In this document: one piece after another, positions 1-64,000 of the stretch
Layout of the letters: each line of letters starts with the position of its first letter
How positions within the stretch are numbered: the stretch's first letter is position 1
The notes under the pieces: model-generated
Told to the model about the DNA's origin: nothing
Database searches by the model: none
The model's input: only the letters and a program-made list of their open reading frames with translations
Translations under genes and position numbers: made by a program
Source: Corallococcus exiguus
GTDB taxonomy: Bacteria; Myxococcota; Myxococcia; Myxococcales; Myxococcaceae
Reading direction: 5' to 3' (one strand)
Length of the DNA stretch: 64,000 nucleotides
Assembly (NCBI RefSeq): GCF_013155175.1
Contig: NZ_JABJTS010000010.1

Positions 1-47
1 CCTCCCATGCGGGCCATGACTCCCCCACCTTCTTTGGGGGGTGGACG

Positions 48-446
48 ATGAAGCGAGGCCATTGGAGAGGTGCCTGGGGGCTGGCTGCCGCGCTGCTCGG
101 GCTTCCGGCGGTGGGGCAGATGGAAGGCCCACCCGAGGGTGCGTCGCAATACTCCTGCTTCGAAGCGGCGCGCCAGGGCAGCTCGGTGAGTGAGAGCATC
201 GCGGCGCAGCTCTGCCAGGGTGCCCGTTCCGACACCCCGGCACAGTGCTTCCTCCGGGTGAAGGAGAAGGGCTTCCTCGCCGACCCGCAGGCGCTCCAGC
301 TCTGCCAGTACGCCCAGCCCTCGGATGATCCCGCGGCATGCTTCTTCAAGGCGCGGACGTCCTCGTTCCTGGACGAGACCCAGCTCCTGGAGCTCTGCCG
401 CCCGCCCATCGCGCAGATGCTGAAGATGTGTCCCTACGGTCCGTGA
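48..446 (+). CDS. Small secreted Cys-rich protein with three internal repeats (QLCQ...C...CF)
   Basis: ATG at 48. N-terminal hydrophobic signal-like segment (WGLAAALLGLPAVG). Three ~35-aa repeats each with 3 Cys. GC3-rich codons. No recognisable family. Confidence 0.45.
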   Translation: MKRGHWRGAWGLAAALLGLPAVGQMEGPPEGASQYSCFEAARQGSSVSESIAAQLCQGARSDTPAQCFLRVKEKGFLADPQALQLCQYAQPSDDPAACFFKARTSSFLDETQLLELCRPPIAQMLKMCPYGP

Positions 447-464
447 GGCTTCACGCCGTGGGGC

Positions 465-3149
465 TCACCGGGCGCGGAGGAACGCCTTGACGCTCGGGGA
501 CTGGAGCTTCTGGGACTCGATGCACAGCCGGATGGACTCCAGGGCCCGGGTGAGCGCGCGCGGTCCGCCTTCAATCTTGTCCACGCGGGGCGTGAGGAAC
601 GTCTCCACCTGCGCCAGGTGGATGTCATCGCAGAGGCTCCCCGTCTGGCCAATCAGCCGGCCCAGCTCATCCGAACGCAGCCGCTGGGCCAGCGCATCGA
701 AGTGCGTCTGGTAGAAGTTCCACGCCAGCGACTGCGACTCCGGCGACATCAACGCCATCCGGAGGATGATCTGCGAGTCGCGCACGTCGAAGTCCGGAGA
801 CACCACGAGCCCCAACGCCCTCCACAACAGCTCCGGGCTCCGGAAGTAGCCCAGCGACATCAGCAGCCGGGAACGCTCGGTGCGGTCCTGTTCCTTCTTC
901 GCCGCTTCCAGCAGCGCGTCGAACAGCGCCGCATCGCCGTGCGTCGCCGCTCGGGGCAGCGCGGCACTGAACGCCTCCGGGTCCACCGACTTGCGGTCCG
1001 CCAGCCATGCGCGCACCAGGGGCAGCGCCTCCTTCACCAGCCGAGGGTCATCGCCCAGACCCCCGGCCAGCCGGAGGAACAGGGAGCGTGAATCCTTCAC
1101 GGAGTCGTCCTCGCCCGGCTTCGGCACCCAGCCCATGGCCCGCGCGCGCGCCGAGTAGAGCGAGGCCACCCACGCGCGGAAGCGCTGGCGCTCCTCGGGC
1201 GTGAGCTGCTCCAGACGCACGAGCTCCAGCAGCGAGGCGCCGCTCTGCACCACGAGCCGGTTCGTCGACTTCGCGGAGGCAGGCACCGCCTTCAGCGCCT
1301 CCCCCAGCGGCAGGTCGCCCCGGCTCACCGCCGCATCCACATCCGCCCAGAGCGCCATCTGCTCCGCGGGAGTGAAGGCGGCGGCCGGAGTCGCGAGCAG
1401 CTTCGTCAACTGCTCGCGGGTGTAACCGCCGCGGTAGTAACCCGTGCCGCCCGCGTTGAGCAGCACCCACGCCGGGCACTGCTTCGAGGGCAGCGCGACC
1501 TCCGTCGAGGGCCCCTGCACCATCGAGCACACCCGCGACGACTGCGTGCCCGTGCCCACGCGAAGACACACGGGCACCTGCCATTCCTGCCGCGAGTCCG
1601 CCTTGGAGCCCACGGGCAGGTACCGCTCCTGCGACAGCTTCACGGACGGAGCACCGCCCGCCGGGCACGACAGCTGCGCGGTGATCCGAGGCGCCCCGCT
1701 CCGCTCGATGAACCCGCCGAAGGATTGCGCCACCTCCGGCCCCGCCGCCTGGGACAGGTCCGCGAGGAAGTCCTCCATCGTCGCGACCTTCCACGCGTGC
1801 TTGCGGACATAGCCCCGGAGGAAGTCGCGGAAGCGCTCCGGTCCCATCCAGGCCTCGTACATGGCGATGACGGACGAGCCCTTGTCATACGTCGTCCCGT
1901 TGTCGAACGAGCCCACGATGTCGTCATTGCTCTCCACCGGCTTGCGCACGGGCAGCGCCGACGCCAGCTCATCCGACGCCAGGGCGGAGCGGGTCGCGGA
2001 CATGGCGCGCTCCTGCTGGTAGTCCCAGGACGGCTCCAGCCGGTCCACGGTCTGCCGGTCCAACCACGCGGTGAAGGATTCGTTCAGCCAGATGTCGTTC
2101 CACCAGGAGCAGGTGACGACGTCCCCGAACCAGTAGTGGCCCAGCTCATGGTTGGCGATGACCGCGTACGACTTGCGGCGAGCCAGCGTCTCCTCGCCGG
2201 GCGGAATGAGCGTGAGCGGCTGTCCGAGCGCGACGATGCCCGGGTGCTCCATGGTGCCCCAGTACCGGGGCACGACCGCCACATCGAGCTTCTCGTACGG
2301 ATACGGCTGGTCGAAGAAGTCCTCCAGTCCCTTCACGATGCGAGGCGTGATGCTCGCGGCGAAGCGAGTCTCCGCACCCCGGCCCTTGGGGACGATGAAG
2401 CGCAGCGGCACGTTCGTGCGTCCCACGGTGCCTGCCTCCACCACGTCGAACGGCCCCACCATGAAGGCCACGAGGTAGCTGGGCATCGGCTTGCTTTCCG
2501 CGAAGGTGACGCGCTCCAGGCCGTCCGCCAGCGGTTCGCGCGACACGACGGGATGGTTGGCCAGCGCCACGTGTCCGGCCTTCACGGTGAAGCGCAGGCG
2601 CCACGGCACCTTGAAGGTCGGCTCGTCGAAGCACGGGAAGGCACGGCGCGCGTCGATGGGCTCGAAGAACGTGTAGAGGTAGGGCTCACCGCCCTCCTCC
2701 ACCCCGTAGATGCCCTGGCTGCGCTCACGGTCCACCTTGCCCGTGAAGTCGAGCAGGAGCTGGGCCTTGCCCACCGGCAGTTCCTCCGGCAGCAGCAATC
2801 CCAGACGTCCTTCGGGCGCGGTGACAGGCTTCGCGGCGAACGTGCGGCCCGCCACGGTGACACGCGCCCGCGTCACTTCCACGTCCTGCGCATGCAGCCA
2901 CACCTGGCGCACGGGCTCGCGGACCTCCACGTCGATGGTGACGCTCCCCGGGTACGTGTCCTCCTTGGGCACGAGCTTCAGGTCCAGCGCGTAGTGCACG
3001 GGCCGCACGGTGTCCGGCAACCGTAGCGCGGGAGGCAGTGCCTCCGGCCACGAGACGGCGGGCGGCGCGGAAGCAGCCGGTGCGGCCTCCGGCGCGTGGG
3101 CACAGCGGACGGTCAACACCACCAGGACGAGGAGTGGGAGCAGTCGCAT
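465..3149 (-). CDS. Aminopeptidase N-like zinc metallopeptidase (M1 family), secreted
   Basis: N-terminal signal peptide (MRLLPLLVLVVLTVRCAHA). GAMEN-like motif (WGTMEHPG). HELGHYWFG...WLNESFTAWL zinc-binding HExxH-(18)-E motif diagnostic of M1 peptidases. 894 aa. Confidence 0.9.
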   Translation of the reverse strand: MRLLPLLVLVVLTVRCAHAPEAAPAASAPPAVSWPEALPPALRLPDTVRPVHYALDLKLVPKEDTYPGSVTIDVEVREPVRQVWLHAQDVEVTRARVTVAGRTFAAKPVTAPEGRLGLLLPEELPVGKAQLLLDFTGKVDRERSQGIYGVEEGGEPYLYTFFEPIDARRAFPCFDEPTFKVPWRLRFTVKAGHVALANHPVVSREPLADGLERVTFAESKPMPSYLVAFMVGPFDVVEAGTVGRTNVPLRFIVPKGRGAETRFAASITPRIVKGLEDFFDQPYPYEKLDVAVVPRYWGTMEHPGIVALGQPLTLIPPGEETLARRKSYAVIANHELGHYWFGDVVTCSWWNDIWLNESFTAWLDRQTVDRLEPSWDYQQERAMSATRSALASDELASALPVRKPVESNDDIVGSFDNGTTYDKGSSVIAMYEAWMGPERFRDFLRGYVRKHAWKVATMEDFLADLSQAAGPEVAQSFGGFIERSGAPRITAQLSCPAGGAPSVKLSQERYLPVGSKADSRQEWQVPVCLRVGTGTQSSRVCSMVQGPSTEVALPSKQCPAWVLLNAGGTGYYRGGYTREQLTKLLATPAAAFTPAEQMALWADVDAAVSRGDLPLGEALKAVPASAKSTNRLVVQSGASLLELVRLEQLTPEERQRFRAWVASLYSARARAMGWVPKPGEDDSVKDSRSLFLRLAGGLGDDPRLVKEALPLVRAWLADRKSVDPEAFSAALPRAATHGDAALFDALLEAAKKEQDRTERSRLLMSLGYFRSPELLWRALGLVVSPDFDVRDSQIILRMALMSPESQSLAWNFYQTHFDALAQRLRSDELGRLIGQTGSLCDDIHLAQVETFLTPRVDKIEGGPRALTRALESIRLCIESQKLQSPSVKAFLRAR

Positions 3150-3731
3150 GGGGGCGCAGCGTAGACCAACGTCCGCCAGCGGTCTTCGCAGCCTGGATGC
3201 GGCCGGTGACTACACGACTCCGACGTCGGCCGGGTCCACCATGATGATGTGTCGAGTCCCTCCGAACAGGGGCACGCCAATGCGGGAAACGTTGAGAACA
3301 AGGACGCCGTCGCTCTCGATCTCCTCGATCGTGAAGACCTGACCGACACATGCCAGGAAGAGGCGCTGAATTCCCTACGAGCCATTCGTTCATGCAAGCA
3401 CCAGGACATCCAGCCACCAGCCATTCCCAGGCGTGGGCACACGGATGGTTACGACTTTGTTCCGTCCGTACAGTCAAGACCATCGTGGTCCCACGACGGC
3501 GGACACGGATCATGCCTCAGGATGCTGCGTTTCAGCTCGCGTCCAAAGCCATCCTGGGACGTCTCCAATCCATAGCGCCGCAGACACGACGCGCAGAGCC
3601 CCACCCCGCCACGGGGTACTCATAGACCCCGATCGGGTTTAGACAGACACCGCAGAACCCCACAACATGTCTGTCTTCATGCGTCCAAACTGATAGATCG
3701 CCCTTTCCTCTCACTTCGCCAGGAACGTGCG

Positions 3732-6074
3732 ATGCGCCGACAAGCCACACCGCCTCGGGTTTTGTTTTACGCACTAATCAGCGCTGTCATTTCTGTCATG
3801 GCCTGCGACACGGGGGGCGAGCCGGAGCGGGAGACCGGCAACGTCCGGTTCGTCAGCGCGGTGCCCCAGGCGCTCGCGGGCGATGAGATCACCCGCGTGA
3901 CCGTCACGCTGACGGCGTCCGGCGTGCCTTCCGCCACCACCGTGCTCACGAAGGGCACGGATGGCTGGAGCGGCACCATGTACCAAGTGCCCGCCGGCAC
4001 CCAGCGCACCTTCACCGCGGAGGCCTTCGCCGCGGACGGCGCCCTGCGCTACCGGGGCGCGGCCTCGGACGTCACCATCACCGCGGGCACGACCTCCATC
4101 GTGGCCATCACCCTCCAGGCGCTGAATGGCCCGGGCCCGTTCGACAACTCGGCCCCGTGCATCGACTCGCTCGTGGCATCCGCGAGCAGCATCCTCCCCG
4201 GGGGCTCCATCTCCCTCCAGGCCACGGCGCATGATCCGGATGCGTCCGACTCCATCACGTACGCCTGGACGGCGGCGGATGGCACCTTCGGTTCGCCCAC
4301 GCTCACGTCCACGACCTGGACGGCGCCCGTGACCCCGGGCGTCTATGGGCTGACGTTGACGGTCATCGACTCGCGCGGCGCCACGGCGACCATCCGCATC
4401 GACATCACCGTCATCTCCAAGGACGGCGGCACCACGGCCGGCACCGCGGAGGTGTCCGTCACGTTCAACATCTCCCCCGCCGTCACCCGCGTCACCGCGT
4501 CCCGGTCCCCCGTGCCCGTGGGCCAGAGCACCACCGTCACCGCGGACGTGACGGATCCGGACGGCGACGCGCTGACCTACCAGTGGGCCGCGTCCTGCGC
4601 GGGCACCTGGACCGATGACACCTCCAACGTCGCCTCCTTCACCCCGACCGCCGTGCCCGCTGGCGACTCGTGCGGCAACTGCGCGCTCACCGTCACCGTG
4701 AAGGATCCGAAGGGCGGCCAGACGCAGGGCACGCTGCGCATCTGCGTGGGCGACGGCGCGACCACCAACGTTCCCCCGCGCATCGTCCTCGCGCACCAGA
4801 GCAGCGCGTCCGTGGTGGGCGACAGCACCGTGACGTTCCGCGTCCTCGCCGAGGACGGCAACGGTGGCGCCCTCACCTTCAACTGGGCCTCGAGCACCGG
4901 CACGCTCGCGGCGCCCTCGTCCGGGTTCACCTCCAGCGAGACCTCCTGGAAGGCCCCCACCTGCGCGCCCACCGGCGGGAACGCGACCGTCACCGCCACC
5001 GTCACCAACGCCCAGGGCTTCTCCGCGTCCCAGGCCTTCACCGTGGCGGTGCAGAACGCCCCCGCGTGCACGCCGCCCACCACGGTCGCGCGGTGGGACC
5101 TCACGGCCAGCATGACGCAGCGCCGCTTCGGTGCGAGCCTCATCCCCCTGGCCTCCGGGAAGATCCTCGTCTTCGGCGGGACGATTTCCTCCACCGCCCT
5201 GGGCACCGCGGAGCTCTACGATCCCGCGACGGGGACCTGGTCTTCCGCTGGAACGCTGGGCACCGCGCACTACAACCCCGCGGTGACACTGCTGCCCTCT
5301 GGCAAGGTCATGGTCACGGGCGGCTTCGTGGCGTACCCGGCCAGCACCGCGCTGCGCGCCGTGGAGTTCTATGATCCCGCGACCAACACCTGGACGGCTG
5401 GCCCGCAGATGGGCTTCGCGCGCGGCGCCCATACCTCGACGCTACTGCCCAACGGCAAGGTCCTGGTCATCGGCGGCGTCACCACGGGCGACACCGTCAG
5501 CAACCGCTCCATCGAGCTCTACGACCCCGCCACGAACAGCTGGGTGCCGGTGGCGAGCCCGACCTATGCCCGGTCCAACCACCGCGCGGTCCTGCTGCCG
5601 TCGGGCAAGGTGCTCACCGTGGGCGGCAACCTGCCGTCGGAGATCTACGATCCGTCCAACAACACCTGGAGCACCGCCACCGGCCTGACGACGCGGACCT
5701 TCACCGACGCCTTCCTCCAGCCGTCTGGCAAGGTCGTCCTGGTGGATGGGACGCTGGTCGCGACGTACGACCCGGTGCTCAACGTCCAGGCCACGCTGGG
5801 CAACTTCACCTACGAGCGCGCCAGCTCATCCCTGGTCCGGCTGAACTCCGGGAAGCTGCTGCTCGCGGGCGGGAACTCCACGGTGGGCCTGACGACGGAG
5901 GTCTTCGACCTTTCAACCGGTACCTCCGCGTTCTCCACCAGCATGGCGTCCAACCGCTACCTGATGGCCACCACCGTGCTTCCCAGCGGCAAGGTGCTCT
6001 TCATCAGCGGCTATGACCGGGACGACGGAGCAACCGTCAGCGCCGTCCTCGTCTACACGCCCGCGAGCCCCTGA
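3732..6074 (+). CDS. Lipoprotein with PKD/Ig-like repeats and C-terminal Kelch (galactose-oxidase-like) beta-propeller repeats
   Basis: Lipobox ISVMAC. Repeated 'DPDGDALTYQWAAS' PKD-type segments. C-terminal six-plus repeats of 'LLPSGKVLVxGG...ELYDPATNTW' typical of Kelch blades. Confidence 0.8.
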   Translation: MRRQATPPRVLFYALISAVISVMACDTGGEPERETGNVRFVSAVPQALAGDEITRVTVTLTASGVPSATTVLTKGTDGWSGTMYQVPAGTQRTFTAEAFAADGALRYRGAASDVTITAGTTSIVAITLQALNGPGPFDNSAPCIDSLVASASSILPGGSISLQATAHDPDASDSITYAWTAADGTFGSPTLTSTTWTAPVTPGVYGLTLTVIDSRGATATIRIDITVISKDGGTTAGTAEVSVTFNISPAVTRVTASRSPVPVGQSTTVTADVTDPDGDALTYQWAASCAGTWTDDTSNVASFTPTAVPAGDSCGNCALTVTVKDPKGGQTQGTLRICVGDGATTNVPPRIVLAHQSSASVVGDSTVTFRVLAEDGNGGALTFNWASSTGTLAAPSSGFTSSETSWKAPTCAPTGGNATVTATVTNAQGFSASQAFTVAVQNAPACTPPTTVARWDLTASMTQRRFGASLIPLASGKILVFGGTISSTALGTAELYDPATGTWSSAGTLGTAHYNPAVTLLPSGKVMVTGGFVAYPASTALRAVEFYDPATNTWTAGPQMGFARGAHTSTLLPNGKVLVIGGVTTGDTVSNRSIELYDPATNSWVPVASPTYARSNHRAVLLPSGKVLTVGGNLPSEIYDPSNNTWSTATGLTTRTFTDAFLQPSGKVVLVDGTLVATYDPVLNVQATLGNFTYERASSSLVRLNSGKLLLAGGNSTVGLTTEVFDLSTGTSAFSTSMASNRYLMATTVLPSGKVLFISGYDRDDGATVSAVLVYTPASP

Positions 6075-6161
6075 AGTCCACCTGAAACTCAGTTGAGGAG
6101 CGGTCGGACCCACACAGGTCCGGCCGCTCCGGGCATTGCGGCGCCGCGCGATTGAGCGAGG

Positions 6162-6992
6162 ATGCGGCCCATGTCCAACCTCCAAGGCAAGACCCTCTTC
6201 ATCACCGGCGCCAGCCGCGGCATCGGCAAGGCCATCGCGCTGCGCGCGGCCCGCGACGGCGCCAACATCGTCATCGCCGCGAAAACCACGGACCCGCACC
6301 CCAAGCTGCCCGGCACCATCTACACGGCGGCGAAGGAGATTGAAGAGGCCGGCGGCAAGGCGCTCCCCTGCGTGGTGGACATCCGCGACGAGGCGCAGAT
6401 CCAAGCCGCCGTCGCCAAGGCCGTGGAGACCTTCGGCGGCATCGACATCCTGGTGAACAACGCCAGCGCCATCAGCCTCACCGGCACGCTGGAGACGCCG
6501 CTCAAGCGCTTCGACCTGATGCACGGCATCAACACGCGCGGCACCTTCGCGTGCTCGCAGGCGTGCATCCCGTACCTCAAGAAGTCCTCCAACCCGCACA
6601 TCCTCAACAACTCGCCGCCGCTCAACATGGAGCCGCGCTGGTTCGGCCCCCACGTGGCCTACACCATCGCGAAGTACGGCATGAGCCTGTGCGCGCTGGG
6701 CATGGCGGAGGAGCTCAAGGACGACGGCATCGCCGTCAACACGCTGTGGCCCCGCACCGTCATCGCCACCGCCGCCGTGCAGAACCTGCTGGGCGGCGAC
6801 GACACCATCAAAGGCAGCCGCACGCCGGAGATCATGGCGGACGCCGCGTACACCATCCTCACCAAGCCCAGCCGCTCCTTCACCGGCAACTTCTGCATCG
6901 ACGATGAAGTGCTGCGCGCCGCCGGCATCACCAACCTGGACAAGTACCAGTCCGTCCCCGGCGCGGAGCTGCTGCCCGACTTCTTCCTCTAG
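6162..6992 (+). CDS. Short-chain dehydrogenase/reductase (SDR family oxidoreductase)
   Basis: TGASRGIGKAIA Rossmann motif. Catalytic Y-x3-K segment (YTIAKYGMS). 276 aa. Alternative ATG at 6171. Confidence 0.85.
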   Translation: MRPMSNLQGKTLFITGASRGIGKAIALRAARDGANIVIAAKTTDPHPKLPGTIYTAAKEIEEAGGKALPCVVDIRDEAQIQAAVAKAVETFGGIDILVNNASAISLTGTLETPLKRFDLMHGINTRGTFACSQACIPYLKKSSNPHILNNSPPLNMEPRWFGPHVAYTIAKYGMSLCALGMAEELKDDGIAVNTLWPRTVIATAAVQNLLGGDDTIKGSRTPEIMADAAYTILTKPSRSFTGNFCIDDEVLRAAGITNLDKYQSVPGAELLPDFFL

Positions 6993-7006
6993 CGCGGCTC
7001 GGCCCC

Positions 7007-7927
7007 ATGCCCCCGCGCAAGCTCCAGCGACACCTGGTCTGGCTCGAGTCCTTCACCGCCGCCGTGGAGGCCGGCAGCATCGACGCCGCCGCGGAGCACC
7101 TGGGCGTCGCCCGCTCCGTCGTGAGCGAGCACATCCGCGCGCTGGAGGAAGCGCTCGCGGATGGCGCCGCCCTGCTGGAGCGGGGGCCGGGCCGGCGCCT
7201 GCAACTGTCCGCGCGTGGAGAGCGCCTCTACGCGGGCACCCAGACGCCGCTGCACCAGCTGGACGTGAAGCGGCTGATGGACCTGGCCCGAGTGGAGCCC
7301 ACCCTGCGCCTGGGCCTCAACCCCACGCTGTCCATGTCGCTGCTGGGCGGCATCGCGCAGGATGCCGCCGCCGCCGACCTCAAGCTGGTGGTGGGCTTCG
7401 GCGGCTCGCACGAACTCATGCGGCAGGTGCAGACGCGGCAGCAGGACCTGGCGCTCGACTTCACCCCCCTGCCCCCACACGAGGGCGTGGACACCGAGTC
7501 CCTGCTGCGCATGTCCTTCGTCGTCATCGCGGGTCCCGACTCCGCGCTCGCCCGGGAGCACCCCTCCCGCCGCTCGCTGGACGTGAAGGACCTCCAGGGC
7601 CAGCGCTTCGTGGACTGGCTTCGAGACGACCCCTACGGCGGCGCCAACAGCGCGCGCTTCGCCGCGCACGGCGTGTCCGTCACCGAGGTCGGCCGCGTGG
7701 AGAGCTTCCTCCACCTCTACGAGCTGCTGCGCGCCTACAAGGCCTGCACCATCGCCCCGGACGTACGCCCCACCCAGCCGTTCCCCACCGACCTCCACGT
7801 CTGGCCCCTGCGCGAACAGGAGCCCCAGGTCGTGGAGGTGGTAGCCGTCTGGCCCTCCGGAGGCCTCAGCCCCGCCGTCCAATCCATCCTTGACGGGCTG
7901 CGTCGCCGCCTGAACAAACGGCGATAA
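7007..7927 (+). CDS. LysR-family transcriptional regulator
   Basis: N-terminal wHTH 'LESFTAAVEAGSIDAAAEHLGVARSVVSEHIRALEEAL' followed by a LysR substrate-binding domain. 306 aa. Confidence 0.8.
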   Translation: MPPRKLQRHLVWLESFTAAVEAGSIDAAAEHLGVARSVVSEHIRALEEALADGAALLERGPGRRLQLSARGERLYAGTQTPLHQLDVKRLMDLARVEPTLRLGLNPTLSMSLLGGIAQDAAAADLKLVVGFGGSHELMRQVQTRQQDLALDFTPLPPHEGVDTESLLRMSFVVIAGPDSALAREHPSRRSLDVKDLQGQRFVDWLRDDPYGGANSARFAAHGVSVTEVGRVESFLHLYELLRAYKACTIAPDVRPTQPFPTDLHVWPLREQEPQVVEVVAVWPSGGLSPAVQSILDGLRRRLNKRR

Positions 7928-8020
7928 TCCGACGAAGACGTCGAATTCTGCCGGATTTCCGTCTTGCAGTGGGGTGGGTATTCTTCAGGAGTCCTGCATC
8001 TCCTGAAGGAGCCGCTCGCG

Positions 8021-9616
8021 ATGACACCCACGGAACGGACCATTGCCCGCCTTCCCGCCCACCTGCGCCGCTACGTGGTGGGCCAGGACTACGCGGCGTA
8101 CACGCCCAGGGATCAGGCGGTGTGGCGGCACATCCTGGGGCAGCTGCGCGAGCACCTGAGCGACAAGGCGCACCCCGTCTACCTGGAGGGCCTGGAAGCC
8201 ACGGGCATTGGCGCGGAGGCCATCCCCAGCCTGGACGAGATGAACGAGAAGCTGTCCAAGCTGGGCTGGTCCTGCGTGGCGGTGCGCGGCTTCATCCCGC
8301 CGGCCGTCTTCACGGAGCTGCAGGCGCAGGGCGTGCTGGCCATCGCGGCGGACATCCGCACGCACGAGCACATCCAGTACACGCCCGCGCCGGACATCGT
8401 CCATGAGAGCGCGGGCCACGCCCCCATCATCGCGAACGCGCGTTACGCGCAGTACCTCAAGGCCGTGGGGCTGGTGGGCTTCAAGGCCATCGCCAGCGTG
8501 GAGGACCAGGCCGTCTTCGAGGCCATCCGCAACCTCTCCGTGGTGAAGGAGGACCCCACCGCGACGGAGGAGGAGATTTCCCACGCCCAGGCCCGCCTGG
8601 AGGCCGCCAACGCCAGCCACCGCTACATCAGCGAGAGCACCCGCGCGAGCCGCCTGTACTGGTGGACCGCGGAGTACGGGCTGATTGGCGACCTGAAGCA
8701 CCCGCGCATCTACGGCGCGGGCCTGCTGTCCAGCATTGGCGAGGCCCGGCACTGCCTGACGTCCGCCGTGCACAAGCTGTCCCTGGGCGTGGCGTGCGCG
8801 GACACGGACTACGACATCACCCGCATGCAGCCGCAGCTCTTCGTGGCGCGCGACTTCGAGCACCTCTTCGAGGTCCTGGCCGAGTTCGAGTCCACGCTCG
8901 CGTGGAAGCGCGGCGGAGACCTGGGCCTCAACGAGGCGCTGCGCGCGCGCACGGTCAACCACCTGGTGCTCGCGGACGGCCGCGAGGTGACGGGCAAGGT
9001 GGTGGAGCTGCTGCCCGCCGCGAAGGACGTGGCCCCGGGCCTGTCCACCGCGCTGGCCCGGCTGGAGGGCCCCATCCTCACGTCCATGAACGGGCACGCC
9101 GTGGACATGCCGTTCAGCGGCGCGGCGCTGGTCGCCTTTGGCCAGGGCACCCTGCCGGAGCGCGGGAGCTTCACGCTCACGCTCGACAGCGGGCTGGTGC
9201 TGGAGGGCTTCGCGGTGGGCGGCGGAGAAGTGATTGCCCTGCGCGGCACGCTGGCCGGCCAGGAGCTGACGCTGCCGTCCATGGCGCGCCTGTACCTGAC
9301 GGAGCGGCTGCCGTCCGTGGCGGGCGGCCCCGCCGACCCGGGCACGTGGGACGAGTGGTTCGGGGAGATGGACGCCTTCACCGCGGGCGACGGCGAGGCC
9401 CAGGCGCGCGAGCGCAAGGCGCAGGCCCTGCCCCCGTCGCTGGCCGCCCTCTACACGGAGGTGCGCCGCATCCGCGAGACGGGGCAGCTGGCCGCCGAGC
9501 GGCTGGAGCAGATCGCCCGCGCGTCCACGGACTTCCCCACCGACTGGCTCCTGCGCGCCGAGGTCGCGGAGCTGCGCGGCGAGGTGCCCGCGCGGCGCGA
9601 GGCGGCGCAGGCGTAG
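8021..9616 (+). CDS. phhA: Phenylalanine-4-hydroxylase (aromatic amino acid hydroxylase) with long C-terminal extension
   Basis: Iron-binding motif 'YTPAPDIVHESAGHAPII' (His-x4-His) and conserved catalytic core. ATG at 8021 preceded by GAAGGA RBS. The tabulated ORF starts earlier at a TTG (7964). C-terminal ~250 aa has no obvious family. Confidence 0.8.
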   Translation: MTPTERTIARLPAHLRRYVVGQDYAAYTPRDQAVWRHILGQLREHLSDKAHPVYLEGLEATGIGAEAIPSLDEMNEKLSKLGWSCVAVRGFIPPAVFTELQAQGVLAIAADIRTHEHIQYTPAPDIVHESAGHAPIIANARYAQYLKAVGLVGFKAIASVEDQAVFEAIRNLSVVKEDPTATEEEISHAQARLEAANASHRYISESTRASRLYWWTAEYGLIGDLKHPRIYGAGLLSSIGEARHCLTSAVHKLSLGVACADTDYDITRMQPQLFVARDFEHLFEVLAEFESTLAWKRGGDLGLNEALRARTVNHLVLADGREVTGKVVELLPAAKDVAPGLSTALARLEGPILTSMNGHAVDMPFSGAALVAFGQGTLPERGSFTLTLDSGLVLEGFAVGGGEVIALRGTLAGQELTLPSMARLYLTERLPSVAGGPADPGTWDEWFGEMDAFTAGDGEAQARERKAQALPPSLAALYTEVRRIRETGQLAAERLEQIARASTDFPTDWLLRAEVAELRGEVPARREAAQA

Positions 9617-9655
9617 GGCCCGGTGCTTCGAATCACAGACGGATGACGCGCAAAC

Positions 9656-9689
9656 GGCCCGGTCGACCTCTTCACGAGGTCGCCGGGCC
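9656..9689. terminator. Bidirectional hairpin between convergent phhA and LysM-hydrolase genes
   Basis: GGCCCGGTCGACCTC-ttcac-GAGGTCGCCGGGCC near-perfect inverted repeat in the 104-bp convergent gap. Confidence 0.5.
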
Positions 9690-9720
9690 GAATCACTTCC
9701 AGGGGCTTTCGCCGCCGGGA

Positions 9721-18741: not shown

Positions 18742-19797
18742 ATGCCGATGAAGACCACCGGATACGCGGCGCATTCCGCGGATGCGCCTCTTTCTCCCTA
18801 TACCTTCGAACGCCGCGAGCTCCGGCACAACGACATCGCGATGGAGGTCCTCTATTGCGGCATCTGCCATACGGACCTGCATATGGCGCGCAACGACTGG
18901 GGCGCGACCCGGTACCCGTTCGTTCCCGGTCACGAGTTTGTTGGACGTGTCATCGCCGTTGGCTCGGACGTTTCACGCCACAAGATGGGCGACGCCGTGG
19001 CGGTGGGATGCATGCTCGACAGCTGCCAGCGCTGCGACCAGTGCCGCAAGGGCGAAGAGCAGCTCTGTCGCGAGGGCCATACCCACACGTACAACGGCAT
19101 GGACCGGGTGACCGGAGATCCAACCTACGGGGGCTACTCGAAGTTCATGGTGGTCCGGGAGGAGTTCGCGCTCCGCATGCCGGCCGCGCTCGCCCTTTCG
19201 AAGGCGGCGCCGCTGCTCTGTGCTGGCATCACGACGTACTCCCCGCTACGGACGTGGGGCGTCGGTCCGGGGAGCCGCGTGGGGGTCATTGGACTGGGGG
19301 GGCTTGGCCACATGGCGGTCAAGTTCGCCGTCGCAATGGGCGCCGAAGTCACCGTGCTGAGCCGCAGCGCCGCCAAGGAAGCGGACGCCCTCGCGCTCGG
19401 TGCGGATCGCCTGTTGGTGTCGACGGATGCCAAGGCGATGGCGAAAGCAGGCTCAAGCCTCGATCTCATCATCGACACGGTGCCGACGAAGCACGAGCTC
19501 CTCCCCTACCTGCCGCTCCTGGATATCGACGGAACGCTCGTCATCGTGGGTCAGGTCGGGCCACTGGCCGAGACGAGCTCGGTGCCACTTCTCTTCGGCC
19601 GTCGCCGCATCGCGGGCTCGCCCATCGGCGGTCTCGCCGAGACCCAGGAGATGCTCGATTTCTGCAGCCGGAAGCAGGTGCTTCCAGATTGCGAGCTGAT
19701 TCGCATCGATCAGGTGAACGAGGCCTACGAGCGGCTCGGGCAAGCAGACGTTCGGTACCGCTTCGTCATCGACATGGCCTCGTTGCCACAGCCGTGA
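18742..19797 (+). CDS. Zinc-dependent NADP alcohol dehydrogenase (cinnamyl-alcohol-dehydrogenase/YahK-like)
   Basis: 'GICHTDLH' catalytic Zn motif, 'GHEFVGRVIAVG', structural Zn Cys cluster (CxxCxxCxxxxxxxC), GxGxxG 'GLGGLGHMAV'. 351 aa. Confidence 0.9.
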   Translation: MPMKTTGYAAHSADAPLSPYTFERRELRHNDIAMEVLYCGICHTDLHMARNDWGATRYPFVPGHEFVGRVIAVGSDVSRHKMGDAVAVGCMLDSCQRCDQCRKGEEQLCREGHTHTYNGMDRVTGDPTYGGYSKFMVVREEFALRMPAALALSKAAPLLCAGITTYSPLRTWGVGPGSRVGVIGLGGLGHMAVKFAVAMGAEVTVLSRSAAKEADALALGADRLLVSTDAKAMAKAGSSLDLIIDTVPTKHELLPYLPLLDIDGTLVIVGQVGPLAETSSVPLLFGRRRIAGSPIGGLAETQEMLDFCSRKQVLPDCELIRIDQVNEAYERLGQADVRYRFVIDMASLPQP

Positions 19798-19820
19798 AGT
19801 CACCCAAGGAATCCAACATC

Positions 19821-22122
<2,302 letters not shown>

Positions 22123-22245
22123 AGTGTCCAAGAACTCCTCCAGCGAAGCGGTTCCGTCTTGGCTCGATCCCCGGCGTTTGTTCGAATGCCTTCCTGTCAG
22201 CGGGCCAGGATGCTCTGGCCCGGTGGCCCCCACCCCGGAGGAAGC

Positions 22246-22473
22246 ATGAAGGCATCGCGACTGAAGCAGACGATTCCTGGATTCGCGCTGATCATCGGCA
22301 TCATGGCGGGCACGGCCCTGGCCATGGTTCCCGGCTCGACGGCGGAGACGACTGATAGCCAGACGTCCGCGGTCCAGATGATCTGTTCGCGCACCTGCAA
22401 GCCGTGCTCGACCCAGATGGAGTGCGGCACGAGCGGCGGTTCCTGCGGGGTCTGGCGCTGCACCCAGCCGTAA
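22246..22473 (+). CDS. Small secreted Cys-rich peptide (75 aa)
   Basis: ATG at 22246 with GGAGGA RBS. Signal/TM segment 'FALIIGIMAGTALAMV' then 'CSRTCKPCSTQMECGTSGGSCGVWRC' (7 Cys in 27 aa). Followed by a strong terminator. Confidence 0.45.
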   Translation: MKASRLKQTIPGFALIIGIMAGTALAMVPGSTAETTDSQTSAVQMICSRTCKPCSTQMECGTSGGSCGVWRCTQP

Positions 22474-22479
22474 ACACAA

Positions 22480-22515
22480 GCGCCTCCGAGTCCCAGGACT
22501 CGGAGGCGCTCTTCT
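22480..22515. terminator. Rho-independent-type hairpin between convergent small-peptide gene and nadC
   Basis: GCGCCTCCGAGT-cccagg-ACTCGGAGGCGC perfect 12-bp stem followed by TCTTCT. Confidence 0.6.
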
Positions 22516-22542
22516 ACGGATTCGTGAAGACCGCTGACCGCT

Positions 22543-23421
22543 TCAGCCCTGCGCGGAGCGGGGCTTGCGCGTGGACTTCTTCGTCGTCGCGATCTCCAGC
22601 GACAGGTCCATGGCCCGCGCCGAGTGCGTCAGCGCGCCCATCGACACGAAGTCCACGCCCAGCTTCGCCAGCCGGGGCAGCCGGTCCAACGTGACGCCGC
22701 CCGACACTTCGATGGGCACGCGGCTCGCCGTCAGCTTCACCGCTTCGCGGATCTGCGCGTCGTCCATGTTGTCCAACATGATGACGTCCGCGCCCGCGGC
22801 GATGGCCTCCTCCAGCTGCTTGAAGTTGGTGACCTCCACTTCAATCTTCACCAGCCGGGGACCGTTCAGCTTCGCGCGGCGCACCGCTTCGGTGATGTCG
22901 CCACCTACCGCCGCGATGTGGTTGTCCTTGATGAGGATGCCGTCGAAGAGGCCGAAGCGGTGGTTGGACGCGCCTCCCATGCGCACCGCGTGCTTCGCGA
23001 GGCCTCGCATGCCCGGCGGAGTCTTGCGCGTGTCCAGCACCCGCAGCTTCGAGCCCCGCACGGAGGTCATCGCCTGCTGGGCCAGCGTCGCGATGCCGGC
23101 GGCGCGCTGCACCAGGTTGAGCGCCGTGCGCTCCGCGGCCAGCAGCGAACGCAGCTTGCCGTGGACGCGCGCGGCGACCACCTTCGGTTTGATCTCCTCG
23201 CCGTCGCGCTTGAGGACCTCCACCTCCACCTCCGCGTCCACCATGTGGAAGACGCGGACGAAGGCGTCCAGGCCGGCGACGATCATCTGCTCCTTCGCGA
23301 CCAGCTCACCGCTGCCCTCCGCTTCGGCGGGGACCACCGCCAGCGAGGTGACGTCCCCCGCAGCACCCAGGTCCTCGTCGAGGGACAGCGCGATGAGCCG
23401 ATCGAGATAATCCTGCTGCAC
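22543..23421 (-). CDS. nadC: Nicotinate-nucleotide pyrophosphorylase (quinolinate phosphoribosyltransferase)
   Basis: Full-length collinear NadC ([26 protein letters not shown]...). 292 aa. Confidence 0.9.
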
Positions 23422-23430
23422 TTCCGCCTC

Positions 23431-26400
23431 CTACCGGCGCGCCTTGCGAGCCGGCTTGCCCCGAGTGGTCTTCTTCGCCGCGGCCTTCTTCGCGGCGGTC
23501 TTCTTCCCCGCCGCCTTCTTCGCCGAAGCCTTCTTCGCAGGAGCCTTCTTCACCGCCGCCTTCTTCGCGGCCGTCTTCTTGCCCGCTGCCTTCTTCGCGG
23601 AAGCCTTCTTCGCAGGGGCCTTCTTCGCGGCGGACTTCTTGCTCGCCGCCTTCTTCGCGGAGGCCTTCTTCACCGCCGCCTTCTTCGCGGAGGCCTTCTT
23701 CGCAGGGGCCTTCTTCACCGCCGCCTTCTTCGCGGAGGCCTTCTTCGTCGGAGCCTTCTTCACCGGCTTCGCCGAGCCCTCCGGCGCCTCGCGGGCGTCG
23801 CCGCCCTCCTTGGCCCGGTCGAACTCGCGCATCGCGTCGTCCACGAGGCCCATGCTCATGTACGCGACGCCCAGGTCGTGGTGGTCCGCCGGGGACAGCC
23901 CTTCCTTGGTGCCCTCGCGCAGCTTGTTGAGGGCCTCCTCCACCATCGGATCCGCGGCCTGGGGCGCCTGCGAAGCCTCTTCGGCTTCAATCTCGCCCTT
24001 CAGCTCCTGGCCCAGGTTCACCGCTTCGTCCTTCGGTGCCTGCGGCTCGGTGGCCACCTTCACCTGGGCGCTCTCAGGCGCGAGGGACTCGGACGCTTCA
24101 GGGGCTTCGGACTCGGTGCTGCCCGGCAACGGCGACGGCGTCTCGGACATGGGGGGCTCCGGGGCGATGCGCTGGAGGTGATCCTGCAGCTTGACCGTGC
24201 GCTCCTGGAGCTCCGCCACCCGGGCCTTGTCCTTCTCCACCACGTCCGGCGGAGCACGGGCCACGAAGTTCGGGTTGTCCAGCTTGCGCTGCAAACCGGC
24301 GAGTTCCTGCTCGGCGCGGACGATCTCCTTCTTCAGGCGGTCGCGCTCCGCGTCCAGGTCCACCAGGCCCGCCAGGGGCACGTAGATTTCCAGGTTGCCG
24401 CTCACGAACGCCGCCGCCTGCGGAGGCTTGGCGCCCGGGGGGCCCACCACCACCTCGGACAGGCCCGCGAGCGGCATCAGGTACGCGCGCCAACGCTCCA
24501 ACAGCTCGCGCGTCGTCGCGTCCGGGCTCTGCACCACCGCCTTCACCTTGGCGGACGGCGGCAGGTTGCTCTCGCCGCGCAGCGTGCGCAGGCCCTCGAT
24601 GGCCGCGATGACCGGCGCCATCTCGCCTTCCGAGGCCGCGTCCACCCACGCCGTCTCCGGCGCCGGGTAGGCCGCGATGCAGATGCTCTCCGTGGGCCGG
24701 GACATCGGCAGCTTCTGCCAGATCTCCTCGGTGATGAACGGCATGAACGGGTGCATCAGCCGCAGGATGCGGTCCAGGCACGTCACCAGCACCGCGCGCG
24801 TGGTGTCCTTGGCCTCCGCGTCGTCGCCGTACAACGAGCCCTTCGCCAGCTCGATGTACCAATCGCAGAACTCCGCCCACAGGAACTGGTACAGCGTGGA
24901 CGCGGCCTCCGCGAAGCCGAACGCCTCCAGCGACGCGCGCGTCTCCTCGGTGGCCTTCTGCAGGCGGGAGAGGATCCACCGGTCCGCCAGCGTCAGCTTG
25001 CGGCCCTCCAGCGGCGTCTTGTCCAGGCTGAAGTCGCCCATGTTCATCAGGGCGAAGCGGCTGGCGTTCCACAGCTTGTTGCAGAACGCCTTGTAGCCAC
25101 CCAGGCGGTCCATCGACAGCTTGATGTCACGGCCCTGCTGCGTGAGCGACGCCAACGTGAAGCGCAGCGCGTCCGCGCCGTGCGCGGGCATGCCCTGCGG
25201 GAAGCGGTTGCGCAAGGACGGCTGCAGCGACTCCGCCTTCGCGCCGAGGATGACGTCCAGGGGATCGATGACGTTCCCCTTCGTCTTGGACATCTTCTCG
25301 CCCTTCTCGTCGCGCACCATCGCGTGCAGGTACACGGTGCGGAAGGGCACGTCGTTCATGAAGTGCAGGCCCATCATCATCATCCGGGCGACCCAGAAGA
25401 AGATGATGTCGTGGCCCGTCTCCATCACGGACGTCGGGTAGAAGGTCTGGAGATCCGCCGTCTGCTTCGGCCAGCCCAGCGTGGAGAACGGCCACAGCGC
25501 GGACGAGAACCAGGTGTCCAGCACGTCCGGATCCTGCGTCAGCTCCTTGCCGCCGCACTTCGGGCAGGACTCCGGCGCCGTGCGCGACACGATGACGTCC
25601 GCCGTGTCCTTCGAGCGCTCTTCCGCCGGGGTGCACGCCGCGCAGTACCACGCCGGAATCTGGTGGCCCCACCACAGCTGGCGGCTCACGCACCAGTCGT
25701 GGATGTTGTTCATCCAGTGGAAGTACGTGTTCGTCCACGACTCGGGGACGAACTTGGTGCGGCCCTCCTCCACGGCCTGGATGGCCGGCTTCGCCAGGGG
25801 TTCGATCTTGATGAACCACTGCGGCGACAGGCGCGGCTCCACCACCGTGGTGCAGCGCTGGCAGGTGCCCACGTTCAGCTTGTGCGGCTCCTCCTTCTCC
25901 AGCAGGCCCAGCTCCGTCAGGTCCGCCAGCACCTGCGTGCGCGCCTCCCGGCTCTCCAGGCCCGCGTACTTGCCGGTGTCCTTCGTCATCCGCGCCGCTT
26001 CGTCCAGGATGGACAGCATCGGCAGCTTGTGGCGCAGGCCCGTCTGGTAGTCGTTGAAGTCGTGCGCGGGCGTGACCTTCACCACGCCGGTGCCGAACTC
26101 CATGTTCACCAGCTCGCCGTCCGCGATGACCGGAATCTCACGGTCGGTGAGCGGCAGCGCCACGCTCTTGCCGATGAGGTCCTGGTAGCGCGGATCCTCC
26201 GGGTGCACGGCGACGGCCGTGTCGCCCAGCAGCGTCTCCGGGCGCGTCGTCGCCACGGTGAGGAAGCGCTCCGTGCCCTTCACCGGGTAGCGGATGTGCC
26301 AGAGCGAGCCGTTCTTCTCCTCGTGCTCCACTTCCAGGTCGGAGAGGGCCGTGCGGCAGGACGGGCACCAGTTGATCAGCTTCTGGGCCCGGTACATCAG

Positions 26401-26910
26401 GCCCTCTTCGTACAGCCGGACGAACACCTCGCGCACCGCGGCCGAGGACTGCTCGTCCATGGTGAAGCGCTCGCGGCTCCAGTCCAGGGACGCGCCCAGG
26501 TAGCGGTGCTGCTCACCGATGCGCGCGCCGAACTTGCCCTTCCACGTCCAGACGCGCTCGAGGAACGCCTCGCGGCCCAGGTCGTGGCGGCTCTTGCCCT
26601 CCGTCTTCTTGAGCTCCTTCTCCACCACCATCTGCGTGGCGATGCCCGCGTGGTCCGTGCCCGGCAGCCAGAGCGCGTTGAAGCCGCTCATCCGCTTCCA
26701 GCGCGTGAGGATGTCCTGGATGGTCGCGGTGAGCGCGTGGCCGATGTGCAGGCTGCCCGTCACGTTGGGCGGCGGCAGCACGATGCTGAACGGCGGCTTG
26801 GAGGAAGGGGCTTCGGCGCGGAAGTAGTCGCGCTCCAGCCAGTGGTTGTACCACCGCGCCTCCACTTCGGAGGGCTCGTAGGCCTTGGACAGTTCAGTCG
26901 TGTCAGTCAT
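23431..26910 (-). CDS. valS: Valyl-tRNA synthetase with about 250-aa C-terminal extension (acidic linker, TPR-like helix pair, histone-H1-like AKKA/KKA repeat tail)
   Basis: Class I aaRS HIGH (SLHIGHALT) and KMSKS ([12 protein letters not shown]) motifs. Canonical C-terminal coiled coil (…[30 protein letters not shown]…). In-frame continuation into '[27 protein letters not shown]…' (about 25 repeats). Confidence 0.95.
23450..23770. repeat. Coding tandem repeat (about 15/30-nt units) encoding the AKKA tail of ValS
   Basis: Reiterated 'gccttcttcgcggcggtcttcttc / gccgccttcttcgcggaggccttcttc' units visible on + strand. Confidence 0.8.
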
Positions 26911-26963
26911 TGCAAGCGGCCGGCCCCCGACGGGGCCGGCGGGGAATCAGAGGGGACTGCGAA

Positions 26964-28226
26964 TCAATGCTGGGTCTCGCGGTCCTTGATGAGCCGCTCC
27001 AGCTCTTCCCGGATGATGGTCTCCGCCAGCTGCGGAACGACCTCCCAGGCAATCTTCTCGATGACCTCGCGGGACGCCTTCGACAGCGCCTCGCGCAGCA
27101 GCGCCTCTCCGCCATCCGCGGCCGGACGGGCGCGCGAGGGAGGAGTCGCCGGCGAGGGGCCGCCGATGTCCAGGGAGATCTCCTCCGCGCCGCTGGGCTC
27201 GGGCAGCGAGTCCTCGATGCGGATGCTCTCCGTGCGGGCCTGCGCCGCGGGCGGGGCGGCCGGAGCGCCCAGCCCGAACGGATCCCGGGCACGGGCGGCC
27301 GGAGGCACCGCGGCGGGCGGGGGCGCGGACGGCAGCGGCGCGGCGCCCGGAGGACGCGGGAAGCCGCCCGGGATGTTCGGGGCGCCAGGGCCCGGAGGAC
27401 GCGCGGCCATGCCCGGAGGCGGCGCACCCGGAGGACGCGCGCCCGGAGGCACGGCACCCGGAGGAGGACGCGCACCCGGCGGCATGGCGCCCGGAGGCGG
27501 CGCACCCGGAGGACGCGCGCCCATGCCCGGAGGCGGCGCACCCGGCGGAGGACGTGCACCCGGCGGCATGGCGCCCGGAGGCGGCGCACCCGGAGGACGC
27601 GCGCCCGGAGGAACAGCGCCCGGCAGCGGACGCGCCGCACCCGGAGGAGGAGGCACACCAGCGCCCGGAGGACGCGCGCCCGGAGGCACGGCACCCGGAG
27701 GAGGACGCGCACCCGGCGGCATGGCGCCCGGAGGCGGCGCACCCGCGGGACGCGCACCCGGCGGCACGGCGGCGGCGGGCGGCGCGCTGACCGGAGCGCT
27801 CGGGGCGGAGGTCTGGGGCAGAATGCGCGTCGCGGCGGACGCGGGCATCGTGTTGGACTTCTGGCCCACCAGCGCCTTCACCTTGTCGAGGAGGATCTGG
27901 CTCTCGAAGGGCTTGGTGATGTGGTCATCCGCCCGGGCGGCCTTCGCGCGGTTCTCGTCGAACGCCTCGAAGGTGCCGGCGAGCAGCAGCACCGGGATGG
28001 CCTGCGTGGAGGGGTCGCCCTTGAGCGCCTCGCAGACCTCGTAGCCGCTCTTGCCCGGCATCATCACGTCGGCGAGCACCACGTCCGGACGCAGCTCGCG
28101 CGTGCGGGAGATGGCGTCCAGCCCGTTGTCCACCGCGGTCACCTGGAAGTCTTCCGTCGCGAAGATCATCCCGATCACCTTGCGGATGGTGAGCGAGTCG
28201 TCGGCGATCAGTAGATTCTTGGGCAT
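26964..28226 (-). CDS. romR: Response regulator with receiver domain, long Pro-rich (PPGARPPGA) repeat linker and Glu-rich C-terminal tail; RomR-like architecture
   Basis: CheY-like receiver (LLIADDSLTIRKVIGMIFA…VLADVMMPGKSGYEVCE…TKPF). About 220 aa of PGARPP repeats. Acidic C-terminal 60 aa. Identical domain order to Myxococcus RomR (from memory). ATG at 28226 (MPKNLL) preferred over the upstream starts at 28250 and 28310. Confidence 0.6.
   Translation of the reverse strand: MPKNLLIADDSLTIRKVIGMIFATEDFQVTAVDNGLDAISRTRELRPDVVLADVMMPGKSGYEVCEALKGDPSTQAIPVLLLAGTFEAFDENRAKAARADDHITKPFESQILLDKVKALVGQKSNTMPASAATRILPQTSAPSAPVSAPPAAAVPPGARPAGAPPPGAMPPGARPPPGAVPPGARPPGAGVPPPPGAARPLPGAVPPGARPPGAPPPGAMPPGARPPPGAPPPGMGARPPGAPPPGAMPPGARPPPGAVPPGARPPGAPPPGMAARPPGPGAPNIPGGFPRPPGAAPLPSAPPPAAVPPAARARDPFGLGAPAAPPAAQARTESIRIEDSLPEPSGAEEISLDIGGPSPATPPSRARPAADGGEALLREALSKASREVIEKIAWEVVPQLAETIIREELERLIKDRETQH
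27330..27780. repeat. Coding tandem repeat encoding PGARPP/APPPGAM units
   Basis: Reiterated 'gcacccggaggacgcgcgcccggaggcacg' units on + strand (antisense of the response-regulator gene). Confidence 0.8.
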
Positions 28227-28343
28227 CGGCTCCGGCCTCGGGGGGCGCATACCCCCCTGAATTCGTTTGAGATTTCGGGCGAGCAAGCCTGCCTGCACGC
28301 CCTGTGTCAATCGGAGAAGCTTAGGATTCGCGCGTTGGGCCGA

Positions 28344-29210
28344 TCAAGAAAACATGCGCTGCAGGTCCAGTAACATCACCGGATCCGGCAGCCCCGGCGC
28401 CCGGAACGTTCCGGGAAGCTCGGCCGGCTTGAACTTCTGCAGCACACCCAGCACCCGGTTGGCCGCCAGCCCCACGTTCCGCCCCGCCATTTCCGTGAGG
28501 ACGAACAACTCCTCCGCCTGGGCCGGCGCACCCAGCAGCGCTGGAATCGAACAGATGGGCCATAGCGCCTGCGCGTGGGGATAGACGCCCGCCACCGGCC
28601 CGCTCTGCACCGGGAGGACGCTGAACGCCTCGCCCCGGGGTACCACCTGGGAGACGCAACCCAGCGGGACGCCGAACAGCACCCCCTGGGACTCCAGCAC
28701 CAGCGCCCGCTCAGGGGGCTCGTCCGCATAGTGCACGGGCCGGGGCTCTGGCGGGGTCGCCCGGGGGCCCGCCCGGTGCGGCAGCGCCTCCACGATGAGC
28801 TCCAGGTACAGCCGGTCCTTGTGCAGCACCGCGCCCCGGCTCAGCGGCGCCAGCGAGTCCGCCAGTCCCGGAGGCAGCAGGAAGAACGGATCCCTCGCGA
28901 CGTCCGCGACCTCCACCACGGCGCGCACCCGCACCGCGAGCGTGGGGCTGACGTCCAGGACCACCACCATGCCCGGCACTTCCTCAGGCAGGCCGCCGAG
29001 CAACGCGGCGAGGTCCTTCACTTCCAGTACGCCGCGCAGACTCGCGCCGCGAGCGCCCGGCATCGCGACCTCGATGACGGAGGTGGCCTCCACCGCGTAG
29101 CGCGTCTCTCCGGCCTCCACCAGCAGGCAGAGCCGCCGTCCGCTTTCAAAGGGCACGGCCCGGGACCCTAGCAGCCTTCCAGCGTTGGGTGCTAAGCCCT
29201 GAACAGTCAT
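28344..29210 (-). CDS. CheW-like domain protein (two CheW-like halves)
   Basis: Two segments with CheW-like 'R(Y/F)A(V/L)…V…V' cores (ETRYAVEATSVIEV…; ERALVLESQGVLFGVPLGCVSQVV…). ATG at 29210 (MTVQGL). Divergent from the GGDEF gene with 2-nt start overlap. Confidence 0.55.
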   Translation of the reverse strand: MTVQGLAPNAGRLLGSRAVPFESGRRLCLLVEAGETRYAVEATSVIEVAMPGARGASLRGVLEVKDLAALLGGLPEEVPGMVVVLDVSPTLAVRVRAVVEVADVARDPFFLLPPGLADSLAPLSRGAVLHKDRLYLELIVEALPHRAGPRATPPEPRPVHYADEPPERALVLESQGVLFGVPLGCVSQVVPRGEAFSVLPVQSGPVAGVYPHAQALWPICSIPALLGAPAQAEELFVLTEMAGRNVGLAANRVLGVLQKFKPAELPGTFRAPGLPDPVMLLDLQRMFS

Positions 29211-30597
29211 GGCGCGACTGCTCCTCGTCGACGACGAAAAGATCGCCCGCAATCTCTACGGCGACTACCTCACGGCCGCGGGACACCTGGTCACGGCGGT
29301 GCCCACCGTGGCGGACGCGAAGGCCGCACTCTCCGCGGCGCGGTTCGACGCGGTGGTGACGGACCTCATCCTCCCCGGCGGCGACGGCATGGAGGTGCTT
29401 CGCCACGTGCGCGAGCGCTACCCCGGCGTGGAGGTGCTGGTCATCACCGGCCTGGACAAGGTGGCCCCCGCGGTGCGCGCCATCAAGAGCGGCGCGGCGG
29501 AGTACCTGGTCAAGCCCGTGGCGCCGGAGGCCCTGGAGCACGCGCTGCGCCGCGCGCTCACCACGCGCGACCTGATGCGTGAGAACGCGTCCCTGCGCCA
29601 GCACGTCGCGCTGCTGGAGGCGGGCCAGCGCATCGCCACCACGCTCGACCGCGAGCGGCTGTCCACGGCCGCGTCCGACGCGCTGGAGTCCATGGCCAAC
29701 GCCTCCGCGGTGATGCTCCTGGAGCGGGACCCTGGCGGCACGGGCTTCCGCTCGCACGGCATGCGCGGGCTGCCGGTGGACCTGCACGAGGCGCTCGTCC
29801 CGCTGCTCATCGAGCGGCTTTCGGGCACGCGCACGCAGGTGGAGCTCGACGGACTTCAAGTTCCCTGGCCGCGCACCCTCTCCTTCCCCGCCGTGGACGG
29901 CGAGCTGGTGCTGGGCCACGCGGTGCTCTTCCACGACAACGCGCCCGCGGAGCACCACGCGGAGACCGTGGGCTTCCTCGTGCGCAACTGGGCGCTGGCC
30001 CTGCGCAACCTGGGCCGCTTCGCCGCCGTGGAGGACCTGGCCTACGTCGATGATCTCACCCGCCTGTTCAACACGCGCTACCTGCACCTGGTGCTGGACC
30101 GCGAGGTGAACGAGGCCCTCCAGACGGAGCGCCCCTTCTCCCTGCTGTTCCTGGACCTGGACCGCTTCAAGGCCATCAACGACACGCACGGGCACCTGGT
30201 GGGCTCGCGGGTGCTGGTGGAGGCCGCGCGCGTGCTCAAGGGCTGCGTGCGCGACCCGGACGTGGTGGCGCGCTTCGGCGGCGACGAGTACGTGGTGCTC
30301 CTGCGCGGCACGGACTCCGGCGGGGCCCTCAAGGTCGCCGAGCGCATCCGCCGCACCATGGAGACCCATCAGTTCCTGGGCCGCGAGGGGCTGGCGCTCA
30401 AGCTCACCACCTGCATCGGCGTGGCCAGCTTCCCGGAGCATGCCCAGGACAAGGACCACCTGCTGGACCTGTCCGACCGGGCCATGTACCGGGGCAAGCG
30501 CGGCACCCGGAACGTCGTCTACATGGCGGCGCAGGACCTGGAAGCCACCCCGGCCGAGCGCCGTCAGAATCCCCCGCCCCCGCAGGGCCAGGGCTGA
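29209..30597 (+). CDS. Response regulator receiver + GAF-like + GGDEF diguanylate cyclase (PleD-like)
   Basis: Receiver (LLLVDDEKIARNLYGDYL…DLILPGGDGMEVLRHVR…KPV). C-terminal 'RFGGDEYVVLL' GGDEF active site and I-site-like RxxD upstream. Confidence 0.9.
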   Translation: MARLLLVDDEKIARNLYGDYLTAAGHLVTAVPTVADAKAALSAARFDAVVTDLILPGGDGMEVLRHVRERYPGVEVLVITGLDKVAPAVRAIKSGAAEYLVKPVAPEALEHALRRALTTRDLMRENASLRQHVALLEAGQRIATTLDRERLSTAASDALESMANASAVMLLERDPGGTGFRSHGMRGLPVDLHEALVPLLIERLSGTRTQVELDGLQVPWPRTLSFPAVDGELVLGHAVLFHDNAPAEHHAETVGFLVRNWALALRNLGRFAAVEDLAYVDDLTRLFNTRYLHLVLDREVNEALQTERPFSLLFLDLDRFKAINDTHGHLVGSRVLVEAARVLKGCVRDPDVVARFGGDEYVVLLRGTDSGGALKVAERIRRTMETHQFLGREGLALKLTTCIGVASFPEHAQDKDHLLDLSDRAMYRGKRGTRNVVYMAAQDLEATPAERRQNPPPPQGQG

Positions 30598-30611
30598 ACG
30601 CCGGACGCGCG

Positions 30612-31007
30612 CTACTTGCGCAGGCTGCCCACGGTGAGGTGCTTGGGCAGCTCCACTTCCGCGGGCACGCCGCCGCCGCCGCCGCCCTCGCCCACCGCCT
30701 CCACCTCTTCGTGAGACGCGCCGGTGGTGATGAGGCGGTACTTCTGCGACGCCTCGCGGTCGTGCTGGGCCTGCTCCGGATCCAACCGCGCGATGAGCTG
30801 CCAGAAGAGGGCCGCGTGCTCGCGCTCCTCGTCCATGACGTGCCGCAGGATGGCCTTCGCCTCCTCGTTGTCCGTCGCGTCCAGGTGCGCGGCGTAGAGG
30901 TTGATGGCGTCCAGCTCCGCCTCGATGTTGAGCCGGATGGAGCGGGCCAGTTCGGAGTCCGTCAGCTTCCGGGGCACCAGCGAGTGGAACGGGTTCGTCT
31001 GCGGCAT
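30612..31007 (-). CDS. encC: Ferritin-like (rubrerythrin-fold) encapsulin cargo protein with C-terminal targeting peptide; EncC-like
   Basis: 131 aa. Ferritin-like helices with E-x-x-H (MDEEREHAALFWQ). Gly-rich linker 'EGGGGGGVPAEVE' then 'LPKHLTVGSLRK', matching the family-1 encapsulin cargo-loading peptide consensus (LxxGSLxK). ATG at 31007 with a GAGGTCC Shine-Dalgarno-like sequence upstream. The tabulated 507-aa ORF is an upstream antisense extension. Confidence 0.7.
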   Translation of the reverse strand: MPQTNPFHSLVPRKLTDSELARSIRLNIEAELDAINLYAAHLDATDNEEAKAILRHVMDEEREHAALFWQLIARLDPEQAQHDREASQKYRLITTGASHEEVEAVGEGGGGGGVPAEVELPKHLTVGSLRK

Positions 31008-31163
31008 GAGGACCTCAGCGACAGGGAGGGTTTCCAGCAAGCGAGCGGGCAACGACGTTCCGTCAGGCCGGGCTGGAGGACGTGCGCGAGCATCCGTTCG
31101 GTCGCGAGCGCGGTCAACCGAATCCCGCTGGGGGTGCGTTGCGCGTGAACACCTGCCTCCGCC

Positions 31164-32693
31164 ATGCTCCCGTGCATGGAGACCCCCTCGCCGCTCGCGC
31201 AGCTGCTCCAGGCCCTGGACGCGGGGGACCTGGAGAAGGCACGGGTCGCGGCCGTGGCGCTGCAACGCGCCAACGCCCATACCCATCAGGTCGCCGCGGA
31301 GGTCCTCCATGAGCTGCGTCAGCCCCTCCTGGGCGCGAAGGCCTACGCCCAGCTGCTGGCCGAGGAAGGAGGCTCCAGCGGCCCGCTGAAGCTGCTGCTC
31401 GCGCAGGTGGAGCGGATGGAGCAGATTGTCTCCGACTTCATCCGCCTGGCCAGCGAGCGGCCGGCCCCGCAGCAGCGGCTGTCCCTGGCCGCGCCCATCT
31501 GGGCGGCGGCGAAGGTGTTCAGCGTCAACCCGGACTCGGCGCGCATCTCGCTGGAGGTGGAGGCCCCCGAGGACCTCACCATCCAGGGCAACGCGCGGCT
31601 GATTGAGCAGCTCACGCTCAACCTGCTCAACAACGCCCGCGACGCCATGTCCGGCCGGGGCCGCGTGAAGGTGACGCTCACGCGCGATGGCGCCTCCGCG
31701 GCCCTCTACGTTTCCGACTGGGGACCGGGCATCCCGGACGAGCTGAAGACGCGCATCTTCGAGCCCTACGTCTCCGCCAGCAAACGCGGCACGGGCCTGG
31801 GGCTCGCCGTCTGTCGTCGCATCGCGCAGGAGCACCACGCGCAGGTTGCCCTGGTGCCGCCCACGACGCTGCGCGAGGTGCCGCCCCCGGCCACGGTGTT
31901 CCGCGTGCTCTTCCCGCCCACGGACGCGCCGCGCCCGCCGCGCAAGCGCCTGCTGGTGGTGGACGACGAGGGCATCATCCGGATGGTCTTCAAGGACCTG
32001 ATGGACAAGGAGTGCGAAGTCATTGAAGCGGCCACGGGCGAGGCCGCGCTCGAAATCCTCCGCTCGTCGCGCGTGGACCTCATCGTCACGGACAAGAACC
32101 TGCCCGGAATCTCCGGCCTGGAGCTGGCCCAGCACGCGAGGAAGCTGGACCCCGCGTCGCGCGTCATCCTGATGACGGGCTACCCCTCGCTGGTGACGAC
32201 GCAGCAGGCGCTGCAGCTGGGCCTGGTGGACTACCTGCTCAAGCCCTTCGACGACATCCGACAGGTGCGCGCGCTGCTGCGGCAGGCGCTGTACACGCCG
32301 GCCGCGCCGCCTGTCCCCGCCCCCAGCGCTGGCGTGCGCCGGGTGGACGTGCTGGAGGACAACCCGGCCACCGCGCGGCTGATTTCAGAGGCGCTGACGC
32401 TGCTGGGCCTGGAGGCGCGCGTCGTCGCGGGCGCGGAGGTGGCCACCATGGATCCGCCCGTGGGCGTGGTGGTGTCTTGGGACTTCGCGCCGGCCTACGG
32501 CAAGAAGGCGCTGGAGCTGGCCCGGGCCCTGAGCCAGGGCGCGCCCTTCGTCGTCCTGGCCGAGCACCTCACCATGGACACGGCGCTGGCGTCGCTGCGC
32601 GCCGGGGCCGCCGCGTGCCTGCCCAAGCTGCTCTCCGACACCACGGCGCTCAGCCGCGAGCTGGGCCTGGCCTTCAAGAAGACCGCTTCCTGA
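31164..32693 (+). CDS. Hybrid sensor histidine kinase (HisKA + HATPase_c + receiver domain[s])
   Basis: H-box 'LHELRQPLLGAKAYAQLL'. N/G boxes 'LNLLNNARDA…DWGPGIP…GTGLGLAV'. Receiver 'LLVVDDEGIIRMVFKDLM…DLIVTDKNLPGISGLEL…KPF'. Confidence 0.85.
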   Translation: MLPCMETPSPLAQLLQALDAGDLEKARVAAVALQRANAHTHQVAAEVLHELRQPLLGAKAYAQLLAEEGGSSGPLKLLLAQVERMEQIVSDFIRLASERPAPQQRLSLAAPIWAAAKVFSVNPDSARISLEVEAPEDLTIQGNARLIEQLTLNLLNNARDAMSGRGRVKVTLTRDGASAALYVSDWGPGIPDELKTRIFEPYVSASKRGTGLGLAVCRRIAQEHHAQVALVPPTTLREVPPPATVFRVLFPPTDAPRPPRKRLLVVDDEGIIRMVFKDLMDKECEVIEAATGEAALEILRSSRVDLIVTDKNLPGISGLELAQHARKLDPASRVILMTGYPSLVTTQQALQLGLVDYLLKPFDDIRQVRALLRQALYTPAAPPVPAPSAGVRRVDVLEDNPATARLISEALTLLGLEARVVAGAEVATMDPPVGVVVSWDFAPAYGKKALELARALSQGAPFVVLAEHLTMDTALASLRAGAAACLPKLLSDTTALSRELGLAFKKTAS

Positions 32694-32700
32694 AAAAGAC

Positions 32701-32745
32701 TCCGGCCCCGGGCGCCCCGCTTTCGCGGAGCCCACCGGGGCCGGA
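32701..32745. terminator. Bidirectional hairpin between convergent hybrid-HK and groEL genes
   Basis: TCCGGCCCCGG…(23 nt)…CCGGGGCCGGA inverted repeat, flanked by AAAAAGA. Confidence 0.45.
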
Positions 32746-32778
32746 AACCCTACGAAGCTACGGAGCCGTCAAGTCGGC

Positions 32779-34470
<1,692 letters not shown>

Positions 34471-34601
34471 TTAGCACTCGGCCATGTCGAGCGCCAACAT
34501 AAGGGCCGCATCGACGATGTCAACGGAAAGGGGCAGACGTGTGGGCCTGAGGACGCCTACTGGCCCGCCCGGGTGGGGGGCCCGGGCTGCCCGGGAAGGC
34601 C

Positions 34602-34958
34602 CTACTCCGCGAAGCGCACGAGGTTGAGCAGCTGCCCCATGTCCAGGGGCTTCTGCAGGGTGATGGCGACGCCCTTGCGCAGGCCCCGGTCGGAGATGTT
34701 GGCGTCCGTGCTGGCGGTCATCATCAGGACGGAGATGCGCTGGAAGCGGGGATCCGCCTTCAGCATCTCCGTGAAGTGGATGCCGTCCAGGTGGGGCATC
34801 AGGTAGTCGGTGATGACCAGCCCCACGGGGTGACGCTCCATGATGTCCAGGGCCTGGAGCGCGTCCGACGCCGAGAACACGGTGTAGCCATGCATCTCCA
34901 GGTAGCGAGAGAGCATGGTGCACAGCTCGTAATCGTCGTCGACGACCAGGATGTTCAC
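34602..34958 (-). CDS. Single-domain CheY-like response regulator
   Basis: 118 aa. 'ILVVDDDYELCTMLSRYL…VITDYLMPHLDGIHF…KP' receiver with conserved D/D/K. Confidence 0.85.
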   Translation of the reverse strand: MNILVVDDDYELCTMLSRYLEMHGYTVFSASDALQALDIMERHPVGLVITDYLMPHLDGIHFTEMLKADPRFQRISVLMMTASTDANISDRGLRKGVAITLQKPLDMGQLLNLVRFAE

Positions 34959-35046
34959 GGGGTTCGGGCCGAAACGGGGCGCTGGAAGGTAACAGCGACG
35001 CCGGTCGTTGACAACGCGAAGGACGGCTTCTTAGCTGCCGGCCCGA

Positions 35047-36120
35047 ATGGCGAAGCGCATGGCGAAGCAAGGGGAGGCGCGGGACATGGACGCGCGGCTG
35101 GAGGGAGTCGCGGACGCCTTCGAGGCGAGGGACTTCGAGGCCGCGCTCACCAGCGCCGACGCCCTGCTCCGGGACGTTCCGGACTCACCAGAAGCCCTGC
35201 ACTACCGGGCCGCCGCGCTGGTGGAGGTGGGACGCCTGGAGGACGCGGGCAAGGCCTATGGCGCCGCCCTCAAGATGGCCCCGGAAGACCTGGAGATCCT
35301 CTTCGGCGCGGCGGAATTCCTCGTGTGCCGCACCGGCGAGGACCGCGAGGCGGTGGAGGAAGGGCTGGAGTGGTGCGGCCGCGGGCGGAAGCTGGCGCAG
35401 CGGGCCGATGACGTGGAGCTCGTCTACGAGTTCCTCCTCCTGGAGGGCATGGGCCTCAACCAGTTGGGGGAATGCGAGTCCGCGCTGAAAATCCTGGACC
35501 AGGCGCTGACGCACATGCCGCGCTCGACGGACGCGCAGCTGGAGCGGGGCATCGCGCTGTTCGAGTTGTGCCGCTTCGCGCCCGCGCAGGAGGCCTTCGA
35601 GCGGGTGTTGAAGGACGCGCCGGACGAGGCCTGGGCGCACCACTACCTGGGGCTGGTCGCGGAGCGGCGCCAGGATGCGAAGGAGGCGAAGAAGCGCTTC
35701 TCCCGGGCGCAGGCGCTGGCCCCGGAGGAGCTGCCGCCGCCGGTGGCGCTGGAGGAGGCGGCGTTCGACCGCGCGGTGGAGGACGCGATGCGCGCCCTGC
35801 CCTCCCAGGTGAAGCAGTACATGGACAACGTGACGCTGGCGGTGGAGGACCTGCCGTCGGATGAGGACCTGCTGGGTCAGCAGCCGCCACTGTCACCGTG
35901 CATCCTGGGGGTGTTCCGGGGCACGCCCGTGGGCGAGCGCAGCGTGATGGACGCGGCGGATCACTTCCCGCCCTCCATCGTGCTGTACCAGAAGAACCTG
36001 GAGCGCTTCGCGCGCACCCGCGAGGAACTCATCGAACAGATTGGCATCACGGTGATGCACGAAGTCGGTCACTTGATGGGTCTGGATGAAGACGACCTGT
36101 GGGAGCGGGGGCTGGACTAG
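35047..36120 (+). CDS. TPR-repeat protein with C-terminal zincin-like metallopeptidase domain
   Basis: TPR-like helical repeats in the N-terminal 220 aa. C-terminal 'ITVMHEVGHLMGLDEDDLWERG' (HExxH-type 'possible Zn metallopeptidase' family). Confidence 0.7.
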   Translation: MAKRMAKQGEARDMDARLEGVADAFEARDFEAALTSADALLRDVPDSPEALHYRAAALVEVGRLEDAGKAYGAALKMAPEDLEILFGAAEFLVCRTGEDREAVEEGLEWCGRGRKLAQRADDVELVYEFLLLEGMGLNQLGECESALKILDQALTHMPRSTDAQLERGIALFELCRFAPAQEAFERVLKDAPDEAWAHHYLGLVAERRQDAKEAKKRFSRAQALAPEELPPPVALEEAAFDRAVEDAMRALPSQVKQYMDNVTLAVEDLPSDEDLLGQQPPLSPCILGVFRGTPVGERSVMDAADHFPPSIVLYQKNLERFARTREELIEQIGITVMHEVGHLMGLDEDDLWERGLD

Positions 36121-36140
36121 CGCCGTTCTCCCCTGCCCTG

Positions 36141-36443
36141 ATGCGCGCCATGCATGCATGGACGAAGCTGGGGCTGATGGCGGTGCTGGGTCTGACGGGC
36201 TGTCTGGGCGACGACGACGAGGAGCCGCGCACGTGTCCGCAGGTGGTGGTGTTCGCGCGCTCGGACAGCGAGACGTGCCAGTCCTTCCCGACGCCGTGTG
36301 ACGTGCCGGAGGGGTACGTCGAGTGCTGCGGCGGCCTCTTCGGGGGCTGCGCGGGGAACGTGTCCGGAAACACCTGCGTGGATGATCCGTCCGACACGTG
36401 CCAGCCCGGGGGCAGCGCGGACTGCCCGGGCATCTGCCAGTAG
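36141..36443 (+). CDS. Small Cys-rich lipoprotein
   Basis: Lipobox LGLTGC. 12 Cys in about 75 mature residues. Start chosen at ATG 36141 (MRAMHAW); an alternative at 36150. Confidence 0.45.
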   Translation: MRAMHAWTKLGLMAVLGLTGCLGDDDEEPRTCPQVVVFARSDSETCQSFPTPCDVPEGYVECCGGLFGGCAGNVSGNTCVDDPSDTCQPGGSADCPGICQ

Positions 36444-36448
36444 GCGTC

Positions 36449-38848
36449 TCAGGCGGCGCGAGAGCCCTTGTCCTCGAAGTAGGCGCGGCGGGCGCGGGCG
36501 CAGGTGGGGCACTGCCACTGCACCAGGGTGAGGTGGCGGTCGCCCAGGACGACGGCCTCGTGGCGGAGCGACTCCCGTGGGGCCTCGCTGGTGGCTCCGC
36601 AGGCGCAGCGCAGCCGGCCCAGCGTGGAGAGCAGCTCCTGAGGGCTGGTGATGGGGATGGCGGACCCGGCGCTGTCGCCCCGGTGGTCCGCGTCGAACTT
36701 GCGTGCGAAGGCGCGGCGCCGGCCCCAGGCGCGGCCCTTGCGCCAGAGCGCCACCGGGCCGCCCTGCGCGATGACGAACCACAGCACGAGGCACGTCGTG
36801 ATGACGCCCAGGAGGATGGCACCCGCCTCGCCGGACGGAACGGACGAGGCCTGGTGGCGGGCGGCCCGGCTCCTGAGTTGGATGGCGTAGCCGCGCTGGG
36901 CCTCGGTGGCGCGCACGGCCTTCACGTACTCGGCGATGCGCTCGGGCGGGACCGAGTCCGCGGTGCTGCGGTAGCTGTAGTCGAGCAGCAGCGTCTTGCC
37001 TTCGGCGCGGGTGTCGGCCACGAAGCGGAAGGCCGGACCGTCCACGACCTCGTACTCCGTTTTGACAGGGGGCAGCTCGCCGGCCTTCAGCGTGATGCGG
37101 TGGCGGGCGAAGACGGGGTGCTCCACCTCCAGCGGGAAGGCGCGGTGGGAGTAGTTCGGCACGGCGAGGTGCTGGCGGAGGCCATGCGCGCGGAACTCCC
37201 GGCGACCGTCCGAGGTCCAGAAGTCCTCGATGCGGTAGTGCTCTTGCGTGACGAGCACGTTCGTCACGGTGTCGTCGTCCACCGACATGGGCTTCGCGAT
37301 GGAGATGTCCGCGTCCGTCTTCGCGTAGTAGTTGAAGTAGAGGCGGGACACCTCGGACAGGGACGTGCCCGCGAGCGCGCGGCGCATGGAGTTGGCGTCC
37401 GCCCCCGTGCGCGTGGTGACGACGTCGAGTGTCGCGGCCCCGTCGCGGCCCATCGCGACGTAGGTCTCGTCCACGAAGAGGGAGGGCTCCGTCAGCGTGG
37501 GCGTGGGGATGACGGAGAGCGCCGTGGTGGCGGGGGCGACAAGGAGGGCCCGGCCGTAGGAGGGCGGTTCGTAGCTTTCCAGCCCGCCGCGCTCCAGCGT
37601 CGCCGTGGGGTCCACCCACAGCTCGCGGCCGGCCACGGTGGCGTGGACGATGACGTGGTTGAACGCGGTGGCGGTGGGACGCAAGCCGTCCAGCAGCTGC
37701 GTGAGGTCCGTGCTCACGAGCGCCGGCTGCGCGTCGATGCCCAGCCCCTTGAGGAGCGATACCAAGAGGAGCGACTTGTCCTTGCAGTCGCCGAAGCGGC
37801 GCTGGAGGACCTCGTCGGGCGGATGGGGCTGGTGGGAGTTGGGGCCCATCTCGATGCCCAGGTAGCGCACCTCGTCCTGGACGAAGCGAAGCGCGGCGAG
37901 GAAGCGCGCCTCAGGGGTCGGCTCCTTCGACAGCCGGCGGACCTCCTGTTCCAGCGACTTCGAGCGGGCGGGCACCTGGAACAGCGTGGAGGCCCAGCGC
38001 GCGACGTCGTTCCAGTCCTTGTATTCGCTGAACTGGATCCACGGGTAGACGGGCTGCCAGCCGGGGACGTTGTCCTCGTGGCGGACCGCGGGCACGTGGT
38101 GGCGCTCCAGGATGATTTCACGCTCGCCGTTCAGCATCGACTCCGAGCGCGACAGGCCCGGCGCGGCGAAGTCCCGGATGAAGAGCGTGCGACCCCGCCC
38201 TTCCGGCCACAGCAGCCGGTAGGCGAAGTGGACCACGGGATAGGAATGGCCCACGCCGACGACGTCGGAGAAGCGGCCGCCAAAGACGGGGTTGGCGCCT
38301 TCGAAGGAGTACGCGACCTCCACGGTGTCGCCCACCCGCACGTCGTGGAGGAAGGGCACCACGGAGAGGTTGCCGTTGTAGAGCCGGTTCTGGAGCTCGG
38401 TCTCCTGCTGGATGACCCGGGCCTCGGCGGGCTGGAAGACGTCCTCGCGGCGGCCGTCGCGGATGCGCCAGATGCCGTGGACGGTGAGCTTCTGGTACGT
38501 CGGATCGAAGCGGAACTGGATGTCCGTGACGCGGTCGATGCCCCGCGGCGAGAGGACCTTCTGGGCCGAGTGCAGGTAGTGCACGCGCGATGGGCCGGAC
38601 ACGCGCACCTGTTCCTCGATCAGCAGCTGGGAGACGCTGGTCTCCTCCTCGCCCTCGGGAGTCGGGCCGGGGTCTGGAGGAATGGGAAGCGGCTTCACCC
38701 ACGCGGCGGGAGGCCCGACGCGGAACGGCCTGGCGTTCGTCGCCGCCGGTGCTGCCCGGGCGATCAAGGACAGACACAGACACAGCAGCAGGACGAGCGC
38801 CGGCGGGAAGCCCGGTGCCAGGGGGACGGAACGGAAGGTTCGGCGCAT
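36449..38848 (-). CDS. Transglutaminase-like (DUF3857/DUF3858-type) secreted protein with C-terminal TM segment and Cys4 zinc-ribbon-like tail
   Basis: Signal peptide (ATG 38848, MRRTFRSVPLAPGFPPALVLLLCLCLSLIARA). TGase-like core 'RFGDCKDKSLLLVSLLKGLGIDA…HVIVHA…WVDPT'. C-terminal 'LLGVITTCLVLWFVIA' TM then 'CACGA…CPTCARARRAYF'. Confidence 0.75.
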   Translation of the reverse strand: MRRTFRSVPLAPGFPPALVLLLCLCLSLIARAAPAATNARPFRVGPPAAWVKPLPIPPDPGPTPEGEEETSVSQLLIEEQVRVSGPSRVHYLHSAQKVLSPRGIDRVTDIQFRFDPTYQKLTVHGIWRIRDGRREDVFQPAEARVIQQETELQNRLYNGNLSVVPFLHDVRVGDTVEVAYSFEGANPVFGGRFSDVVGVGHSYPVVHFAYRLLWPEGRGRTLFIRDFAAPGLSRSESMLNGEREIILERHHVPAVRHEDNVPGWQPVYPWIQFSEYKDWNDVARWASTLFQVPARSKSLEQEVRRLSKEPTPEARFLAALRFVQDEVRYLGIEMGPNSHQPHPPDEVLQRRFGDCKDKSLLLVSLLKGLGIDAQPALVSTDLTQLLDGLRPTATAFNHVIVHATVAGRELWVDPTATLERGGLESYEPPSYGRALLVAPATTALSVIPTPTLTEPSLFVDETYVAMGRDGAATLDVVTTRTGADANSMRRALAGTSLSEVSRLYFNYYAKTDADISIAKPMSVDDDTVTNVLVTQEHYRIEDFWTSDGRREFRAHGLRQHLAVPNYSHRAFPLEVEHPVFARHRITLKAGELPPVKTEYEVVDGPAFRFVADTRAEGKTLLLDYSYRSTADSVPPERIAEYVKAVRATEAQRGYAIQLRSRAARHQASSVPSGEAGAILLGVITTCLVLWFVIAQGGPVALWRKGRAWGRRRAFARKFDADHRGDSAGSAIPITSPQELLSTLGRLRCACGATSEAPRESLRHEAVVLGDRHLTLVQWQCPTCARARRAYFEDKGSRAA

Positions 38849-39026
38849 GGCGGAAGGGCGCACATCATGGAGCCCGGATGACGCGCCGGGCAAGGCGCCC
38901 CCTGGGACACCGGGCGAGCGGCCCCGCTTCATTCACCAGTGAAAACCGTCATGCAGGCCAAGCCTGGAATCGCCGTGACACGGGCTAGGGTTCCGGCCAT
39001 CGGGTGGACGGCCCAGGAGGCTGGCG

Positions 39027-39995
39027 ATGGTCAACGTGAGGCAGGTCGCGACGCGGCTGAAGAGTGCGTTCCTGGCGGACCCGGAGCGCTTCTATACGAA
39101 CGAGACAGGAGCCTGGGTGGCGGGGATGCCGGCGCCGAGCGACATCCGGGTGACGACGGGCCGGGAGCCCTTCTGGATCAACCTGGGCTACTGGAAGCAC
39201 GTGGAGAAGGTGGACGACTCCAACGTGGAGCGCGTGGGGGAGCTGTTCCGGTCCGCCCAGGCGGAGATGGCGCGCCTCCTGGCGAGGACCGCGAAGCTGG
39301 GGCCCGGGGATGCCGTCTTGGACTGCGGCTTCGGGTACGCGGACCAGGACCTGCTGTGGGCGGAGGAGTTCAAGCCCGCGAGCATCGTCGGGGTGAACAT
39401 CACGCCGAACCAGGTGAAGGTGGGCCGGGAGCGCGTGAAGCTGACGGGGCTGGAGGGCGTGGTCCGGCTGGAGGTGGGGAGCGCGACGGCGCTGCCGGGA
39501 CCGGAGGGAGCGTTCGACGGGGTGTTCGCGCTGGAGTCCGCGATGCACTTCCGGATGCGGCAGGACTTCCTGCGCGAGGCCTTCCGGGTGCTGAAGCCGG
39601 GAGGCCGGCTGGTGATGGCGGACATGGCGCAGAAGACGGACCGTGAGGCTGGAGCAGGACTCCGAGCGCGGCTGCGCTACCGCTACTGGCGGGGGCTGAT
39701 TGCCTTCCCGGAGGAGAACGTCTGGTCGACGGAGCGCTACCGGGAGGAGCTGCGGCGGGCGGGGTTCCAGGACGTGAAGGTGGAGTCCATCGCGGAGGAT
39801 GTGTACCCGGCGGTGAACACGGCGCTGGTGGCGCTGCGGGGCATGACGCAGCTGGAGCGCAATCCAGGGAGCACGTCCCTGCACCAGGTGCGCGCGGACG
39901 TGCACAAGGCGATGCGGATGACACCGGAGCAGCTCCAGTGGCCCGCGCTGTTCAACTGCGATGAGTACGCCGTGGTGTCCGCGCGCAAGCCGTGA
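39027..39995 (+). CDS. Class I SAM-dependent methyltransferase
   Basis: Motif I 'VLDCGFGYADQD', motif post-I 'GVNI', 'LKPGGRLVMADM'. 322 aa. Confidence 0.85.
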   Translation: MVNVRQVATRLKSAFLADPERFYTNETGAWVAGMPAPSDIRVTTGREPFWINLGYWKHVEKVDDSNVERVGELFRSAQAEMARLLARTAKLGPGDAVLDCGFGYADQDLLWAEEFKPASIVGVNITPNQVKVGRERVKLTGLEGVVRLEVGSATALPGPEGAFDGVFALESAMHFRMRQDFLREAFRVLKPGGRLVMADMAQKTDREAGAGLRARLRYRYWRGLIAFPEENVWSTERYREELRRAGFQDVKVESIAEDVYPAVNTALVALRGMTQLERNPGSTSLHQVRADVHKAMRMTPEQLQWPALFNCDEYAVVSARKP

Positions 39996-40027
39996 CCGTG
40001 GTTGACGGACTGGGGCGGAGCGGCGGT

Positions 40028-40126
40028 AATCGGAAGCGGTAGGGCCTCCGGACCTGGTGGCCGGCCCGGTCTTCAAAACCGGTGAGGGGCTGCGAGAGCA
40101 GTCCCTGGCGAGTTCGATTCCCGTGC
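40028..40126 (+). tRNA. selC: tRNA-Sec (selenocysteine), anticodon UCA
   Basis: Hand-folded: 8-bp acceptor GGTAGGGC/GCCCTACC + discriminator G + encoded CCA. 6-bp D-stem (CCGG[A]CC/GGCCGG, one bulge) with 4-nt loop TGGT. Anticodon stem CCGGT/ACCGG with loop CTTCAAA (U33-UCA-A37). Long variable arm GGGGCTGC-GAGA-GCAGTCCC. T-arm GCGAG-TTCGATT-CCCGT (G·U plus one A·C mismatch). Collinear with E. coli selC layout (8/5 type). Confidence 0.8.
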
Positions 40127-40279
40127 CCTACCGCCAATACTTCCGAGGGGTTACGCCCCACCTGCCCTGTGGATACCGTACCCTGCTGCGTCCAGGCGCG
40201 TCCAGACCAGTCCACTCGACTGCGTTACCGCTGCGTTACTGCGCAGCAGGCAACGGCGAGGACTCAGCAACGGGCTCCC

Positions 40280-41194
40280 TTAGGGGAACATCACGTTGCC
40301 AAACACGACAGTACGCGACCCATCTTCCTCCCAGAGCTTGAGTGAGAAGGGCCCTCGGGTTGTTTCTGGTGAGGCCTCGGCTTCCACAACAACCCGACCG
40401 ACGTTTCCTCCTGGAATTGGCATTCGCTGCCATACGCGGATCACCTTCAACTCCACGCCAGCCTTGCCTTTGAGCGTTGCGCCCTTCGCGAGCCATGGCT
40501 GAGCCCCGGCCTTCACGTCCAACTTGATGTCCACCGCTACGCCCGTAGTGGAGCGATAGCTCGTGATGTAAGAGGCCGTCAGGTCACTCCCAGAGACTTG
40601 GGAGAACTCAAGGGTCACGACTTGCCCGGCCACACCACGCTCGTCCATTCCTCCGGTGGAGATCAGGCCCGCCAGCCCTCCCGGAGCATCGTGCTCGGCC
40701 ATCAGTCTTGCGTTCTCATTTTGGCAGCGAAGCAATTCCGCATGCGCCTCGCGGGCTTCCTGCTGGTACGTCTCAATCGTCCGCTTTCCGCGATAGACCT
40801 CAATGAGAGACTCGGCCTTTGCCGGATGGATCCGCAAAAGGAAGAATGCACTCAAGGGGGCTGCGCCATCCCTGAATCGCACGACCAGACGAAACCGCTC
40901 GCCTGGAGCTACACGCGACGAAGGCACCAGTCGGATTGTGGCTTGCCCCACATCCACCAGTGCAAAGCGATCTCGCCCCTCCAACTCGACACTGTCGCGC
41001 ATCAGGTCGGAATCGAAGAAGAGAGCCGTCGAGAGTCCAGAACTGATCGCGATCTCGGGGGCGACTTGAACATCGTCCGGCGACAATTCGATGCGTCGTG
41101 CGCCCGGCACCGACGCTGAACCCTCTGACTGAGCGACGGCCGTTTCGGCCACGAACAGCAGGCCCAGGAGCACGACGAAAGAAGAAGATGACAC
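40280..41194 (-). CDS. Secreted protein of a Myxococcales paralogous family that accompanies Ser/Thr kinases (DUF2381/TIGR02268-like)
   Basis: Signal peptide MSSSSFVVLLGLLFVAETAVAQS. About 300 aa. Immediately downstream of and co-oriented with a Ser/Thr kinase. Family assignment from memory of this gene-neighbourhood pattern and is not verifiable here. Confidence 0.5.
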   Translation of the reverse strand: MSSSSFVVLLGLLFVAETAVAQSEGSASVPGARRIELSPDDVQVAPEIAISSGLSTALFFDSDLMRDSVELEGRDRFALVDVGQATIRLVPSSRVAPGERFRLVVRFRDGAAPLSAFFLLRIHPAKAESLIEVYRGKRTIETYQQEAREAHAELLRCQNENARLMAEHDAPGGLAGLISTGGMDERGVAGQVVTLEFSQVSGSDLTASYITSYRSTTGVAVDIKLDVKAGAQPWLAKGATLKGKAGVELKVIRVWQRMPIPGGNVGRVVVEAEASPETTRGPFSLKLWEEDGSRTVVFGNVMFP

Positions 41195-41220
41195 TCGGCG
41201 ATTACTCCCAGGTGGTGCTG

Positions 41221-43068
41221 TTACTCAAACTCGCTCACCGCCCTCACGTATTCGCTCGTGAAGATACGGCCATTGGAGGGTGAGTCGTTTCCGGGCTCGC
41301 GTGCCATTCCTCGTTCCCCGTCTTTCACGTCGTAGACCTCCAGGCAGACAGGAAAACTGTCGCCCTTTGGCGTAGTCGCCGAGGTGAGTCGCCCGTAAAC
41401 GCGGTCTCGCACGATTAGCCGACCAGACAGAACTGTCCCGTGCGGCATTTCCTCCCAATCGCCGTACAAGAACACCTGGGCAGGGCCTTCCCGAACAGAA
41501 ATGAATTGCGGGCGGTCACGGGTGAAAACGGCTTCGTGCCTGTCTCCAATGTCGATGCCCAGCTTCGCCATGGCCTTCACAGCACCCTTTGGGCACGGCT
41601 CCGGAGGTGGTGCCGGACGCACCTGCGGCCCTGGGCAGCCGAGCGCTGTGCAAGCCGCCGCCATTCCGACAGCACGGGCCATGACGCTCATGCCCTTCTT
41701 CGTGGGCTTCGAGGGGAGCTGAAGGGGCTGCGTCTCTTTCGGCTGCGTCGTCACGGTGGCTGAAACCTCCTGGAGCGTCGCGGGGAGAGCGACGGCCGCA
41801 GCAGTGGCCTCCGGCCCGGTGGGAGCTGCGGCGCGGTCAGCTTGAGGCGACTTGCCAGAGGGCGCTACTTCCTGACGGGTGGGGACTGGCCCTGCGACGC
41901 GCGACATCCCGAGGCCCCACGCCGCCCCTGACAGGACGAGCACCACCGCGAGCGCCGCCCAGGCGCGGAAGGCCCCACGCTGCGCAGGCGTCACACGCAC
42001 GGTCGTCGCGGGCGGCGGTGTCTCATCCGCAGCAGCCGCGTCCTCCGCTGGCACCTGTTTCTGGGGAATGCGTTTGCCGCGACGCGGGCGGTGTCGGGGT
42101 TGGTGCCGCCACTGCTCGAAGCTGTCGATGTCCTCTCCTTCCGTCGTCGCGGAATCCTCGTCGTAGGCGTCGCAGAGCGGCACGTCCCACGTCTCGTCCG
42201 CACCGCGCAGCGCCTGCTCCAGCAACTCGCAGAGAGCCTGGGCGCTGGGCGTGCGCGCCTCGGGCGTCTTCTCCAGGAGCTGCAAGCACACGTCGCTCAG
42301 CGCCCGAGGCACCCGCTCGTTCTCCTCGTGCGGCGGTGTGGGAGGGCTGGAGAGAATCGCCTCCGTCAAGCTGGCGCCGTCCTCGCCGTCAAAGGGGAAG
42401 CGCCCCGTCAGCAGCCGGTAGGTGACGAGTCCCAGCGCCCACAAGTCGTCCGCCGGCCCCGCTGTGTAACGGGCGTCCCTTGCCTCAAGGTGAGCACGCA
42501 GGAAGCGCCACGCCTCCGGGGAGCGGTAGTCCACCGTCCCGGGCGGGAGAATGTCCGCCGTCAGCTCGCGCGCGCCCGTGTAGTCGCCGATGCCGAAGTC
42601 CACCAGCTTGGCCAGGCCGTCCGAGGCGCGCACCATGACGTTGGCCTCCTTCACGTCCCGGTGCACCACCCCATCCGCGTGGGCAGCGGCGAGCGCCCGT
42701 GCCACGCCCAGCAGCACGCGCGTCACCTGCCGCGCCGTGGGGTTCTCCGCGTCGGCCCACGCGTCCAGCTGACGCCCTTCCACGTACTCCGTAACGATGA
42801 CGATGAATTGAGGCTGGGCCACCGGCCAGTAGCCATGGCCCAGAATCCGCACCACGTTGGGGTGATGCAGGCGAGTGAGGATGGAAACTTCGCGCTCCGC
42901 CCTCTCGCCTACGCGCGGCAGGTGCAGCAGCTTCAGAGCGAAGCGCTGGCCCTCGCAGTGCGCGAGGTACACCGTGCCGAAGCCGCCCTGCCCCAGCTGG
43001 CGCTCCACCGTGTAGCCCAGCACCTGGGCCCCAGGAGACAGCACGGCCGGAGGTGGCCCCCGCATCAT
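41221..43068 (-). CDS. Ser/Thr protein kinase, single-pass membrane, with extracytoplasmic Cys-containing C-terminal domain
   Basis: Gly loop LGQGGFGTVY. VAIK-type FALKLL. Catalytic loop HRDVKEANVMV. DFG VDFGIG. APE SPEAW. Pro-rich linker then TM 'ALAVVLVLSGAAWGL'. C-terminal about 200 aa with 4 Cys. Confidence 0.9.
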   Translation of the reverse strand: MMRGPPPAVLSPGAQVLGYTVERQLGQGGFGTVYLAHCEGQRFALKLLHLPRVGERAEREVSILTRLHHPNVVRILGHGYWPVAQPQFIVIVTEYVEGRQLDAWADAENPTARQVTRVLLGVARALAAAHADGVVHRDVKEANVMVRASDGLAKLVDFGIGDYTGARELTADILPPGTVDYRSPEAWRFLRAHLEARDARYTAGPADDLWALGLVTYRLLTGRFPFDGEDGASLTEAILSSPPTPPHEENERVPRALSDVCLQLLEKTPEARTPSAQALCELLEQALRGADETWDVPLCDAYDEDSATTEGEDIDSFEQWRHQPRHRPRRGKRIPQKQVPAEDAAAADETPPPATTVRVTPAQRGAFRAWAALAVVLVLSGAAWGLGMSRVAGPVPTRQEVAPSGKSPQADRAAAPTGPEATAAAVALPATLQEVSATVTTQPKETQPLQLPSKPTKKGMSVMARAVGMAAACTALGCPGPQVRPAPPPEPCPKGAVKAMAKLGIDIGDRHEAVFTRDRPQFISVREGPAQVFLYGDWEEMPHGTVLSGRLIVRDRVYGRLTSATTPKGDSFPVCLEVYDVKDGERGMAREPGNDSPSNGRIFTSEYVRAVSEFE

Positions 43069-43262
43069 GGCGACCTTCTTTCGGGCTCCCAGGCCTCTCG
43101 CATGCGGCGTCCTCCCAGCGGGGCGCGGACCCTACCAGAAGCGCGAGAAGCCCGGGAATCCCTCCCTCTGGCTGCACTCTCCAGAAAGGACTCAGGGAGT
43201 CCATTGTATTTCGCACAACCTCCAGCATTCACTCTTAGCGAACCTTCGGTTACGCTTCCGCC

Positions 43263-43604
43263 ATGGCGCGCCCCTCCTCGCAGCCGGCCCATCCCCTCGC
43301 CAGCACCATTGGTGACGCCGCGCGAGCGGCACGCACCCGCCTGGGCCTCACCCAGGCCGAAATGGCCCAGCGCGTGGGCCTCGCGCATGCCGTCTACAGC
43401 CGCATGGAGCGAGGCCGCATGCTTCCCCGAGTCTCCACGCTCCAACGCCTGTGCGGCGCGCTGGGCGTCACCCCGGACGAACTGATGGGCCACACGCCCC
43501 CTTCCGACGACTTGCCTGCGCGGCACCAGCTCCTCCTGCGTGTGCGCACCCTGGAGGAGCCCCAGGTGCGGGCGCTGCTGCTGTTGCTTCCCGAGTCCCG
43601 GTAG
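43263..43604 (+). CDS. XRE-family HTH transcriptional regulator (paralogue 1)
   Basis: 'LGLTQAEMAQRVGLAHAVYSRMERGRMLPRVSTLQRLCGALGVTPDELMG' Cro/C1-type HTH. Confidence 0.75.
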   Translation: MARPSSQPAHPLASTIGDAARAARTRLGLTQAEMAQRVGLAHAVYSRMERGRMLPRVSTLQRLCGALGVTPDELMGHTPPSDDLPARHQLLLRVRTLEEPQVRALLLLLPESR

Positions 43605-43631
43605 CGTGCCCTCGGCTACGCTGCGCCCGCC

Positions 43632-43991
43632 ATGAATGAGGAACTCGGCATCACCATCGGCACGGAGGCCCGCGCCGCCCGCCAGCACCTGGGCCTTACG
43701 CAGGCCGAAGTCGCGGAGCGCGTTGGGCTGGTGCACCCCGTCTACAACCGCCTGGAGCGCGGGAAGATGCTTCCCAGCGTCCCCTCCCTCTACCGCCTCT
43801 GCCGGGAGCTGCGGGTGTCGCCCGAGAAGCTGATGGGCCTGACGCCCACGGGCGACGTGCGCAAGGCCACGAAGCCCAAGCCCAAGGAAGAGGACGCCCC
43901 GGAGCTGCGGCGCCTCCTCCACCTCGCGCGCAAGCTGGACGCGGAGGACCTCGCGGCCCTCCTCCACGTCGCCTCGGCCCTGGCGCGCTGA
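43632..43991 (+). CDS. XRE-family HTH transcriptional regulator (paralogue 2, tandem duplicate)
   Basis: 'LGLTQAEVAERVGLVHPVYNRLERGKMLPSVPSLYRLCRELRVSPEKLMG'. About 60% identical to paralogue 1 over the HTH. C-terminal K/E-rich tail. Confidence 0.75.
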   Translation: MNEELGITIGTEARAARQHLGLTQAEVAERVGLVHPVYNRLERGKMLPSVPSLYRLCRELRVSPEKLMGLTPTGDVRKATKPKPKEEDAPELRRLLHLARKLDAEDLAALLHVASALAR

Positions 43992-43995
43992 AGCC

Positions 43996-45165
43996 CTACT
44001 CCCGCTTCAAGCCCTCCAACTCGTGGGCCTCCAGACCCTCGGGGAAGAAGCGCTCCTCGCCGAACTCCACCTCGTCGCGAAGGACGCTGCCCTCCGCCAG
44101 CACCTGGGCCCATTCCGCTGCGGCTTCCTGCCGGCCGTAGCCCGGGTGCCGCCTCGCCAGGGCGACTCGCATCGCGTCGCGCATGTCCGCCGCCGTGGCA
44201 AATCGCTCCTCGGGTTTGGCGCGCAACGCGACATGCAGCATCGCCTTCACGTCCGGAGATAGTGTGGCCACGGCCTCCTCGACGTCCTCCGGTCCGAAGC
44301 TCGCCAGCAGCACCTGCATTTGCGTGAGGGGCAGCGAAGGGAGGATTTCAGGCTGGAGGTGGACCAGCCCCTTGAGCGGACCCGGCACGTCCTCGACGTC
44401 GAAGAGGTGCTTGCCGGTGAAGAGTTCCACCAGCAGCACGCCCAGGCTGAAGACATCGGAGCGCGGAGTCAGGGGCTGCCGCGTCAGGTACTCCGGCGAG
44501 GCATACGCCACGTCGCCCCGGACGAGGCTCGCGGGCGACTCCTCGCGGCCCACCACCAGCGAGTAGGCCGCACCGAAGTTCGTCAGCTTCACCTCGCCTT
44601 GCGTGCCCACGTAGACATGCCGGGGGTTGACGTCGCGGTGGATGATGCCCAGCGACTTGCCGTCCGCGTCCGTCAGCGTGTGCGCGTGGTGCAGGGCCTC
44701 CGCGAGTTCCGCGCCGACGTAGAGGGCGAAGGCCTCGGAGACAGGCCGGCCGCGCGCCACCCCCGCACTCACCAGCGTCTCCAGCGAAGGGCCGTCCACA
44801 TACTCCATGACGGCGTGCAGCGCGCCCTTGTGCACCTTGCGGTGAAACACGGTGGCGATGGCGGGGTGGCGCAGACGGAAGGCCAGCTGAATCTCCTCCC
44901 CCAGCCGCGTGCGCTGCATGAAGGTGGAGGGGTTCGCCAGCCGCCGCACGAAGCAATAGCTGGGCAGCTTGTTGCCGCGCTCCGTGAAGCGCTGGGCCAG
45001 CATCAGCACCTCGCCCGTCTCCATCAGCACCAGCTCGCGGACGGCTTCGTAGCGGATGCCGTCGATGGTGAAGAGGAGCAGGGGCCTCTCAGGCGTCGGC
45101 GGAAGCTGCCTGCGGCGCGCGGAGGCTTCGGTGCGCGCCAGGTCATCGGTTGTCGTGTCGGGCAT
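43996..45165 (-). CDS. Protein-kinase-fold protein, predicted pseudokinase
   Basis: Kinase-like core with degenerate catalytic residues: catalytic loop 'HRDVNPRHV' (canonical HRDxKxxN has K→N and N→H), 'DFG' replaced by 'NFG', no clean GxGxxG. APE (ASPEY) retained. Confidence 0.75.
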   Translation of the reverse strand: MPDTTTDDLARTEASARRRQLPPTPERPLLLFTIDGIRYEAVRELVLMETGEVLMLAQRFTERGNKLPSYCFVRRLANPSTFMQRTRLGEEIQLAFRLRHPAIATVFHRKVHKGALHAVMEYVDGPSLETLVSAGVARGRPVSEAFALYVGAELAEALHHAHTLTDADGKSLGIIHRDVNPRHVYVGTQGEVKLTNFGAAYSLVVGREESPASLVRGDVAYASPEYLTRQPLTPRSDVFSLGVLLVELFTGKHLFDVEDVPGPLKGLVHLQPEILPSLPLTQMQVLLASFGPEDVEEAVATLSPDVKAMLHVALRAKPEERFATAADMRDAMRVALARRHPGYGRQEAAAEWAQVLAEGSVLRDEVEFGEERFFPEGLEAHELEGLKRE

Positions 45166-45169
45166 GGCT

Positions 45170-45210
45170 CCTCGGGAGGCGGGAGAGAAGGCGCGGCGGC
45201 GCCTCCCGAG
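45170..45210. terminator. Strong hairpin downstream of the minus-strand lysis genes, followed by an AT-rich tract; candidate prophage boundary
   Basis: CCTCGGGAGGCG…(17 nt)…CGCCTCCCGAGG perfect 12-bp inverted repeat. Adjacent 'agttaacttttaaagtccataacgacggactctaaagag' is unusually AT-rich for this genome. Confidence 0.45.
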
Positions 45211-45264
45211 GAGTTTGAGCGCAGTTAACTTTTAAAGTCCATAACGACGGACTCTAAAGAGCCA

Positions 45265-45561
45265 TCATCGCACCCGGGCGAGGGCGAAGCCTGCCCCCGC
45301 GCCGAGCACCACCGCCAGCACTACAGCCAGAACAGGGACGGGGCGCGGCTGCTGGCGGAGCACCTCGTTCTCCGCCTGGAGGCGGCGCAGCTCGCGAGCC
45401 GTGAGGATGCAGCGCTCCGTGGACAGCCAGCAGCCCTCAGCCACCACCACCGTGCGCCCGTCCTGAAGCGTCACGGTGGCGCGGGCCACATCCAGCACCT
45501 CCCCTTCGGCACGCGCCCCGCCTGCTATCAGCAGGGCCAGCGCTAGCACCAGGCCCCTCAC
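45265..45561 (-). CDS. Small membrane/secreted protein, candidate spanin or lysis accessory protein
   Basis: 98 aa. N-terminal signal/TM (LVLALALLIAGGARA). Central coiled-coil-like 'ARELRRLQAENEVLRQQ'. C-terminal TM (VLAVVLAVVLGAGAGFAL). 4-nt overlap with upstream gene, directly 3' of the endolysin. Confidence 0.4.
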   Translation of the reverse strand: MRGLVLALALLIAGGARAEGEVLDVARATVTLQDGRTVVVAEGCWLSTERCILTARELRRLQAENEVLRQQPRPVPVLAVVLAVVLGAGAGFALARVR

Positions 45562-46067
45562 CGCTTGTCGCCCGGCTGGAGTGCATCGAGCGCGGCCACC
45601 GCCGCCGCCTTACCGGCAATCTCCCCGGCCGCCACCTCCCCCGCCTCGCGCGCCGCGTCCGCCACCGAGTCACCGAAGAGGAGCGTCTTCACCACCGTGA
45701 AGCCGCCCGCCGCCCCGAGGCCGATGGTGAGCGCCTTCAGCAGCAGGGCCACGGTGAAGGACTCGCCCGCCAGCAGCGCGTTGGACACCGCACCCGCGAC
45801 GGACAGCAGCAGCGCCAGCACCGCGCCCGCCCGCGCCGTGCGCAAGAGCGGCCACCACGCGCCCACGAAGCGGCGCAGCACGTAGACGAGAGCGATGACG
45901 GCCAGGGACGCGACGAGGGCCCAGTTGCGGGCCGTCACCGCGTCGAGGATGAGGCGCGCGAAGGCCTCCATGTTGCCCGGGTCGGGCGTGCCGCTCGCCT
46001 GCGCAAAGGCGACGGAGGGGAAGACGAGGCAAAGGAAGAGGACGGCGAGACGTCGCAACATGGGCAT
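45558..46067 (-). CDS. Multi-TM membrane protein, candidate holin-like lysis protein
   Basis: 169 aa from ATG (MPMLRRLAVLFLCLVF…). 3-4 predicted TM helices. Lies between the endolysin and the small membrane protein. The tabulated 342-aa ORF is an upstream extension overlapping the endolysin. Confidence 0.4.
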   Translation of the reverse strand: MPMLRRLAVLFLCLVFPSVAFAQASGTPDPGNMEAFARLILDAVTARNWALVASLAVIALVYVLRRFVGAWWPLLRTARAGAVLALLLSVAGAVSNALLAGESFTVALLLKALTIGLGAAGGFTVVKTLLFGDSVADAAREAGEVAAGEIAGKAAAVAALDALQPGDKR

Positions 46068-46108
46068 GCCTTTCGTGGGTGAGGCGCGGCGAAGTGCCGC
46101 GCGGGAAG

Positions 46109-46675
46109 TCAGAAGCCGAGCCGCGCCAGGGAGGCCGCGAGCGCCGGGTGCATGGCGCGCCACTCCGGCATCGAGCGCAGCGTGTCGAGGAAGCGCCAGA
46201 CGGCGGCGAGCCGCTGCGCGTCCGTGCTGCCCTTTGGCTCCGAGTGGAAGAGGCCGCGCACGGGCTCCAATTGGCTGCCGCTCACGAGGCTCGGCCACTG
46301 GCAGTGCGGCGCGTCCCCGAAGGAGCCACCCCAGGCGAGGCCCGCGCTGCGCGTCTCCTCGCCAAGAATGGCGTAGGCAGGACCATCCCAGCGCGGCTGA
46401 AGTCCCGGGCGGTTCACGTCCGCATCGCGGCAGAAGTCGTTCGCCAGCCCGTAGTTGTGCGCGGAGAGTCCTTCCGGCGCCGCGCGCCCACCCTCTCCCT
46501 TCAGGTAGCGCAGGTGCAGCACGCGCTGCTCGGCGAAGGTGGAGTAGCCGCGCGTGGCGACGTAGTCCGCGCCTCGCGCTCGGCAACGGGCGATGACTTC
46601 CCCCATCACCGCCTGGAAGGGCGGATAGAGGGGCTTCAAGTCGAGGCGGGAGAAGAGTTCAGGGTTGGGAATCAT
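46109..46675 (-). CDS. Phage endolysin, peptidase M15 (L-alanyl-D-glutamate / D-Ala-D-Ala carboxypeptidase-like)
   Basis: 'SAHNYGLANDF' (H-x6-D zinc ligands of the M15/VanY fold) and a later His. 188 aa. Position at the end of the tail module. Confidence 0.65.
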   Translation of the reverse strand: MIPNPELFSRLDLKPLYPPFQAVMGEVIARCRARGADYVATRGYSTFAEQRVLHLRYLKGEGGRAAPEGLSAHNYGLANDFCRDADVNRPGLQPRWDGPAYAILGEETRSAGLAWGGSFGDAPHCQWPSLVSGSQLEPVRGLFHSEPKGSTDAQRLAAVWRFLDTLRSMPEWRAMHPALAASLARLGF

Positions 46676-46715
46676 CCCCCACTGAATGGGGGCGGGTTTC
46701 GACGTGTGGCGTGAG

Positions 46716-49118
46716 TCACCCTTCCGCGCGGAATCGCACTCCGTCGAGGCTCACCCAGGCCGCCCCCGTGGGCAGGCTAAAAACTTGGAGGCCACCGTCC
46801 ACGTTGAGCTGCCCCATGGCAAAGCCGTGGCTCGTCGGCAGTGACAGGATGCGGTTGGAGCTGGCCCGGTAGCCCACTGGGAAGCGGTACGCGTTCACGT
46901 AGCCCACCGCCCCTGGGCGGATGAGGCCGCGTGCGGACACCTCGTTGTCGCTGTTCTTGTAGAAGCCCAGGGGCCAGTTGGTCGCATCCCACGCCACCCA
47001 GCCATTCTCCAGGTCGCTAATCTGCCCCGTGCGGATGGCCGCCCACGGCTCGACGAGGCCGCCGATGCGCTCCAGGCGCACCGAATCGACGAACACCCAC
47101 GGCAAGCCTTGCGTTGCATGGGCCAGCAGACGCACCTGGACGTAGCGCGTCCCGGTGGGCGCATTGTGGAAGCCTGTCGTCCGCTCCCAGCCACTCGTCG
47201 GCAGCGTTTTCGTCGTGCTCACCGTACCCAACACGTTGAAGGCGCCGCCGTACCAGACGAGTTGGACAGAGAAGGCCGCCCCTACCTGTGACGCCCTCGC
47301 GAGGGCATCCACGCTGTACCTGTCGCCCGGCCGGGCAATCATCGCCTGCGAGTCAAGCCGCGTCCCGCTCGCCATGAGGCGGACGGCACGAGCCCCCGTG
47401 TACGCGTCCGCCGTCACCTGGGCATGCGCACCCCAGAGGCCCACGCCCATAGTCCAGGCGTCTGGCGGCAGCTCCTCGAAGGAGTGCGCCTCGAAGTCGG
47501 GGTTGGGTGGCGATTCCCCGAAGGCTACGGCGGGCTGCAGCGTGGCGGGCGTCACATAGCCCGTCGTGACGGACACCTCGGCGGATGGCGCGCCCAGGTT
47601 GCCAGAGGCATCGCGGCCCACGACCCGGCAGTAATACGTCGCGCCGGGGCGCAGTTCGGACAACGGGAAGCGCGTCGCCGAGGCCCGCCCCTGGAAGGTG
47701 GCCTCGGAAGGCTGGAAGCCCGGCGTTCGCGACGCATGCACCTCGTACTCGGCCCAGGCTGGGCCGGTAGTCGCAGGGGTCCACGTCACCACGCACCCGT
47801 TGACGGTCGGCACCGCCCTCACCTCCTGCGGCGCGGCCGGGCCCGTGAAGGCCGCGCTGGGAGCGATGCCCGGTCGACTGTCACGCTCCAGCCACTCACG
47901 CAGCGAGGTAGAAGGCTGGCCGCGCAGCACCAGTTTCATGCGCGCCGTGCCGTCCGTGGCGCACTGGTGCTCCAGCTCCTGCACCGCAAGCCGCTGCGCC
48001 GTGTCCAACCGCACGCCATCCGGAAGCACGAGCACCAGGTCCGCCAGCTCCAGGCCCGGGTGCGGATCCACCGTCATGGTGACGGCGAGGGGAGAGACGG
48101 AGAGATCCGCGATGGCCGCGTCCGCGAGCCGTTGCGCTTCGGGCTCCGTGTCGATGTTGCTGGAGGACTCCTCCGCCACCTGCATCCAGCGGCGGCCCAC
48201 CTGCGCGCGAGCCGTGGGGTTGCTGGCCGCCACCGTCTTTCGCTTCGGTGTTCCCGAGGCGTCCAAATCGTATTTGTCGCTGTAGACGACTTCGACGTCC
48301 GTGCGGATGTCCGCCAACTGCCGCGTCATCCCATCGAGGTTGCCGTACTCGTCCGGACCGTAGCTCCAGTCCTCCTCCGTCTGGAGTCGGTTGGGCGCGG
48401 CGAGCGTCAGTGCGTAGGCGCTTGCAGCAGGCTGCCAGCGCATGCGGCAGTCCCAGCCAATCCGCTGCGCCAGGGTGCGTGCCGCGTCCAGTACCGGCTC
48501 CACCTGCTGCAAGTACCGGCCGCGCTGGGACATGGGGTCCACGGGCGTAAAGAGCGCGAAGGAGGCGAGGCCGTTGTCGTCCAGTAGCGCCTGGATGATG
48601 GACTGCACGGCCACGCCCACCGTGTCGTTGCCGTATTCGCGCTCCACCTCGATGAAGGTGTCCTGCAGCAGCCCGCCCAAGTCCCGGCCCACGACGCGCA
48701 GCTCATCGGGCCCTGCGTCCACCTCGTCGATGCGGCCCCGGAAGACCTCGAAGTAGTCCGCCTCTTTCGGCGCGGTGGCGAGCGGCGCGAGGCCCAGCTC
48801 CACGCGGAAGTAGGCGCCCTCCACCAGCAGCGGCGCGAAAGTGCCCGCGTTGGACGTGTTGGCGAGGGACTGCACCACCAGGGGCGAAAGGGAGAGACGT
48901 GCTCCAGCGGCGCCGCTGCGCACCAGCGACACCTCCGCTTCGGCCACGGGCGCGTCCAGCTTGTCGTTGACTCGCACGCCCAGCACCCAGTCGAAGCCCA
49001 GAAGGACATGCAGGCCGCGCCACTCCCCTGCCGCGTCGCGTACCCAGACGCGCGGGTGGGTGGAGTAGCCGGAAGGGCTGCCCAGCAGGGCCGCCTGGAA
49101 GGAAGAGAGGGGCCTCAT
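46716..49118 (-). CDS. Phage tail fibre / host-specificity protein (GTA gp15-like N-terminal region, fibronectin-III domain, C-terminal lectin/concanavalin-like domain)
   Basis: 800 aa. Central 'VPTVNGCVVTWTPATTGPAWAEYEVHASRTPGFQP…YYCRVVGRDASGN' FN3 signature. Last large gene of the tail module, 4 nt from the distal-tail gene. Confidence 0.65.
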   Translation of the reverse strand: MRPLSSFQAALLGSPSGYSTHPRVWVRDAAGEWRGLHVLLGFDWVLGVRVNDKLDAPVAEAEVSLVRSGAAGARLSLSPLVVQSLANTSNAGTFAPLLVEGAYFRVELGLAPLATAPKEADYFEVFRGRIDEVDAGPDELRVVGRDLGGLLQDTFIEVEREYGNDTVGVAVQSIIQALLDDNGLASFALFTPVDPMSQRGRYLQQVEPVLDAARTLAQRIGWDCRMRWQPAASAYALTLAAPNRLQTEEDWSYGPDEYGNLDGMTRQLADIRTDVEVVYSDKYDLDASGTPKRKTVAASNPTARAQVGRRWMQVAEESSSNIDTEPEAQRLADAAIADLSVSPLAVTMTVDPHPGLELADLVLVLPDGVRLDTAQRLAVQELEHQCATDGTARMKLVLRGQPSTSLREWLERDSRPGIAPSAAFTGPAAPQEVRAVPTVNGCVVTWTPATTGPAWAEYEVHASRTPGFQPSEATFQGRASATRFPLSELRPGATYYCRVVGRDASGNLGAPSAEVSVTTGYVTPATLQPAVAFGESPPNPDFEAHSFEELPPDAWTMGVGLWGAHAQVTADAYTGARAVRLMASGTRLDSQAMIARPGDRYSVDALARASQVGAAFSVQLVWYGGAFNVLGTVSTTKTLPTSGWERTTGFHNAPTGTRYVQVRLLAHATQGLPWVFVDSVRLERIGGLVEPWAAIRTGQISDLENGWVAWDATNWPLGFYKNSDNEVSARGLIRPGAVGYVNAYRFPVGYRASSNRILSLPTSHGFAMGQLNVDGGLQVFSLPTGAAWVSLDGVRFRAEG

Positions 49119-49121
49119 GCG

Positions 49122-49949
49122 TCAGCGCTCCTGCAACTCGAAGTCGAACTCCTGCCCGAGGACGAGCACGCCGCCCTCCCACCACTGCACCGCGCGTCCT
49201 GTTCCCACCCGGCCCAGCACGGGAAGCGGCTCGTAAAGGGCAGCGCCCGAGGCCCGGTGGTACGGGTACGGCGCGCCGAAGGACTCGCCGGCAGCGAACC
49301 AGGGGGCCACCCACGACGCGGGCGCCACCCACGGCAGCACCACCAGCTCGTCCACCAGCAACTCGCCCGCTGCCGCTGCGTTGCTGAGCGTCACCGCGCC
49401 CAAGGGAAGCTGGCCCGTGCCATCCACGGCGAGGAAGCCGTCCGCGTGGGGGCTGGCACCCGGCACGCCGTTGACGCTGAGGCCCACGCCCGCGCGGTGG
49501 ACGTGGTGGCGCCACCTGTCCTTTGTCCCCTGGCGCTTCCACCAGTACGCCACCGTCCACTTCGCCCCGAGGCCCGTGGAGAAGGTGACCCTCGCTCCCG
49601 CCTCTATGAGCATGCACCCGCCGAAGCGCCCCGTGGCTTCCACCGCCCACACGTTGCCCACCATGCCGCTCGGCGAGAGGAAGGCCTGGCTACGCAGCCC
49701 GTCCTCGAAGTTCCACACCTGGCCCTCGCCCTTGAGGAGCCCCCGGTACGCGCGGGCCTCTTCCTGCGTCAGCGGGCCCGTGTTGCCCCCCAGGGTGAAG
49801 ACTTCACGCCGCTCGCTGCTGCGCAGCCAGCCGGAGAAGGCGCGGCGGTGCTCGCCCAGCAGCGTCGGTGTGTACGTGAGGCCTCGCTCCGCTGAAACGG
49901 GCAAGGGGATTCCAGAAAGAGCCAGAGCAGCCGGCATGGGATTCCTCAA
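49122..49949 (-). CDS. Phage distal tail protein (GTA gp12-like)
   Basis: 275 aa, between tape measure and fibre. 4-nt overlap with tape-measure gene. Confidence 0.5.
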   Translation of the reverse strand: MRNPMPAALALSGIPLPVSAERGLTYTPTLLGEHRRAFSGWLRSSERREVFTLGGNTGPLTQEEARAYRGLLKGEGQVWNFEDGLRSQAFLSPSGMVGNVWAVEATGRFGGCMLIEAGARVTFSTGLGAKWTVAYWWKRQGTKDRWRHHVHRAGVGLSVNGVPGASPHADGFLAVDGTGQLPLGAVTLSNAAAAGELLVDELVVLPWVAPASWVAPWFAAGESFGAPYPYHRASGAALYEPLPVLGRVGTGRAVQWWEGGVLVLGQEFDFELQER

Positions 49950-52624
49950 GAGTCGGAGAAGCGCGCCGTGAGGCGCACGCGGCTGCCAGCAACGCGGATG
50001 CTCGCGCGCTGCTGGCGCAGCGACTCGTCCCGCCGCGTGGCTTCCATGGCGGCGTCGATGTCGTAGCCGGTGATGTTATAGGTGACGGGCGCGGCCATGG
50101 CAGAGACGTTGCCCGTCTCCGGCGCACGCACCTGACCTCCTCCGCTGAAGCCAGGAGGCAAGTAGCTGCCGAGCCATCCCGGCACCGCAGGCGTCGCGGG
50201 CACCTGCCCCGAGAGGAGCTGCTGAATGGCGGGCGGGAACATGCCGAGGAGCCATCCCGGCACCGGCCCGTTGGGCGAGGACGGGCCGTCCTCCTCCAGC
50301 TCCCCGGCGTCAGGCGCCTCGGGCGTGGGCTTTGGTTTGGGCGGCACCGTGGGGCCGTCCTGCGTGTCCTCGGACTCGAAGCGGCGCAGCGCCACCTTCC
50401 ACGCGGCCGGCACGTTGGTGAGAGCCGCCGTGGCGCGGGCCACCGCTTCCGTGTGCTCCTCCACCTGCGCGGTTTCCTCGGCACGTGCCTTCGCCGAGTC
50501 CCACGTCGTGTCCTCCAGCACCTGGAGGGAGTCGTCCATGCTGTCGGTGTCCACCTTCAGCTTGTTGAGCGAGCGCGCGAACTTCTTCAGCCCGTCAAAG
50601 CCCGTCCAGTCGATGAGGCTGGAGATGGCACGGATGACGGTTTGCACCGCGCCGATGACGGCATTCCAGACTTCGCTGATGGCCTTCGCGATGGTGAGGA
50701 CGACGCTGCCAACGAACTTCAGCGCCGTGAAAAGGGCCTTCATGATGGGCCCGCCCAGGATGCTGAGCGGCTGCTGAATCAGCAGGAAGGTGCGGCCCAG
50801 CACCTCGAAGAGGGGCGCCAGGCCCTTCAGGATGTCGCCCAGCACCACCAGCGGCGGCACCAGCGGTTCAATCGCCTCCCCCAGCATCTCGAAGACGGGC
50901 GTGAGGGCAGAGAGGACGCCATCCACCACCATCGTCACGGCGTTGAGCAGGGGCTGGAGCGGCTCCAGCAGCGTGCCCAGCGAGTCGGCCACCTTCTGGA
51001 TGAGCGTGTTGACGGACTCGATGACGCCCTTGAAGCCCTCGGACTGCATGAGCAGTTCGCCCACCACGGCGATGATGGCGCCGTAGACACCACCCGCCTC
51101 CATGCCCTGGACGCCCGCGTTGATGAGGTCGCCCAGCTGGCCCAGGCCGCCGATGAAGCGGTCCACCAGCGACTCCCTCGCGGCGTCCATGGCGGCTTCC
51201 GCTTCAGCGGCGAGGTTCTCCGCCTCCAGGCGCATCTCGTGGAAGGCAGCGGCGCCAGCGGCCTCCTCCGCGCGGATGCTGGCCAGGTACTCCTTGCGCG
51301 ACTCCTCGTTGGCCTGGGCCTGGAGCTTCGCCATGGCGGCCTGCTCCGCCGCCTCCTGCTTCTGGGCGGCCTCCAGGGCGGCCTTGTCCGTGGGCTTGCG
51401 GATGCGCGCCTTGCCCTGTGCCCCGCCCCCACCCGCTAGCTTCGCCAGGAGGGCCTGGATCTGCGACGTGACGCCCTCCAGGTTGAGGGCACGGGCGAGG
51501 TCCGCGCCGAGGCGCTTCGCGCCCACCGCGCTGGTACGCAGACCGTAGGCGACGCTCTCCTCCAGCTCGCGTCCCGCGCCGGCCACGGCGTCACCCACCG
51601 CCACCGCTGTCTGCTGCGCACCGTCCCAAAGCACCTGGGCGCCCTGCCCCAGCGTCTCCAGCAACTCCCGGCCCGTGACGGTGGACACCTGCCGGAAGGT
51701 GGCTGCCAGCTCCGGGAAGCCCGCCTGTCGTGCCACGGGCTCAAGGAGACGGGAGACGCCACGCACCAGGGCCGCGACGCGGTCCAGGACGGACAGGGCC
51801 GCCCCCTTCACGAAGTCGCCCAGCGCCAGGAAGGCGTGGGAGAAGCCGTCCGCGATGCGGCCTGCCCACTTGGCCAGCTGGTCGCCGATGTCCCGGAAGA
51901 AGTCCGCGAGGCCCGTGCTGCTGTCCTCCCAGGCGGCGTAGACGCTGCCCGCCAACAGCACCAGGGCCGCTACGGCGGCGGCCACCGCAGCGAGCGGCAC
52001 CAGCAGGCTGCCGGTGGACAGGGCCAGGCGCCCCAGGCTGCCGGTGACGGATGGCGTACTCGCCACCATGCCGCCCATGGAGGCCGTCACCTTGTCCATG
52101 GAGGCCGCCAGGGAGGCCAGGGCCACGGACTTGTTGAGCAGGCGCAGCACCTTCACCAGCCCGCCAGCGCCAATGGCCACGGCCTCCACCACGCCCGCCA
52201 CTTTCCCCAGCGCCCCAGCAGCGAGGCCCGCCCCAGCGACCCACACCAGCACGTCCGAGGCGGCGGCCTTCACCTCGGGAGACAGGGACTGGAAGCTCGC
52301 GACCACGCGCTCGACGCCGTCCGTGACGTGCTGCACCACCGGCAGGAAGGCGTCGCCCACGTCCGCCGCCAGCGTGTAGAGGAGTGCTGTCATCCGCTCC
52401 GTTTCGCGTTCCATGGCTGCGTTGGACTTGGACGCCGCCGCAACGGCACCGGCAATCCCCGCCGCCACCGCCGCGCCAATCTCACCCAGGCCCTTGGATT
52501 TCTCCTTCACCTGCTTGGCGGCCTTCTCGACGGCATCCACCACCTTGCCGAGGTTGGACAGCGCCTCGCCCACAGAGGCCGTCACCGCCACATACAGGTC
52601 GCCTACGCGCAGGCCTCCGGCCAT
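49946..52624 (-). CDS. Phage tail tape-measure protein
   Basis: 892 aa. Ala/Gly/Leu-rich alpha-helical with internal TM-like segments and periodic aromatic residues. Canonical position after the tail chaperones. Confidence 0.8.
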   Translation of the reverse strand: MAGGLRVGDLYVAVTASVGEALSNLGKVVDAVEKAAKQVKEKSKGLGEIGAAVAAGIAGAVAAASKSNAAMERETERMTALLYTLAADVGDAFLPVVQHVTDGVERVVASFQSLSPEVKAAASDVLVWVAGAGLAAGALGKVAGVVEAVAIGAGGLVKVLRLLNKSVALASLAASMDKVTASMGGMVASTPSVTGSLGRLALSTGSLLVPLAAVAAAVAALVLLAGSVYAAWEDSSTGLADFFRDIGDQLAKWAGRIADGFSHAFLALGDFVKGAALSVLDRVAALVRGVSRLLEPVARQAGFPELAATFRQVSTVTGRELLETLGQGAQVLWDGAQQTAVAVGDAVAGAGRELEESVAYGLRTSAVGAKRLGADLARALNLEGVTSQIQALLAKLAGGGGAQGKARIRKPTDKAALEAAQKQEAAEQAAMAKLQAQANEESRKEYLASIRAEEAAGAAAFHEMRLEAENLAAEAEAAMDAARESLVDRFIGGLGQLGDLINAGVQGMEAGGVYGAIIAVVGELLMQSEGFKGVIESVNTLIQKVADSLGTLLEPLQPLLNAVTMVVDGVLSALTPVFEMLGEAIEPLVPPLVVLGDILKGLAPLFEVLGRTFLLIQQPLSILGGPIMKALFTALKFVGSVVLTIAKAISEVWNAVIGAVQTVIRAISSLIDWTGFDGLKKFARSLNKLKVDTDSMDDSLQVLEDTTWDSAKARAEETAQVEEHTEAVARATAALTNVPAAWKVALRRFESEDTQDGPTVPPKPKPTPEAPDAGELEEDGPSSPNGPVPGWLLGMFPPAIQQLLSGQVPATPAVPGWLGSYLPPGFSGGGQVRAPETGNVSAMAAPVTYNITGYDIDAAMEATRRDESLRQQRASIRVAGSRVRLTARFSDS

Positions 52625-52627
52625 GCC

Positions 52628-52813
52628 TCACCCCTTTGGACGCTTCCTGAAAACCGTTGTCGTCGTCATCGGGCCGGTATGAGAGGCGGGGCCCGGAGCG
52701 CGCATTCCGCGCACCTCCTCGGCCTCCAGGGCGCAGTGGGCCAGGAGGTGGACGACGTCCTCCCATGCCCAGCTACGCACTTCCTCGGGCGACTGGCCCG
52801 TCAGCTTCACCAC
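52628..52813 (-). CDS. Short ORF downstream of the tail assembly chaperone; possible -1 frameshift product (G-T-type)
   Basis: 61 aa ORF in a different frame, 15 nt after the chaperone stop, in the position where G/GT chaperone frameshifting occurs in siphoviruses. Confidence 0.3.
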   Translation of the reverse strand: MVKLTGQSPEEVRSWAWEDVVHLLAHCALEAEEVRGMRAPGPASHTGPMTTTTVFRKRPKG

Positions 52814-52827
52814 CGCGTGCAGCGCCC

Positions 52828-53211
52828 TCAGCTCGGGGTGGTGCCGGAGTTTCCCTTCGCTTCCTCCAGCGTCGGTCCAGCGAAGGCCCGGGCCAGGTCG
52901 TCCTGAATCTCCTCCAGCCAGGGCTCGCGCTTCACCTGGCCGACCTCCGACTCGTCGAAGACGCGGATGGCGGTGTCCGGGTGGTAGAGGCAGAGGACGG
53001 CGATGCGGGCGATCATCGCCATCCCCGCGAACTCATCCACGGGCTTCCGGTCCGGCCCCAGTTCCTTGGCGGCCTTCGCGGCGGCGAGCAACTCAAGCTT
53101 CTCGCCCAGGGGCGGTTGGCAGATGTCGTAGTCGGCGCCGTCCAGCGCGACGCGCTTGTGCAGCTTGCGGCGGGTGCCGAGGGGCTTTCGGAGCGTGGTG
53201 GGTGCGGTCAT
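52828..53211 (-). CDS. Phage tail assembly chaperone
   Basis: 127 aa acidic protein immediately upstream of the tape-measure gene. Confidence 0.5.
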   Translation of the reverse strand: MTAPTTLRKPLGTRRKLHKRVALDGADYDICQPPLGEKLELLAAAKAAKELGPDRKPVDEFAGMAMIARIAVLCLYHPDTAIRVFDESEVGQVKREPWLEEIQDDLARAFAGPTLEEAKGNSGTTPS

Positions 53212-53247
53212 GGTGAGGCCTCGGGTGTGAAGTGGGAAAGCAGGCGG

Positions 53248-53673
53248 CTACACCGCGATGGGCGCGCCCTGGCCGGCAAGGGTGGCTGAGAAGGTGACGA
53301 CGTCCGTGGAACTGCGGCCCTCCTCGTAGGACGTCACCTTCACCGGGTAGCGGAAGCCTTGCGTGCCCATGGGGGCCGTCTCGTCCTCCACGATGGTGAA
53401 GAAGACGGTGGCGTCGGTCTCGAAGGCGTCACGCAGCACTTGTTGGGGCGCGCTGCCCTTGAAGACGTGGCCGGAGAGCGGAATGGAGAAGGACTTCCAG
53501 GTGCCCTTTGTGCGCTTGTACCCGTCACCGCCGAAGTAGTTGGCGTCCACGGTGTCCTTCGCGCGGTTGACGGGCGCCTCCAGCACGCCGTCCAGCGCGT
53601 CCGCTTCCACGGGCGCGGTGTCGGTGGCGCGGATGTAGAGCTTGTCGAAGAAGGCCTCTCGGGGTTCGGGCAT
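53248..53673 (-). CDS. Phage major tail (tube) protein
   Basis: 141 aa beta-rich protein (…YKRTKGTWKSFSIPLSGHVFKGS…) in the canonical position. Size and composition fit TP901-1/GTA gp9-type tube proteins. Confidence 0.5.
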   Translation of the reverse strand: MPEPREAFFDKLYIRATDTAPVEADALDGVLEAPVNRAKDTVDANYFGGDGYKRTKGTWKSFSIPLSGHVFKGSAPQQVLRDAFETDATVFFTIVEDETAPMGTQGFRYPVKVTSYEEGRSSTDVVTFSATLAGQGAPIAV

Positions 53674-53687
53674 GGTGGTGGTTCCAG

Positions 53688-54089
53688 TCAGTGGGAGGGA
53701 AAGCGCTGCGCCAGGAAGTCCTTCAGGACGGCAGCAACGCGGCGACGAGCGCTGCCCCGAGCGCGACGGAAGGACTTGCGAAGAAAGTGCGGCGGCGGAT
53801 TGAAAAGCTGCGCGCCCCAGTGCCAGCCTTCATGAATGGGGCCGGCGGCCGGGTGCACGTAGCCTGCCGTCCACGTCGTGGAGAGGCGCTGGCTCAGGTT
53901 GTGGAGGGGGCCGCTCAAGAAGGCGCTATCGCGCAGGTGGCCCTCGCCCACTGGCACGAGGAAGAGGGAGTAATCCAGCGCGAGGCGGGCAATGTCCCGG
54001 CAGGGCGCATCCAGCGCACGCAGCACTTTGGCGGGAGAGCGGCGCAGGCGCTCCAGCCTCACCACATCAACTCTGAGTCGGACGGGCAT
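53688..54089 (-). CDS. Phage neck/tail-completion protein (hypothetical)
   Basis: 133 aa basic protein. 15-nt gap to major tail gene. Borders the low-GC insertion. Confidence 0.4.
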   Translation of the reverse strand: MPVRLRVDVVRLERLRRSPAKVLRALDAPCRDIARLALDYSLFLVPVGEGHLRDSAFLSGPLHNLSQRLSTTWTAGYVHPAAGPIHEGWHWGAQLFNPPPHFLRKSFRRARGSARRRVAAVLKDFLAQRFPSH

Positions 54090-54167
54090 CTACTACTTCT
54101 ATGGGGGTGCTCTCCGCAACTGGCGCATCAGTGAGCCCCAAGCAACAAGGCAGCTTTAACTTCCCGT

Positions 54168-54173
54168 TATAAT
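54168..54173 (+). promoter_or_regulatory. Candidate -10 element (TATAAT) for the KAP NTPase gene
   Basis: 'cccgttataatggggg' about 45 nt upstream of ATG 54217 in an AT-rich 115-bp spacer. No convincing -35. Confidence 0.3.
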
Positions 54174-54216
54174 GGGGGTGTACGAGCGGACACTGAACCT
54201 ACGAGACTGACCACAA

Positions 54217-56418
54217 ATGCCAACCTCACACCCCTACTCACCTGATCACCCAATTACAAGTCACAAAGAAGACAAACTAAATCGTTCTCCCTTCGCCCAG
54301 CGAATAGCGGACACCATTGCCGAAAGGCTCGATCCAAGCCCGCTGGTCATTGGACTAAACGGCGTCTGGGGTGACGGAAAAACATCGACGCTCCAACTGA
54401 TCGAAGAACGCCTCTCAACAAGAGGCGATGTAATCTGCGTCAAATTCAACCCCTGGTATTTCGAAAATGAGGAAAAGCTTCTTCGAGGCTTTTTCTCCAA
54501 CCTCTCAACGGCTCTCGGCAAGTCACTCAGCACCCGGAAAGAGGCCGCAGGAGAAATCATAAGCAAGTACAGCTGGATATTATCGTTCGCATCAACAACA
54601 CTGACGCTAGACAAGGACACATCAATACAGTCAAATCCCGGAGAAGCAGCCAAGCAACTAGGCCAGCAACTGTCCACAGTGGAACTACCGGCGCTAAGAA
54701 GCAGACTGGAGTCAATCCTTCGTGAAGAAGGGAAACGGATTGTCGTCTTCATCGACGACATCGATCGCCTCGATCGCAGCGAAATCCAGTCAATCTTCAG
54801 ACTCGTCAAGCTCTCGGCCGGGTTTGAAAGAACAACATACCTTCTCGCATTCGATGAAGCCATCGTCTCGGCTTCGCTTGGAGAAAGATACGCCCAAGGC
54901 GGAGCACAAGCCGGCCGCGACTTCCTCGACAAGATAATTCAAGTCCCACTTCGACTCCCACCAGCAGACAAGCTCTCACTGAGGGATATCATTTTCTCGG
55001 GGATCAATGAAGCAATTGAATTGGCAGGAATAGAAGACATCAAGGACGAAGATATCCAATCCTTCCATATCGCTTTTCGTGAAGGACTTGAGCCCCACAT
55101 TACAACCCCCCGCAAAGCAAACTTATTCAAGAACACACTGTCCTTCGCCCTCCCTATACTTAAAGGCGAAGTACATCCGATCGATCAAATATTAATCGAA
55201 GGCATCCGCATCTTCCTTCCAGGCCTCTATTCAGCAATCCTAGAAAACGAAAGCTCTTTCCTCGACAGTTCAGAGCGGCGCTCCAGGGAAGACGCACACA
55301 AGAAGCGCCTGCTTGAGATCATCAACAATGCACTCCCATCAATAAACGAAGCAGGTCGCGAAAAGATAAGGCGTGGCCTCTTGGAAAGAATTTTCCCCCA
55401 ACTTCAATCGGTTTTCGGCAACATCTTCTGGGGAGACAGCAGGCAAGATGCCTGGGAAAAAGAGCAGCGGATATGCTCTCGGCAGTACTTTCATCGATAC
55501 TTCTCATACGCAATTCCAAGTGGAGACGTGTCAGACAGATTCATATCAAATATCATAAAAATTGCAGGAAAACAGCCGGCCGACACCATAAGCAAGTCCA
55601 TGCTTGAACTGGGCGCCCGAGGAGCCGACCGCCTAATTGACAAGCTAAACTCAGTCGTAGACGAACTGGACGAAGTCGAAGCCCTAAATATCGCAGAGGC
55701 GGTCGCCCAATGTGGATCCGTGTTGGCCAGCCAAAACACAGCCCACCATCCGCTCTCCACTGCCTCGCAAGCCGGGATTCTTGTCTACAACCTCCTAAAG
55801 AAATCCCCCAATGGCAACCGACGAAAGATCGCAGCCCAAAAAGTATTGCGAACCGCAGAGCCAATCATATTTGCGGTCGAATGCTTTCGATGGATAAGCC
55901 ACAACAGCGAAACGCCTCTGGAAGATCGAATTCTTGATGACGCCGGACTATCCGAATCCGGCAAGATTGTCGCAGAACGAATAAGCAACGAGGCCAAGGG
56001 CGATAAACTTTGGATAAAATACCCAAACCATACGGGCTCGCTCTTCTTCTTCTGGAAGACCTACGGAAATCCCGAAGAGCCAACGCTACACCTGCGAGAA
56101 CACTTCAAGGCAGACCACAAAAGAGCCACCGAGTTTATTCAGGCCTATATGCCAACAGCATTTCTGATCATGTCCGGAATACTAAGAAAATCAGAACTCA
56201 ACCTGAATGCCTATAAATCCATCAAGAGCGTCTTTGACCCGGACGAACTAATCTATTTCCTTAAAATGACGCACGGGGCTGATATCGATCACTCCTCCAC
56301 ATCAAGAGCATCCGAGTCTCCAGAAAGGAGTGCTGCAGTTCAATTCGTCCGTATTCACAAAGCAGCGGCCACAGGTGCCGAAGACAACGACGAGGACGCA
56401 GATGAGACTGAAACTTGA
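54217..56418 (+). CDS. KAP-family P-loop NTPase (PifA-like), low-GC acquired gene inside prophage
   Basis: Walker A 'GLNGVWGDGKTS'. Walker B 'IVVFIDDIDRLD'. 733 aa with the long alpha-helical C-terminal region typical of KAP NTPases. Codon usage AT-rich (AAA/AAT/TTT/ATA frequent), unlike every neighbouring gene. Opposite strand to the phage structural genes. Confidence 0.9.
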   Translation: MPTSHPYSPDHPITSHKEDKLNRSPFAQRIADTIAERLDPSPLVIGLNGVWGDGKTSTLQLIEERLSTRGDVICVKFNPWYFENEEKLLRGFFSNLSTALGKSLSTRKEAAGEIISKYSWILSFASTTLTLDKDTSIQSNPGEAAKQLGQQLSTVELPALRSRLESILREEGKRIVVFIDDIDRLDRSEIQSIFRLVKLSAGFERTTYLLAFDEAIVSASLGERYAQGGAQAGRDFLDKIIQVPLRLPPADKLSLRDIIFSGINEAIELAGIEDIKDEDIQSFHIAFREGLEPHITTPRKANLFKNTLSFALPILKGEVHPIDQILIEGIRIFLPGLYSAILENESSFLDSSERRSREDAHKKRLLEIINNALPSINEAGREKIRRGLLERIFPQLQSVFGNIFWGDSRQDAWEKEQRICSRQYFHRYFSYAIPSGDVSDRFISNIIKIAGKQPADTISKSMLELGARGADRLIDKLNSVVDELDEVEALNIAEAVAQCGSVLASQNTAHHPLSTASQAGILVYNLLKKSPNGNRRKIAAQKVLRTAEPIIFAVECFRWISHNSETPLEDRILDDAGLSESGKIVAERISNEAKGDKLWIKYPNHTGSLFFFWKTYGNPEEPTLHLREHFKADHKRATEFIQAYMPTAFLIMSGILRKSELNLNAYKSIKSVFDPDELIYFLKMTHGADIDHSSTSRASESPERSAAVQFVRIHKAAATGAEDNDEDADETET

Positions 56419-56446
56419 GGGCCATGTAAATCCAATCCACAAATGC

Positions 56447-56884
56447 TTAAATATTAACCATGACGAAGAATCCAATTATCACATTAAACACCCAACAATG
56501 CCGGTCTGCGCCATCTGTCCCCAAATAGGCCGGTGCGCTTCCCTCCGCGCGTACAACAGAGCAAGAGGCGAGTGCCTCCAGGTGGAGGGCACTAAAGACA
56601 GCCTGAGCGAGTCGCTGCCCGCCCTCGAAGTCCTCCCGTGCTGAACGCACTCGCACCTGACAGCCTGGCGCAATGTACGCCGCGCGGCGCAGCCCCATGT
56701 ACGCCTGTGGTCCCGCGCCGCCTGTCGCCAACAGGGCCACGGCCCGGTCCGGCACTTCGCCGTCGGCCTCAGGCATCGGAGCCGTGAAAAGGTTTGCACT
56801 TGTAGCTGGAGCGCGCATCAACCCTATGCCTGCTGCCTCCAATACATCCGCGAGTTCCAAAGCGATGTCACGCATCAGAACCAC
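56447..56884 (-). CDS. Phage head-tail joining / tail-completion protein (hypothetical)
   Basis: 145 aa. 10-nt overlap with next neck gene. The 3' end runs into the low-GC insertion (C-terminal …FFVMVNI). Confidence 0.45.
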   Translation of the reverse strand: MVLMRDIALELADVLEAAGIGLMRAPATSANLFTAPMPEADGEVPDRAVALLATGGAGPQAYMGLRRAAYIAPGCQVRVRSAREDFEGGQRLAQAVFSALHLEALASCSVVRAEGSAPAYLGTDGADRHCWVFNVIIGFFVMVNI

Positions 56885-57198
56885 ACCTTACGGAAACGCA
56901 CCGCACCCGATCCGTCCACTGACTCGTCCACGGCTACGGGGCGCCGCGCACGGTTGAAGTCCGCGACGTCCTCACCCGGCAACCAGACACGGTGCTGTAG
57001 GGTGACTGGCGCGTCCGTGTAGACAACATGCGCAGCTAGGTGCTCGTTACCATTGGCGTCGCGGATGAGACGCCGGAATGGCTGCACGCGCGCCCGCGTC
57101 GTCAATTGGGGCCCGAGCGTCGGCTTGCCGTAGGCGTCTCGTCCCGTCAGAACGGCATAGGTGATCAACTGACGGAAGGTGTCCGAAGGTGAGGCCAT
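56875..57198 (-). CDS. Phage head-closure / head-tail adaptor protein
   Basis: 107 aa. Position and size consistent with HK97 gp9/gp10-like neck proteins. Confidence 0.45.
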   Translation of the reverse strand: MASPSDTFRQLITYAVLTGRDAYGKPTLGPQLTTRARVQPFRRLIRDANGNEHLAAHVVYTDAPVTLQHRVWLPGEDVADFNRARRPVAVDESVDGSGAVRFRKVWF

Positions 57199-57857
57199 CA
57201 GATCACCCGGTGAATGACGTAGGGCGCGAGCAACGCCTGCGCGACACCAGGGATAGGACTCTTGCCCTCAGCCTTCGCGGCAAAGTAGCTCACCGACCAA
57301 TCCCCGATGGACTCGCTGGCGACCATCGCGTCCACACCGCGCGAGCGGTACAGCTGCACTGCCGTGAGAACGGTGGCCTCCTGCACGTCCTCCGGCAACG
57401 TCACCACGCGCGACGCATCCAGGGCCCGCTGCCCCGGCGTCACGAAGCCTCCGTCGTAGACGACGCGGATGCCCTCCTCGCTGCCCTGGAAGCTGTCTAC
57501 CACCTCCACCACCAGCCCTCCCGAGCGCGCCGTCTCCCGCCAAGCTCCGCGCCTGCGGTACAGCATGCCGGCGTCCGCCAGCTTCCCAAGGCTCTCGTAC
57601 TCCTCAGCCGGAACGAAGGCACCGCCCTCCCAGACGCCCACCACCAGGACAACGGGCGGGCGCTCCAGCAGCAGCAATGGGCGCCCGTAGCCAGCCGGGT
57701 ATTCCACGAGCCCCTGGCCGTGCTCGAAGACCCGGCCGCAGTAGCCAGCAACGGCCCGGCTCGCCGCCGTGACGAGCGACTCCAGACGCGGCGTCACCGC
57801 TACGCCCAGGTCATCCGCCACGGTGGCAGCCAGGCACAGGTCAGCAGGATGCGCCAT
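57198..57857 (-). CDS. Phage head-tail connector-like protein
   Basis: 219 aa. 1-nt overlap with downstream gene. Sits between capsid-decoration-like ORF and the adaptor. Confidence 0.45.
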   Translation of the reverse strand: MAHPADLCLAATVADDLGVAVTPRLESLVTAASRAVAGYCGRVFEHGQGLVEYPAGYGRPLLLLERPPVVLVVGVWEGGAFVPAEEYESLGKLADAGMLYRRRGAWRETARSGGLVVEVVDSFQGSEEGIRVVYDGGFVTPGQRALDASRVVTLPEDVQEATVLTAVQLYRSRGVDAMVASESIGDWSVSYFAAKAEGKSPIPGVAQALLAPYVIHRVI

Positions 57858-57861
57858 GGCG

Positions 57862-58296
57862 TCACACCGGCAGCGTCATGGCGCCGCCGAAGACGATGAA
57901 GGCGCACGCCTGGAGGCTGGGCGAAGTCCCGCCCGTCAGCGTCGTGGCCTCCGCAACGCGGATGAACCGCTTCGCCGCGCCGAGGTCCACGTCCTTCTCC
58001 GCGAAGGTGTTCGCCGCAGCCAGTTGCACGGAGGCCGAACCCGGTCCGGCCGGCACGAAGTCCGTCCAGGCGTCATCCGCTCCATTGTCGCTGGAGTGCT
58101 GGAGTTTCACCTCGTAGCCCTGCGCGGTGGGGCTGCCCGTTACCGCTCCCGTGGCCGCAACGAGGACGCAGCTCTCCCCCAGGACGAGCCGATCATAGCC
58201 CTGCCCCTGGCGAGTTCCGGCAGGCGTCGCGGCGGGCGGCGTGCCCAGGCGAGCGGCGATGAAGGTGCCAATCTGACTGATGTGCGGTGCGCTCAT
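57862..58296 (-). CDS. Phage hypothetical protein (head-associated)
   Basis: 144 aa Ala/Gly/Thr-rich ORF 28 nt downstream of the major capsid gene. Confidence 0.4.
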   Translation of the reverse strand: MSAPHISQIGTFIAARLGTPPAATPAGTRQGQGYDRLVLGESCVLVAATGAVTGSPTAQGYEVKLQHSSDNGADDAWTDFVPAGPGSASVQLAAANTFAEKDVDLGAAKRFIRVAEATTLTGGTSPSLQACAFIVFGGAMTLPV

Positions 58297-58323
58297 AGTG
58301 TCCTTTCGTGGGGCGTCGCCCCG

Positions 58324-59547
58324 TCAGTTGCTGCCCCAGCTCAGGTCCTTCACCACGACGCCGGACTGCCGGTGGCGCATGGCCAAGTCATGCTTGGTGA
58401 TGGCACGCAGCACCGTCTGGTCCGTGGAGATGCCGGACACCAGATGCCCGCCGCGCGTGAAGGCTCCGTTGGGGAAGACTTCGATTTCCAGCGCCATGGA
58501 CTCGCCGATGAGAACCTCGGCCATGTCTACGAGATACAGCTCCGAGCAGTTCTTGCCCGAGCCCAGCGTCTCCGGAATCTGGTTGGTGACGAAGAAGGGC
58601 ACGTTGCGCAGCGTGCCGCGCTCCACCATCTCCCGCTCCAGGGCGTTGGTGCCCTCTCCGCCAGGACCCGGAGCATCGAGAATGGCCGTCTCCGCGTTGG
58701 GGGACATCAGCCACACCGGCTGCACCATGGGCACGTTGGCCTTCTTCAGCTTCTTCTTCGCCTTGTTCAGCTCCTTCTTCATCTCGCCCAACGTGGGCGC
58801 GCCCGCCGTGGCCACCGTCTCCGCGTAGACGTGGGCCGCGTCCACCTGGTTGCGGATGCCGCGCGGCTCCAGCTGCGTGCCGCTGCCTCGCAGGAAGGCC
58901 ATGTCCTCCCGCAGAGCCATGACGTTCAGCAGGTCGTTGCGGATGAACTCCTCGGCGTTGATGGACGCGTTGCGGATGAGGTCGTTGGGCACTGCCGTCA
59001 GCGCCGTGAGCTTCTTCTCGGACAGGGACACCGTGTCCGTGCCCGGCTCCGACTCCTGGATGGTGCTCGTCTCGCCGCCGTAGAAGGCCGTGCCCGTGCT
59101 GGACTGCCGGTCGAAGGTGAGCGAGGCCCCGATGGGGATGACGCGGGCGCCGGCCTGTCGCACCACGGCCTTGTGGCGCAGCAGCTCGATGAACTCGGAG
59201 GCGAACTGGGGATGCACCAGGGAGCCCATGCCCGAGTAGTTGCCCTGGGAGAGGGCCTTGCTCACCACCTCGTCGCCCCAGCCCTTCAGCACGTCCACCA
59301 CGTTGCGCCCTTCCATGCGCGCGACGGCCTTCGCCTTCACGAAGCGGATGAGGTTGAGGCCCGTGCCCTCCGTCATGTGCTTGCCGGTAATGGGCGAGCG
59401 GCGCGGTTCCTCGGGCGCGGTCTCGGCCGCCTTGGAGCCCAGCAGGGCCGCATAGCTGTCGCGGTGCCCCTTGGACTGCTCCACCAGTTGCGCGGCCACC
59501 AGCGGGCCCAGCGACTTCGCCATCTCCTGCATCTGCTCGGGGGTCAT
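58324..59547 (-). CDS. Phage major capsid protein, HK97 family
   Basis: 407 aa. N-terminal delta-domain-like helical region then HK97-fold core (…RNVPFFVTNQIPETLG…ELYLVDMAEVLIGESMALEIEVFPN…). 4-nt overlap with protease gene. Confidence 0.9.
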   Translation of the reverse strand: MTPEQMQEMAKSLGPLVAAQLVEQSKGHRDSYAALLGSKAAETAPEEPRRSPITGKHMTEGTGLNLIRFVKAKAVARMEGRNVVDVLKGWGDEVVSKALSQGNYSGMGSLVHPQFASEFIELLRHKAVVRQAGARVIPIGASLTFDRQSSTGTAFYGGETSTIQESEPGTDTVSLSEKKLTALTAVPNDLIRNASINAEEFIRNDLLNVMALREDMAFLRGSGTQLEPRGIRNQVDAAHVYAETVATAGAPTLGEMKKELNKAKKKLKKANVPMVQPVWLMSPNAETAILDAPGPGGEGTNALEREMVERGTLRNVPFFVTNQIPETLGSGKNCSELYLVDMAEVLIGESMALEIEVFPNGAFTRGGHLVSGISTDQTVLRAITKHDLAMRHRQSGVVVKDLSWGSN

Positions 59548-60230
59548 GCCTTCTCCTGGAGGTGCTGAAACAGGGCCCGCGCCGTGTGAGCGGCAAGGGC
59601 GTGGGTGTCGGACTCGGAAAGGGAGGGAGGTGCGGCGGGCGGCGTGGCCTTGCGCTTCTTCCGCGACGTGCGGCCCAGCGCCTTCACCACCGCGTCCGCG
59701 ATGTCGCGAATGAGGGCGGCGCGCTCGTCGGAGTGCTTCTTCAGCCGCACCGCGCGCTGGTTGCCGGGAATCGTGACGACGGAGATTTCGAGAAGCTCCT
59801 GCTCGTCGCAGTCGTAACCGCCGCGCTCATTCTCGTGGTAGCGCAGCATGCGGTAGCGCACGCTCACCGCGTTAAGGATGCCCTTCTCCACCTTGGACTC
59901 GACGCGTCGGGCAAACTCATCGTCTTGGTCGAACTCGATGTCCACCAAGAGTGCGTCGCCCTGCACGTAGGCGCGGCCCTTGCCGATGGGCAGGACGTCC
60001 GTGCGGCCCGCGCCGAACAGCCCGCCAGAGCTATCGTCGTGCATGTAGAGGACGACGGGATTGGCGGCGTATGCATCGAGCCGCCAGCCCTGGATGGACA
60101 GCCGGTCATTGTAGCGGTCGAAGTCGGCGTCGTTCGCACGGAAGGTGAAGACCTTTGGCTGGCCCTCAACAGGTGACGGCGCATCCTGCTGAGCGACAAG
60201 GCGACGAGTTCTTGAAAGAGGTGCAGGCAT
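59544..60230 (-). CDS. HK97-family prohead protease (peptidase S78)
   Basis: '…RLSIQGWRLDAYAANPVVLYMHD…LLEISVVTIPGN' conserved prohead-protease core with Ser/His catalytic region. 228 aa. Confidence 0.85.
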   Translation of the reverse strand: MPAPLSRTRRLVAQQDAPSPVEGQPKVFTFRANDADFDRYNDRLSIQGWRLDAYAANPVVLYMHDDSSGGLFGAGRTDVLPIGKGRAYVQGDALLVDIEFDQDDEFARRVESKVEKGILNAVSVRYRMLRYHENERGGYDCDEQELLEISVVTIPGNQRAVRLKKHSDERAALIRDIADAVVKALGRTSRKKRKATPPAAPPSLSESDTHALAAHTARALFQHLQEKA

Positions 60231-60465
60231 TCACCTTTTCAATGGGGGCAGTATTAGAACTCCCCAAGAGCAAGCCCAATCCCCCCAGACAACGAGCCCG
60301 CTGGAAGCAGCCCTTCGCCAATACCACTGGTATATTGGCGCCCCAACACAACACAGGGTCAATCCAACCCCACCGCAAACATCACTTACGCAGATTATGT
60401 ATCCATGCTTCTCGCCATTACTAGGCCTGATTGACTTTCGTACGTCGCTCTTATTTCATCGAGCA

Positions 60466-61134
60466 ATGACCAGACCGACCGCTCTGATCCTCACTGCGTC
60501 ACTGCTAACCAGCGCATGCTTCGGGCATATTCCTCCTGAAGGCACTCAAGTGACGATGCCTCCCACAGAGACAACTCCACCGTCACGCGCCAAACAAGAG
60601 GTTGCTGCTCCCCCCGCGACAGGCAATAAGGCAGTCGACGAGGCACAGGCTTTTGTTTCGGACGCCTTCAACCATTGCGATAATGTCACCCTCAACACTG
60701 CATACCAGCAACTACTGATCACGAAGATTGCAACAAGAAGGAAAAACCTTGGACTTCTTGCAACAACAATAGTTGGCGTCGCCGGCAGCATTGTTACCGC
60801 AGCCCTCCTTGGATCCAAGGCAGCCAGCGACGGGAATTCAGAGAAGGCCACCATTGTCGGGGCAAGCTCAGCAGGCGCGACAGCAATCACAGGCGTAGTC
60901 TCTATCTTTATCGTTGGCAGCGGAGCAGACGATCGCGTCAAGCAGATGTCAGACAACAAAAACCGAATCGACCAGGAGGTCGACGACCTCTCGAACTCGT
61001 GCAAAGATATCAACGCCAACAACGCAGCCCAGTGCACACAAAAAGCTAAACGCGTTAAGAATCGCTGCGGAATCGCAGAGACTCAGCTACCCTACGAAGT
61101 CGAAAACCAGCCCTCATTCCTACCGACCAACTAG
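60466..61134 (+). CDS. Low-GC lipoprotein with internal TM helix, inserted between portal and protease genes (moron; candidate superinfection-exclusion protein)
   Basis: ATG at 60466 (MTRPTALILTASLLTSAC = signal + lipobox). Central TM 'LLATTIVGVAGSIVTAALLG' and second hydrophobic segment. AT-rich codons. Plus strand, opposite to phage genes. Tabulated ORF starts 23 codons earlier. Confidence 0.5.
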   Translation: MTRPTALILTASLLTSACFGHIPPEGTQVTMPPTETTPPSRAKQEVAAPPATGNKAVDEAQAFVSDAFNHCDNVTLNTAYQQLLITKIATRRKNLGLLATTIVGVAGSIVTAALLGSKAASDGNSEKATIVGASSAGATAITGVVSIFIVGSGADDRVKQMSDNKNRIDQEVDDLSNSCKDINANNAAQCTQKAKRVKNRCGIAETQLPYEVENQPSFLPTN

Positions 61135-61176
61135 CCATTAGATGCCATCCGATTTTTAGTGTGGGCTGGCTTGGGA

Positions 61177-62460
61177 TTATGGAGCTACTTGTCCCGGCAT
61201 GGGCAACGGATAGCCCTGCCGGTTAGAGTCCGGTTCGAATCCAGCCAATGCTCGCCACTCGTCATAGCTAAAGGCCTCCGGCATGGCGCTCATGACGCGT
61301 AACTGGTGCTCGCGGTCCGCCGGCACAGGGCTGTCGTAGTCAAGAATGGCATCCGCGCCGCCGAACAGAGGCATCAGCCGCATCTGGTACTCGGTACGGA
61401 GGAACTCCATGCGCGGGAGCGTCGCCTGCTCGGCGAGGTTCTCCCGCGCCGCGAAGGCAGTCGCCTTGTTCGAGCTGGAGATGTCGCCCACGATTTCGGG
61501 CGGGACTCGAAACGTCATCCTCACGAAGTCCATGAGGAACTTCCGCAATTCCACCAACTGCATGTCGCGGAAGCTGGTGTCCAGGCGCGCGAACGTGACC
61601 CGGCCGCTGGTGAGCAGCAGCTTGCCCGCCTTGTCCGGCCCCTGATGCTCGCGGGCCAGCGACTCCTTGAAGGCCTTCGCCCCTGCGCTGTTCGCATCCG
61701 TCAGCCCCTCGATGGATGCGATGGCTGGCGGAAGCATGTTGTTCCAGAAGCTCGCCCGGAGGAACCGCGCCACGAACTCGTCCGTGTCCAGTTCGTCCCC
61801 AAGCGCGAAGGCGGGACCGACTCCTCGCCCAAGCGGATCCTCCGGGTCCAGGTTTCGCAGATGGAGCACATCCGCCGCTGGAATCTCCCGCATCACGCCG
61901 CCCACGGCGACCGTGAAGGTCCGCAGTTCACGCGGGACGTCCATCGCAGGCAGCCGAGTGACGAGGTTCGGAGGCACCGGCCAGAATCCCACCGGGAAGC
62001 CCGCCACACGTTCCAGCACCAAGAATGCCTCGCCGACCAGGTCCAAGTACACCTGCACCAGCTTTGTGACTGAGCGGCCCGTCAGGTAGTCGTTCGGGTC
62101 CGCGAGCATCCGAAGAATTGGATGGTCCGGCACCTCCTGGACTTCGCCCGCGTCCAGCATGGACTTCAACCGCATGGCGCGGACCTCGCGCGTCGCGCTG
62201 CGAAGGGCGTAGTCCTTCACCGGCTGGCCCTCCCGCGAGACGCGCCGGTACACACGCCAGTTCACCCCGGCCACAGAGTCCGCGACCACGTCCACAATCG
62301 CCCGGAGCCAGGGCATTTCGCGGTACGCCGCCAGTAGTTGCGAGGTGCCTCGGCGCGGCGGCGCCTGCTGCCAGCGCGCCAGCTCCAGCCCCGTTCCCTG
62401 TCGCGGAGGACGCGCCACCGCCGCCTTCATCCGGTCCCACAATCCCAAGACACGCCTCAC
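61177..62460 (-). CDS. Phage portal protein, HK97 family
   Basis: 427 aa with conserved portal core (…YLDLVGEAFLVLERV…TFTVAVGG…). 4-nt overlap with TerL. Confidence 0.9.
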   Translation of the reverse strand: MRRVLGLWDRMKAAVARPPRQGTGLELARWQQAPPRRGTSQLLAAYREMPWLRAIVDVVADSVAGVNWRVYRRVSREGQPVKDYALRSATREVRAMRLKSMLDAGEVQEVPDHPILRMLADPNDYLTGRSVTKLVQVYLDLVGEAFLVLERVAGFPVGFWPVPPNLVTRLPAMDVPRELRTFTVAVGGVMREIPAADVLHLRNLDPEDPLGRGVGPAFALGDELDTDEFVARFLRASFWNNMLPPAIASIEGLTDANSAGAKAFKESLAREHQGPDKAGKLLLTSGRVTFARLDTSFRDMQLVELRKFLMDFVRMTFRVPPEIVGDISSSNKATAFAARENLAEQATLPRMEFLRTEYQMRLMPLFGGADAILDYDSPVPADREHQLRVMSAMPEAFSYDEWRALAGFEPDSNRQGYPLPMPGQVAP

Positions 62461-63866
62461 AGGCAGAAGAAAGAGTCAGCGAAGACCAGCTCATGTGTGC
62501 CCCACAAAAGGGCATCGACGCGGTCATCGCGGCGGCCGTTGATGCCGCTGAATTTGGCGAGCTGCGCCTCCAGCTTCGGGAAGCTGCCCACCAGCTCGAT
62601 GCGCCCGGTCTCCGCCAGGGCGCTCACCGGCTCGGCGCGCTTCGACTTCGCCTCCCGAGCACGCACCGGCTTCACGTTGACGTGGACGCCCATCTCCGAG
62701 GCCACCGTCTGGATGGTCGTCTCCACCATCTCCCCGCCTGAGTTCACCTCCGCAACCAGGGCGTCACAGCCGAAGGCCAGGTACTCTCGGATTGCGGCTG
62801 CGGCCCACTCACGCGGAGAGCCCCGGAAGCTTGCGTCCTTGAGCACCGACACGCGCTTGAGCGGCGCGCCATCCGTCCCGACAAGCGGACTGCTTCTCAC
62901 GCCCTGGACCACAATGCCCGTCTCGTCCGAGCCCGTCTCGCTGGTGGGCGCTGGGTCCACGGACACGATGCGCCGGTCCAGGCCGCGCGCGTATTCGTGG
63001 GCATCCGCTTCCACCCTGCCCCACTTCGCCGAGCCAAAGATGGCGCCTGGCACGTCCATCAGCAGCCGGCCCAGGACCTCCTGCTGGCCCCAGCGCGTGT
63101 GCATGAGGGCGCGCATGGTGGCGACGGCGCTGGGCGCCAGGTTGGCGCGGTTGGCCAGCGACGAGCCCGTCCGCAGCACCACTCCCGGCCGCAGCGTCTT
63201 CGCTTCCGCATCCGCGAAGAGCAGCTCCTCCAGCTTCCGCAACGGCCTGGGTGTCCCGGTAAGCAGCAACTGAGGCGGGTGCGCGACGGTGCCGATGCGC
63301 AGCACCATGGGGAGCTGGTCCAAGGCCGCCATCTCATGCTTCCACGAGGCGGGCTCGTCGCCCCAAGCCCAGCCGCAGTTTGGGCCGCGCAGCCGGTCTG
63401 GCTTATCCGCCGAGTAGCAGATGGCATAGACACCGTTGGGCCACGTCACCCGGCGCTTGCTGGGCTCGTAGACGGGCATGAACCAGGGCGGCGACAAGGC
63501 CAGGATGCCGCTGGTGCCACGGATCATCGTGTCGCGCACGTCAGCCGCAGTGGGTCCGATGAGGGCACCGATGGACTTCGCTTCCCGGGCCTTCTGAATC
63601 ACCCACCGGGCCCCGCTCCACGTCTTCCCGAAGCCCCTGCCAGCCATGATGAAGCAGGTGGAGAACGACGCCGGGGGCACCTGTTCTCGCCGCGCCCAGA
63701 AGTCCAGGTCGTGGACGAGCGTTTCCACCTCGGGATGGGTCATCCGCCCGAAGAGGCGCGCGAGGCCCTGGCGGGTGCCGGCCTGGCGCACCATGAAGGC
63801 TGCTGGGGACTCGTCTGGGGCGAGTTGCTCCAGCATCCCCGCGAAGGGCAGGCGCTCACGGCGCAT
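62457..63866 (-). CDS. Phage terminase large subunit
   Basis: Walker A 'MAGRGFGKTWSGA'. ATPase then RNaseH-like nuclease half (…VDPAPTSETGSDETGIVVQG…). 469 aa. Confidence 0.9.
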   Translation of the reverse strand: MRRERLPFAGMLEQLAPDESPAAFMVRQAGTRQGLARLFGRMTHPEVETLVHDLDFWARREQVPPASFSTCFIMAGRGFGKTWSGARWVIQKAREAKSIGALIGPTAADVRDTMIRGTSGILALSPPWFMPVYEPSKRRVTWPNGVYAICYSADKPDRLRGPNCGWAWGDEPASWKHEMAALDQLPMVLRIGTVAHPPQLLLTGTPRPLRKLEELLFADAEAKTLRPGVVLRTGSSLANRANLAPSAVATMRALMHTRWGQQEVLGRLLMDVPGAIFGSAKWGRVEADAHEYARGLDRRIVSVDPAPTSETGSDETGIVVQGVRSSPLVGTDGAPLKRVSVLKDASFRGSPREWAAAAIREYLAFGCDALVAEVNSGGEMVETTIQTVASEMGVHVNVKPVRAREAKSKRAEPVSALAETGRIELVGSFPKLEAQLAKFSGINGRRDDRVDALLWGTHELVFADSFFCL

Positions 63867-64000
63867 CGTCGCCCCCGCTGCTGCTGGCCCCCGCCGTCGC
63901 TTCGGGAGCGTCCGGCAGCAGGCGGCCCAGCCGGTCCATCAGCAACTCGCGCAGCGCGCGCTCGTCGGCGGCCTTGTCCTCGGGCGCCACCTCCGAGACG
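63863..64000 (-). CDS. Partial ORF, probably terminase small subunit or upstream packaging gene (truncated by window end)
   Basis: Open minus-strand frame continuing from 63863 to the window edge with 4-nt overlap onto TerL. Too short to classify. Confidence 0.3.

Follow-up and report, generated by a model that had tools for sequence, protein, structure and literature searches.

Appended lysine-rich extensions that bind RNA, and tRNA-binding cofactors that act in trans, are regarded as a hallmark of the eukaryotic aminoacyl-tRNA synthetases (aaRSs); to our knowledge, bacterial examples are essentially limited to a folded OB-fold module, found in Trbp111 and at the C terminus of MetRS. Lysine-rich aaRS extensions bind RNA non-specifically, and the appended domain of yeast ValRS (residues 1–98) binds tRNA with a Kd of about 2 µM and contributes to aminoacylation (PMC2992532). 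The tRNA-binding modules of Trbp111, Arc1p and MetRS occur in some cases as separate proteins and in others as part of an aaRS (PMC11286949). The K/A tails of AlgP and PhaF associate with DNA or polyphosphate granules and organise the granules (PMC9239181), and the PAKKA repeats of M. smegmatis Ku are described, in the part of the source consulted, as modulating DNA binding (PMC3553676). SgmX carries a C-terminal TPR12–14 unit that alone binds MglA-GTP (PMC7668184). On the origin, parts and function of the myxobacterial ValS tail, our literature search found only the statement that 'MXAN4460 is similar to Val-tRNA synthetases'.

We analysed a 64,000-nucleotide stretch of Corallococcus exiguus DNA (the window; features in the table below) in which valS encodes such an extended enzyme. 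The window protein is a valine–tRNA ligase, a class Ia aaRS, on all counts: residues 1–915 comprise the catalytic core, the editing and anticodon-binding domains and a C-terminal coiled-coil tRNA-binding arm (851–915). Pfam assigns tRNA-synt_1 to residues 20–599 (E 1e-150), Anticodon_1 to 643–792 and Val_tRNA-synt_C, the coiled-coil arm, to 851–915; with the NCBIfam model TIGR00422, the protein reaches 1135 bits (cutoff 612); and the HIGH and KMSKS motifs appear in the translation as SLHIGHAL and KMSKT. Past the coiled coil, the frame runs on for 244 codons without a stop, through an acidic linker, a helical module of ~70 residues ending in a TPR hairpin, and a basic tail. An earlier, sequence-only reading had proposed that a genuine ValS is extended in frame in this way, and the same architecture across genera bears it out; its starting point, 23431, is actually the stop codon, the extension proper spanning 23434..24165. 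NCBIfam already holds a long-form valine–tRNA ligase, NF011492 (PRK14900), which likewise runs past the coiled coil. The window protein scores 1819.3 bits against its cutoff of 1783 (residues 1–1103, model positions 3–1020 of 1044), so the extended architecture is already an annotated family, and the tail alone matches model positions 866–1022. That model is a naming HMM only; what is new is the account of the tail as a fused neighbouring gene, with its origin and parts.

Features of the extended valS locus, in window coordinates
Feature	Positions	Strand	Residues	Basis
valS fused ORF	23431..26910	minus	1159 aa	
Canonical valyl-tRNA synthetase	24166..26910	minus	1–915	Pfam, NCBIfam, motifs
Acidic S/E/P-rich linker	24025..24165	minus	916–962	composition, AF2, dN/dS
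Fusion junction, CCG GAG CCC CCC ATG	24148..24162	minus	P917 E918 P P M921	split-locus comparison
Helical module	23806..24024	minus	963–1035	conservation, AF2, hhalign
Spacer of 11 residues, module to basic tail	23773..23805	minus	1036–1046	translation
Polycationic K/A tail	23434..23772	minus	1047–1159	TRF, Pfam HC2, AF2
Stop codon of fused valS ORF	23431..23433	minus		
nadC (quinolinate phosphoribosyltransferase)	22543..23421	minus		TIGR00078, 303 bits
romR orthologue (upstream neighbour, not part of the feature)	26964..28310	minus		receiver-domain hits

The main evidence for the origin of the extension comes from loci in which it is a gene of its own. In two of these (L013 and L014), ValS has no tail and ends ...SRI-TGA, the last residue aligning with I915; after the stop, GGAGG and a spacing of 3–5 nt precede the ATG of a 134–140-aa ORF that is acidic and then K/R-rich. 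Locus L016 has the MSEKTPEEM sequence of L013 and L014, but fused in frame. On a further contig of 24.7 kb (P0149), valS (925 aa, with its coiled coil) is followed by a 31-nt gap, a 172-aa gene for module and tail, and nadC, and in L082 the valS stop overlaps the start of the small gene as TGATG. In L081, a stand-alone gene for module and tail lies between romR and nadC with no valS adjacent, which argues that the small gene can act alone.

The fused ORF of the window bears the trace of such an arrangement. At the junction, GGAG is followed after 6 nt by ATG (Met921), and the same CCGGAG/GGAGG precedes the ATG of the separate ORF directly after the valS stop in L013, L014 and L082. The Met921 column contains Met in 16 sequences and Val in 2, together 18 of the 19 that have the segment, and its entropy is 0.77 compared with 1.3–3.0 at neighbouring positions. 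By comparison with the split loci, GGAG-N6-ATG at Met921 is recognizable as the retained ribosome-binding site and start of a once-separate gene, and Met921 is a possible internal start.

In most genomes, that of the window included, no valS stop codon separates the two genes, and a single protein is read. Fused ORFs are found in Corallococcus, Myxococcus, Archangium and Cystobacter and in ~19 full-length metagenomic loci (1033–1306 aa). Among metagenomic loci bearing the module, 24 of 26 are fused, and the fused state is kept across genera, down to 55% core identity. In Myxococcota, the short ORF between valS and nadC has an acidic lead and a polycationic K/A(/R) tail; its helical module of ~70 aa is found in crown Myxococcaceae. 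A Pfam search with the stand-alone small proteins returned no family. Taken together, the comparisons support well the conclusion that the last 244 codons of valS represent a small neighbouring gene joined in frame, which elsewhere is separate and translationally coupled. Fused and split states were mapped on a crude neighbour-joining tree, which does not separate an ancestral fusion with later fission from repeated fusion.

Several lines of evidence indicate that the extension is translated and under selection, as the sequence-only reading had argued. GC3 reaches 0.90 in the linker, 0.92 in the tail and 0.97 in the core. dN/dS amounts to 0.125–0.26 for the module (0.125 against C. praedator) and 0.24–0.39 for the core; the tail yields 0.12–0.33, values within its repeats being biased by the choice of alignment, and the linker, at 0.43–0.82, is the least constrained segment. 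The fused frame is unbroken in independent assemblies of C. praedator, C. coralloides (P0002), four Myxococcus species, Archangium and Cystobacter and in ~19 metagenomic contigs. The same architecture recurs in >35 independent loci, far beyond chance. A protein homologue search gave only fragments of ≤475 aa, and ValS lengths were therefore taken from genome and metagenome loci. The near-exclusive use of AAG for lysine, previously advanced as a sign that the tail is translated and selected, is in fact complete there (43/43); it is equally complete in the core (49/49) and thus discriminates little. Two plus-strand ORFs across the region, 23444..24181 (FFAAAFF...) and 22624..28044 (1806 aa), were rejected as high-GC shadow frames of valS.

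The linker is rich in the residues ascribed to it beforehand, with E18 A14 P12 S8 over residues 916–1005. Residues 916–962 are predicted to be disordered (AF2 pLDDT < 50), and linker length among orthologues ranges from 0 to ~110 aa. Counted as far as the beginning of the basic tail, the acidic block of the window comprises 123 aa and carries a net charge of −19.

The module that follows consists of a VxLGxELKxE helix, a second helix built on a 19-residue segment, and a canonical TPR hairpin of the form DHxDLGVAYMxMGLVDDAxREF; the 25-residue motif singled out as TPR-like in the sequence-only reading is found in the extension. Across 13 orthologues, 20 module columns are invariant, and the spacer behind it is kept as GGD.RE.PE in Corallococcus and Myxococcus. 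In the AF2 prediction the module forms four helices, the TPR hairpin having a pLDDT of 96–98, and this predicted hairpin superposes on CTPR and MamA at 0.4–0.5 Å over 29–30 residues. The module profile also matches consensus TPR proteins among PDB sequences (a 28-residue sequence; E 2.7e-9), and multi-TPR proteins by the hundred match query residues 44–90. As modelled, the helix pair qualifies structurally as a TPR, for which 34 residues form a helix A–turn–helix B hairpin bearing the W/LG/Y/A/F/A/P consensus pattern, and the earlier TPR assignment is upheld, as a true unit, by profile matches and hairpin superposition. Pfam TPR models remain under threshold on the isolated module (TPR_2, 16.6 bits versus a cutoff of 27; E 0.0086), as is usual for a single repeat. 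With one hairpin and two preceding helices, the module falls short of a functional TPR domain, which takes three or more TPRs in tandem to build a superhelical groove for ligand binding; the K/A tail comes almost directly after its sole hairpin. Foldseek gave no significant global match for the isolated module (best E 0.7), the TPR hairpin alone superposing, and AF2 of coiled coil plus tail showed no confident packing of the module on the coiled coil (pTM 0.29).

Profile alignment of the module to the start of SgmX-type C-terminal domains (the first ~85 columns) yields an hhalign probability of 99.0% and E 2.7e-18, whereas the NCBIfam model NF052243 for SgmX, a type IV pili formation protein of ~1060 aa made up of TPRs throughout, scores 31–34 bits against a cutoff of 1800, as a local match at positions 813–925 only. 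These profiles mark the module as a homologue of the opening part of the SgmX-type C-terminal TPR domain; the protein itself is not SgmX. The ValS of Archangium and Cystobacter keeps the tail but has neither module nor internal Met, and a second metagenomic ValS class has no acidic linker; thus not all sub-parts are essential.

The tail contains ~20 units of the pentapeptide KKAxA and closes with a 12-residue terminal segment. Tandem Repeats Finder reports a period of 15 nt with 19.7 copies at 23470–23765, so that the K/A repeats noted before are real, though they are not some 25 tetrapeptides. The last 124 aa of ValS contain K43, A43 and 7 Pro; the basic block has a net charge of ~+47, and the tail is predicted to be disordered (AF2 pLDDT < 50). 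Basic blocks of orthologues carry +29 to +59, mostly +45 to +50, over 85 to 233 aa. Copy number varies, as anticipated, but modestly rather than hypervariably: relatives at 92–96% identity are one or two 5-aa units apart, and differences between species are larger, ValS length ranging from 1098 to 1306 aa. The proposed likeness to H1 and AlgP holds in part. Pfam HC2 (PF07382) scores 41.5–45.7 bits against a cutoff of 40, a match driven by composition, and the NCBIfam H1-like models stay below cutoff (hist_H1_lk_Burk, 44.7–49.7 versus 80; Hc2, 29–33 versus 135); with its 5-aa KKAxA unit, the tail lacks an AlgP/PhaF-type KPAA repeat domain and resembles it in composition only. Because this likeness is compositional, homology cannot be claimed. 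The same (KKAxA)n tail occurs on Obg, a ribosome-associated GTPase, in Stigmatella and Archangium, and K/A tails of similar type on many unrelated enzymes; in the 64-kb window we found no other K/A-tailed or module-bearing ORF.

Downstream, nadC starts 10 nt after the fused valS stop and, in all myxobacterial loci, is the conserved neighbour that bounds the small gene, fused or split. No minus-strand terminator was found between valS and nadC and no Rfam family in 21500–29500; plus-strand terminator-like hits inside the tail were discarded as antisense artefacts of the CTTCTT repeat. Upstream lies the romR orthologue, with receiver domain, Pro-rich repeat and helical C terminus, an architecture and gene order described for MXAN4461/MXAN4460 (PMC2034494). 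Synteny with romR extends to tail-less valS loci.

How might the joined gene act? Both tRNA capture and nucleoid association, raised in the sequence-only reading, are plausible by analogy. We give about even chances to the reading, by analogy with known aaRS appendages, that it serves as a non-specific RNA/tRNA-binding cofactor, working in cis in the fused state and in trans in the split one. The disordered tail, with its charge of ~+47, would be a non-specific electrostatic RNA-binding arm; tethered beside the tRNA-contacting coiled coil of ValRS, it could raise the local tRNA concentration or, alternatively, keep ValRS on ribosomal or other RNA. The acidic block (about −19) and the TPR-type module would probably temper or direct the tail, through intramolecular charge masking or docking to a protein partner, and the retained internal start may also give a free 239-aa protein. 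Fusion to valS is Rosetta-stone evidence that ValS and the small-gene product work together. K/A tails as such are not RNA-specific, given that they are also found on proteins of DNA and polyphosphate granules (PMC9239181) and on many unrelated enzymes.

One alternative is a tether to the nucleoid or to polyphosphate, modelled on the tails of AlgP, PhaF and HupB: an H1-like tail would bind DNA or granules and position ValRS or the free small protein, and any effect on aminoacylation would be incidental. The HC2 score above threshold, a weak NCBIfam histone-H1-like match, the DNA binding and granule organisation by AlgP/PhaF tails (PMC9239181), the Ku repeats as far as the consulted part of PMC3553676 describes them, and the stand-alone gene of L081 are all consistent with it. 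We nonetheless regard a tether as unlikely, as the HC2 match is largely compositional, the H1-like models are sub-cutoff (44.7–49.7 versus 80), Obg, which bears the same tail, is an RNA/ribosome-associated protein, and fusion or translational coupling specifically with an aaRS has lasted across a whole bacterial order. That persistence also weighs on the idea of a passenger, in which a small basic protein with its own ValRS-unrelated function was merged only through loss of a stop codon, an easy step for genes so closely coupled, with a disordered tail at the C terminus doing no harm. The coexistence of fused and split states, the retained internal SD and ATG (which fit continued independent expression), L081 with no adjacent valS, and the great plasticity of linker and tail lengths all suit a passenger; had the fusion been a neutral accident, one would expect it to have reverted or decayed, yet 24 of the 26 module-bearing metagenomic loci are fused, the state persists across genera to 55% core identity, and the module is under purifying selection within the fused frame. 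We therefore consider this, too, improbable.

A different emphasis falls on the module: an SgmX-like TPR might dock ValRS, or else the small protein, onto a polarity or motility protein such as MglA-GTP, the tail being secondary. The hhalign probability of 99% over ~85 columns, the SgmX model match at 813–925, MglA-GTP binding by SgmX TPR12–14 alone (PMC7668184) and the position of valS beside romR point in this direction. Against it, only one of the three SgmX TPRs is present, and the tail has outlasted the module in Archangium and Cystobacter. The order romR–valS–nadC also holds in lineages where ValS or the small gene has no module, or has no tail (L013, L014, L016, L017), which makes romR adjacency uninformative, and we rejected it as a functional link. 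Such docking appears very unlikely, and so does the compound scheme of a two-product valS in Myxococcus and Corallococcus, in which initiation at Met921 would yield, besides the fusion, a free 239-aa protein of acidic lead, TPR module and polycationic tail, and a module derived from the MglA-GTP-binding domain of SgmX would link ValRS or that protein to the polarity/motility GTPase network encoded alongside (romR); if true, it would tie cell polarity or development to tRNA supply or to the capacity for translation. An assembly or annotation artefact, with a missed stop or frameshift creating false read-through, has a practically negligible chance. The split versions in some genomes are the only point for it; the independent Corallococcus and Myxococcus assemblies, those of other genera and ~19 metagenomic contigs show no stop or frameshift, GC3 and dN/dS fit coding in this frame, and the long form has a curated NCBIfam model, 1044 positions in length. 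An artefact is thus effectively refuted.

Across an entire bacterial order, ValRS is accompanied by a disordered polycationic appendage. Its two evolutionary states, a separate but coupled gene in some genomes and part of the enzyme's own frame in others, provide a natural experiment on how such an extension originates and what it contributes. M. xanthus, with MXAN4460, is a genetically tractable model. The ValS tail also adds a case to the H1-like K/A tails on housekeeping proteins (Obg, adenylate kinase, DksA and HU).

Several known systems resemble the extension in part. With the SgmX C-terminal TPR12–14 ('M domain'), the module shares the succession of [FV]DLGxEL, an acidic stretch, and a helix with TPR (HYDLGIAYKEMGLLDDAxxEF); it comprises the lead-in and first TPR only, and stops short of the remaining two TPRs and the ...KKIGYL terminus. 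Like AlgP and PhaF (KPAA), Chlamydia Hc2, and mycobacterial HupB and Ku (PAKKA), the tail is made of short tandem K/A repeats and is disordered. Its charge of about +50 is close to the +55 of AlgP (PMC9239181), and both vary in repeat number; the unit, however, is KKAxA (5 aa) rather than the KPAA (4 aa) of AlgP/PhaF, and it sits on a translation enzyme, whereas AlgP-type tails sit on DNA- or granule-associated proteins. In its two genomic states, the extension resembles the Trbp111/Arc1p/EMAPII module (MetRS, PheRS, TyrRS), which is separate or aaRS-fused depending on the genome and whose general tRNA binding boosts aminoacylation (PMC11286949), the role in cis or trans being, for the ValS extension, a proposed one. 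The Trbp111-type module is a folded OB-fold dimer recognising the tRNA 3′ end; a Pfam scan of ValS at E up to 1 found no PF01588 (OB-fold tRNA_bind), and AF2 of the extension gives helices and disorder only. Unlike that module, the extension is a disordered polycation with one TPR hairpin, on ValRS and in Myxococcota only, and would be at most a functional analogue of Trbp111/EMAPII. The eukaryotic appended domains (yeast ValRS 1–98, GlnRS, LysRS, AspRS) share with the ValS tail a lysine-rich, largely disordered make-up; they are absent from typical bacterial aaRSs, and their non-specific RNA binding raises tRNA affinity (PMC2992532; PMC6213541, for the part consulted). They are mostly N-terminal, have no tandem pentapeptide repeats and do not derive from a neighbouring gene, whereas the window extension is C-terminal, bacterial and placed after an acidic block and a TPR unit. 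One of these eukaryotic examples, yeast ValRS, is the same enzyme as the ValS of the window.

Past residue 915, the end of its coiled-coil arm, the window valyl-tRNA synthetase (ValS) continues in frame for 244 further codons, close to the ~250 read from the sequence alone; general ValS models match the protein far above their cutoffs (NCBIfam). The extension begins with the acidic Ser/Glu/Pro/Ala-rich linker that this reading had described, passes through a TPR-like stretch and ends in 124 aa that include 43 Lys and 43 Ala. Instead of the ~25 K/A tetrapeptides originally counted, the DNA repeat has a 15-nt period and 19.7 copies (23470-23765; Tandem Repeats Finder), and the tail unit is therefore the pentapeptide KKAxA in ~20 copies. 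The AAG codons once taken as a sign of translation do encode all 43 tail lysines, but likewise 49/49 in the core; GC3 (linker 0.90, tail 0.92, core 0.97) is better evidence that the extension is coding. Opposite-strand ORFs over valS were rejected as genes, being shadow frames.

Coordinates of valS, its domains and neighbouring genes in the window
Feature	Position	Strand	Remarks
valS ORF	23431..26910	minus	1159 aa, single long ORF
Class I synthetase core	aa 20-599		Pfam
Anticodon-binding domain	aa 643-792		Pfam
ValS coiled-coil tRNA-binding arm	aa 851-915		Pfam
RomR orthologue (polarity regulator)	26964..28310	minus	likely start 28226
romR-flanking gene	28344..29252	minus	matches published romR locus
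REC-GGDEF gene	29209..30597	plus	matches published romR locus

Among genomes scanned at one per species, the closest relative was Corallococcus praedator (91%). Long ValS forms recur in Corallococcus (1169 aa), four Myxococcus species (1242-1294 aa), Archangium (1132-1182 aa), one Cystobacter MAG and several Myxococcaceae MAGs, with K/R/G-rich tails in two distant Myxococcales MAGs; by contrast, non-myxobacterial ValS (888-959 aa) end at the coiled coil. The conserved module was also found in 26 metagenome loci, of which ~19 are full-length fused ORFs (1033-1306 aa) and five are contig-edge fragments with the coiled coil in frame with the module. Codon-level comparison of window valS with C. 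praedator and Myxococcus gave dN/dS of 0.125-0.26 for the helical module, 0.23-0.33 for the K/A tail (alignment being ambiguous in the repeats), 0.43-0.82 for the linker and 0.24-0.31 for the catalytic core. Given this conservation across loci and these dN/dS values, the extension is a translated and selected part of valS, as had been proposed, and an assembly artefact behind the long frame is effectively excluded. Two sequences 92-96% identical to the window (P0001, and P0002 of C. coralloides) show tail indels amounting to precisely one or two pentapeptide units; copy number does vary, but only modestly for repeats that had been expected to be hypervariable.

In all orthologues the extension consists of an acidic block (net charge -3 to -33, and -11 to -33 in all except one) followed by a basic block of 85-233 aa (+29 to +59, mostly +45 to +50). 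AlphaFold2, applied to residues 846-1159, models the coiled coil with confidence (pLDDT about 95) and predicts four helices in the module (pLDDT 73-85) and disorder in the linker and K/A tail (pLDDT below 50). The synthetase is tethered to, or co-expressed with, a disordered polycation built of repeats (net charge about +47); ahead of this tail lie an acidic block and a compact helical module of TPR type, and the whole arrangement is under selection. Just upstream of the module helices lies a short, strongly conserved xVKV/IAxP motif (V950, A953 and P956 in 32-33/34 sequences), which could serve as a linear binding motif or form a strand; the stand-alone genes carry it as V[KRTQ][VI]. Archangium and Cystobacter have a Pro/Thr/Lys block and very acidic D/E runs in place of the module; in one Archangium MAG a (KPTPAP)n-like block precedes the KKA repeats.

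The module spans ~70 aa, with 20 invariant columns among 13 orthologues. It matches Pfam TPR models below threshold, as expected for a single repeat. When modelled alone from 41 sequences, its last two helices reach pLDDT 96-98. Three lines of evidence show that the hairpin is a genuine TPR unit and bear out the helix pair recognized earlier: the module profile agrees with PDB consensus TPR proteins, the modelled hairpin can be superposed on units of CTPR and MamA (0.4-0.5 A), and TPR proteins recur among the HMMER matches. HMMER, run exhaustively against 1.84 billion representatives, returned 530 matches: ValS fragments, many multi-TPR proteins matched at successive repeats, and a third set that matches the whole three-part pattern, [FV]DLGxEL followed by an acidic stretch and a helix plus TPR with HYDLGIAYKEMGLLDDAxxEF. 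All members of this third set match the C-terminal part of the NCBIfam SgmX model, and profile-profile comparison with the module gave 99.0% probability (E 2.7e-18, 77 columns). In M. xanthus SgmX, the C-terminal region downstream of Gly802, TPR12-14, is lost in the mimB allele and binds MglA-GTP in isolation (PMC7668184; PMC9811614). The ValS module is homologous to this region, corresponding to the lead-in and first of its three TPRs; it lacks the other two, and ValS is not an SgmX.

The extension is a neighbouring small gene fused to valS. In two Myxococcaceae MAGs (L013 and L014), ValS ends at 914 and 918 aa (...NLSRI-TGA), and 11-13 nt past the stop CCTGGAGG(G)AACG-ATG opens a separate 134-140-aa ORF, running from MSE(E)RTPEEM... 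through a Met/Gly-rich acidic part to a K/R-rich tail that ends ...SRR just before nadC. Both small proteins (L013 5743..6207, L014 5755..6227) have an odd GMGGMGG...GMGMGMGG block between acidic N-terminus and tail, and no Pfam family was found for them. In the related L016, MSEKTPEEM is fused in frame, with AAG where TGA stood. The module-bearing form is likewise found split: on a 24.7-kb contig, valS (925 aa, with coiled coil) is followed after 31 nt by a 172-aa gene encoding module and basic tail (P0149), then nadC; in L082 the valS stop (...QPEA-TGA) overlaps the small gene's ATG (CCGGAGGCATGATGG), a classic translational coupling. On L081 (JGI metagenome contig, 1..4787, present in two samples), a stand-alone 342-aa gene for module and K/R/P-rich tail lies between romR, only ~115 nt away, and nadC, with no valS core in its usual place; either the core was relocated or the contig is misassembled. 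A second fused class in metagenomes (L090-L106), without acidic linker or internal Met, passes straight from coiled coil into module (RIAP[VL]EVKIAPP...) and has shorter basic tails (+16 to +30). A crude tree shows fused loci spread widely and split loci nested, reflecting either fission or repeated fusion.

The window junction, CGC ATC GCC CCG GAG CCC CCC ATG (R I A P E P P M921), contains GGAG, six nucleotides and ATG. The P-E-x-x-M pattern is kept in 13/17 tail-bearing genomic loci, distant Myxococcales included, and in 13/22 metagenomic fused ORFs; it is lost in Archangium, Cystobacter and the short-linker class (AP[VL]EVKIAPP). In a 34-sequence alignment, 18 of the 19 sequences having the segment carry Met (16) or Val (2) at M921, a column far less variable than its neighbours. 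From this retained SD-ATG we infer that independent initiation of the tail protein may still occur.

The window gene order (two-CheW gene, romR, valS, nadC) is that of the published M. xanthus romR locus, where the sole remark on MXAN4460 is that it is 'similar to Val-tRNA synthetases' (PMC2034494). The window RomR (420 aa from MPKNLL, equal to M. xanthus) has a receiver domain, then a Pro/Gly/Ala repeat of ~250 aa, where local GC is 0.835 (27200-27800), and a helical C-terminus that is conserved. nadC starts 10 nt past the valS stop codon, and no terminator or Rfam element was found between them. Four overlapping plus-strand oxidoreductase ORFs at ~18742..22122 (Zn-ADH, SDR, aldo-keto reductase, NmrA-like; GC3 0.80-0.85 versus 0.90-0.97 elsewhere) show no DNA similarity to post-nadC sequence of either C. 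praedator or the nearest MAG; they may be an insertion specific to this strain, directly behind nadC.

The long architecture as such is known to annotators, since the protein matches curated NCBIfam PRK14900 (1819 bits, cutoff 1783). We found no paper on the composition, origin or function of the tail; the fusion/split relationship, retained internal start and SgmX-type module origin appear undescribed so far.

Most likely, the tail would be a non-specific RNA-binding arm adjoining the tRNA-contacting coiled coil, capturing tRNA or keeping ValRS on RNA or ribosomes; it would work in cis as a fusion and in trans as a separate product. Speculatively, the acidic block might shield the tail until competing RNA displaces it, and a partner might dock on the TPR module. 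That an SgmX-like protein-docking role explains the extension seems very improbable; romR/valS/nadC order is kept in all myxobacterial loci, with or without tail or module, so adjacency to romR lends no specific support to an MglA link. AlgP and PhaF offer precedent for a nucleoid or polyP tether (PMC9239181), an unlikely role for this tail, and it is doubtful that valS merely acquired a functionally unrelated passenger.

The RNA-binding arm is favoured because of lysine-rich aaRS extensions, the free-or-fused Trbp111/Arc1p module and Obg tails. Obg of Stigmatella, Archangium and relatives (P0091, P0116, P0031, P0070) has the same (KKAxA)n tail as ValS. On this ribosome-associated GTPase it measures ~110 aa and ends ...RARRS; this kind of tail is thus seen repeatedly on translation-linked proteins of the myxobacterial clade, and similar tails occur elsewhere on adenylate kinase, DksA, HU, RsfS and others. 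Long ValS would then be an aaRS with an appended, putative general RNA-binding element, and its extension a clean and testable parallel, in bacteria, to the aaRS extensions of eukaryotes. These lysine-rich extensions bind RNA non-specifically, that of yeast ValRS with a Kd of about 2 uM and a contribution to aminoacylation (PMC2992532). The Trbp111/Arc1p module is known as a free protein and as an aaRS fusion (PMC11286949), and the ValS small gene likewise exists in separate and fused states.

Follow-up and report, generated by a model that had tools for sequence, protein, structure and literature searches.

The window, a 64,000-nucleotide stretch of Corallococcus exiguus contig NZ_JABJTS010000010.1, harbors a tRNA gene, a kinase/Xre/DUF2381 cassette, and a contiguous minus-strand phage late region running from 63866 down to 45265. 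Features are listed by position, with the evidence for each in brackets.

40038–40136, plus: tRNA-SeC, probable attachment site (ARAGORN)
40137–40279: spacer between tRNA and DUF2381 gene, with two tandem 10–11-nt repeats (40188–40207 and 40220–40241)
40280–41194, minus: DUF2381 protein with N-terminal signal peptide, cassette gene 5 (Pfam DUF2381 in L045 and L063 homologues; hydrophobic N-terminus)
41221–43068, minus: Hanks-type Ser/Thr kinase, 615 aa (motifs GQGGFG, HRD, DFG, SPE; Pkinase in homologues)
43263–43604, plus: Xre-family HTH regulator, 113 aa (HTH_3/HTH_31 in homologues; PADLOC capH/HTH)
43632–43991, plus: Xre-family HTH regulator, 119 aa (HTH in homologues; PADLOC)
43996–45165, minus: 389-aa probable pseudokinase with a kinase fold (Pkinase in homologues; motif scan)
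45166–45264, minus: cassette upstream region with inverted repeat and hairpin (conserved before phage-less cassettes)
45265–45561, minus: 98-aa protein with C-terminal TM segment, putative spanin-like lysis accessory (TM; position after holin and endolysin)
45558–46061, minus: 167-aa multi-pass membrane protein, putative holin (hydrophobic segments; 167-aa gene also called in L045, L048, L063)
46109–46675, minus: Peptidase_M15_4 endolysin (Pfam 1.6e-5; PHROG endolysin 2e-10)
46716–49118, minus: 800-aa fn3-domain tail protein, central fiber/host recognition (Pfam fn3; phrog_1887, phrog_31)
49122–49949, minus: 275-aa distal tail protein (position/synteny only)
49946–52624, minus: 892-aa tape measure protein (matches to ten PHROG tape-measure families, the best at 1.9e-17)
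52628–53211, minus: tail assembly chaperone G/GT pair (frame analysis)
53248–53673, minus: tail tube protein (Pfam Phage_tail_2, 1.3e-5)
53688–54089, minus: tail completion/Neck1 (phrog_5, 3.6e-5)
54090–56446: cargo slot 2, ~50% GC, between tail terminator and Neck1
54217–56418, plus, antisense to the late genes: 733-aa PifA-like P-loop NTPase, KAP family (Pfam KAP_NTPase 1.8e-47)
56447–56884, minus: tail terminator (Pfam Phage_tail_terminator_6, 4e-9)
56875–57198, minus: head-tail connector, head closure (phrog_3881, 7.8e-7)
57198–57857, minus: head-tail adaptor (phrog_442, 1.9e-23)
57862–58296, minus: 144-aa conserved phage protein, no assigned role (phrog_5707, 4e-11)
58324–59547, minus: HK97-type major capsid protein (Pfam Phage_capsid, 4.2e-33)
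59544–60230, minus: prohead serine protease, S78 (Pfam 1.7e-6)
60231–61176: cargo slot 1, ~53% GC, between portal and protease
60397–61134, plus: 245-aa protein, probably a lipoprotein (start at internal Met 60466, signal ...LLTSAC)
61177–62460, minus: portal protein (Pfam Phage_portal, 3.6e-41)
62457–63866, minus: terminase large subunit TerL (Pfam Terminase_6N and Terminase_6C)
63856–64000, minus: TerS 3′ end, cut at the window edge (translation; alignment to TerS of relative L001, which matches phrog_4102 at 6e-14)

The initial annotation had read this region as HK97-like, with a packaging, head, neck, tail, and lysis set of overlapping genes; Pfam and PHROG assignments of the structural genes bear this out, and many overlaps of 1–4 nt are present. 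Its count of nineteen co-oriented genes is not confirmed: there are 18 minus-strand genes plus the TerS 3′ end, with two plus-strand genes interrupting the operon. Late transcription on the minus strand would proceed from TerS via TerL, portal, protease, capsid, neck, and tail to lysis. Frame analysis of the G/GT pair located a −1 slippery heptamer, G_GGA_AAC, at 52849–52855, where frameshifting would yield a predicted 194-aa fusion chaperone. No family match was obtained for the distal tail protein in Pfam or PHROG searches, for the putative holin in the PHROG search, or for the 98-aa protein in Pfam, PHROG, and PADLOC searches.

The two plus-strand genes lie in islands of 50–53% GC within surroundings of ~69% GC. 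Alignments break at slot 1 in all 27 related loci and at slot 2 in all 24 loci spanning it, the variable boundary of the latter including the 3′ end of the tail terminator gene (breakpoints 56464–56860). Inserts measure 0.9–3.1 kb at 47–55% GC in slot 1 and 0.4–2.7 kb at 48–59% GC in slot 2. Not a single slot is empty, as 27/27 and 24/24 loci, respectively, carry DNA of 47–59% GC, comprising 24 distinct sequences in slot 1 and 21 in slot 2. Together with the two window ORFs, 68 slot ORFs of relatives fall into 50 clusters; 56 of these 68 run antisense to the late operon. Matches among the relatives' cargo include PifA, AriA and AriB (PARIS), PycC/PycTIR (Pycsar), SduA_C (Shedu-like), GmrSD_N, and Mrr_cat, among others. 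Judged from these sequence comparisons, the portal/protease and terminator/Neck1 intergenic slots appear to behave as defense hotspots.

The 733-aa NTPase matches the PADLOC PifA profile at 3.3e-78 over positions 3–657 of 720; it is 38% identical to a Xanthomonas plasmid protein and ~25% identical to P-loop NTPases of Escherichia/Klebsiella plasmids. The putative lipoprotein found no match in Pfam and PADLOC searches and might act in superinfection exclusion. A promoter/terminator scan of the cargo gene flanks gave no signal above chance. The slots would be exchangeable, with low-GC contents of one gene or two, mostly antisense, that differ from phage to phage. In the present element the NTPase and the putative lipoprotein may be expressed from the prophage, shielding the lysogen from other phages either through exclusion or through abortive infection. 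We regard such fixed slots within a structural operon, holding swappable putative anti-phage defense genes, as a notable feature of the element.

Downstream of the lysis genes, the phage would carry a self-contained cassette reaching to the attachment site, comprising a pseudokinase, two Xre proteins, a TM kinase, and a secreted DUF2381 protein. The 615-aa kinase has one TM segment (~residues 365–391) and an extracytoplasmic C-terminal domain, and the 389-aa kinase-fold protein lacks a G-loop and has NFG replacing DFG. Upstream of the latter, a hairpin and an AT-rich tract had been proposed as the attachment or junction site and as a defined right end of the phage module. Both structures are real, the perfect stem being 14 bp rather than 12 bp (45168–45181/45200–45213, 18-nt loop), and the 121-nt hairpin region folds at z = −4.3 relative to shuffled sequences. 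One hairpin arm holds the GAGGAG Shine-Dalgarno sequence of the 389-aa gene, and the AT-rich tract is itself an inverted repeat (~45226–45262, core GGACTTTAAAAGT); a consensus promoter/terminator scan of 45166–45264 found nothing. The same conserved tract also lies 5′ of phage-less cassette copies, and it is absent from integrase ends. An attachment site at 45168–45262 is not supported: the tract belongs to the cassette upstream region and may, under Xre regulation, serve as cassette operator and 5′-UTR.

The phage family is widespread in Corallococcus and Myxococcus. In close relatives (80–92% nucleotide identity), replication genes lie upstream of TerL, where TerS, a sigma factor, VapE primase, a PD-(D/E)XK nuclease, a helicase-like protein, PolA, and RuvC are found; L055 additionally encodes an excisionase-like HTH protein (HTH_17) and a tyrosine integrase (phrog_1, 2e-12). 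As noted previously, no integrase, repressor, or replication gene is visible in 45265–64000, but the lack of integrase and replication genes does not characterize the element, since the window breaks off only 134 bp ahead of the TerL start codon. C. coralloides KYC2213 contains the element twice. Phage and cassette together adjoin an NRPS gene in L045, occupy another KYC2213 site in L048, where a 214-aa gene is added between lysis genes and cassette and an Imm52 immunity gene follows 3′ of DUF2381, and recur in M. stipitatus (L068) with a kinase identity of only 63% and toxin/immunity genes after DUF2381. A second strain (L063) harbors both at tRNA-SeC, with an identical 40137–40279 spacer. 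Chromosomal sites of the element differ between related strains, and the C. caeni tRNA-SeC carries neither phage nor cassette. This is not a clean empty site, since C. caeni has strain-specific genes of its own there (PhyH lacks conservation elsewhere in Corallococcus).

Because the cassette travels with the phage family at several sites and across genera, the junction is more likely the tRNA-SeC 3′ end (40136). The earlier dismissal of this tRNA is probably wrong: the sequence departs from those of C. caeni and C. llansteffanensis directly after its CCA end, C. llansteffanensis carries a different, integrase-bearing element in the same gene, and ~90 bp beyond the L055 integrase gene lies a partial tRNA-SeC copy (L055:19176–19243) corresponding to the 3′ ~68 nt (about 40069–40136; Rfam tRNA-Sec at L055:19137–19239, 32.3 bits, E = 8e-5). 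Between 40137 and 64000 no internal tRNA-SeC repeat was detected, and the T-arm-like remnants that follow DUF2381 in L045 and L048 fall short of significance in Rfam. The spacer tandem repeats may be integrase arm sites, and the DUF2381-proximal ~35 bp of the spacer is common to phage-less cassettes. The integrase-distal prophage end abuts the intact tRNA, the less common polarity, which counts against the tRNA-SeC reading.

Taken jointly, a tRNA-SeC prophage with late operon, defense cargo slots, and terminal cassette is the probable reading: 40137–64000 represents the late half (packaging, head, tail, lysis) of an integrated temperate siphovirus with HK97-fold capsid. The phage would have inserted into the tRNA-SeC 3′ end, leaving the intact tRNA at the cassette/lysis end. 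As the far end lies outside the 64-kb window, integrase, second att copy, and intactness are extrapolated from relatives; integrase and partial tRNA copy would be expected ~15–16 kb past the TerL start, giving a full, possibly inducible element of ~39–43 kb.

Tandem or nested islands, with the cassette as a separate tRNA-SeC island or paralogous host locus and a phage ending at ~45265, inserted beside or targeting it, are an unlikely alternative. Three more chromosomal sites (one of them common to four assemblies) do hold cassettes without phage, with conserved ends of their own (~100 bp upstream, ~35 bp downstream), and the extra KYC2213 gene separates lysis genes from cassette. However, 45166–45264 contains no tRNA-SeC or other repeat, the cassette motif is missing from integrase ends, phage–cassette linkage persists across genera and different sites, and the partial tRNA-SeC copy by the relative's integrase requires an intact tRNA at the cassette-bearing end. 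Similarly improbable is a defective, decaying prophage that lost its early region and was kept for its cargo. IS66 or other transposase insertions disrupt the protease gene of some relatives, phage-less cassettes could be end products of decay, and the far end is out of view; yet 18/18 late genes are full length relative to relatives, codon GC3 is high with gene overlaps preserved, and the frameshift site is intact. Least plausible is a GTA-like domesticated locus ending at 45170–45260 beside host kinase genes and devoid of lysogeny functions, which would suit the sharp boundary at 45265, the phage-less cassettes, and the early genes missing from view, but conflicts with the replication genes that lie immediately ahead of TerS in relatives and with the L055 integrase, the multiple copies at varying sites, the boundary tract kept before phage-less cassettes and never at integrase ends, and best TerL matches, among those listed, to ordinary siphoviruses at ≤40% identity. 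The element is a temperate HK97-type siphovirus prophage, not a gene-transfer agent.

With HK97-type temperate siphoviruses of lambdoid late-operon layout it shares the order TerS, TerL, portal, S78 protease, HK97-fold capsid, adaptor, connector, and terminator, continuing with tube, G/GT frameshift chaperone, tape measure, distal tail, fiber, and lysis, as well as a tRNA attachment site and tyrosine integrase, the latter extrapolated from relatives. It differs in a TerL that shares no more than 40% identity with that of any deposited phage, with no myxophage among the matches listed, in two cargo slots inside the morphogenesis operon, and in a large signaling cassette at the att-proximal end. 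P2-like phages and P4-like satellites exchange diverse anti-phage systems at fixed positions (Rousset et al., bioRxiv 10.1101/2021.01.21.427644). In both cases the sites are set places flanked by conserved phage genes, and known systems such as PARIS recur. The phages are of unrelated lineages, as are the host phyla; relatives of the element have at least six slots, including two that fall between head genes and neck genes; and the cargo, made up of putative defense genes, is mostly antisense, at ~50% GC against 70% for the genome. The F-plasmid PifA, which excludes T7, is likewise a P-loop NTPase of KAP type, and the protein described here matches the PADLOC PifA model over almost its full length, but it is only ~25% identical to the P-loop NTPases of Escherichia and Klebsiella plasmids, prophage-borne, and without a visible PifC-like partner.

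Mx alpha units of Myxococcus xanthus are also multi-copy myxobacterial prophage-like elements with accessory cargo. Their range MXAN_1800–1901 includes a PKc-like kinase and two Xre genes, MXAN_1892–1895 (PMC3986340; 10.1101/2024.12.30.630742), and an M. xanthus genome has a related cassette at 2.15 Mb; the toxin/immunity genes of L068 and Imm52 of L048 extend the likeness. Mx alpha units are ~80 kb and form tail-less 35-nm particles (PMC6070905), whereas the present element would be ~40 kb and has a full tail module. With RcGTA-type agents it shares a compact head-tail cluster, no lysogeny gene being in sight within the window, but linked replication genes occur in relatives of the element, as does an integrase in L055, the element's copy number and location vary, and its lysis genes are contiguous with the cluster.

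The packaging, head, tail and lysis cluster recognised in the initial annotation is real. A complete late operon lies on the minus strand and runs from the 3' end of TerS (63856-64000) to the lysis cassette (Pfam, PHROGs), with terminase, portal, prohead protease and HK97-fold capsid genes in the order expected of a prophage (Pfam). Its genes, the cargo that interrupts them and the five-gene cassette downstream of the lysis genes are as follows.

Features of the late operon and of the cassette downstream of it
45265-64000, minus strand, head and packaging genes: TerL, portal, S78 protease, HK97-type capsid, phrog_5707 protein, adaptor, connector
45265-64000, minus strand, tail genes: tail terminator, Neck1, tube, chaperones, tape measure, 275-aa protein, 800-aa fn3 tail protein
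45265-64000, minus strand, lysis genes: M15 endolysin, 167-aa multi-pass membrane protein, 98-aa membrane protein
60397-61134, plus strand: 245-aa protein in slot 1, with a lipoprotein-type signal if the start is an internal Met
54217-56418, plus strand: KAP-family NTPase of 733 aa in slot 2
43996-45165: 389-aa kinase-fold protein
43263-43991, strand opposite to the 389-aa gene: two Xre regulators
41221-43068: 615-aa canonical Hanks kinase with a single transmembrane segment
40280-41194: DUF2381 protein with signal peptide

A long non-contractile tail module is present (tube, G/GT frameshift chaperone, tape measure), and neither Pfam nor PHROGs matched a sheath gene in the late operon. The chaperone pair carries a canonical -1 slippery heptamer, G_GGA_AAC, at 52849-52855 in the correct phase, giving a predicted GT fusion of 194 aa, and all late gene lengths agree with those of relatives. 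The window has a GC content of ~70%, and its nearest relatives lie in Corallococcus and Myxococcus genomes; in a genome scan, TerL found its best match, at 97% amino-acid identity, twice in C. coralloides KYC2213, and searches for entries identical to TerL or to the capsid protein retrieved none. Against a phage collection, TerL best matches ordinary siphoviruses at identities of at most 40%, with no myxophage among the matches listed. Scans of viral contigs returned no match for the endolysin and only two distant loci for the 275-aa tail protein. Some relatives are themselves noteworthy. In L024 (14032-16729), a high-GC transposable element with IS66-like ORFs interrupts the prohead protease gene, as does one with a 541-aa transposase-like ORF in L005 (15015-16724), and both prophage copies are presumably defective. 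A 361-kb contig titled ‘Comamonas sp. KCTC 72670’ (BNCN01000010.1, L004) bears this myxobacterial prophage, with a TerL 92% identical and a locus GC of 65%, which suggests a mislabelled organism or a contaminated assembly.

Contrary to what had been stated, the genes of the cluster are not all co-oriented: the late operon is interrupted by two plus-strand genes in DNA of 50-53% GC. DNA comparison across 27 loci revealed that homology to related loci always breaks between portal and protease (slot 1, 60231-61176) and between terminator and Neck1 (slot 2, 54090-56446), and returns on the far side. All loci that span a slot (27 for slot 1, 24 for slot 2) are filled with 0.4-3.1 kb of DNA at 47-59% GC, with 24 different sequences among the slot 1 inserts and 21 among those of slot 2. 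The 70 slot ORFs, 68 from relatives and two from the window, fall into 50 clusters, and 56 of those 68 are antisense to the structural genes. One representative per cluster was scanned for defence genes with PADLOC and Pfam. The KAP protein of the window combines full-length similarity to PifA (PADLOC, 3.3e-78, profile positions 3-657 of 720) with a KAP P-loop domain (Pfam KAP_NTPase, 1.8e-47). An AriA and AriB (PARIS) pair shares one slot, and the remaining matches include a Pycsar cyclase with TIR effector (PycC/PycTIR), SduA_C (Shedu), GmrSD_N, Mrr_cat, Schlafen/AlbA_2, AAA_21 with DUF4435, FRG/PDC-S15 and a SAVED-HNH effector; for many slot genes, neither PADLOC nor Pfam gave a match. In scans around both slots, no promoter or terminator signal exceeded chance. 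An additional insert of ~740 bp in the TerL-portal gap of one relative (L029:11406-12143) is possibly a further cargo slot. The slots thus display what is expected of phage defence hotspots, namely conserved flanking core genes with unrelated cargo and recognised defence systems among that cargo, and a defence role of the slot genes is predicted from their family membership. On this sequence evidence, they are putative defence hotspots of the type reported from P2 and P4 (10.1101/2021.01.21.427644), here carried by a phage of unrelated lineage.

Beyond the lysis genes, the 389-aa kinase-fold protein lacks a glycine loop and carries NFG in place of DFG, so that it is probably a pseudokinase; the ‘PKc-like’ label of its M. 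xanthus homologues agrees with this reading. PADLOC matches of the cassette kinases to PD-T4-6 were dismissed as defence evidence, being generic kinase-domain matches. The cassette would constitute terminal cargo of the prophage. Phage and cassette occur jointly at tRNA-SeC in a second strain (L063), beside an NRPS gene (L045), where homology to the window stops at 40277, at another site in KYC2213 (L048), and in M. stipitatus (L068), where kinase identity is only 63%; the tRNA-SeC site of C. caeni contains neither of them. That phage and cassette are mere neighbours rather than one element is quite unlikely given this repeated pairing, even though the cassette can clearly exist without the phage and the C. 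caeni flank at tRNA-SeC is itself strain-specific, which qualifies that comparison. In a C. caeni locus harboring the cassette alone (L073), two DUF2019 genes (9492-9869 and 14534-14893) flank it, a pair that could mark a duplication or an insertion target. Beyond DUF2381, the M. stipitatus locus encodes a polymorphic-toxin/immunity pair (Tox-REase-5 and Imm52; L068:14687-17038) and the KYC2213 locus Imm52, DUF2379 and an IS66 TnpB (L048:16404-19075). This suggests kin-discrimination cargo at the DUF2381 end of the prophage at these two loci, and recalls cargo of that kind in myxobacterial prophages (PMC10047993).

If the cassette is terminal cargo, the prophage would reach the sole tRNA of the window, tRNA-SeC at 40038-40136. 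Three genomes part from the window directly after its CCA. A C. praedator prophage (L055), with late genes sharing ~86-87% identity with those of the window, encodes a tyrosine integrase (phrog_1, 2e-12) whose gene ends at 19083, followed at 19176-19243 by a copy of the 3' ~68 nt of tRNA-SeC, from the anticodon loop to CCA. The Rfam tRNA-Sec model scores L055:19137-19239 at 32.3 bits (E = 8e-5), under its gathering score, and ARAGORN finds no complete tRNA at this partial copy. With a partial copy at the integrase end, the intact tRNA is expected at the opposite end, and the window has an intact tRNA-SeC beyond DUF2381. The divergence right after CCA and the partial copy beside the L055 integrase therefore reinstate tRNA-SeC as a candidate integration site, which the initial annotation had set aside. 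They also support a placement of the cassette within the prophage, the L055 copy most clearly. One caveat to this model is the polarity: an integrase at the end away from the intact tRNA is less common. No tRNA-SeC fragments were found between 40137 and 64000, the outer flank of L055 matches no other locus, and T-arm-like sequences after DUF2381 in L045 and L048, not significant in Rfam, were treated as weak. In viral contigs, a 27-mer of the tRNA-SeC 3' end had zero matches and an 18-mer two, both unrelated. The flanking gene PhyH of C. caeni is not conserved in other Corallococcus and yields no clean empty site; in this genome, a strain-specific PhyH/RHS island lies at tRNA-SeC (L064:11013-15300). 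In C. llansteffanensis, the same tRNA-SeC is occupied by a different element (L066:11034-12389) with an integrase directly after the tRNA, T5orf172 and a DUF3854/DUF5906 primase. Together, these occupants mark tRNA-SeC as a hotspot for integration in Corallococcus.

The right end of the element had previously been placed at a hairpin and AT-rich tract at 45170-45260. Both features exist, the hairpin as a perfect stem (45168-45181 / 45200-45213, region z = -4.3) of 14 bp instead of the 12 bp reported. They lie immediately upstream of the 389-aa gene, whose Shine-Dalgarno sequence is borne by one arm, and the tract with its GGACTTTAAAAGT inverted repeat and hairpin also precedes the cassette at phage-less loci: one site shared by four C. 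exiguus assemblies, a second C. exiguus site, and C. caeni. The tract is absent at the integrase ends of relatives. An attachment site is ruled out by these two observations, which argue for a putative regulatory region of the cassette. Promoter and terminator scans around the hairpin returned nothing above chance.

The seeming lack of a lysogeny module reflects the edge of the window, 134 bp upstream of the TerL start. Early genes sit upstream of TerL in relatives: the following 15-16 kb carry genes for TerS, sigma-70-like protein, VapE-type primase, PD-(D/E)XK nuclease, helicase-like protein, family-A DNA polymerase, RuvC-like resolvase and HTH_17 excisionase-like protein, with a tyrosine integrase in L055. 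This gene content points to a temperate phage of ~39-43 kb, its far half extrapolated from relatives. Early-region homology among relatives breaks at four more positions (L055:4300-4769, 8650-9966, 13180-14370 and 17053-17140), which recur in L001, L002, L053 and L054, and at least some of these breaks are filled by low-GC genes, among them genes for Mrr-like, C-type lectin and HEPN-like products. Comparison with sister genomes, where a fixed locus would speak against a prophage, revealed presence/absence and site polymorphism as for a temperate prophage. The suggested affiliation with gene transfer agents is rejected, as RcGTA-like agents have no linked integrase or replication genes and a single fixed, vertically inherited locus, whereas relatives of this element carry primase, PolA and nuclease upstream of TerS (in L055 also the integrase), and it occurs in two copies in one genome and at sites that vary between genomes.

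Collectively, the element is real and of an ordinary kind, its boundaries and nature having been partly misread before. It is probably a temperate phage integrated at tRNA-SeC that carries the cassette as cargo at its end and has two defence slots within its late operon. As a prophage it is unremarkable; what merits follow-up is the slot architecture and the link between phage and cassette. Fixed slots permit an easy harvest of candidate defence genes from myxobacteria. As a second case of defence hotspots within the late operon of a phage, they would also bear on the generality of that architecture: the likeness to P2 and P4 lies in the hotspot cargo, the difference in the unrelated phage lineage.

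The physical link between prophage and cassette raises the possibility that some M. xanthus loci associated with phase variation derive from mobile elements. In M. xanthus, clusters that combine kinase, Xre and kinase genes are duplicated loci with altered expression in tan-phase variants, including MXAN_4371-4373 and, inside the Mx alpha range, MXAN_1892-1895 (PMC3986340; 10.1101/2024.12.30.630742), and a role in regulating phase variation has been proposed for kinase/DUF2381 clusters (10.64898/2026.08.28.747804). In an M. xanthus chromosome, a related cassette adjoins a serine recombinase at 2.15 Mb, inside the reported Mx alpha region (PMC6070905). As a tentative and rather doubtful proposal, the pseudokinase/Xre/receptor-kinase/DUF2381 clusters of Myxococcaceae, so far treated as duplicated host signalling loci tied to yellow/tan phase variation, might be modules that this prophage family disseminates and that persist after prophages decay; with at least six antisense low-GC slots, the phage would then act as a modular vehicle for genes of defence and social behaviour. 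Classical Mx alpha is a tail-less unit of ~80 kb, from which this phage family differs in size and in its full tail module, and these differences argue that the family is at least not the classical Mx alpha unit.

What the first reader, a model, noticed from the sequence alone, without database searches (positions are those of the whole stretch)
54100..56446. Low-GC KAP-family NTPase (PifA-like) inserted into the neck region of a high-GC prophage
A 733-aa P-loop NTPase with textbook KAP Walker A/B motifs sits on the opposite strand between phage neck and major-tail genes. Its own AT-rich promoter-like spacer and its codon usage are completely unlike the surrounding DNA, by eye about 20 GC points lower. 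The KAP family includes F-plasmid PifA, which aborts T7 infection. A prophage-borne KAP gene in this 'moron' position is a strong candidate for a phage-exclusion or abortive-infection determinant carried by the phage. Single-gene KAP defence modules in myxobacteria are undescribed. Its compositional signature says it was acquired very recently from a low-GC donor.
Basis: partly seen in the sequence, partly recalled or inferred. Interest (0 to 1): 0.72.

Follow-up and report, generated by a model that had tools for sequence, protein, structure and literature searches.

The report
PifA-like defence gene in prophage hotspot
A Corallococcus prophage carries a distant relative of the F-plasmid phage-exclusion gene pifA at one of two fixed slots in its head-tail operon, and in every related prophage examined those slots hold different low-GC genes, many of them known anti-phage genes, so the gene is one ordinary member of a swappable defence-cargo pool rather than a one-off recent insertion.

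Summary
ORF 54217-56418 (+) encodes a 733-aa KAP P-loop NTPase with invariant Walker A and B motifs. Its GC is 0.50 and GC3 0.53, against 0.68 and 0.8-0.95 around it. It lies antisense between the head-tail connector and tail-completion genes of an HK97-like Corallococcus prophage.

It belongs to the PifA family at profile level, in both halves. It is only 26% identical to F PifA, and only over the NTPase domain. Its nearest relative among 5.8 billion proteins is 47% identical.

The main new result is comparative. In 25 related myxobacterial prophages, synteny breaks at the same two sites: connector|tail-completion and portal|protease. Every element carries different, mostly antisense cargo of 0.47-0.55 GC there. 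The cargo includes Shedu, Mrr, Schlafen, a PARIS-like pair, PD-T4-6 kinases, a TIR effector, GmrSD/FRG and many unknowns.

Both sites abut a repeated promoter-like phage element.

"Very recent acquisition from a low-GC donor" is not supported. Low GC is shared by the whole cargo pool and by KAP relatives in other high-GC hosts.

Verdict: a new member of known kinds, both single-gene KAP/PifA defence and prophage defence hotspot. The defence function is inferred, not shown.

The parts
54217..56418 (+). PifA-family KAP P-loop NTPase gene (733 aa; NCBI WP_121778359.1, Corallococcus)
   Evidence: ORF. Pfam KAP_NTPase 1.8e-47. PADLOC PifA 3.3e-78. The exact protein is in NCBI as 'NTPase KAP [Corallococcus sp. 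AB032C]'.
54283..55143 (+). KAP NTPase domain (residues 23-309). It includes Walker A (residues 46-57, nt 54352-54387) and Walker B (residues 175-185, nt 54739-54771).
55249..56415 (+). All-alpha-helical C-terminal domain (residues 345-733), the family-specific putative sensor/effector part
   Evidence: AlphaFold2 model, pLDDT 83. It matches the PADLOC PifA profile on its own at 2.5e-17. It gives 1407 hits among representative proteins, nearly always at residues ~345-740 of 700-780-aa proteins. Identity to homologues is 30%, against 55% for the N-terminal domain. No distinct structural match was found.
54128..54216 (+). Cargo-specific upstream spacer with a perfect TATAAT at 54168-54173
   Evidence: Sequence. 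Not conserved in related prophages. No full two-hexamer promoter was called. GC 0.52.
54087..54127 (-). Conserved repeated phage element (core CCCCCATAGAAG at 54096-54107), immediately upstream of the Neck1 ATG. It forms the sharp operon-downstream edge of hotspot A.
   Evidence: nhmmer E 3.3e-6. There are 5-6 copies per related prophage, always just upstream of gene starts.
54059..56500 (.). Low-GC tract (maximum-likelihood limits), that is, the cassette occupying hotspot A
   Evidence: Synteny with 7 related prophages breaks at about 54107/54127 and 56585/56594.
56447..56884 (-). Head-tail connector gene flanking hotspot A. Its 3' third lies in the variable, low-GC zone.
   Evidence: PHROG 2595. 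It is only 52-70% identical among close relatives whose neighbouring genes are 88-94% identical. The C-terminal third is the most diverged part. Its codon-adaptation index, 0.32, is the lowest of the structural genes.
53688..54089 (-). Tail-completion/Neck1 gene, the other flank of hotspot A
   Evidence: PHROG 5. It is conserved and syntenic in all relatives.
60397..61134 (+). Second antisense low-GC cargo gene (245 aa), in hotspot B between portal and protease. It has a probable lipoprotein signal and two transmembrane helices.
   Evidence: No PHROG, Pfam or PADLOC hit.
60228..60257 (-). Second copy of the repeated phage element (core CCCCCATTGAAA at 60237-60248), immediately upstream of the protease ATG. 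It forms the operon-downstream edge of hotspot B.

Best explanation
The gene is a single-gene anti-phage determinant of the PifA branch of KAP NTPases. A temperate HK97-like siphovirus integrated in Corallococcus carries it as exchangeable cargo.

Shown:
- The prophage family has two fixed cargo slots, connector|tail-completion and portal|protease.
- Each slot lies directly upstream of a repeated promoter-like phage element.
- Every close relative carries a different low-GC gene or gene pair there, mostly antisense. Many of these belong to recognised defence families.
- The KAP protein is soluble and has two domains: a conserved P-loop NTPase with intact catalytic motifs, and a faster-evolving helical C-terminal domain that is always fused to it.

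Inferred:
- In the lysogen the gene is transcribed from its own promoter while the late operon is silent.
- The C-terminal domain recognises a protein of a superinfecting phage, as F PifA responds to T7 gp1.2 and gp10.
- NTP binding or hydrolysis, and probably ring-type oligomerisation as in the KAP ATPase RdrA, then switch on an effector activity that blocks the infection. For F PifA that activity is membrane leakage and abortive infection.
- When the resident prophage is induced, late transcription running antisense through the cargo may damp its expression and so limit self-targeting.
For: - Family: Pfam KAP 1.8e-47. PADLOC PifA is the best model for the whole protein (3.3e-78) and the only model hit by the C-terminal half (2.5e-17). 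hhalign of the family profile against F PifA gives 99.4% probability.
- Intact enzyme: Walker A and B are invariant, and conservation runs through the C-terminus. The AlphaFold2 model is confident.
- Single-gene unit: no conserved partner appears in five other genomic contexts. One relative lies in a Pseudomonas island with a reverse transcriptase, an integrase and an AAA_13 ATPase.
- Hotspot: synteny breaks at the same two sites in 7 genomes and in 25 elements overall. The 69 cargo ORFs fall into 51 clusters.
- Cargo families: SduA/Shedu, Mrr_cat, Schlafen, DUF4435 plus AAA_21 (PARIS-like), PD-T4-6 kinases, a CAP12/Pycsar-type TIR, GmrSD_N/NsnA, FRG/PDC-S15 and Metallophos.
- An outgroup clade has an empty portal|protease junction of 83-85 bp.
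- Repeated element at both slot edges.
- Experimental precedent: single-gene KAP NTPases with unknown C-terminal regions protect against phage and need the Walker B motif (PMC13552941). F PifA is an abortive-infection system triggered by T7 gp1.2/gp10 (PMC8594841).
- Closest solved fold: RdrA of the RADAR defence system.
Against: - No experiment bears on this protein or on any member of its ~760-aa subfamily.
- Identity to F PifA is 26% over the NTPase domain only. The C-terminal halves compared directly are not significantly similar (E 0.06, against 0.15 for a reversed control).
- The enterococcal KAP defence was reported not to act by abortive infection, so the effector mode cannot be transferred with confidence.
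- The primary role of F PifA as a defence has itself been questioned.
- No sigma-70-type promoter or terminator was called for the cassette.
- Over half of the individually scanned cargo proteins (11 of 20) have no annotation, so 'defence hotspot' rests on the annotated minority.
- Neither the window KAP protein nor F PifA shows a predicted transmembrane helix, so the basis of any membrane effect is unknown.
Confidence: 0.68

Rival explanations
1. The gene is a recent one-off horizontal insertion from a low-GC donor that happens to have landed in the neck region. It has no particular relation to the phage's biology.
For: The compositional break is sharp and large: GC 0.50 against 0.68, codon-adaptation index 0.26 against 0.66. 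The cassette is unique among the 25 related elements.
Against: - The nearest homologue is only 47% identical, and it is itself a low-GC island in a high-GC myxobacterial-type contig.
- Every related prophage has equally low-GC cargo at the same two positions.
- The boundary coincides with a conserved phage element.
- The adjoining connector gene is atypical in all relatives.
- No target-site duplication or inverted repeats flank the cassette.
Confidence: 0.07
2. The KAP NTPase serves the phage or host in a role other than defence, for example lysogeny control, signalling, or a toxin-like addiction function. Its PifA likeness is only a shared ATPase scaffold.
For: Authors have suggested that phage exclusion may not be F PifA's primary function. 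KAP NTPases are a broad family with varied proposed roles. The C-terminal domain has no known fold match. Several cargo genes at the same slot are not obviously defensive, such as ParA-like ATPases.
Against: - The slot is dominated, among annotated cargo, by nucleases and effectors typical of defence.
- The gene is dispensable for the phage, being absent from all 24 relatives.
- Relatives occur in defence-island-like settings.
- KAP fusions have been shown to be defensive in another phylum.
Confidence: 0.17
3. The gene is an inactive relic, a decaying passenger.
For: It is compositionally foreign and poorly adapted in codon usage. No canonical promoter or Shine-Dalgarno sequence was detected.
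Against: The reading frame is uninterrupted over 733 codons in 50%-GC DNA. All 73 family-invariant residues listed, including Walker A and B, are retained. The length is the same as in full-length homologues. The structure model is confident. An identical protein is recorded in more than one Corallococcus record.
Confidence: 0.05

Closest known systems
PifA of the E. coli F plasmid (phage T7 exclusion protein; PADLOC/DefenseFinder 'PifA')
   Same: - Single polypeptide of nearly the same length (741 against 733 aa).
- N-terminal KAP P-loop NTPase, aligned over residues 30-338.
- Colinear match of both halves to the PifA profile.
- No predicted transmembrane helix in either protein.
- Carried on a mobile element.
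   Different: - Only 26% identity, confined to the NTPase domain in pairwise comparison. The profile score is 262 bits, against 963 for F PifA.
- C-terminal halves are not significantly similar when compared directly.
- No pifC-type repressor gene lies upstream (one search compared).
- The carrier is a prophage structural operon in a myxobacterium, not a conjugative plasmid.
- Trigger and effect are unknown.
Single-gene KAP NTPase defences of Enterococcus and gut Firmicutes (PLoS Biol 2026, PMC13552941)
   Same: A KAP NTPase fused to a large C-terminal region of unknown fold, acting alone. The Walker B motif is required. They are found on mobile DNA.
   Different: Those proteins have transmembrane helices, and this one has none. 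Their C-terminal regions are described as diverse, and their sequences were not compared with this protein here. One was reported not to act by abortive infection.
RdrA of the RADAR system
   Different: Only ~290-310 residues align, and overall TM-score is 0.25-0.30. RADAR needs the RdrB deaminase, and no partner gene exists in this cassette. There is no sequence-level match to any PDB chain.
Defence hotspots of P2-like phages and P4-like satellites (Rousset et al. 2022, PMC9122126) and the classical 'morons' of lambdoid/HK97 phages
   Same: Fixed positions between conserved phage genes carry highly diverse, compositionally distinct accessory genes, many of them anti-phage. The cargo differs even between two copies in one genome.
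   Different: - The host phylum is different (Myxococcota).
- Both slots lie inside the head-neck-tail operon.
- The cargo is almost always antisense (48 of 53 proteins of at least 140 aa).
- Each slot abuts a repeated promoter-like phage element.
- The upstream structural gene's 3' end is part of the variable zone.

Membership tests
KAP family P-loop NTPase (Pfam PF07693) | Match to the family profile above the curated threshold | tested here: met
   162.5 bits against a cut-off of 20, covering profile 1-287/293.
KAP family P-loop NTPase (Pfam PF07693) | Intact Walker A (GxxGxGKT/S) and Walker B (hhhhDD) motifs | tested here: met
   G49-W-G-D-G-K-T-S57 and I175-V-V-F-I-D-D181. Both are invariant or nearly invariant in 44 homologues.
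KAP family P-loop NTPase (Pfam PF07693) | Transmembrane helices inserted in the NTPase domain (typical of many members, but not universal) | tested here: not met
   No 19-residue window reaches a Kyte-Doolittle score of 1.6. F PifA also lacks them by the same test. The region where the insert would lie (residues 108-140) is modelled at low confidence and is not hydrophobic.
PifA (F-plasmid type phage exclusion; PADLOC PDLC02361) | Full-length colinear match to the PifA profile, including the C-terminal domain | tested here: met
   Whole protein: 3.3e-78 over profile 3-657/720. N-terminal half: 5.7e-57. C-terminal half alone: 2.5e-17 over profile 360-657, with no other PADLOC family hit. The score is far below that of F PifA (963 bits).
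PifA (F-plasmid type phage exclusion; PADLOC PDLC02361) | Direct similarity to F PifA beyond the NTPase domain | tested here: inconclusive
   BLASTP aligns residues 30-338 only (26% identity). hhalign of the C-terminal profile against the F PifA C-terminus gives E 0.06, against 0.15 for a reversed control.
PifA (F-plasmid type phage exclusion; PADLOC PDLC02361) | Acts alone (single-gene system) | tested here: met
   The cassette holds one ORF between conserved phage genes. No shared neighbour appears across five other contexts.
PifA (F-plasmid type phage exclusion; PADLOC PDLC02361) | Excludes a phage by abortive infection on sensing specific phage proteins | not testable with these tools
   Needs phage challenge. 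Known only for F PifA with T7.
Moron (extra gene unit in a phage operon) | Present between genes that are adjacent in related phages, with deviant base composition | tested here: met
   Relatives carry other cargo or a near-empty site (L018, 393 bp). An outgroup has an empty portal|protease junction. GC is 0.50 against 0.68.
Moron (extra gene unit in a phage operon) | Own promoter and terminator | tested here: inconclusive
   There is a TATAAT at 54168-54173 but no full promoter call. No terminator lies after the stop codon, and the cargo stop is 28 nt from the connector stop.
Prophage defence hotspot (P2/P4 type) | Fixed locus flanked by conserved core genes, with high cargo turnover | tested here: met
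   In 25 elements, both sites are always occupied. The 69 cargo ORFs fall into 51 clusters. Two copies in one genome carry different cargo.
Prophage defence hotspot (P2/P4 type) | Cargo enriched in anti-phage systems | tested here: inconclusive
   Many recognised defence families are present. No formal enrichment test against a background was run, and 11 of 20 individually scanned cargo proteins have no hit.
RADAR (RdrA/RdrB) | KAP-type ATPase paired with an adenosine deaminase, RdrB | tested here: not met
   The fold resembles RdrA, but the cassette has no second gene.
Qat (QatABCD) | QatA KAP ATPase with QatB, QatC and QatD partners | tested here: not met
   QatA profiles match only the NTPase segments (about 82 bits), well below the PifA match. 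No partner genes are present.

The most novel reading that the evidence does not exclude
The two slots are not passive gaps. Each is defined by a phage-specific repeated promoter or start-associated element that restarts expression of the next structural block. This lets the phage carry any antisense cassette there. It also couples prophage induction to antisense silencing of its own defence cargo, a built-in way of avoiding autoimmunity. On this reading, the more than half of the ~51 cargo families that have no annotation are a reservoir of undescribed myxobacterial defence systems. The ~760-aa KAP subfamily would then be a widespread, untested PifA-like sensor-effector.
Probability: 0.3. Interest if true: 0.65.

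Novelty: new member of a known kind. Interest (0 to 1): 0.45.

Why it matters
The gene itself would be labelled PifA by standard defence annotation, and prophage-borne defence hotspots are an established idea. The finding is therefore not a new kind of system.

Its value is practical. It identifies a family of Corallococcus and Myxococcus prophages with two precisely delimited cargo slots. These already yield about 50 distinct gene families in 25 elements, most of them unannotated, in a phylum whose phage defences are little studied. The slots could serve as bait for defence-gene discovery.

The ~760-aa KAP subfamily is large: more than 1300 full-length relatives, and 1407 clusters for its C-terminal domain. 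It is untested, so one phage-challenge experiment would give it its first functional test.

The comparison also corrects a common inference: a sharp GC drop here marks a shared mobile gene pool, not a recent event.

Tried and rejected
- Insertion scars. Direct and inverted repeat searches across 53600-57200 found only short chance-level matches and no flanking duplication.
- Promoter and terminator scan. Counts were at the level of shuffled controls, with nothing in the spacer.
- Phage records. tblastn against 50,697 phage records gave no phage homologue, only a Salmonella contig with a distant KAP gene. BFVD viral structures gave only a giant-virus KAP domain. An IMG/VR scan with the family alignment gave 3 full-length relatives at 39-41% identity among 2.9 million contigs.
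- Exact-sequence look-up of the encoding contig failed twice.
- Profile search of PDB sequences gave no hit.
- The afdb50 fold library was unavailable, so the C-terminal fold could not be compared with the AlphaFold model of F PifA.
- Rfam found nothing in 44-64 kb.
- Mx alpha.
- RADAR and Qat membership were considered and rejected because partner genes are absent.
- Transposon- or integron-type capture was considered. No recombinase gene, attC-like repeat or terminal repeat was seen at the slots.
Full report
**1. The observation**

The ORF at 54217-56418 on the + strand is real and encodes 733 aa. It matches Pfam KAP_NTPase at E 1.8e-47 over residues 23-309.

In a 44-sequence alignment of full-length homologues, Walker A (G49-W-G-D-G-K-T-S57) and Walker B (I175-V-V-F-I-D-D181, then D183-R-L) are invariant or nearly so.

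Composition differs sharply from the surroundings:
- GC is 0.496. All 2202-nt windows of the sequence average 0.678 (sd 0.041), so the ORF is at z = -4.5 and is the lowest in the window.
- GC3 is 0.53, against 0.80-0.93 in flanking genes.
- The codon-adaptation index, relative to 22 surrounding genes, is 0.26, against 0.66 (sd 0.13).

PHROG matches identify the neighbours, all on the - strand. In order they are: large terminase, portal, protease, major capsid, head-tail adaptor, two connector proteins, then after the KAP gene the tail-completion/Neck1 protein, major tail protein, tape measure, tail protein and endolysin. The description 'opposite strand, between neck and major tail genes of a high-GC prophage' is therefore correct.

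The exact protein is in NCBI as an 'NTPase KAP' of Corallococcus sp. AB032C (WP_121778359.1).

**2. Which KAP protein it is**

Among PADLOC models, PifA is by far the best: 3.3e-78, covering residues 5-635 against profile 3-657/720.

Splitting the protein shows this is not only the shared ATPase. The C-terminal half alone (residues 345-733) matches PifA profile positions 360-657 at 2.5e-17 and hits no other PADLOC family.

Against the real F-plasmid PifA (741 aa, taken from an IncF plasmid) the relation is distant:
- Identity is 26% over residues 30-338 only.
- The profile score is 262 bits, against 963 for F PifA.
- The two C-terminal halves compared directly are not significantly similar.

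The protein belongs to a large subfamily of about 760 aa:
- More than 1300 proteins match at E <= 1e-10, at 40-47% identity and full coverage. They come from Ralstonia, Pseudomonas, Burkholderiales, Binatia and many metagenomes.
- The C-terminal domain is found in 1407 representative clusters. It almost always lies at residues ~345-740 of proteins of this size, so the two-domain architecture is fixed.
- The C-terminal domain evolves faster than the NTPase domain (30% against 55% identity to the window protein). That pattern would fit a recognition domain, but this is an inference.

An AlphaFold2 model (pLDDT 83, pTM 0.73) shows a P-loop domain followed by an all-helical C-terminal domain. No transmembrane segment is predicted, and none is predicted in F PifA either.

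**3. The comparative result that changes the picture**

A scan of one genome per species with the major capsid protein found seven related prophages in Corallococcus and Myxococcus. One is in a record labelled Comamonas.

Nucleotide alignment to the window is colinear at 73-93% identity. It breaks at exactly two places in every one of them:
- Site A lies between the connector and tail-completion genes (window ~54107/54127 to ~56585/56594).
- Site B lies between the portal and protease genes (window ~60250 to ~61189).

At both sites every element has DNA of GC 0.50-0.55 carrying different genes, antisense to the operon.

An IMG/VR scan with the portal protein added 26 loci. Systematic mapping gave the following:
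- In all 25 elements of the close clade (portal at least 85% identical), both sites are occupied by 0.47-0.55 GC cargo. Site A spans 393-2538 bp and site B 902-3775 bp.
- The 69 cargo ORFs fall into 51 sequence clusters.
- The KAP gene is unique to the window.
- Of the 53 cargo proteins of at least 140 aa, 48 are antisense.
- Two copies of the prophage in one C. coralloides genome differ in cargo at both sites.
- A more distant clade (portal 62-67% identical) has only 83-85 bp of 0.70-GC DNA between portal and protease. That is an empty site B.

The cargo includes:
- Shedu SduA-like proteins
- Mrr-type nucleases (3)
- Schlafen AlbA_2 proteins (3)
- a DUF4435 plus AAA_21/AAA_15 pair (PARIS-like)
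- PD-T4-6-type kinases (2)
- a CAP12/Pycsar-type TIR, and a cNMP-binding domain
- GmrSD_N/NsnA plus FRG/PDC-S15
- a metallophosphoesterase
- DUF4145, DUF4062 and DUF4365 proteins
- ParA-like ATPases

Of the 20 proteins scanned one by one, 11 have no hit. Site A, where the KAP gene lies, is therefore one of two defence-cargo hotspots of a prophage family.

**4. Anatomy of the slot**

The operon-downstream edge of each slot is sharp and marked by the same sequence. In the window, the 12-mer CCCCCATWGAAR occurs exactly twice. The copies are at 54096-54107 and 60237-60248, both on the operon strand, just upstream of the Neck1 and protease start codons.

Aligning all boundaries reveals a ~30-nt element, G.CCA(C/G)TCGCGGAAAG(C/T)GTCCCCAT(A/T)(A/G)A(A/G), ending 9-13 nt before the ATG. 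A profile of it finds 5-6 copies per related prophage, on both strands, always just upstream of gene starts. It also occurs in the outgroup clade whose site B is empty.

The element is therefore native to the phage and older than the cargo. I read it as a phage-specific promoter or start-associated sequence. On that reading the slots are the gaps between expression units, which would explain why insertions there are tolerated. This is inference; no promoter test was possible.

The operon-upstream edge is diffuse:
- The connector gene next to site A is only 52-70% identical among relatives whose neighbouring genes are 88-94% identical.
- Its C-terminal third is the most diverged part.
- Its last codons are low-GC.
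- It has the lowest codon-adaptation index of the structural genes, 0.32.
- The portal's C-terminal tail next to site B is likewise variable.

Cargo stop codons lie from -4 to +63 nt from the connector stop. No flanking repeats, recombinase gene or terminators were found. Exchange by homologous recombination within the flanking phage genes is the simplest reading.

**5. Recency and donor**

The claim of very recent acquisition from a low-GC donor is not supported:
- The nearest relative among 5.8 billion proteins is 47% identical.
- That relative sits in a contig with myxobacterial paralogue families, as a solitary 0.50-GC gene in 0.68-GC DNA.
- Another relative is 0.50 GC in 0.66-GC DNA. Members in Ralstonia, Xanthomonas and Pseudomonas are 0.53-0.57 GC.
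- All other cargo at both slots shares the same composition.

The low GC is therefore a standing property of a mobile gene pool in high-GC hosts.

**6. Mechanism**

Shown:
- The NTPase motifs are intact.
- The two-domain architecture is fixed, and the C-terminal domain evolves faster than the N-terminal one.
- The cassette holds a single gene.
- It occupies a defence-cargo slot.
- It is antisense to the late operon.

Inferred by analogy:
- Expression in the lysogen comes from a promoter in 54128-54216 (TATAAT at 54168-54173).
- The C-terminal domain recognises a protein of an incoming phage, as F PifA responds to T7 gp1.2 and gp10 and causes membrane depolarisation (PMC8594841).
- Activation is NTP-dependent and probably involves ring assembly, as in RdrA.
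- The infection is then blocked. Whether this is abortive is open, because an enterococcal single-gene KAP defence that needs its Walker B motif was reported not to be abortive (PMC13552941).
- Late transcripts reading antisense through the cargo might reduce its expression during the resident phage's own lytic growth.

**7. Comparison and novelty**

The gene is a new, distant member of the PifA/KAP single-gene defence class. Standard tools would label it PifA.

Prophage hotspots of defence genes are established for P2 and P4 (PMC9122126), and morons in HK97/lambda structural operons are classical (my own knowledge).

Four things are less usual here:
- the host phylum
- two slots inside the head-neck-tail operon with almost uniformly antisense cargo
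- the repeated element at each slot edge
- the rarity of this KAP family in catalogued viruses: none in 50,697 phage records, and 3 full-length relatives in 2.9 million IMG/VR contigs

A recent myxophage survey does not mention KAP or PifA in its text.

I rate the finding as a new member of a known kind, of moderate interest. Its main value is as an entry point to a cargo reservoir.

Noticed in passing
window 60136-61316 (ORF 60397-61134, +): A second low-GC (0.53-0.54) antisense cargo gene lies between portal and protease. It encodes 245 aa with a lipoprotein-like signal (…LLTSAC…) and two predicted transmembrane helices (residues 117-140 and 153-174). It has no PHROG, Pfam or PADLOC hit. It is a candidate membrane superinfection-exclusion protein.
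   Followed up: partly
window 54087-54127 (-) and 60228-60257 (-), with a weak copy at 46674-46709 (-); 5-6 copies in each of L003-L037: A repeated ~30-nt element, G.CCA(C/G)TCGCGGAAAG(C/T)GTCCCCAT(A/T)(A/G)A(A/G), ends 9-13 nt before start codons on both strands of the prophage family. It also occurs in relatives with an empty site B. It looks like a phage-specific promoter or start-associated sequence, and its function is untested.
   Followed up: partly
window 56447-56884 (-): The connector gene next to the hotspot is far more diverged among close prophages (52-70% identity) than its neighbours (88-94%). It also has the lowest codon-adaptation index (0.32) of the structural genes. Either it is exchanged together with the cargo or it is under diversifying selection.
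   Followed up: partly
L004 and L005 (Corallococcus coralloides KYC2213, two loci in one chromosome): One genome carries two copies of this prophage type, both ~90% identical to the window across the shared structural genes, with different cargo at both slots.
   Followed up: partly
L007-L009 and L020-L036, compared with window 58324-59547: This is mosaicism. In the Myxococcus-type subclade the major capsid protein is only ~33% identical to the window's, while terminase, portal, adaptor and tail genes stay at 75-93%. L022 keeps the Corallococcus-type capsid (87%).
   Followed up: no
L008 (BNCN01000010.1, labelled Comamonas sp. KCTC 72670): A record named Comamonas carries a prophage colinear with, and 73-81% identical to, the Corallococcus/Myxococcus elements. 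The record is probably mislabelled or contaminated.
   Followed up: no
L020 16215-18516 (site A): This is a two-gene cargo of 317 aa and 454 aa. It is assigned to the DUF4435 and AAA_21/AAA_15 hits by gene size and by reading the sequences. The pooled scan does not say which member matched. If the assignment is right, it is a PARIS-like pair at the slot that holds the KAP gene in the window.
   Followed up: partly
L018 8114-8506 (site A): This is the smallest site A seen: 393 bp at GC 0.59, with one 104-aa ORF on the operon strand. It is the closest thing to an empty slot in the close clade.
   Followed up: partly
window 40038-40136 (+) and 41221-45165: A tRNA-SeC gene lies about 6 kb from the endolysin end of the prophage. 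Between them are two genes (615 and 389 aa, - strand) that match a PHROG serine-threonine kinase family (E 4e-37 and 8e-50). The tRNA could be the attachment site and the kinases could be prophage cargo. Neither was tested.
   Followed up: no
L012 6903-12286 (Pseudomonas protegens CP027756): A 41%-identical KAP homologue starts 84 nt downstream of a 1004-aa reverse-transcriptase gene. It lies in an island with an integrase fragment, an AAA_13 ATPase and a DUF4238 protein. The two genes could be functionally linked, or this could simply be a defence island.
   Followed up: no
L029 6738-9794 and L033 6753-9959: In the outgroup clade, about 3 kb between the connector and the Neck1-like gene is at native GC (0.66-0.68) and carries two or three sense-strand ORFs (and a 649-aa antisense ORF in L029). 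These could be extra structural genes or ameliorated cargo.
   Followed up: no
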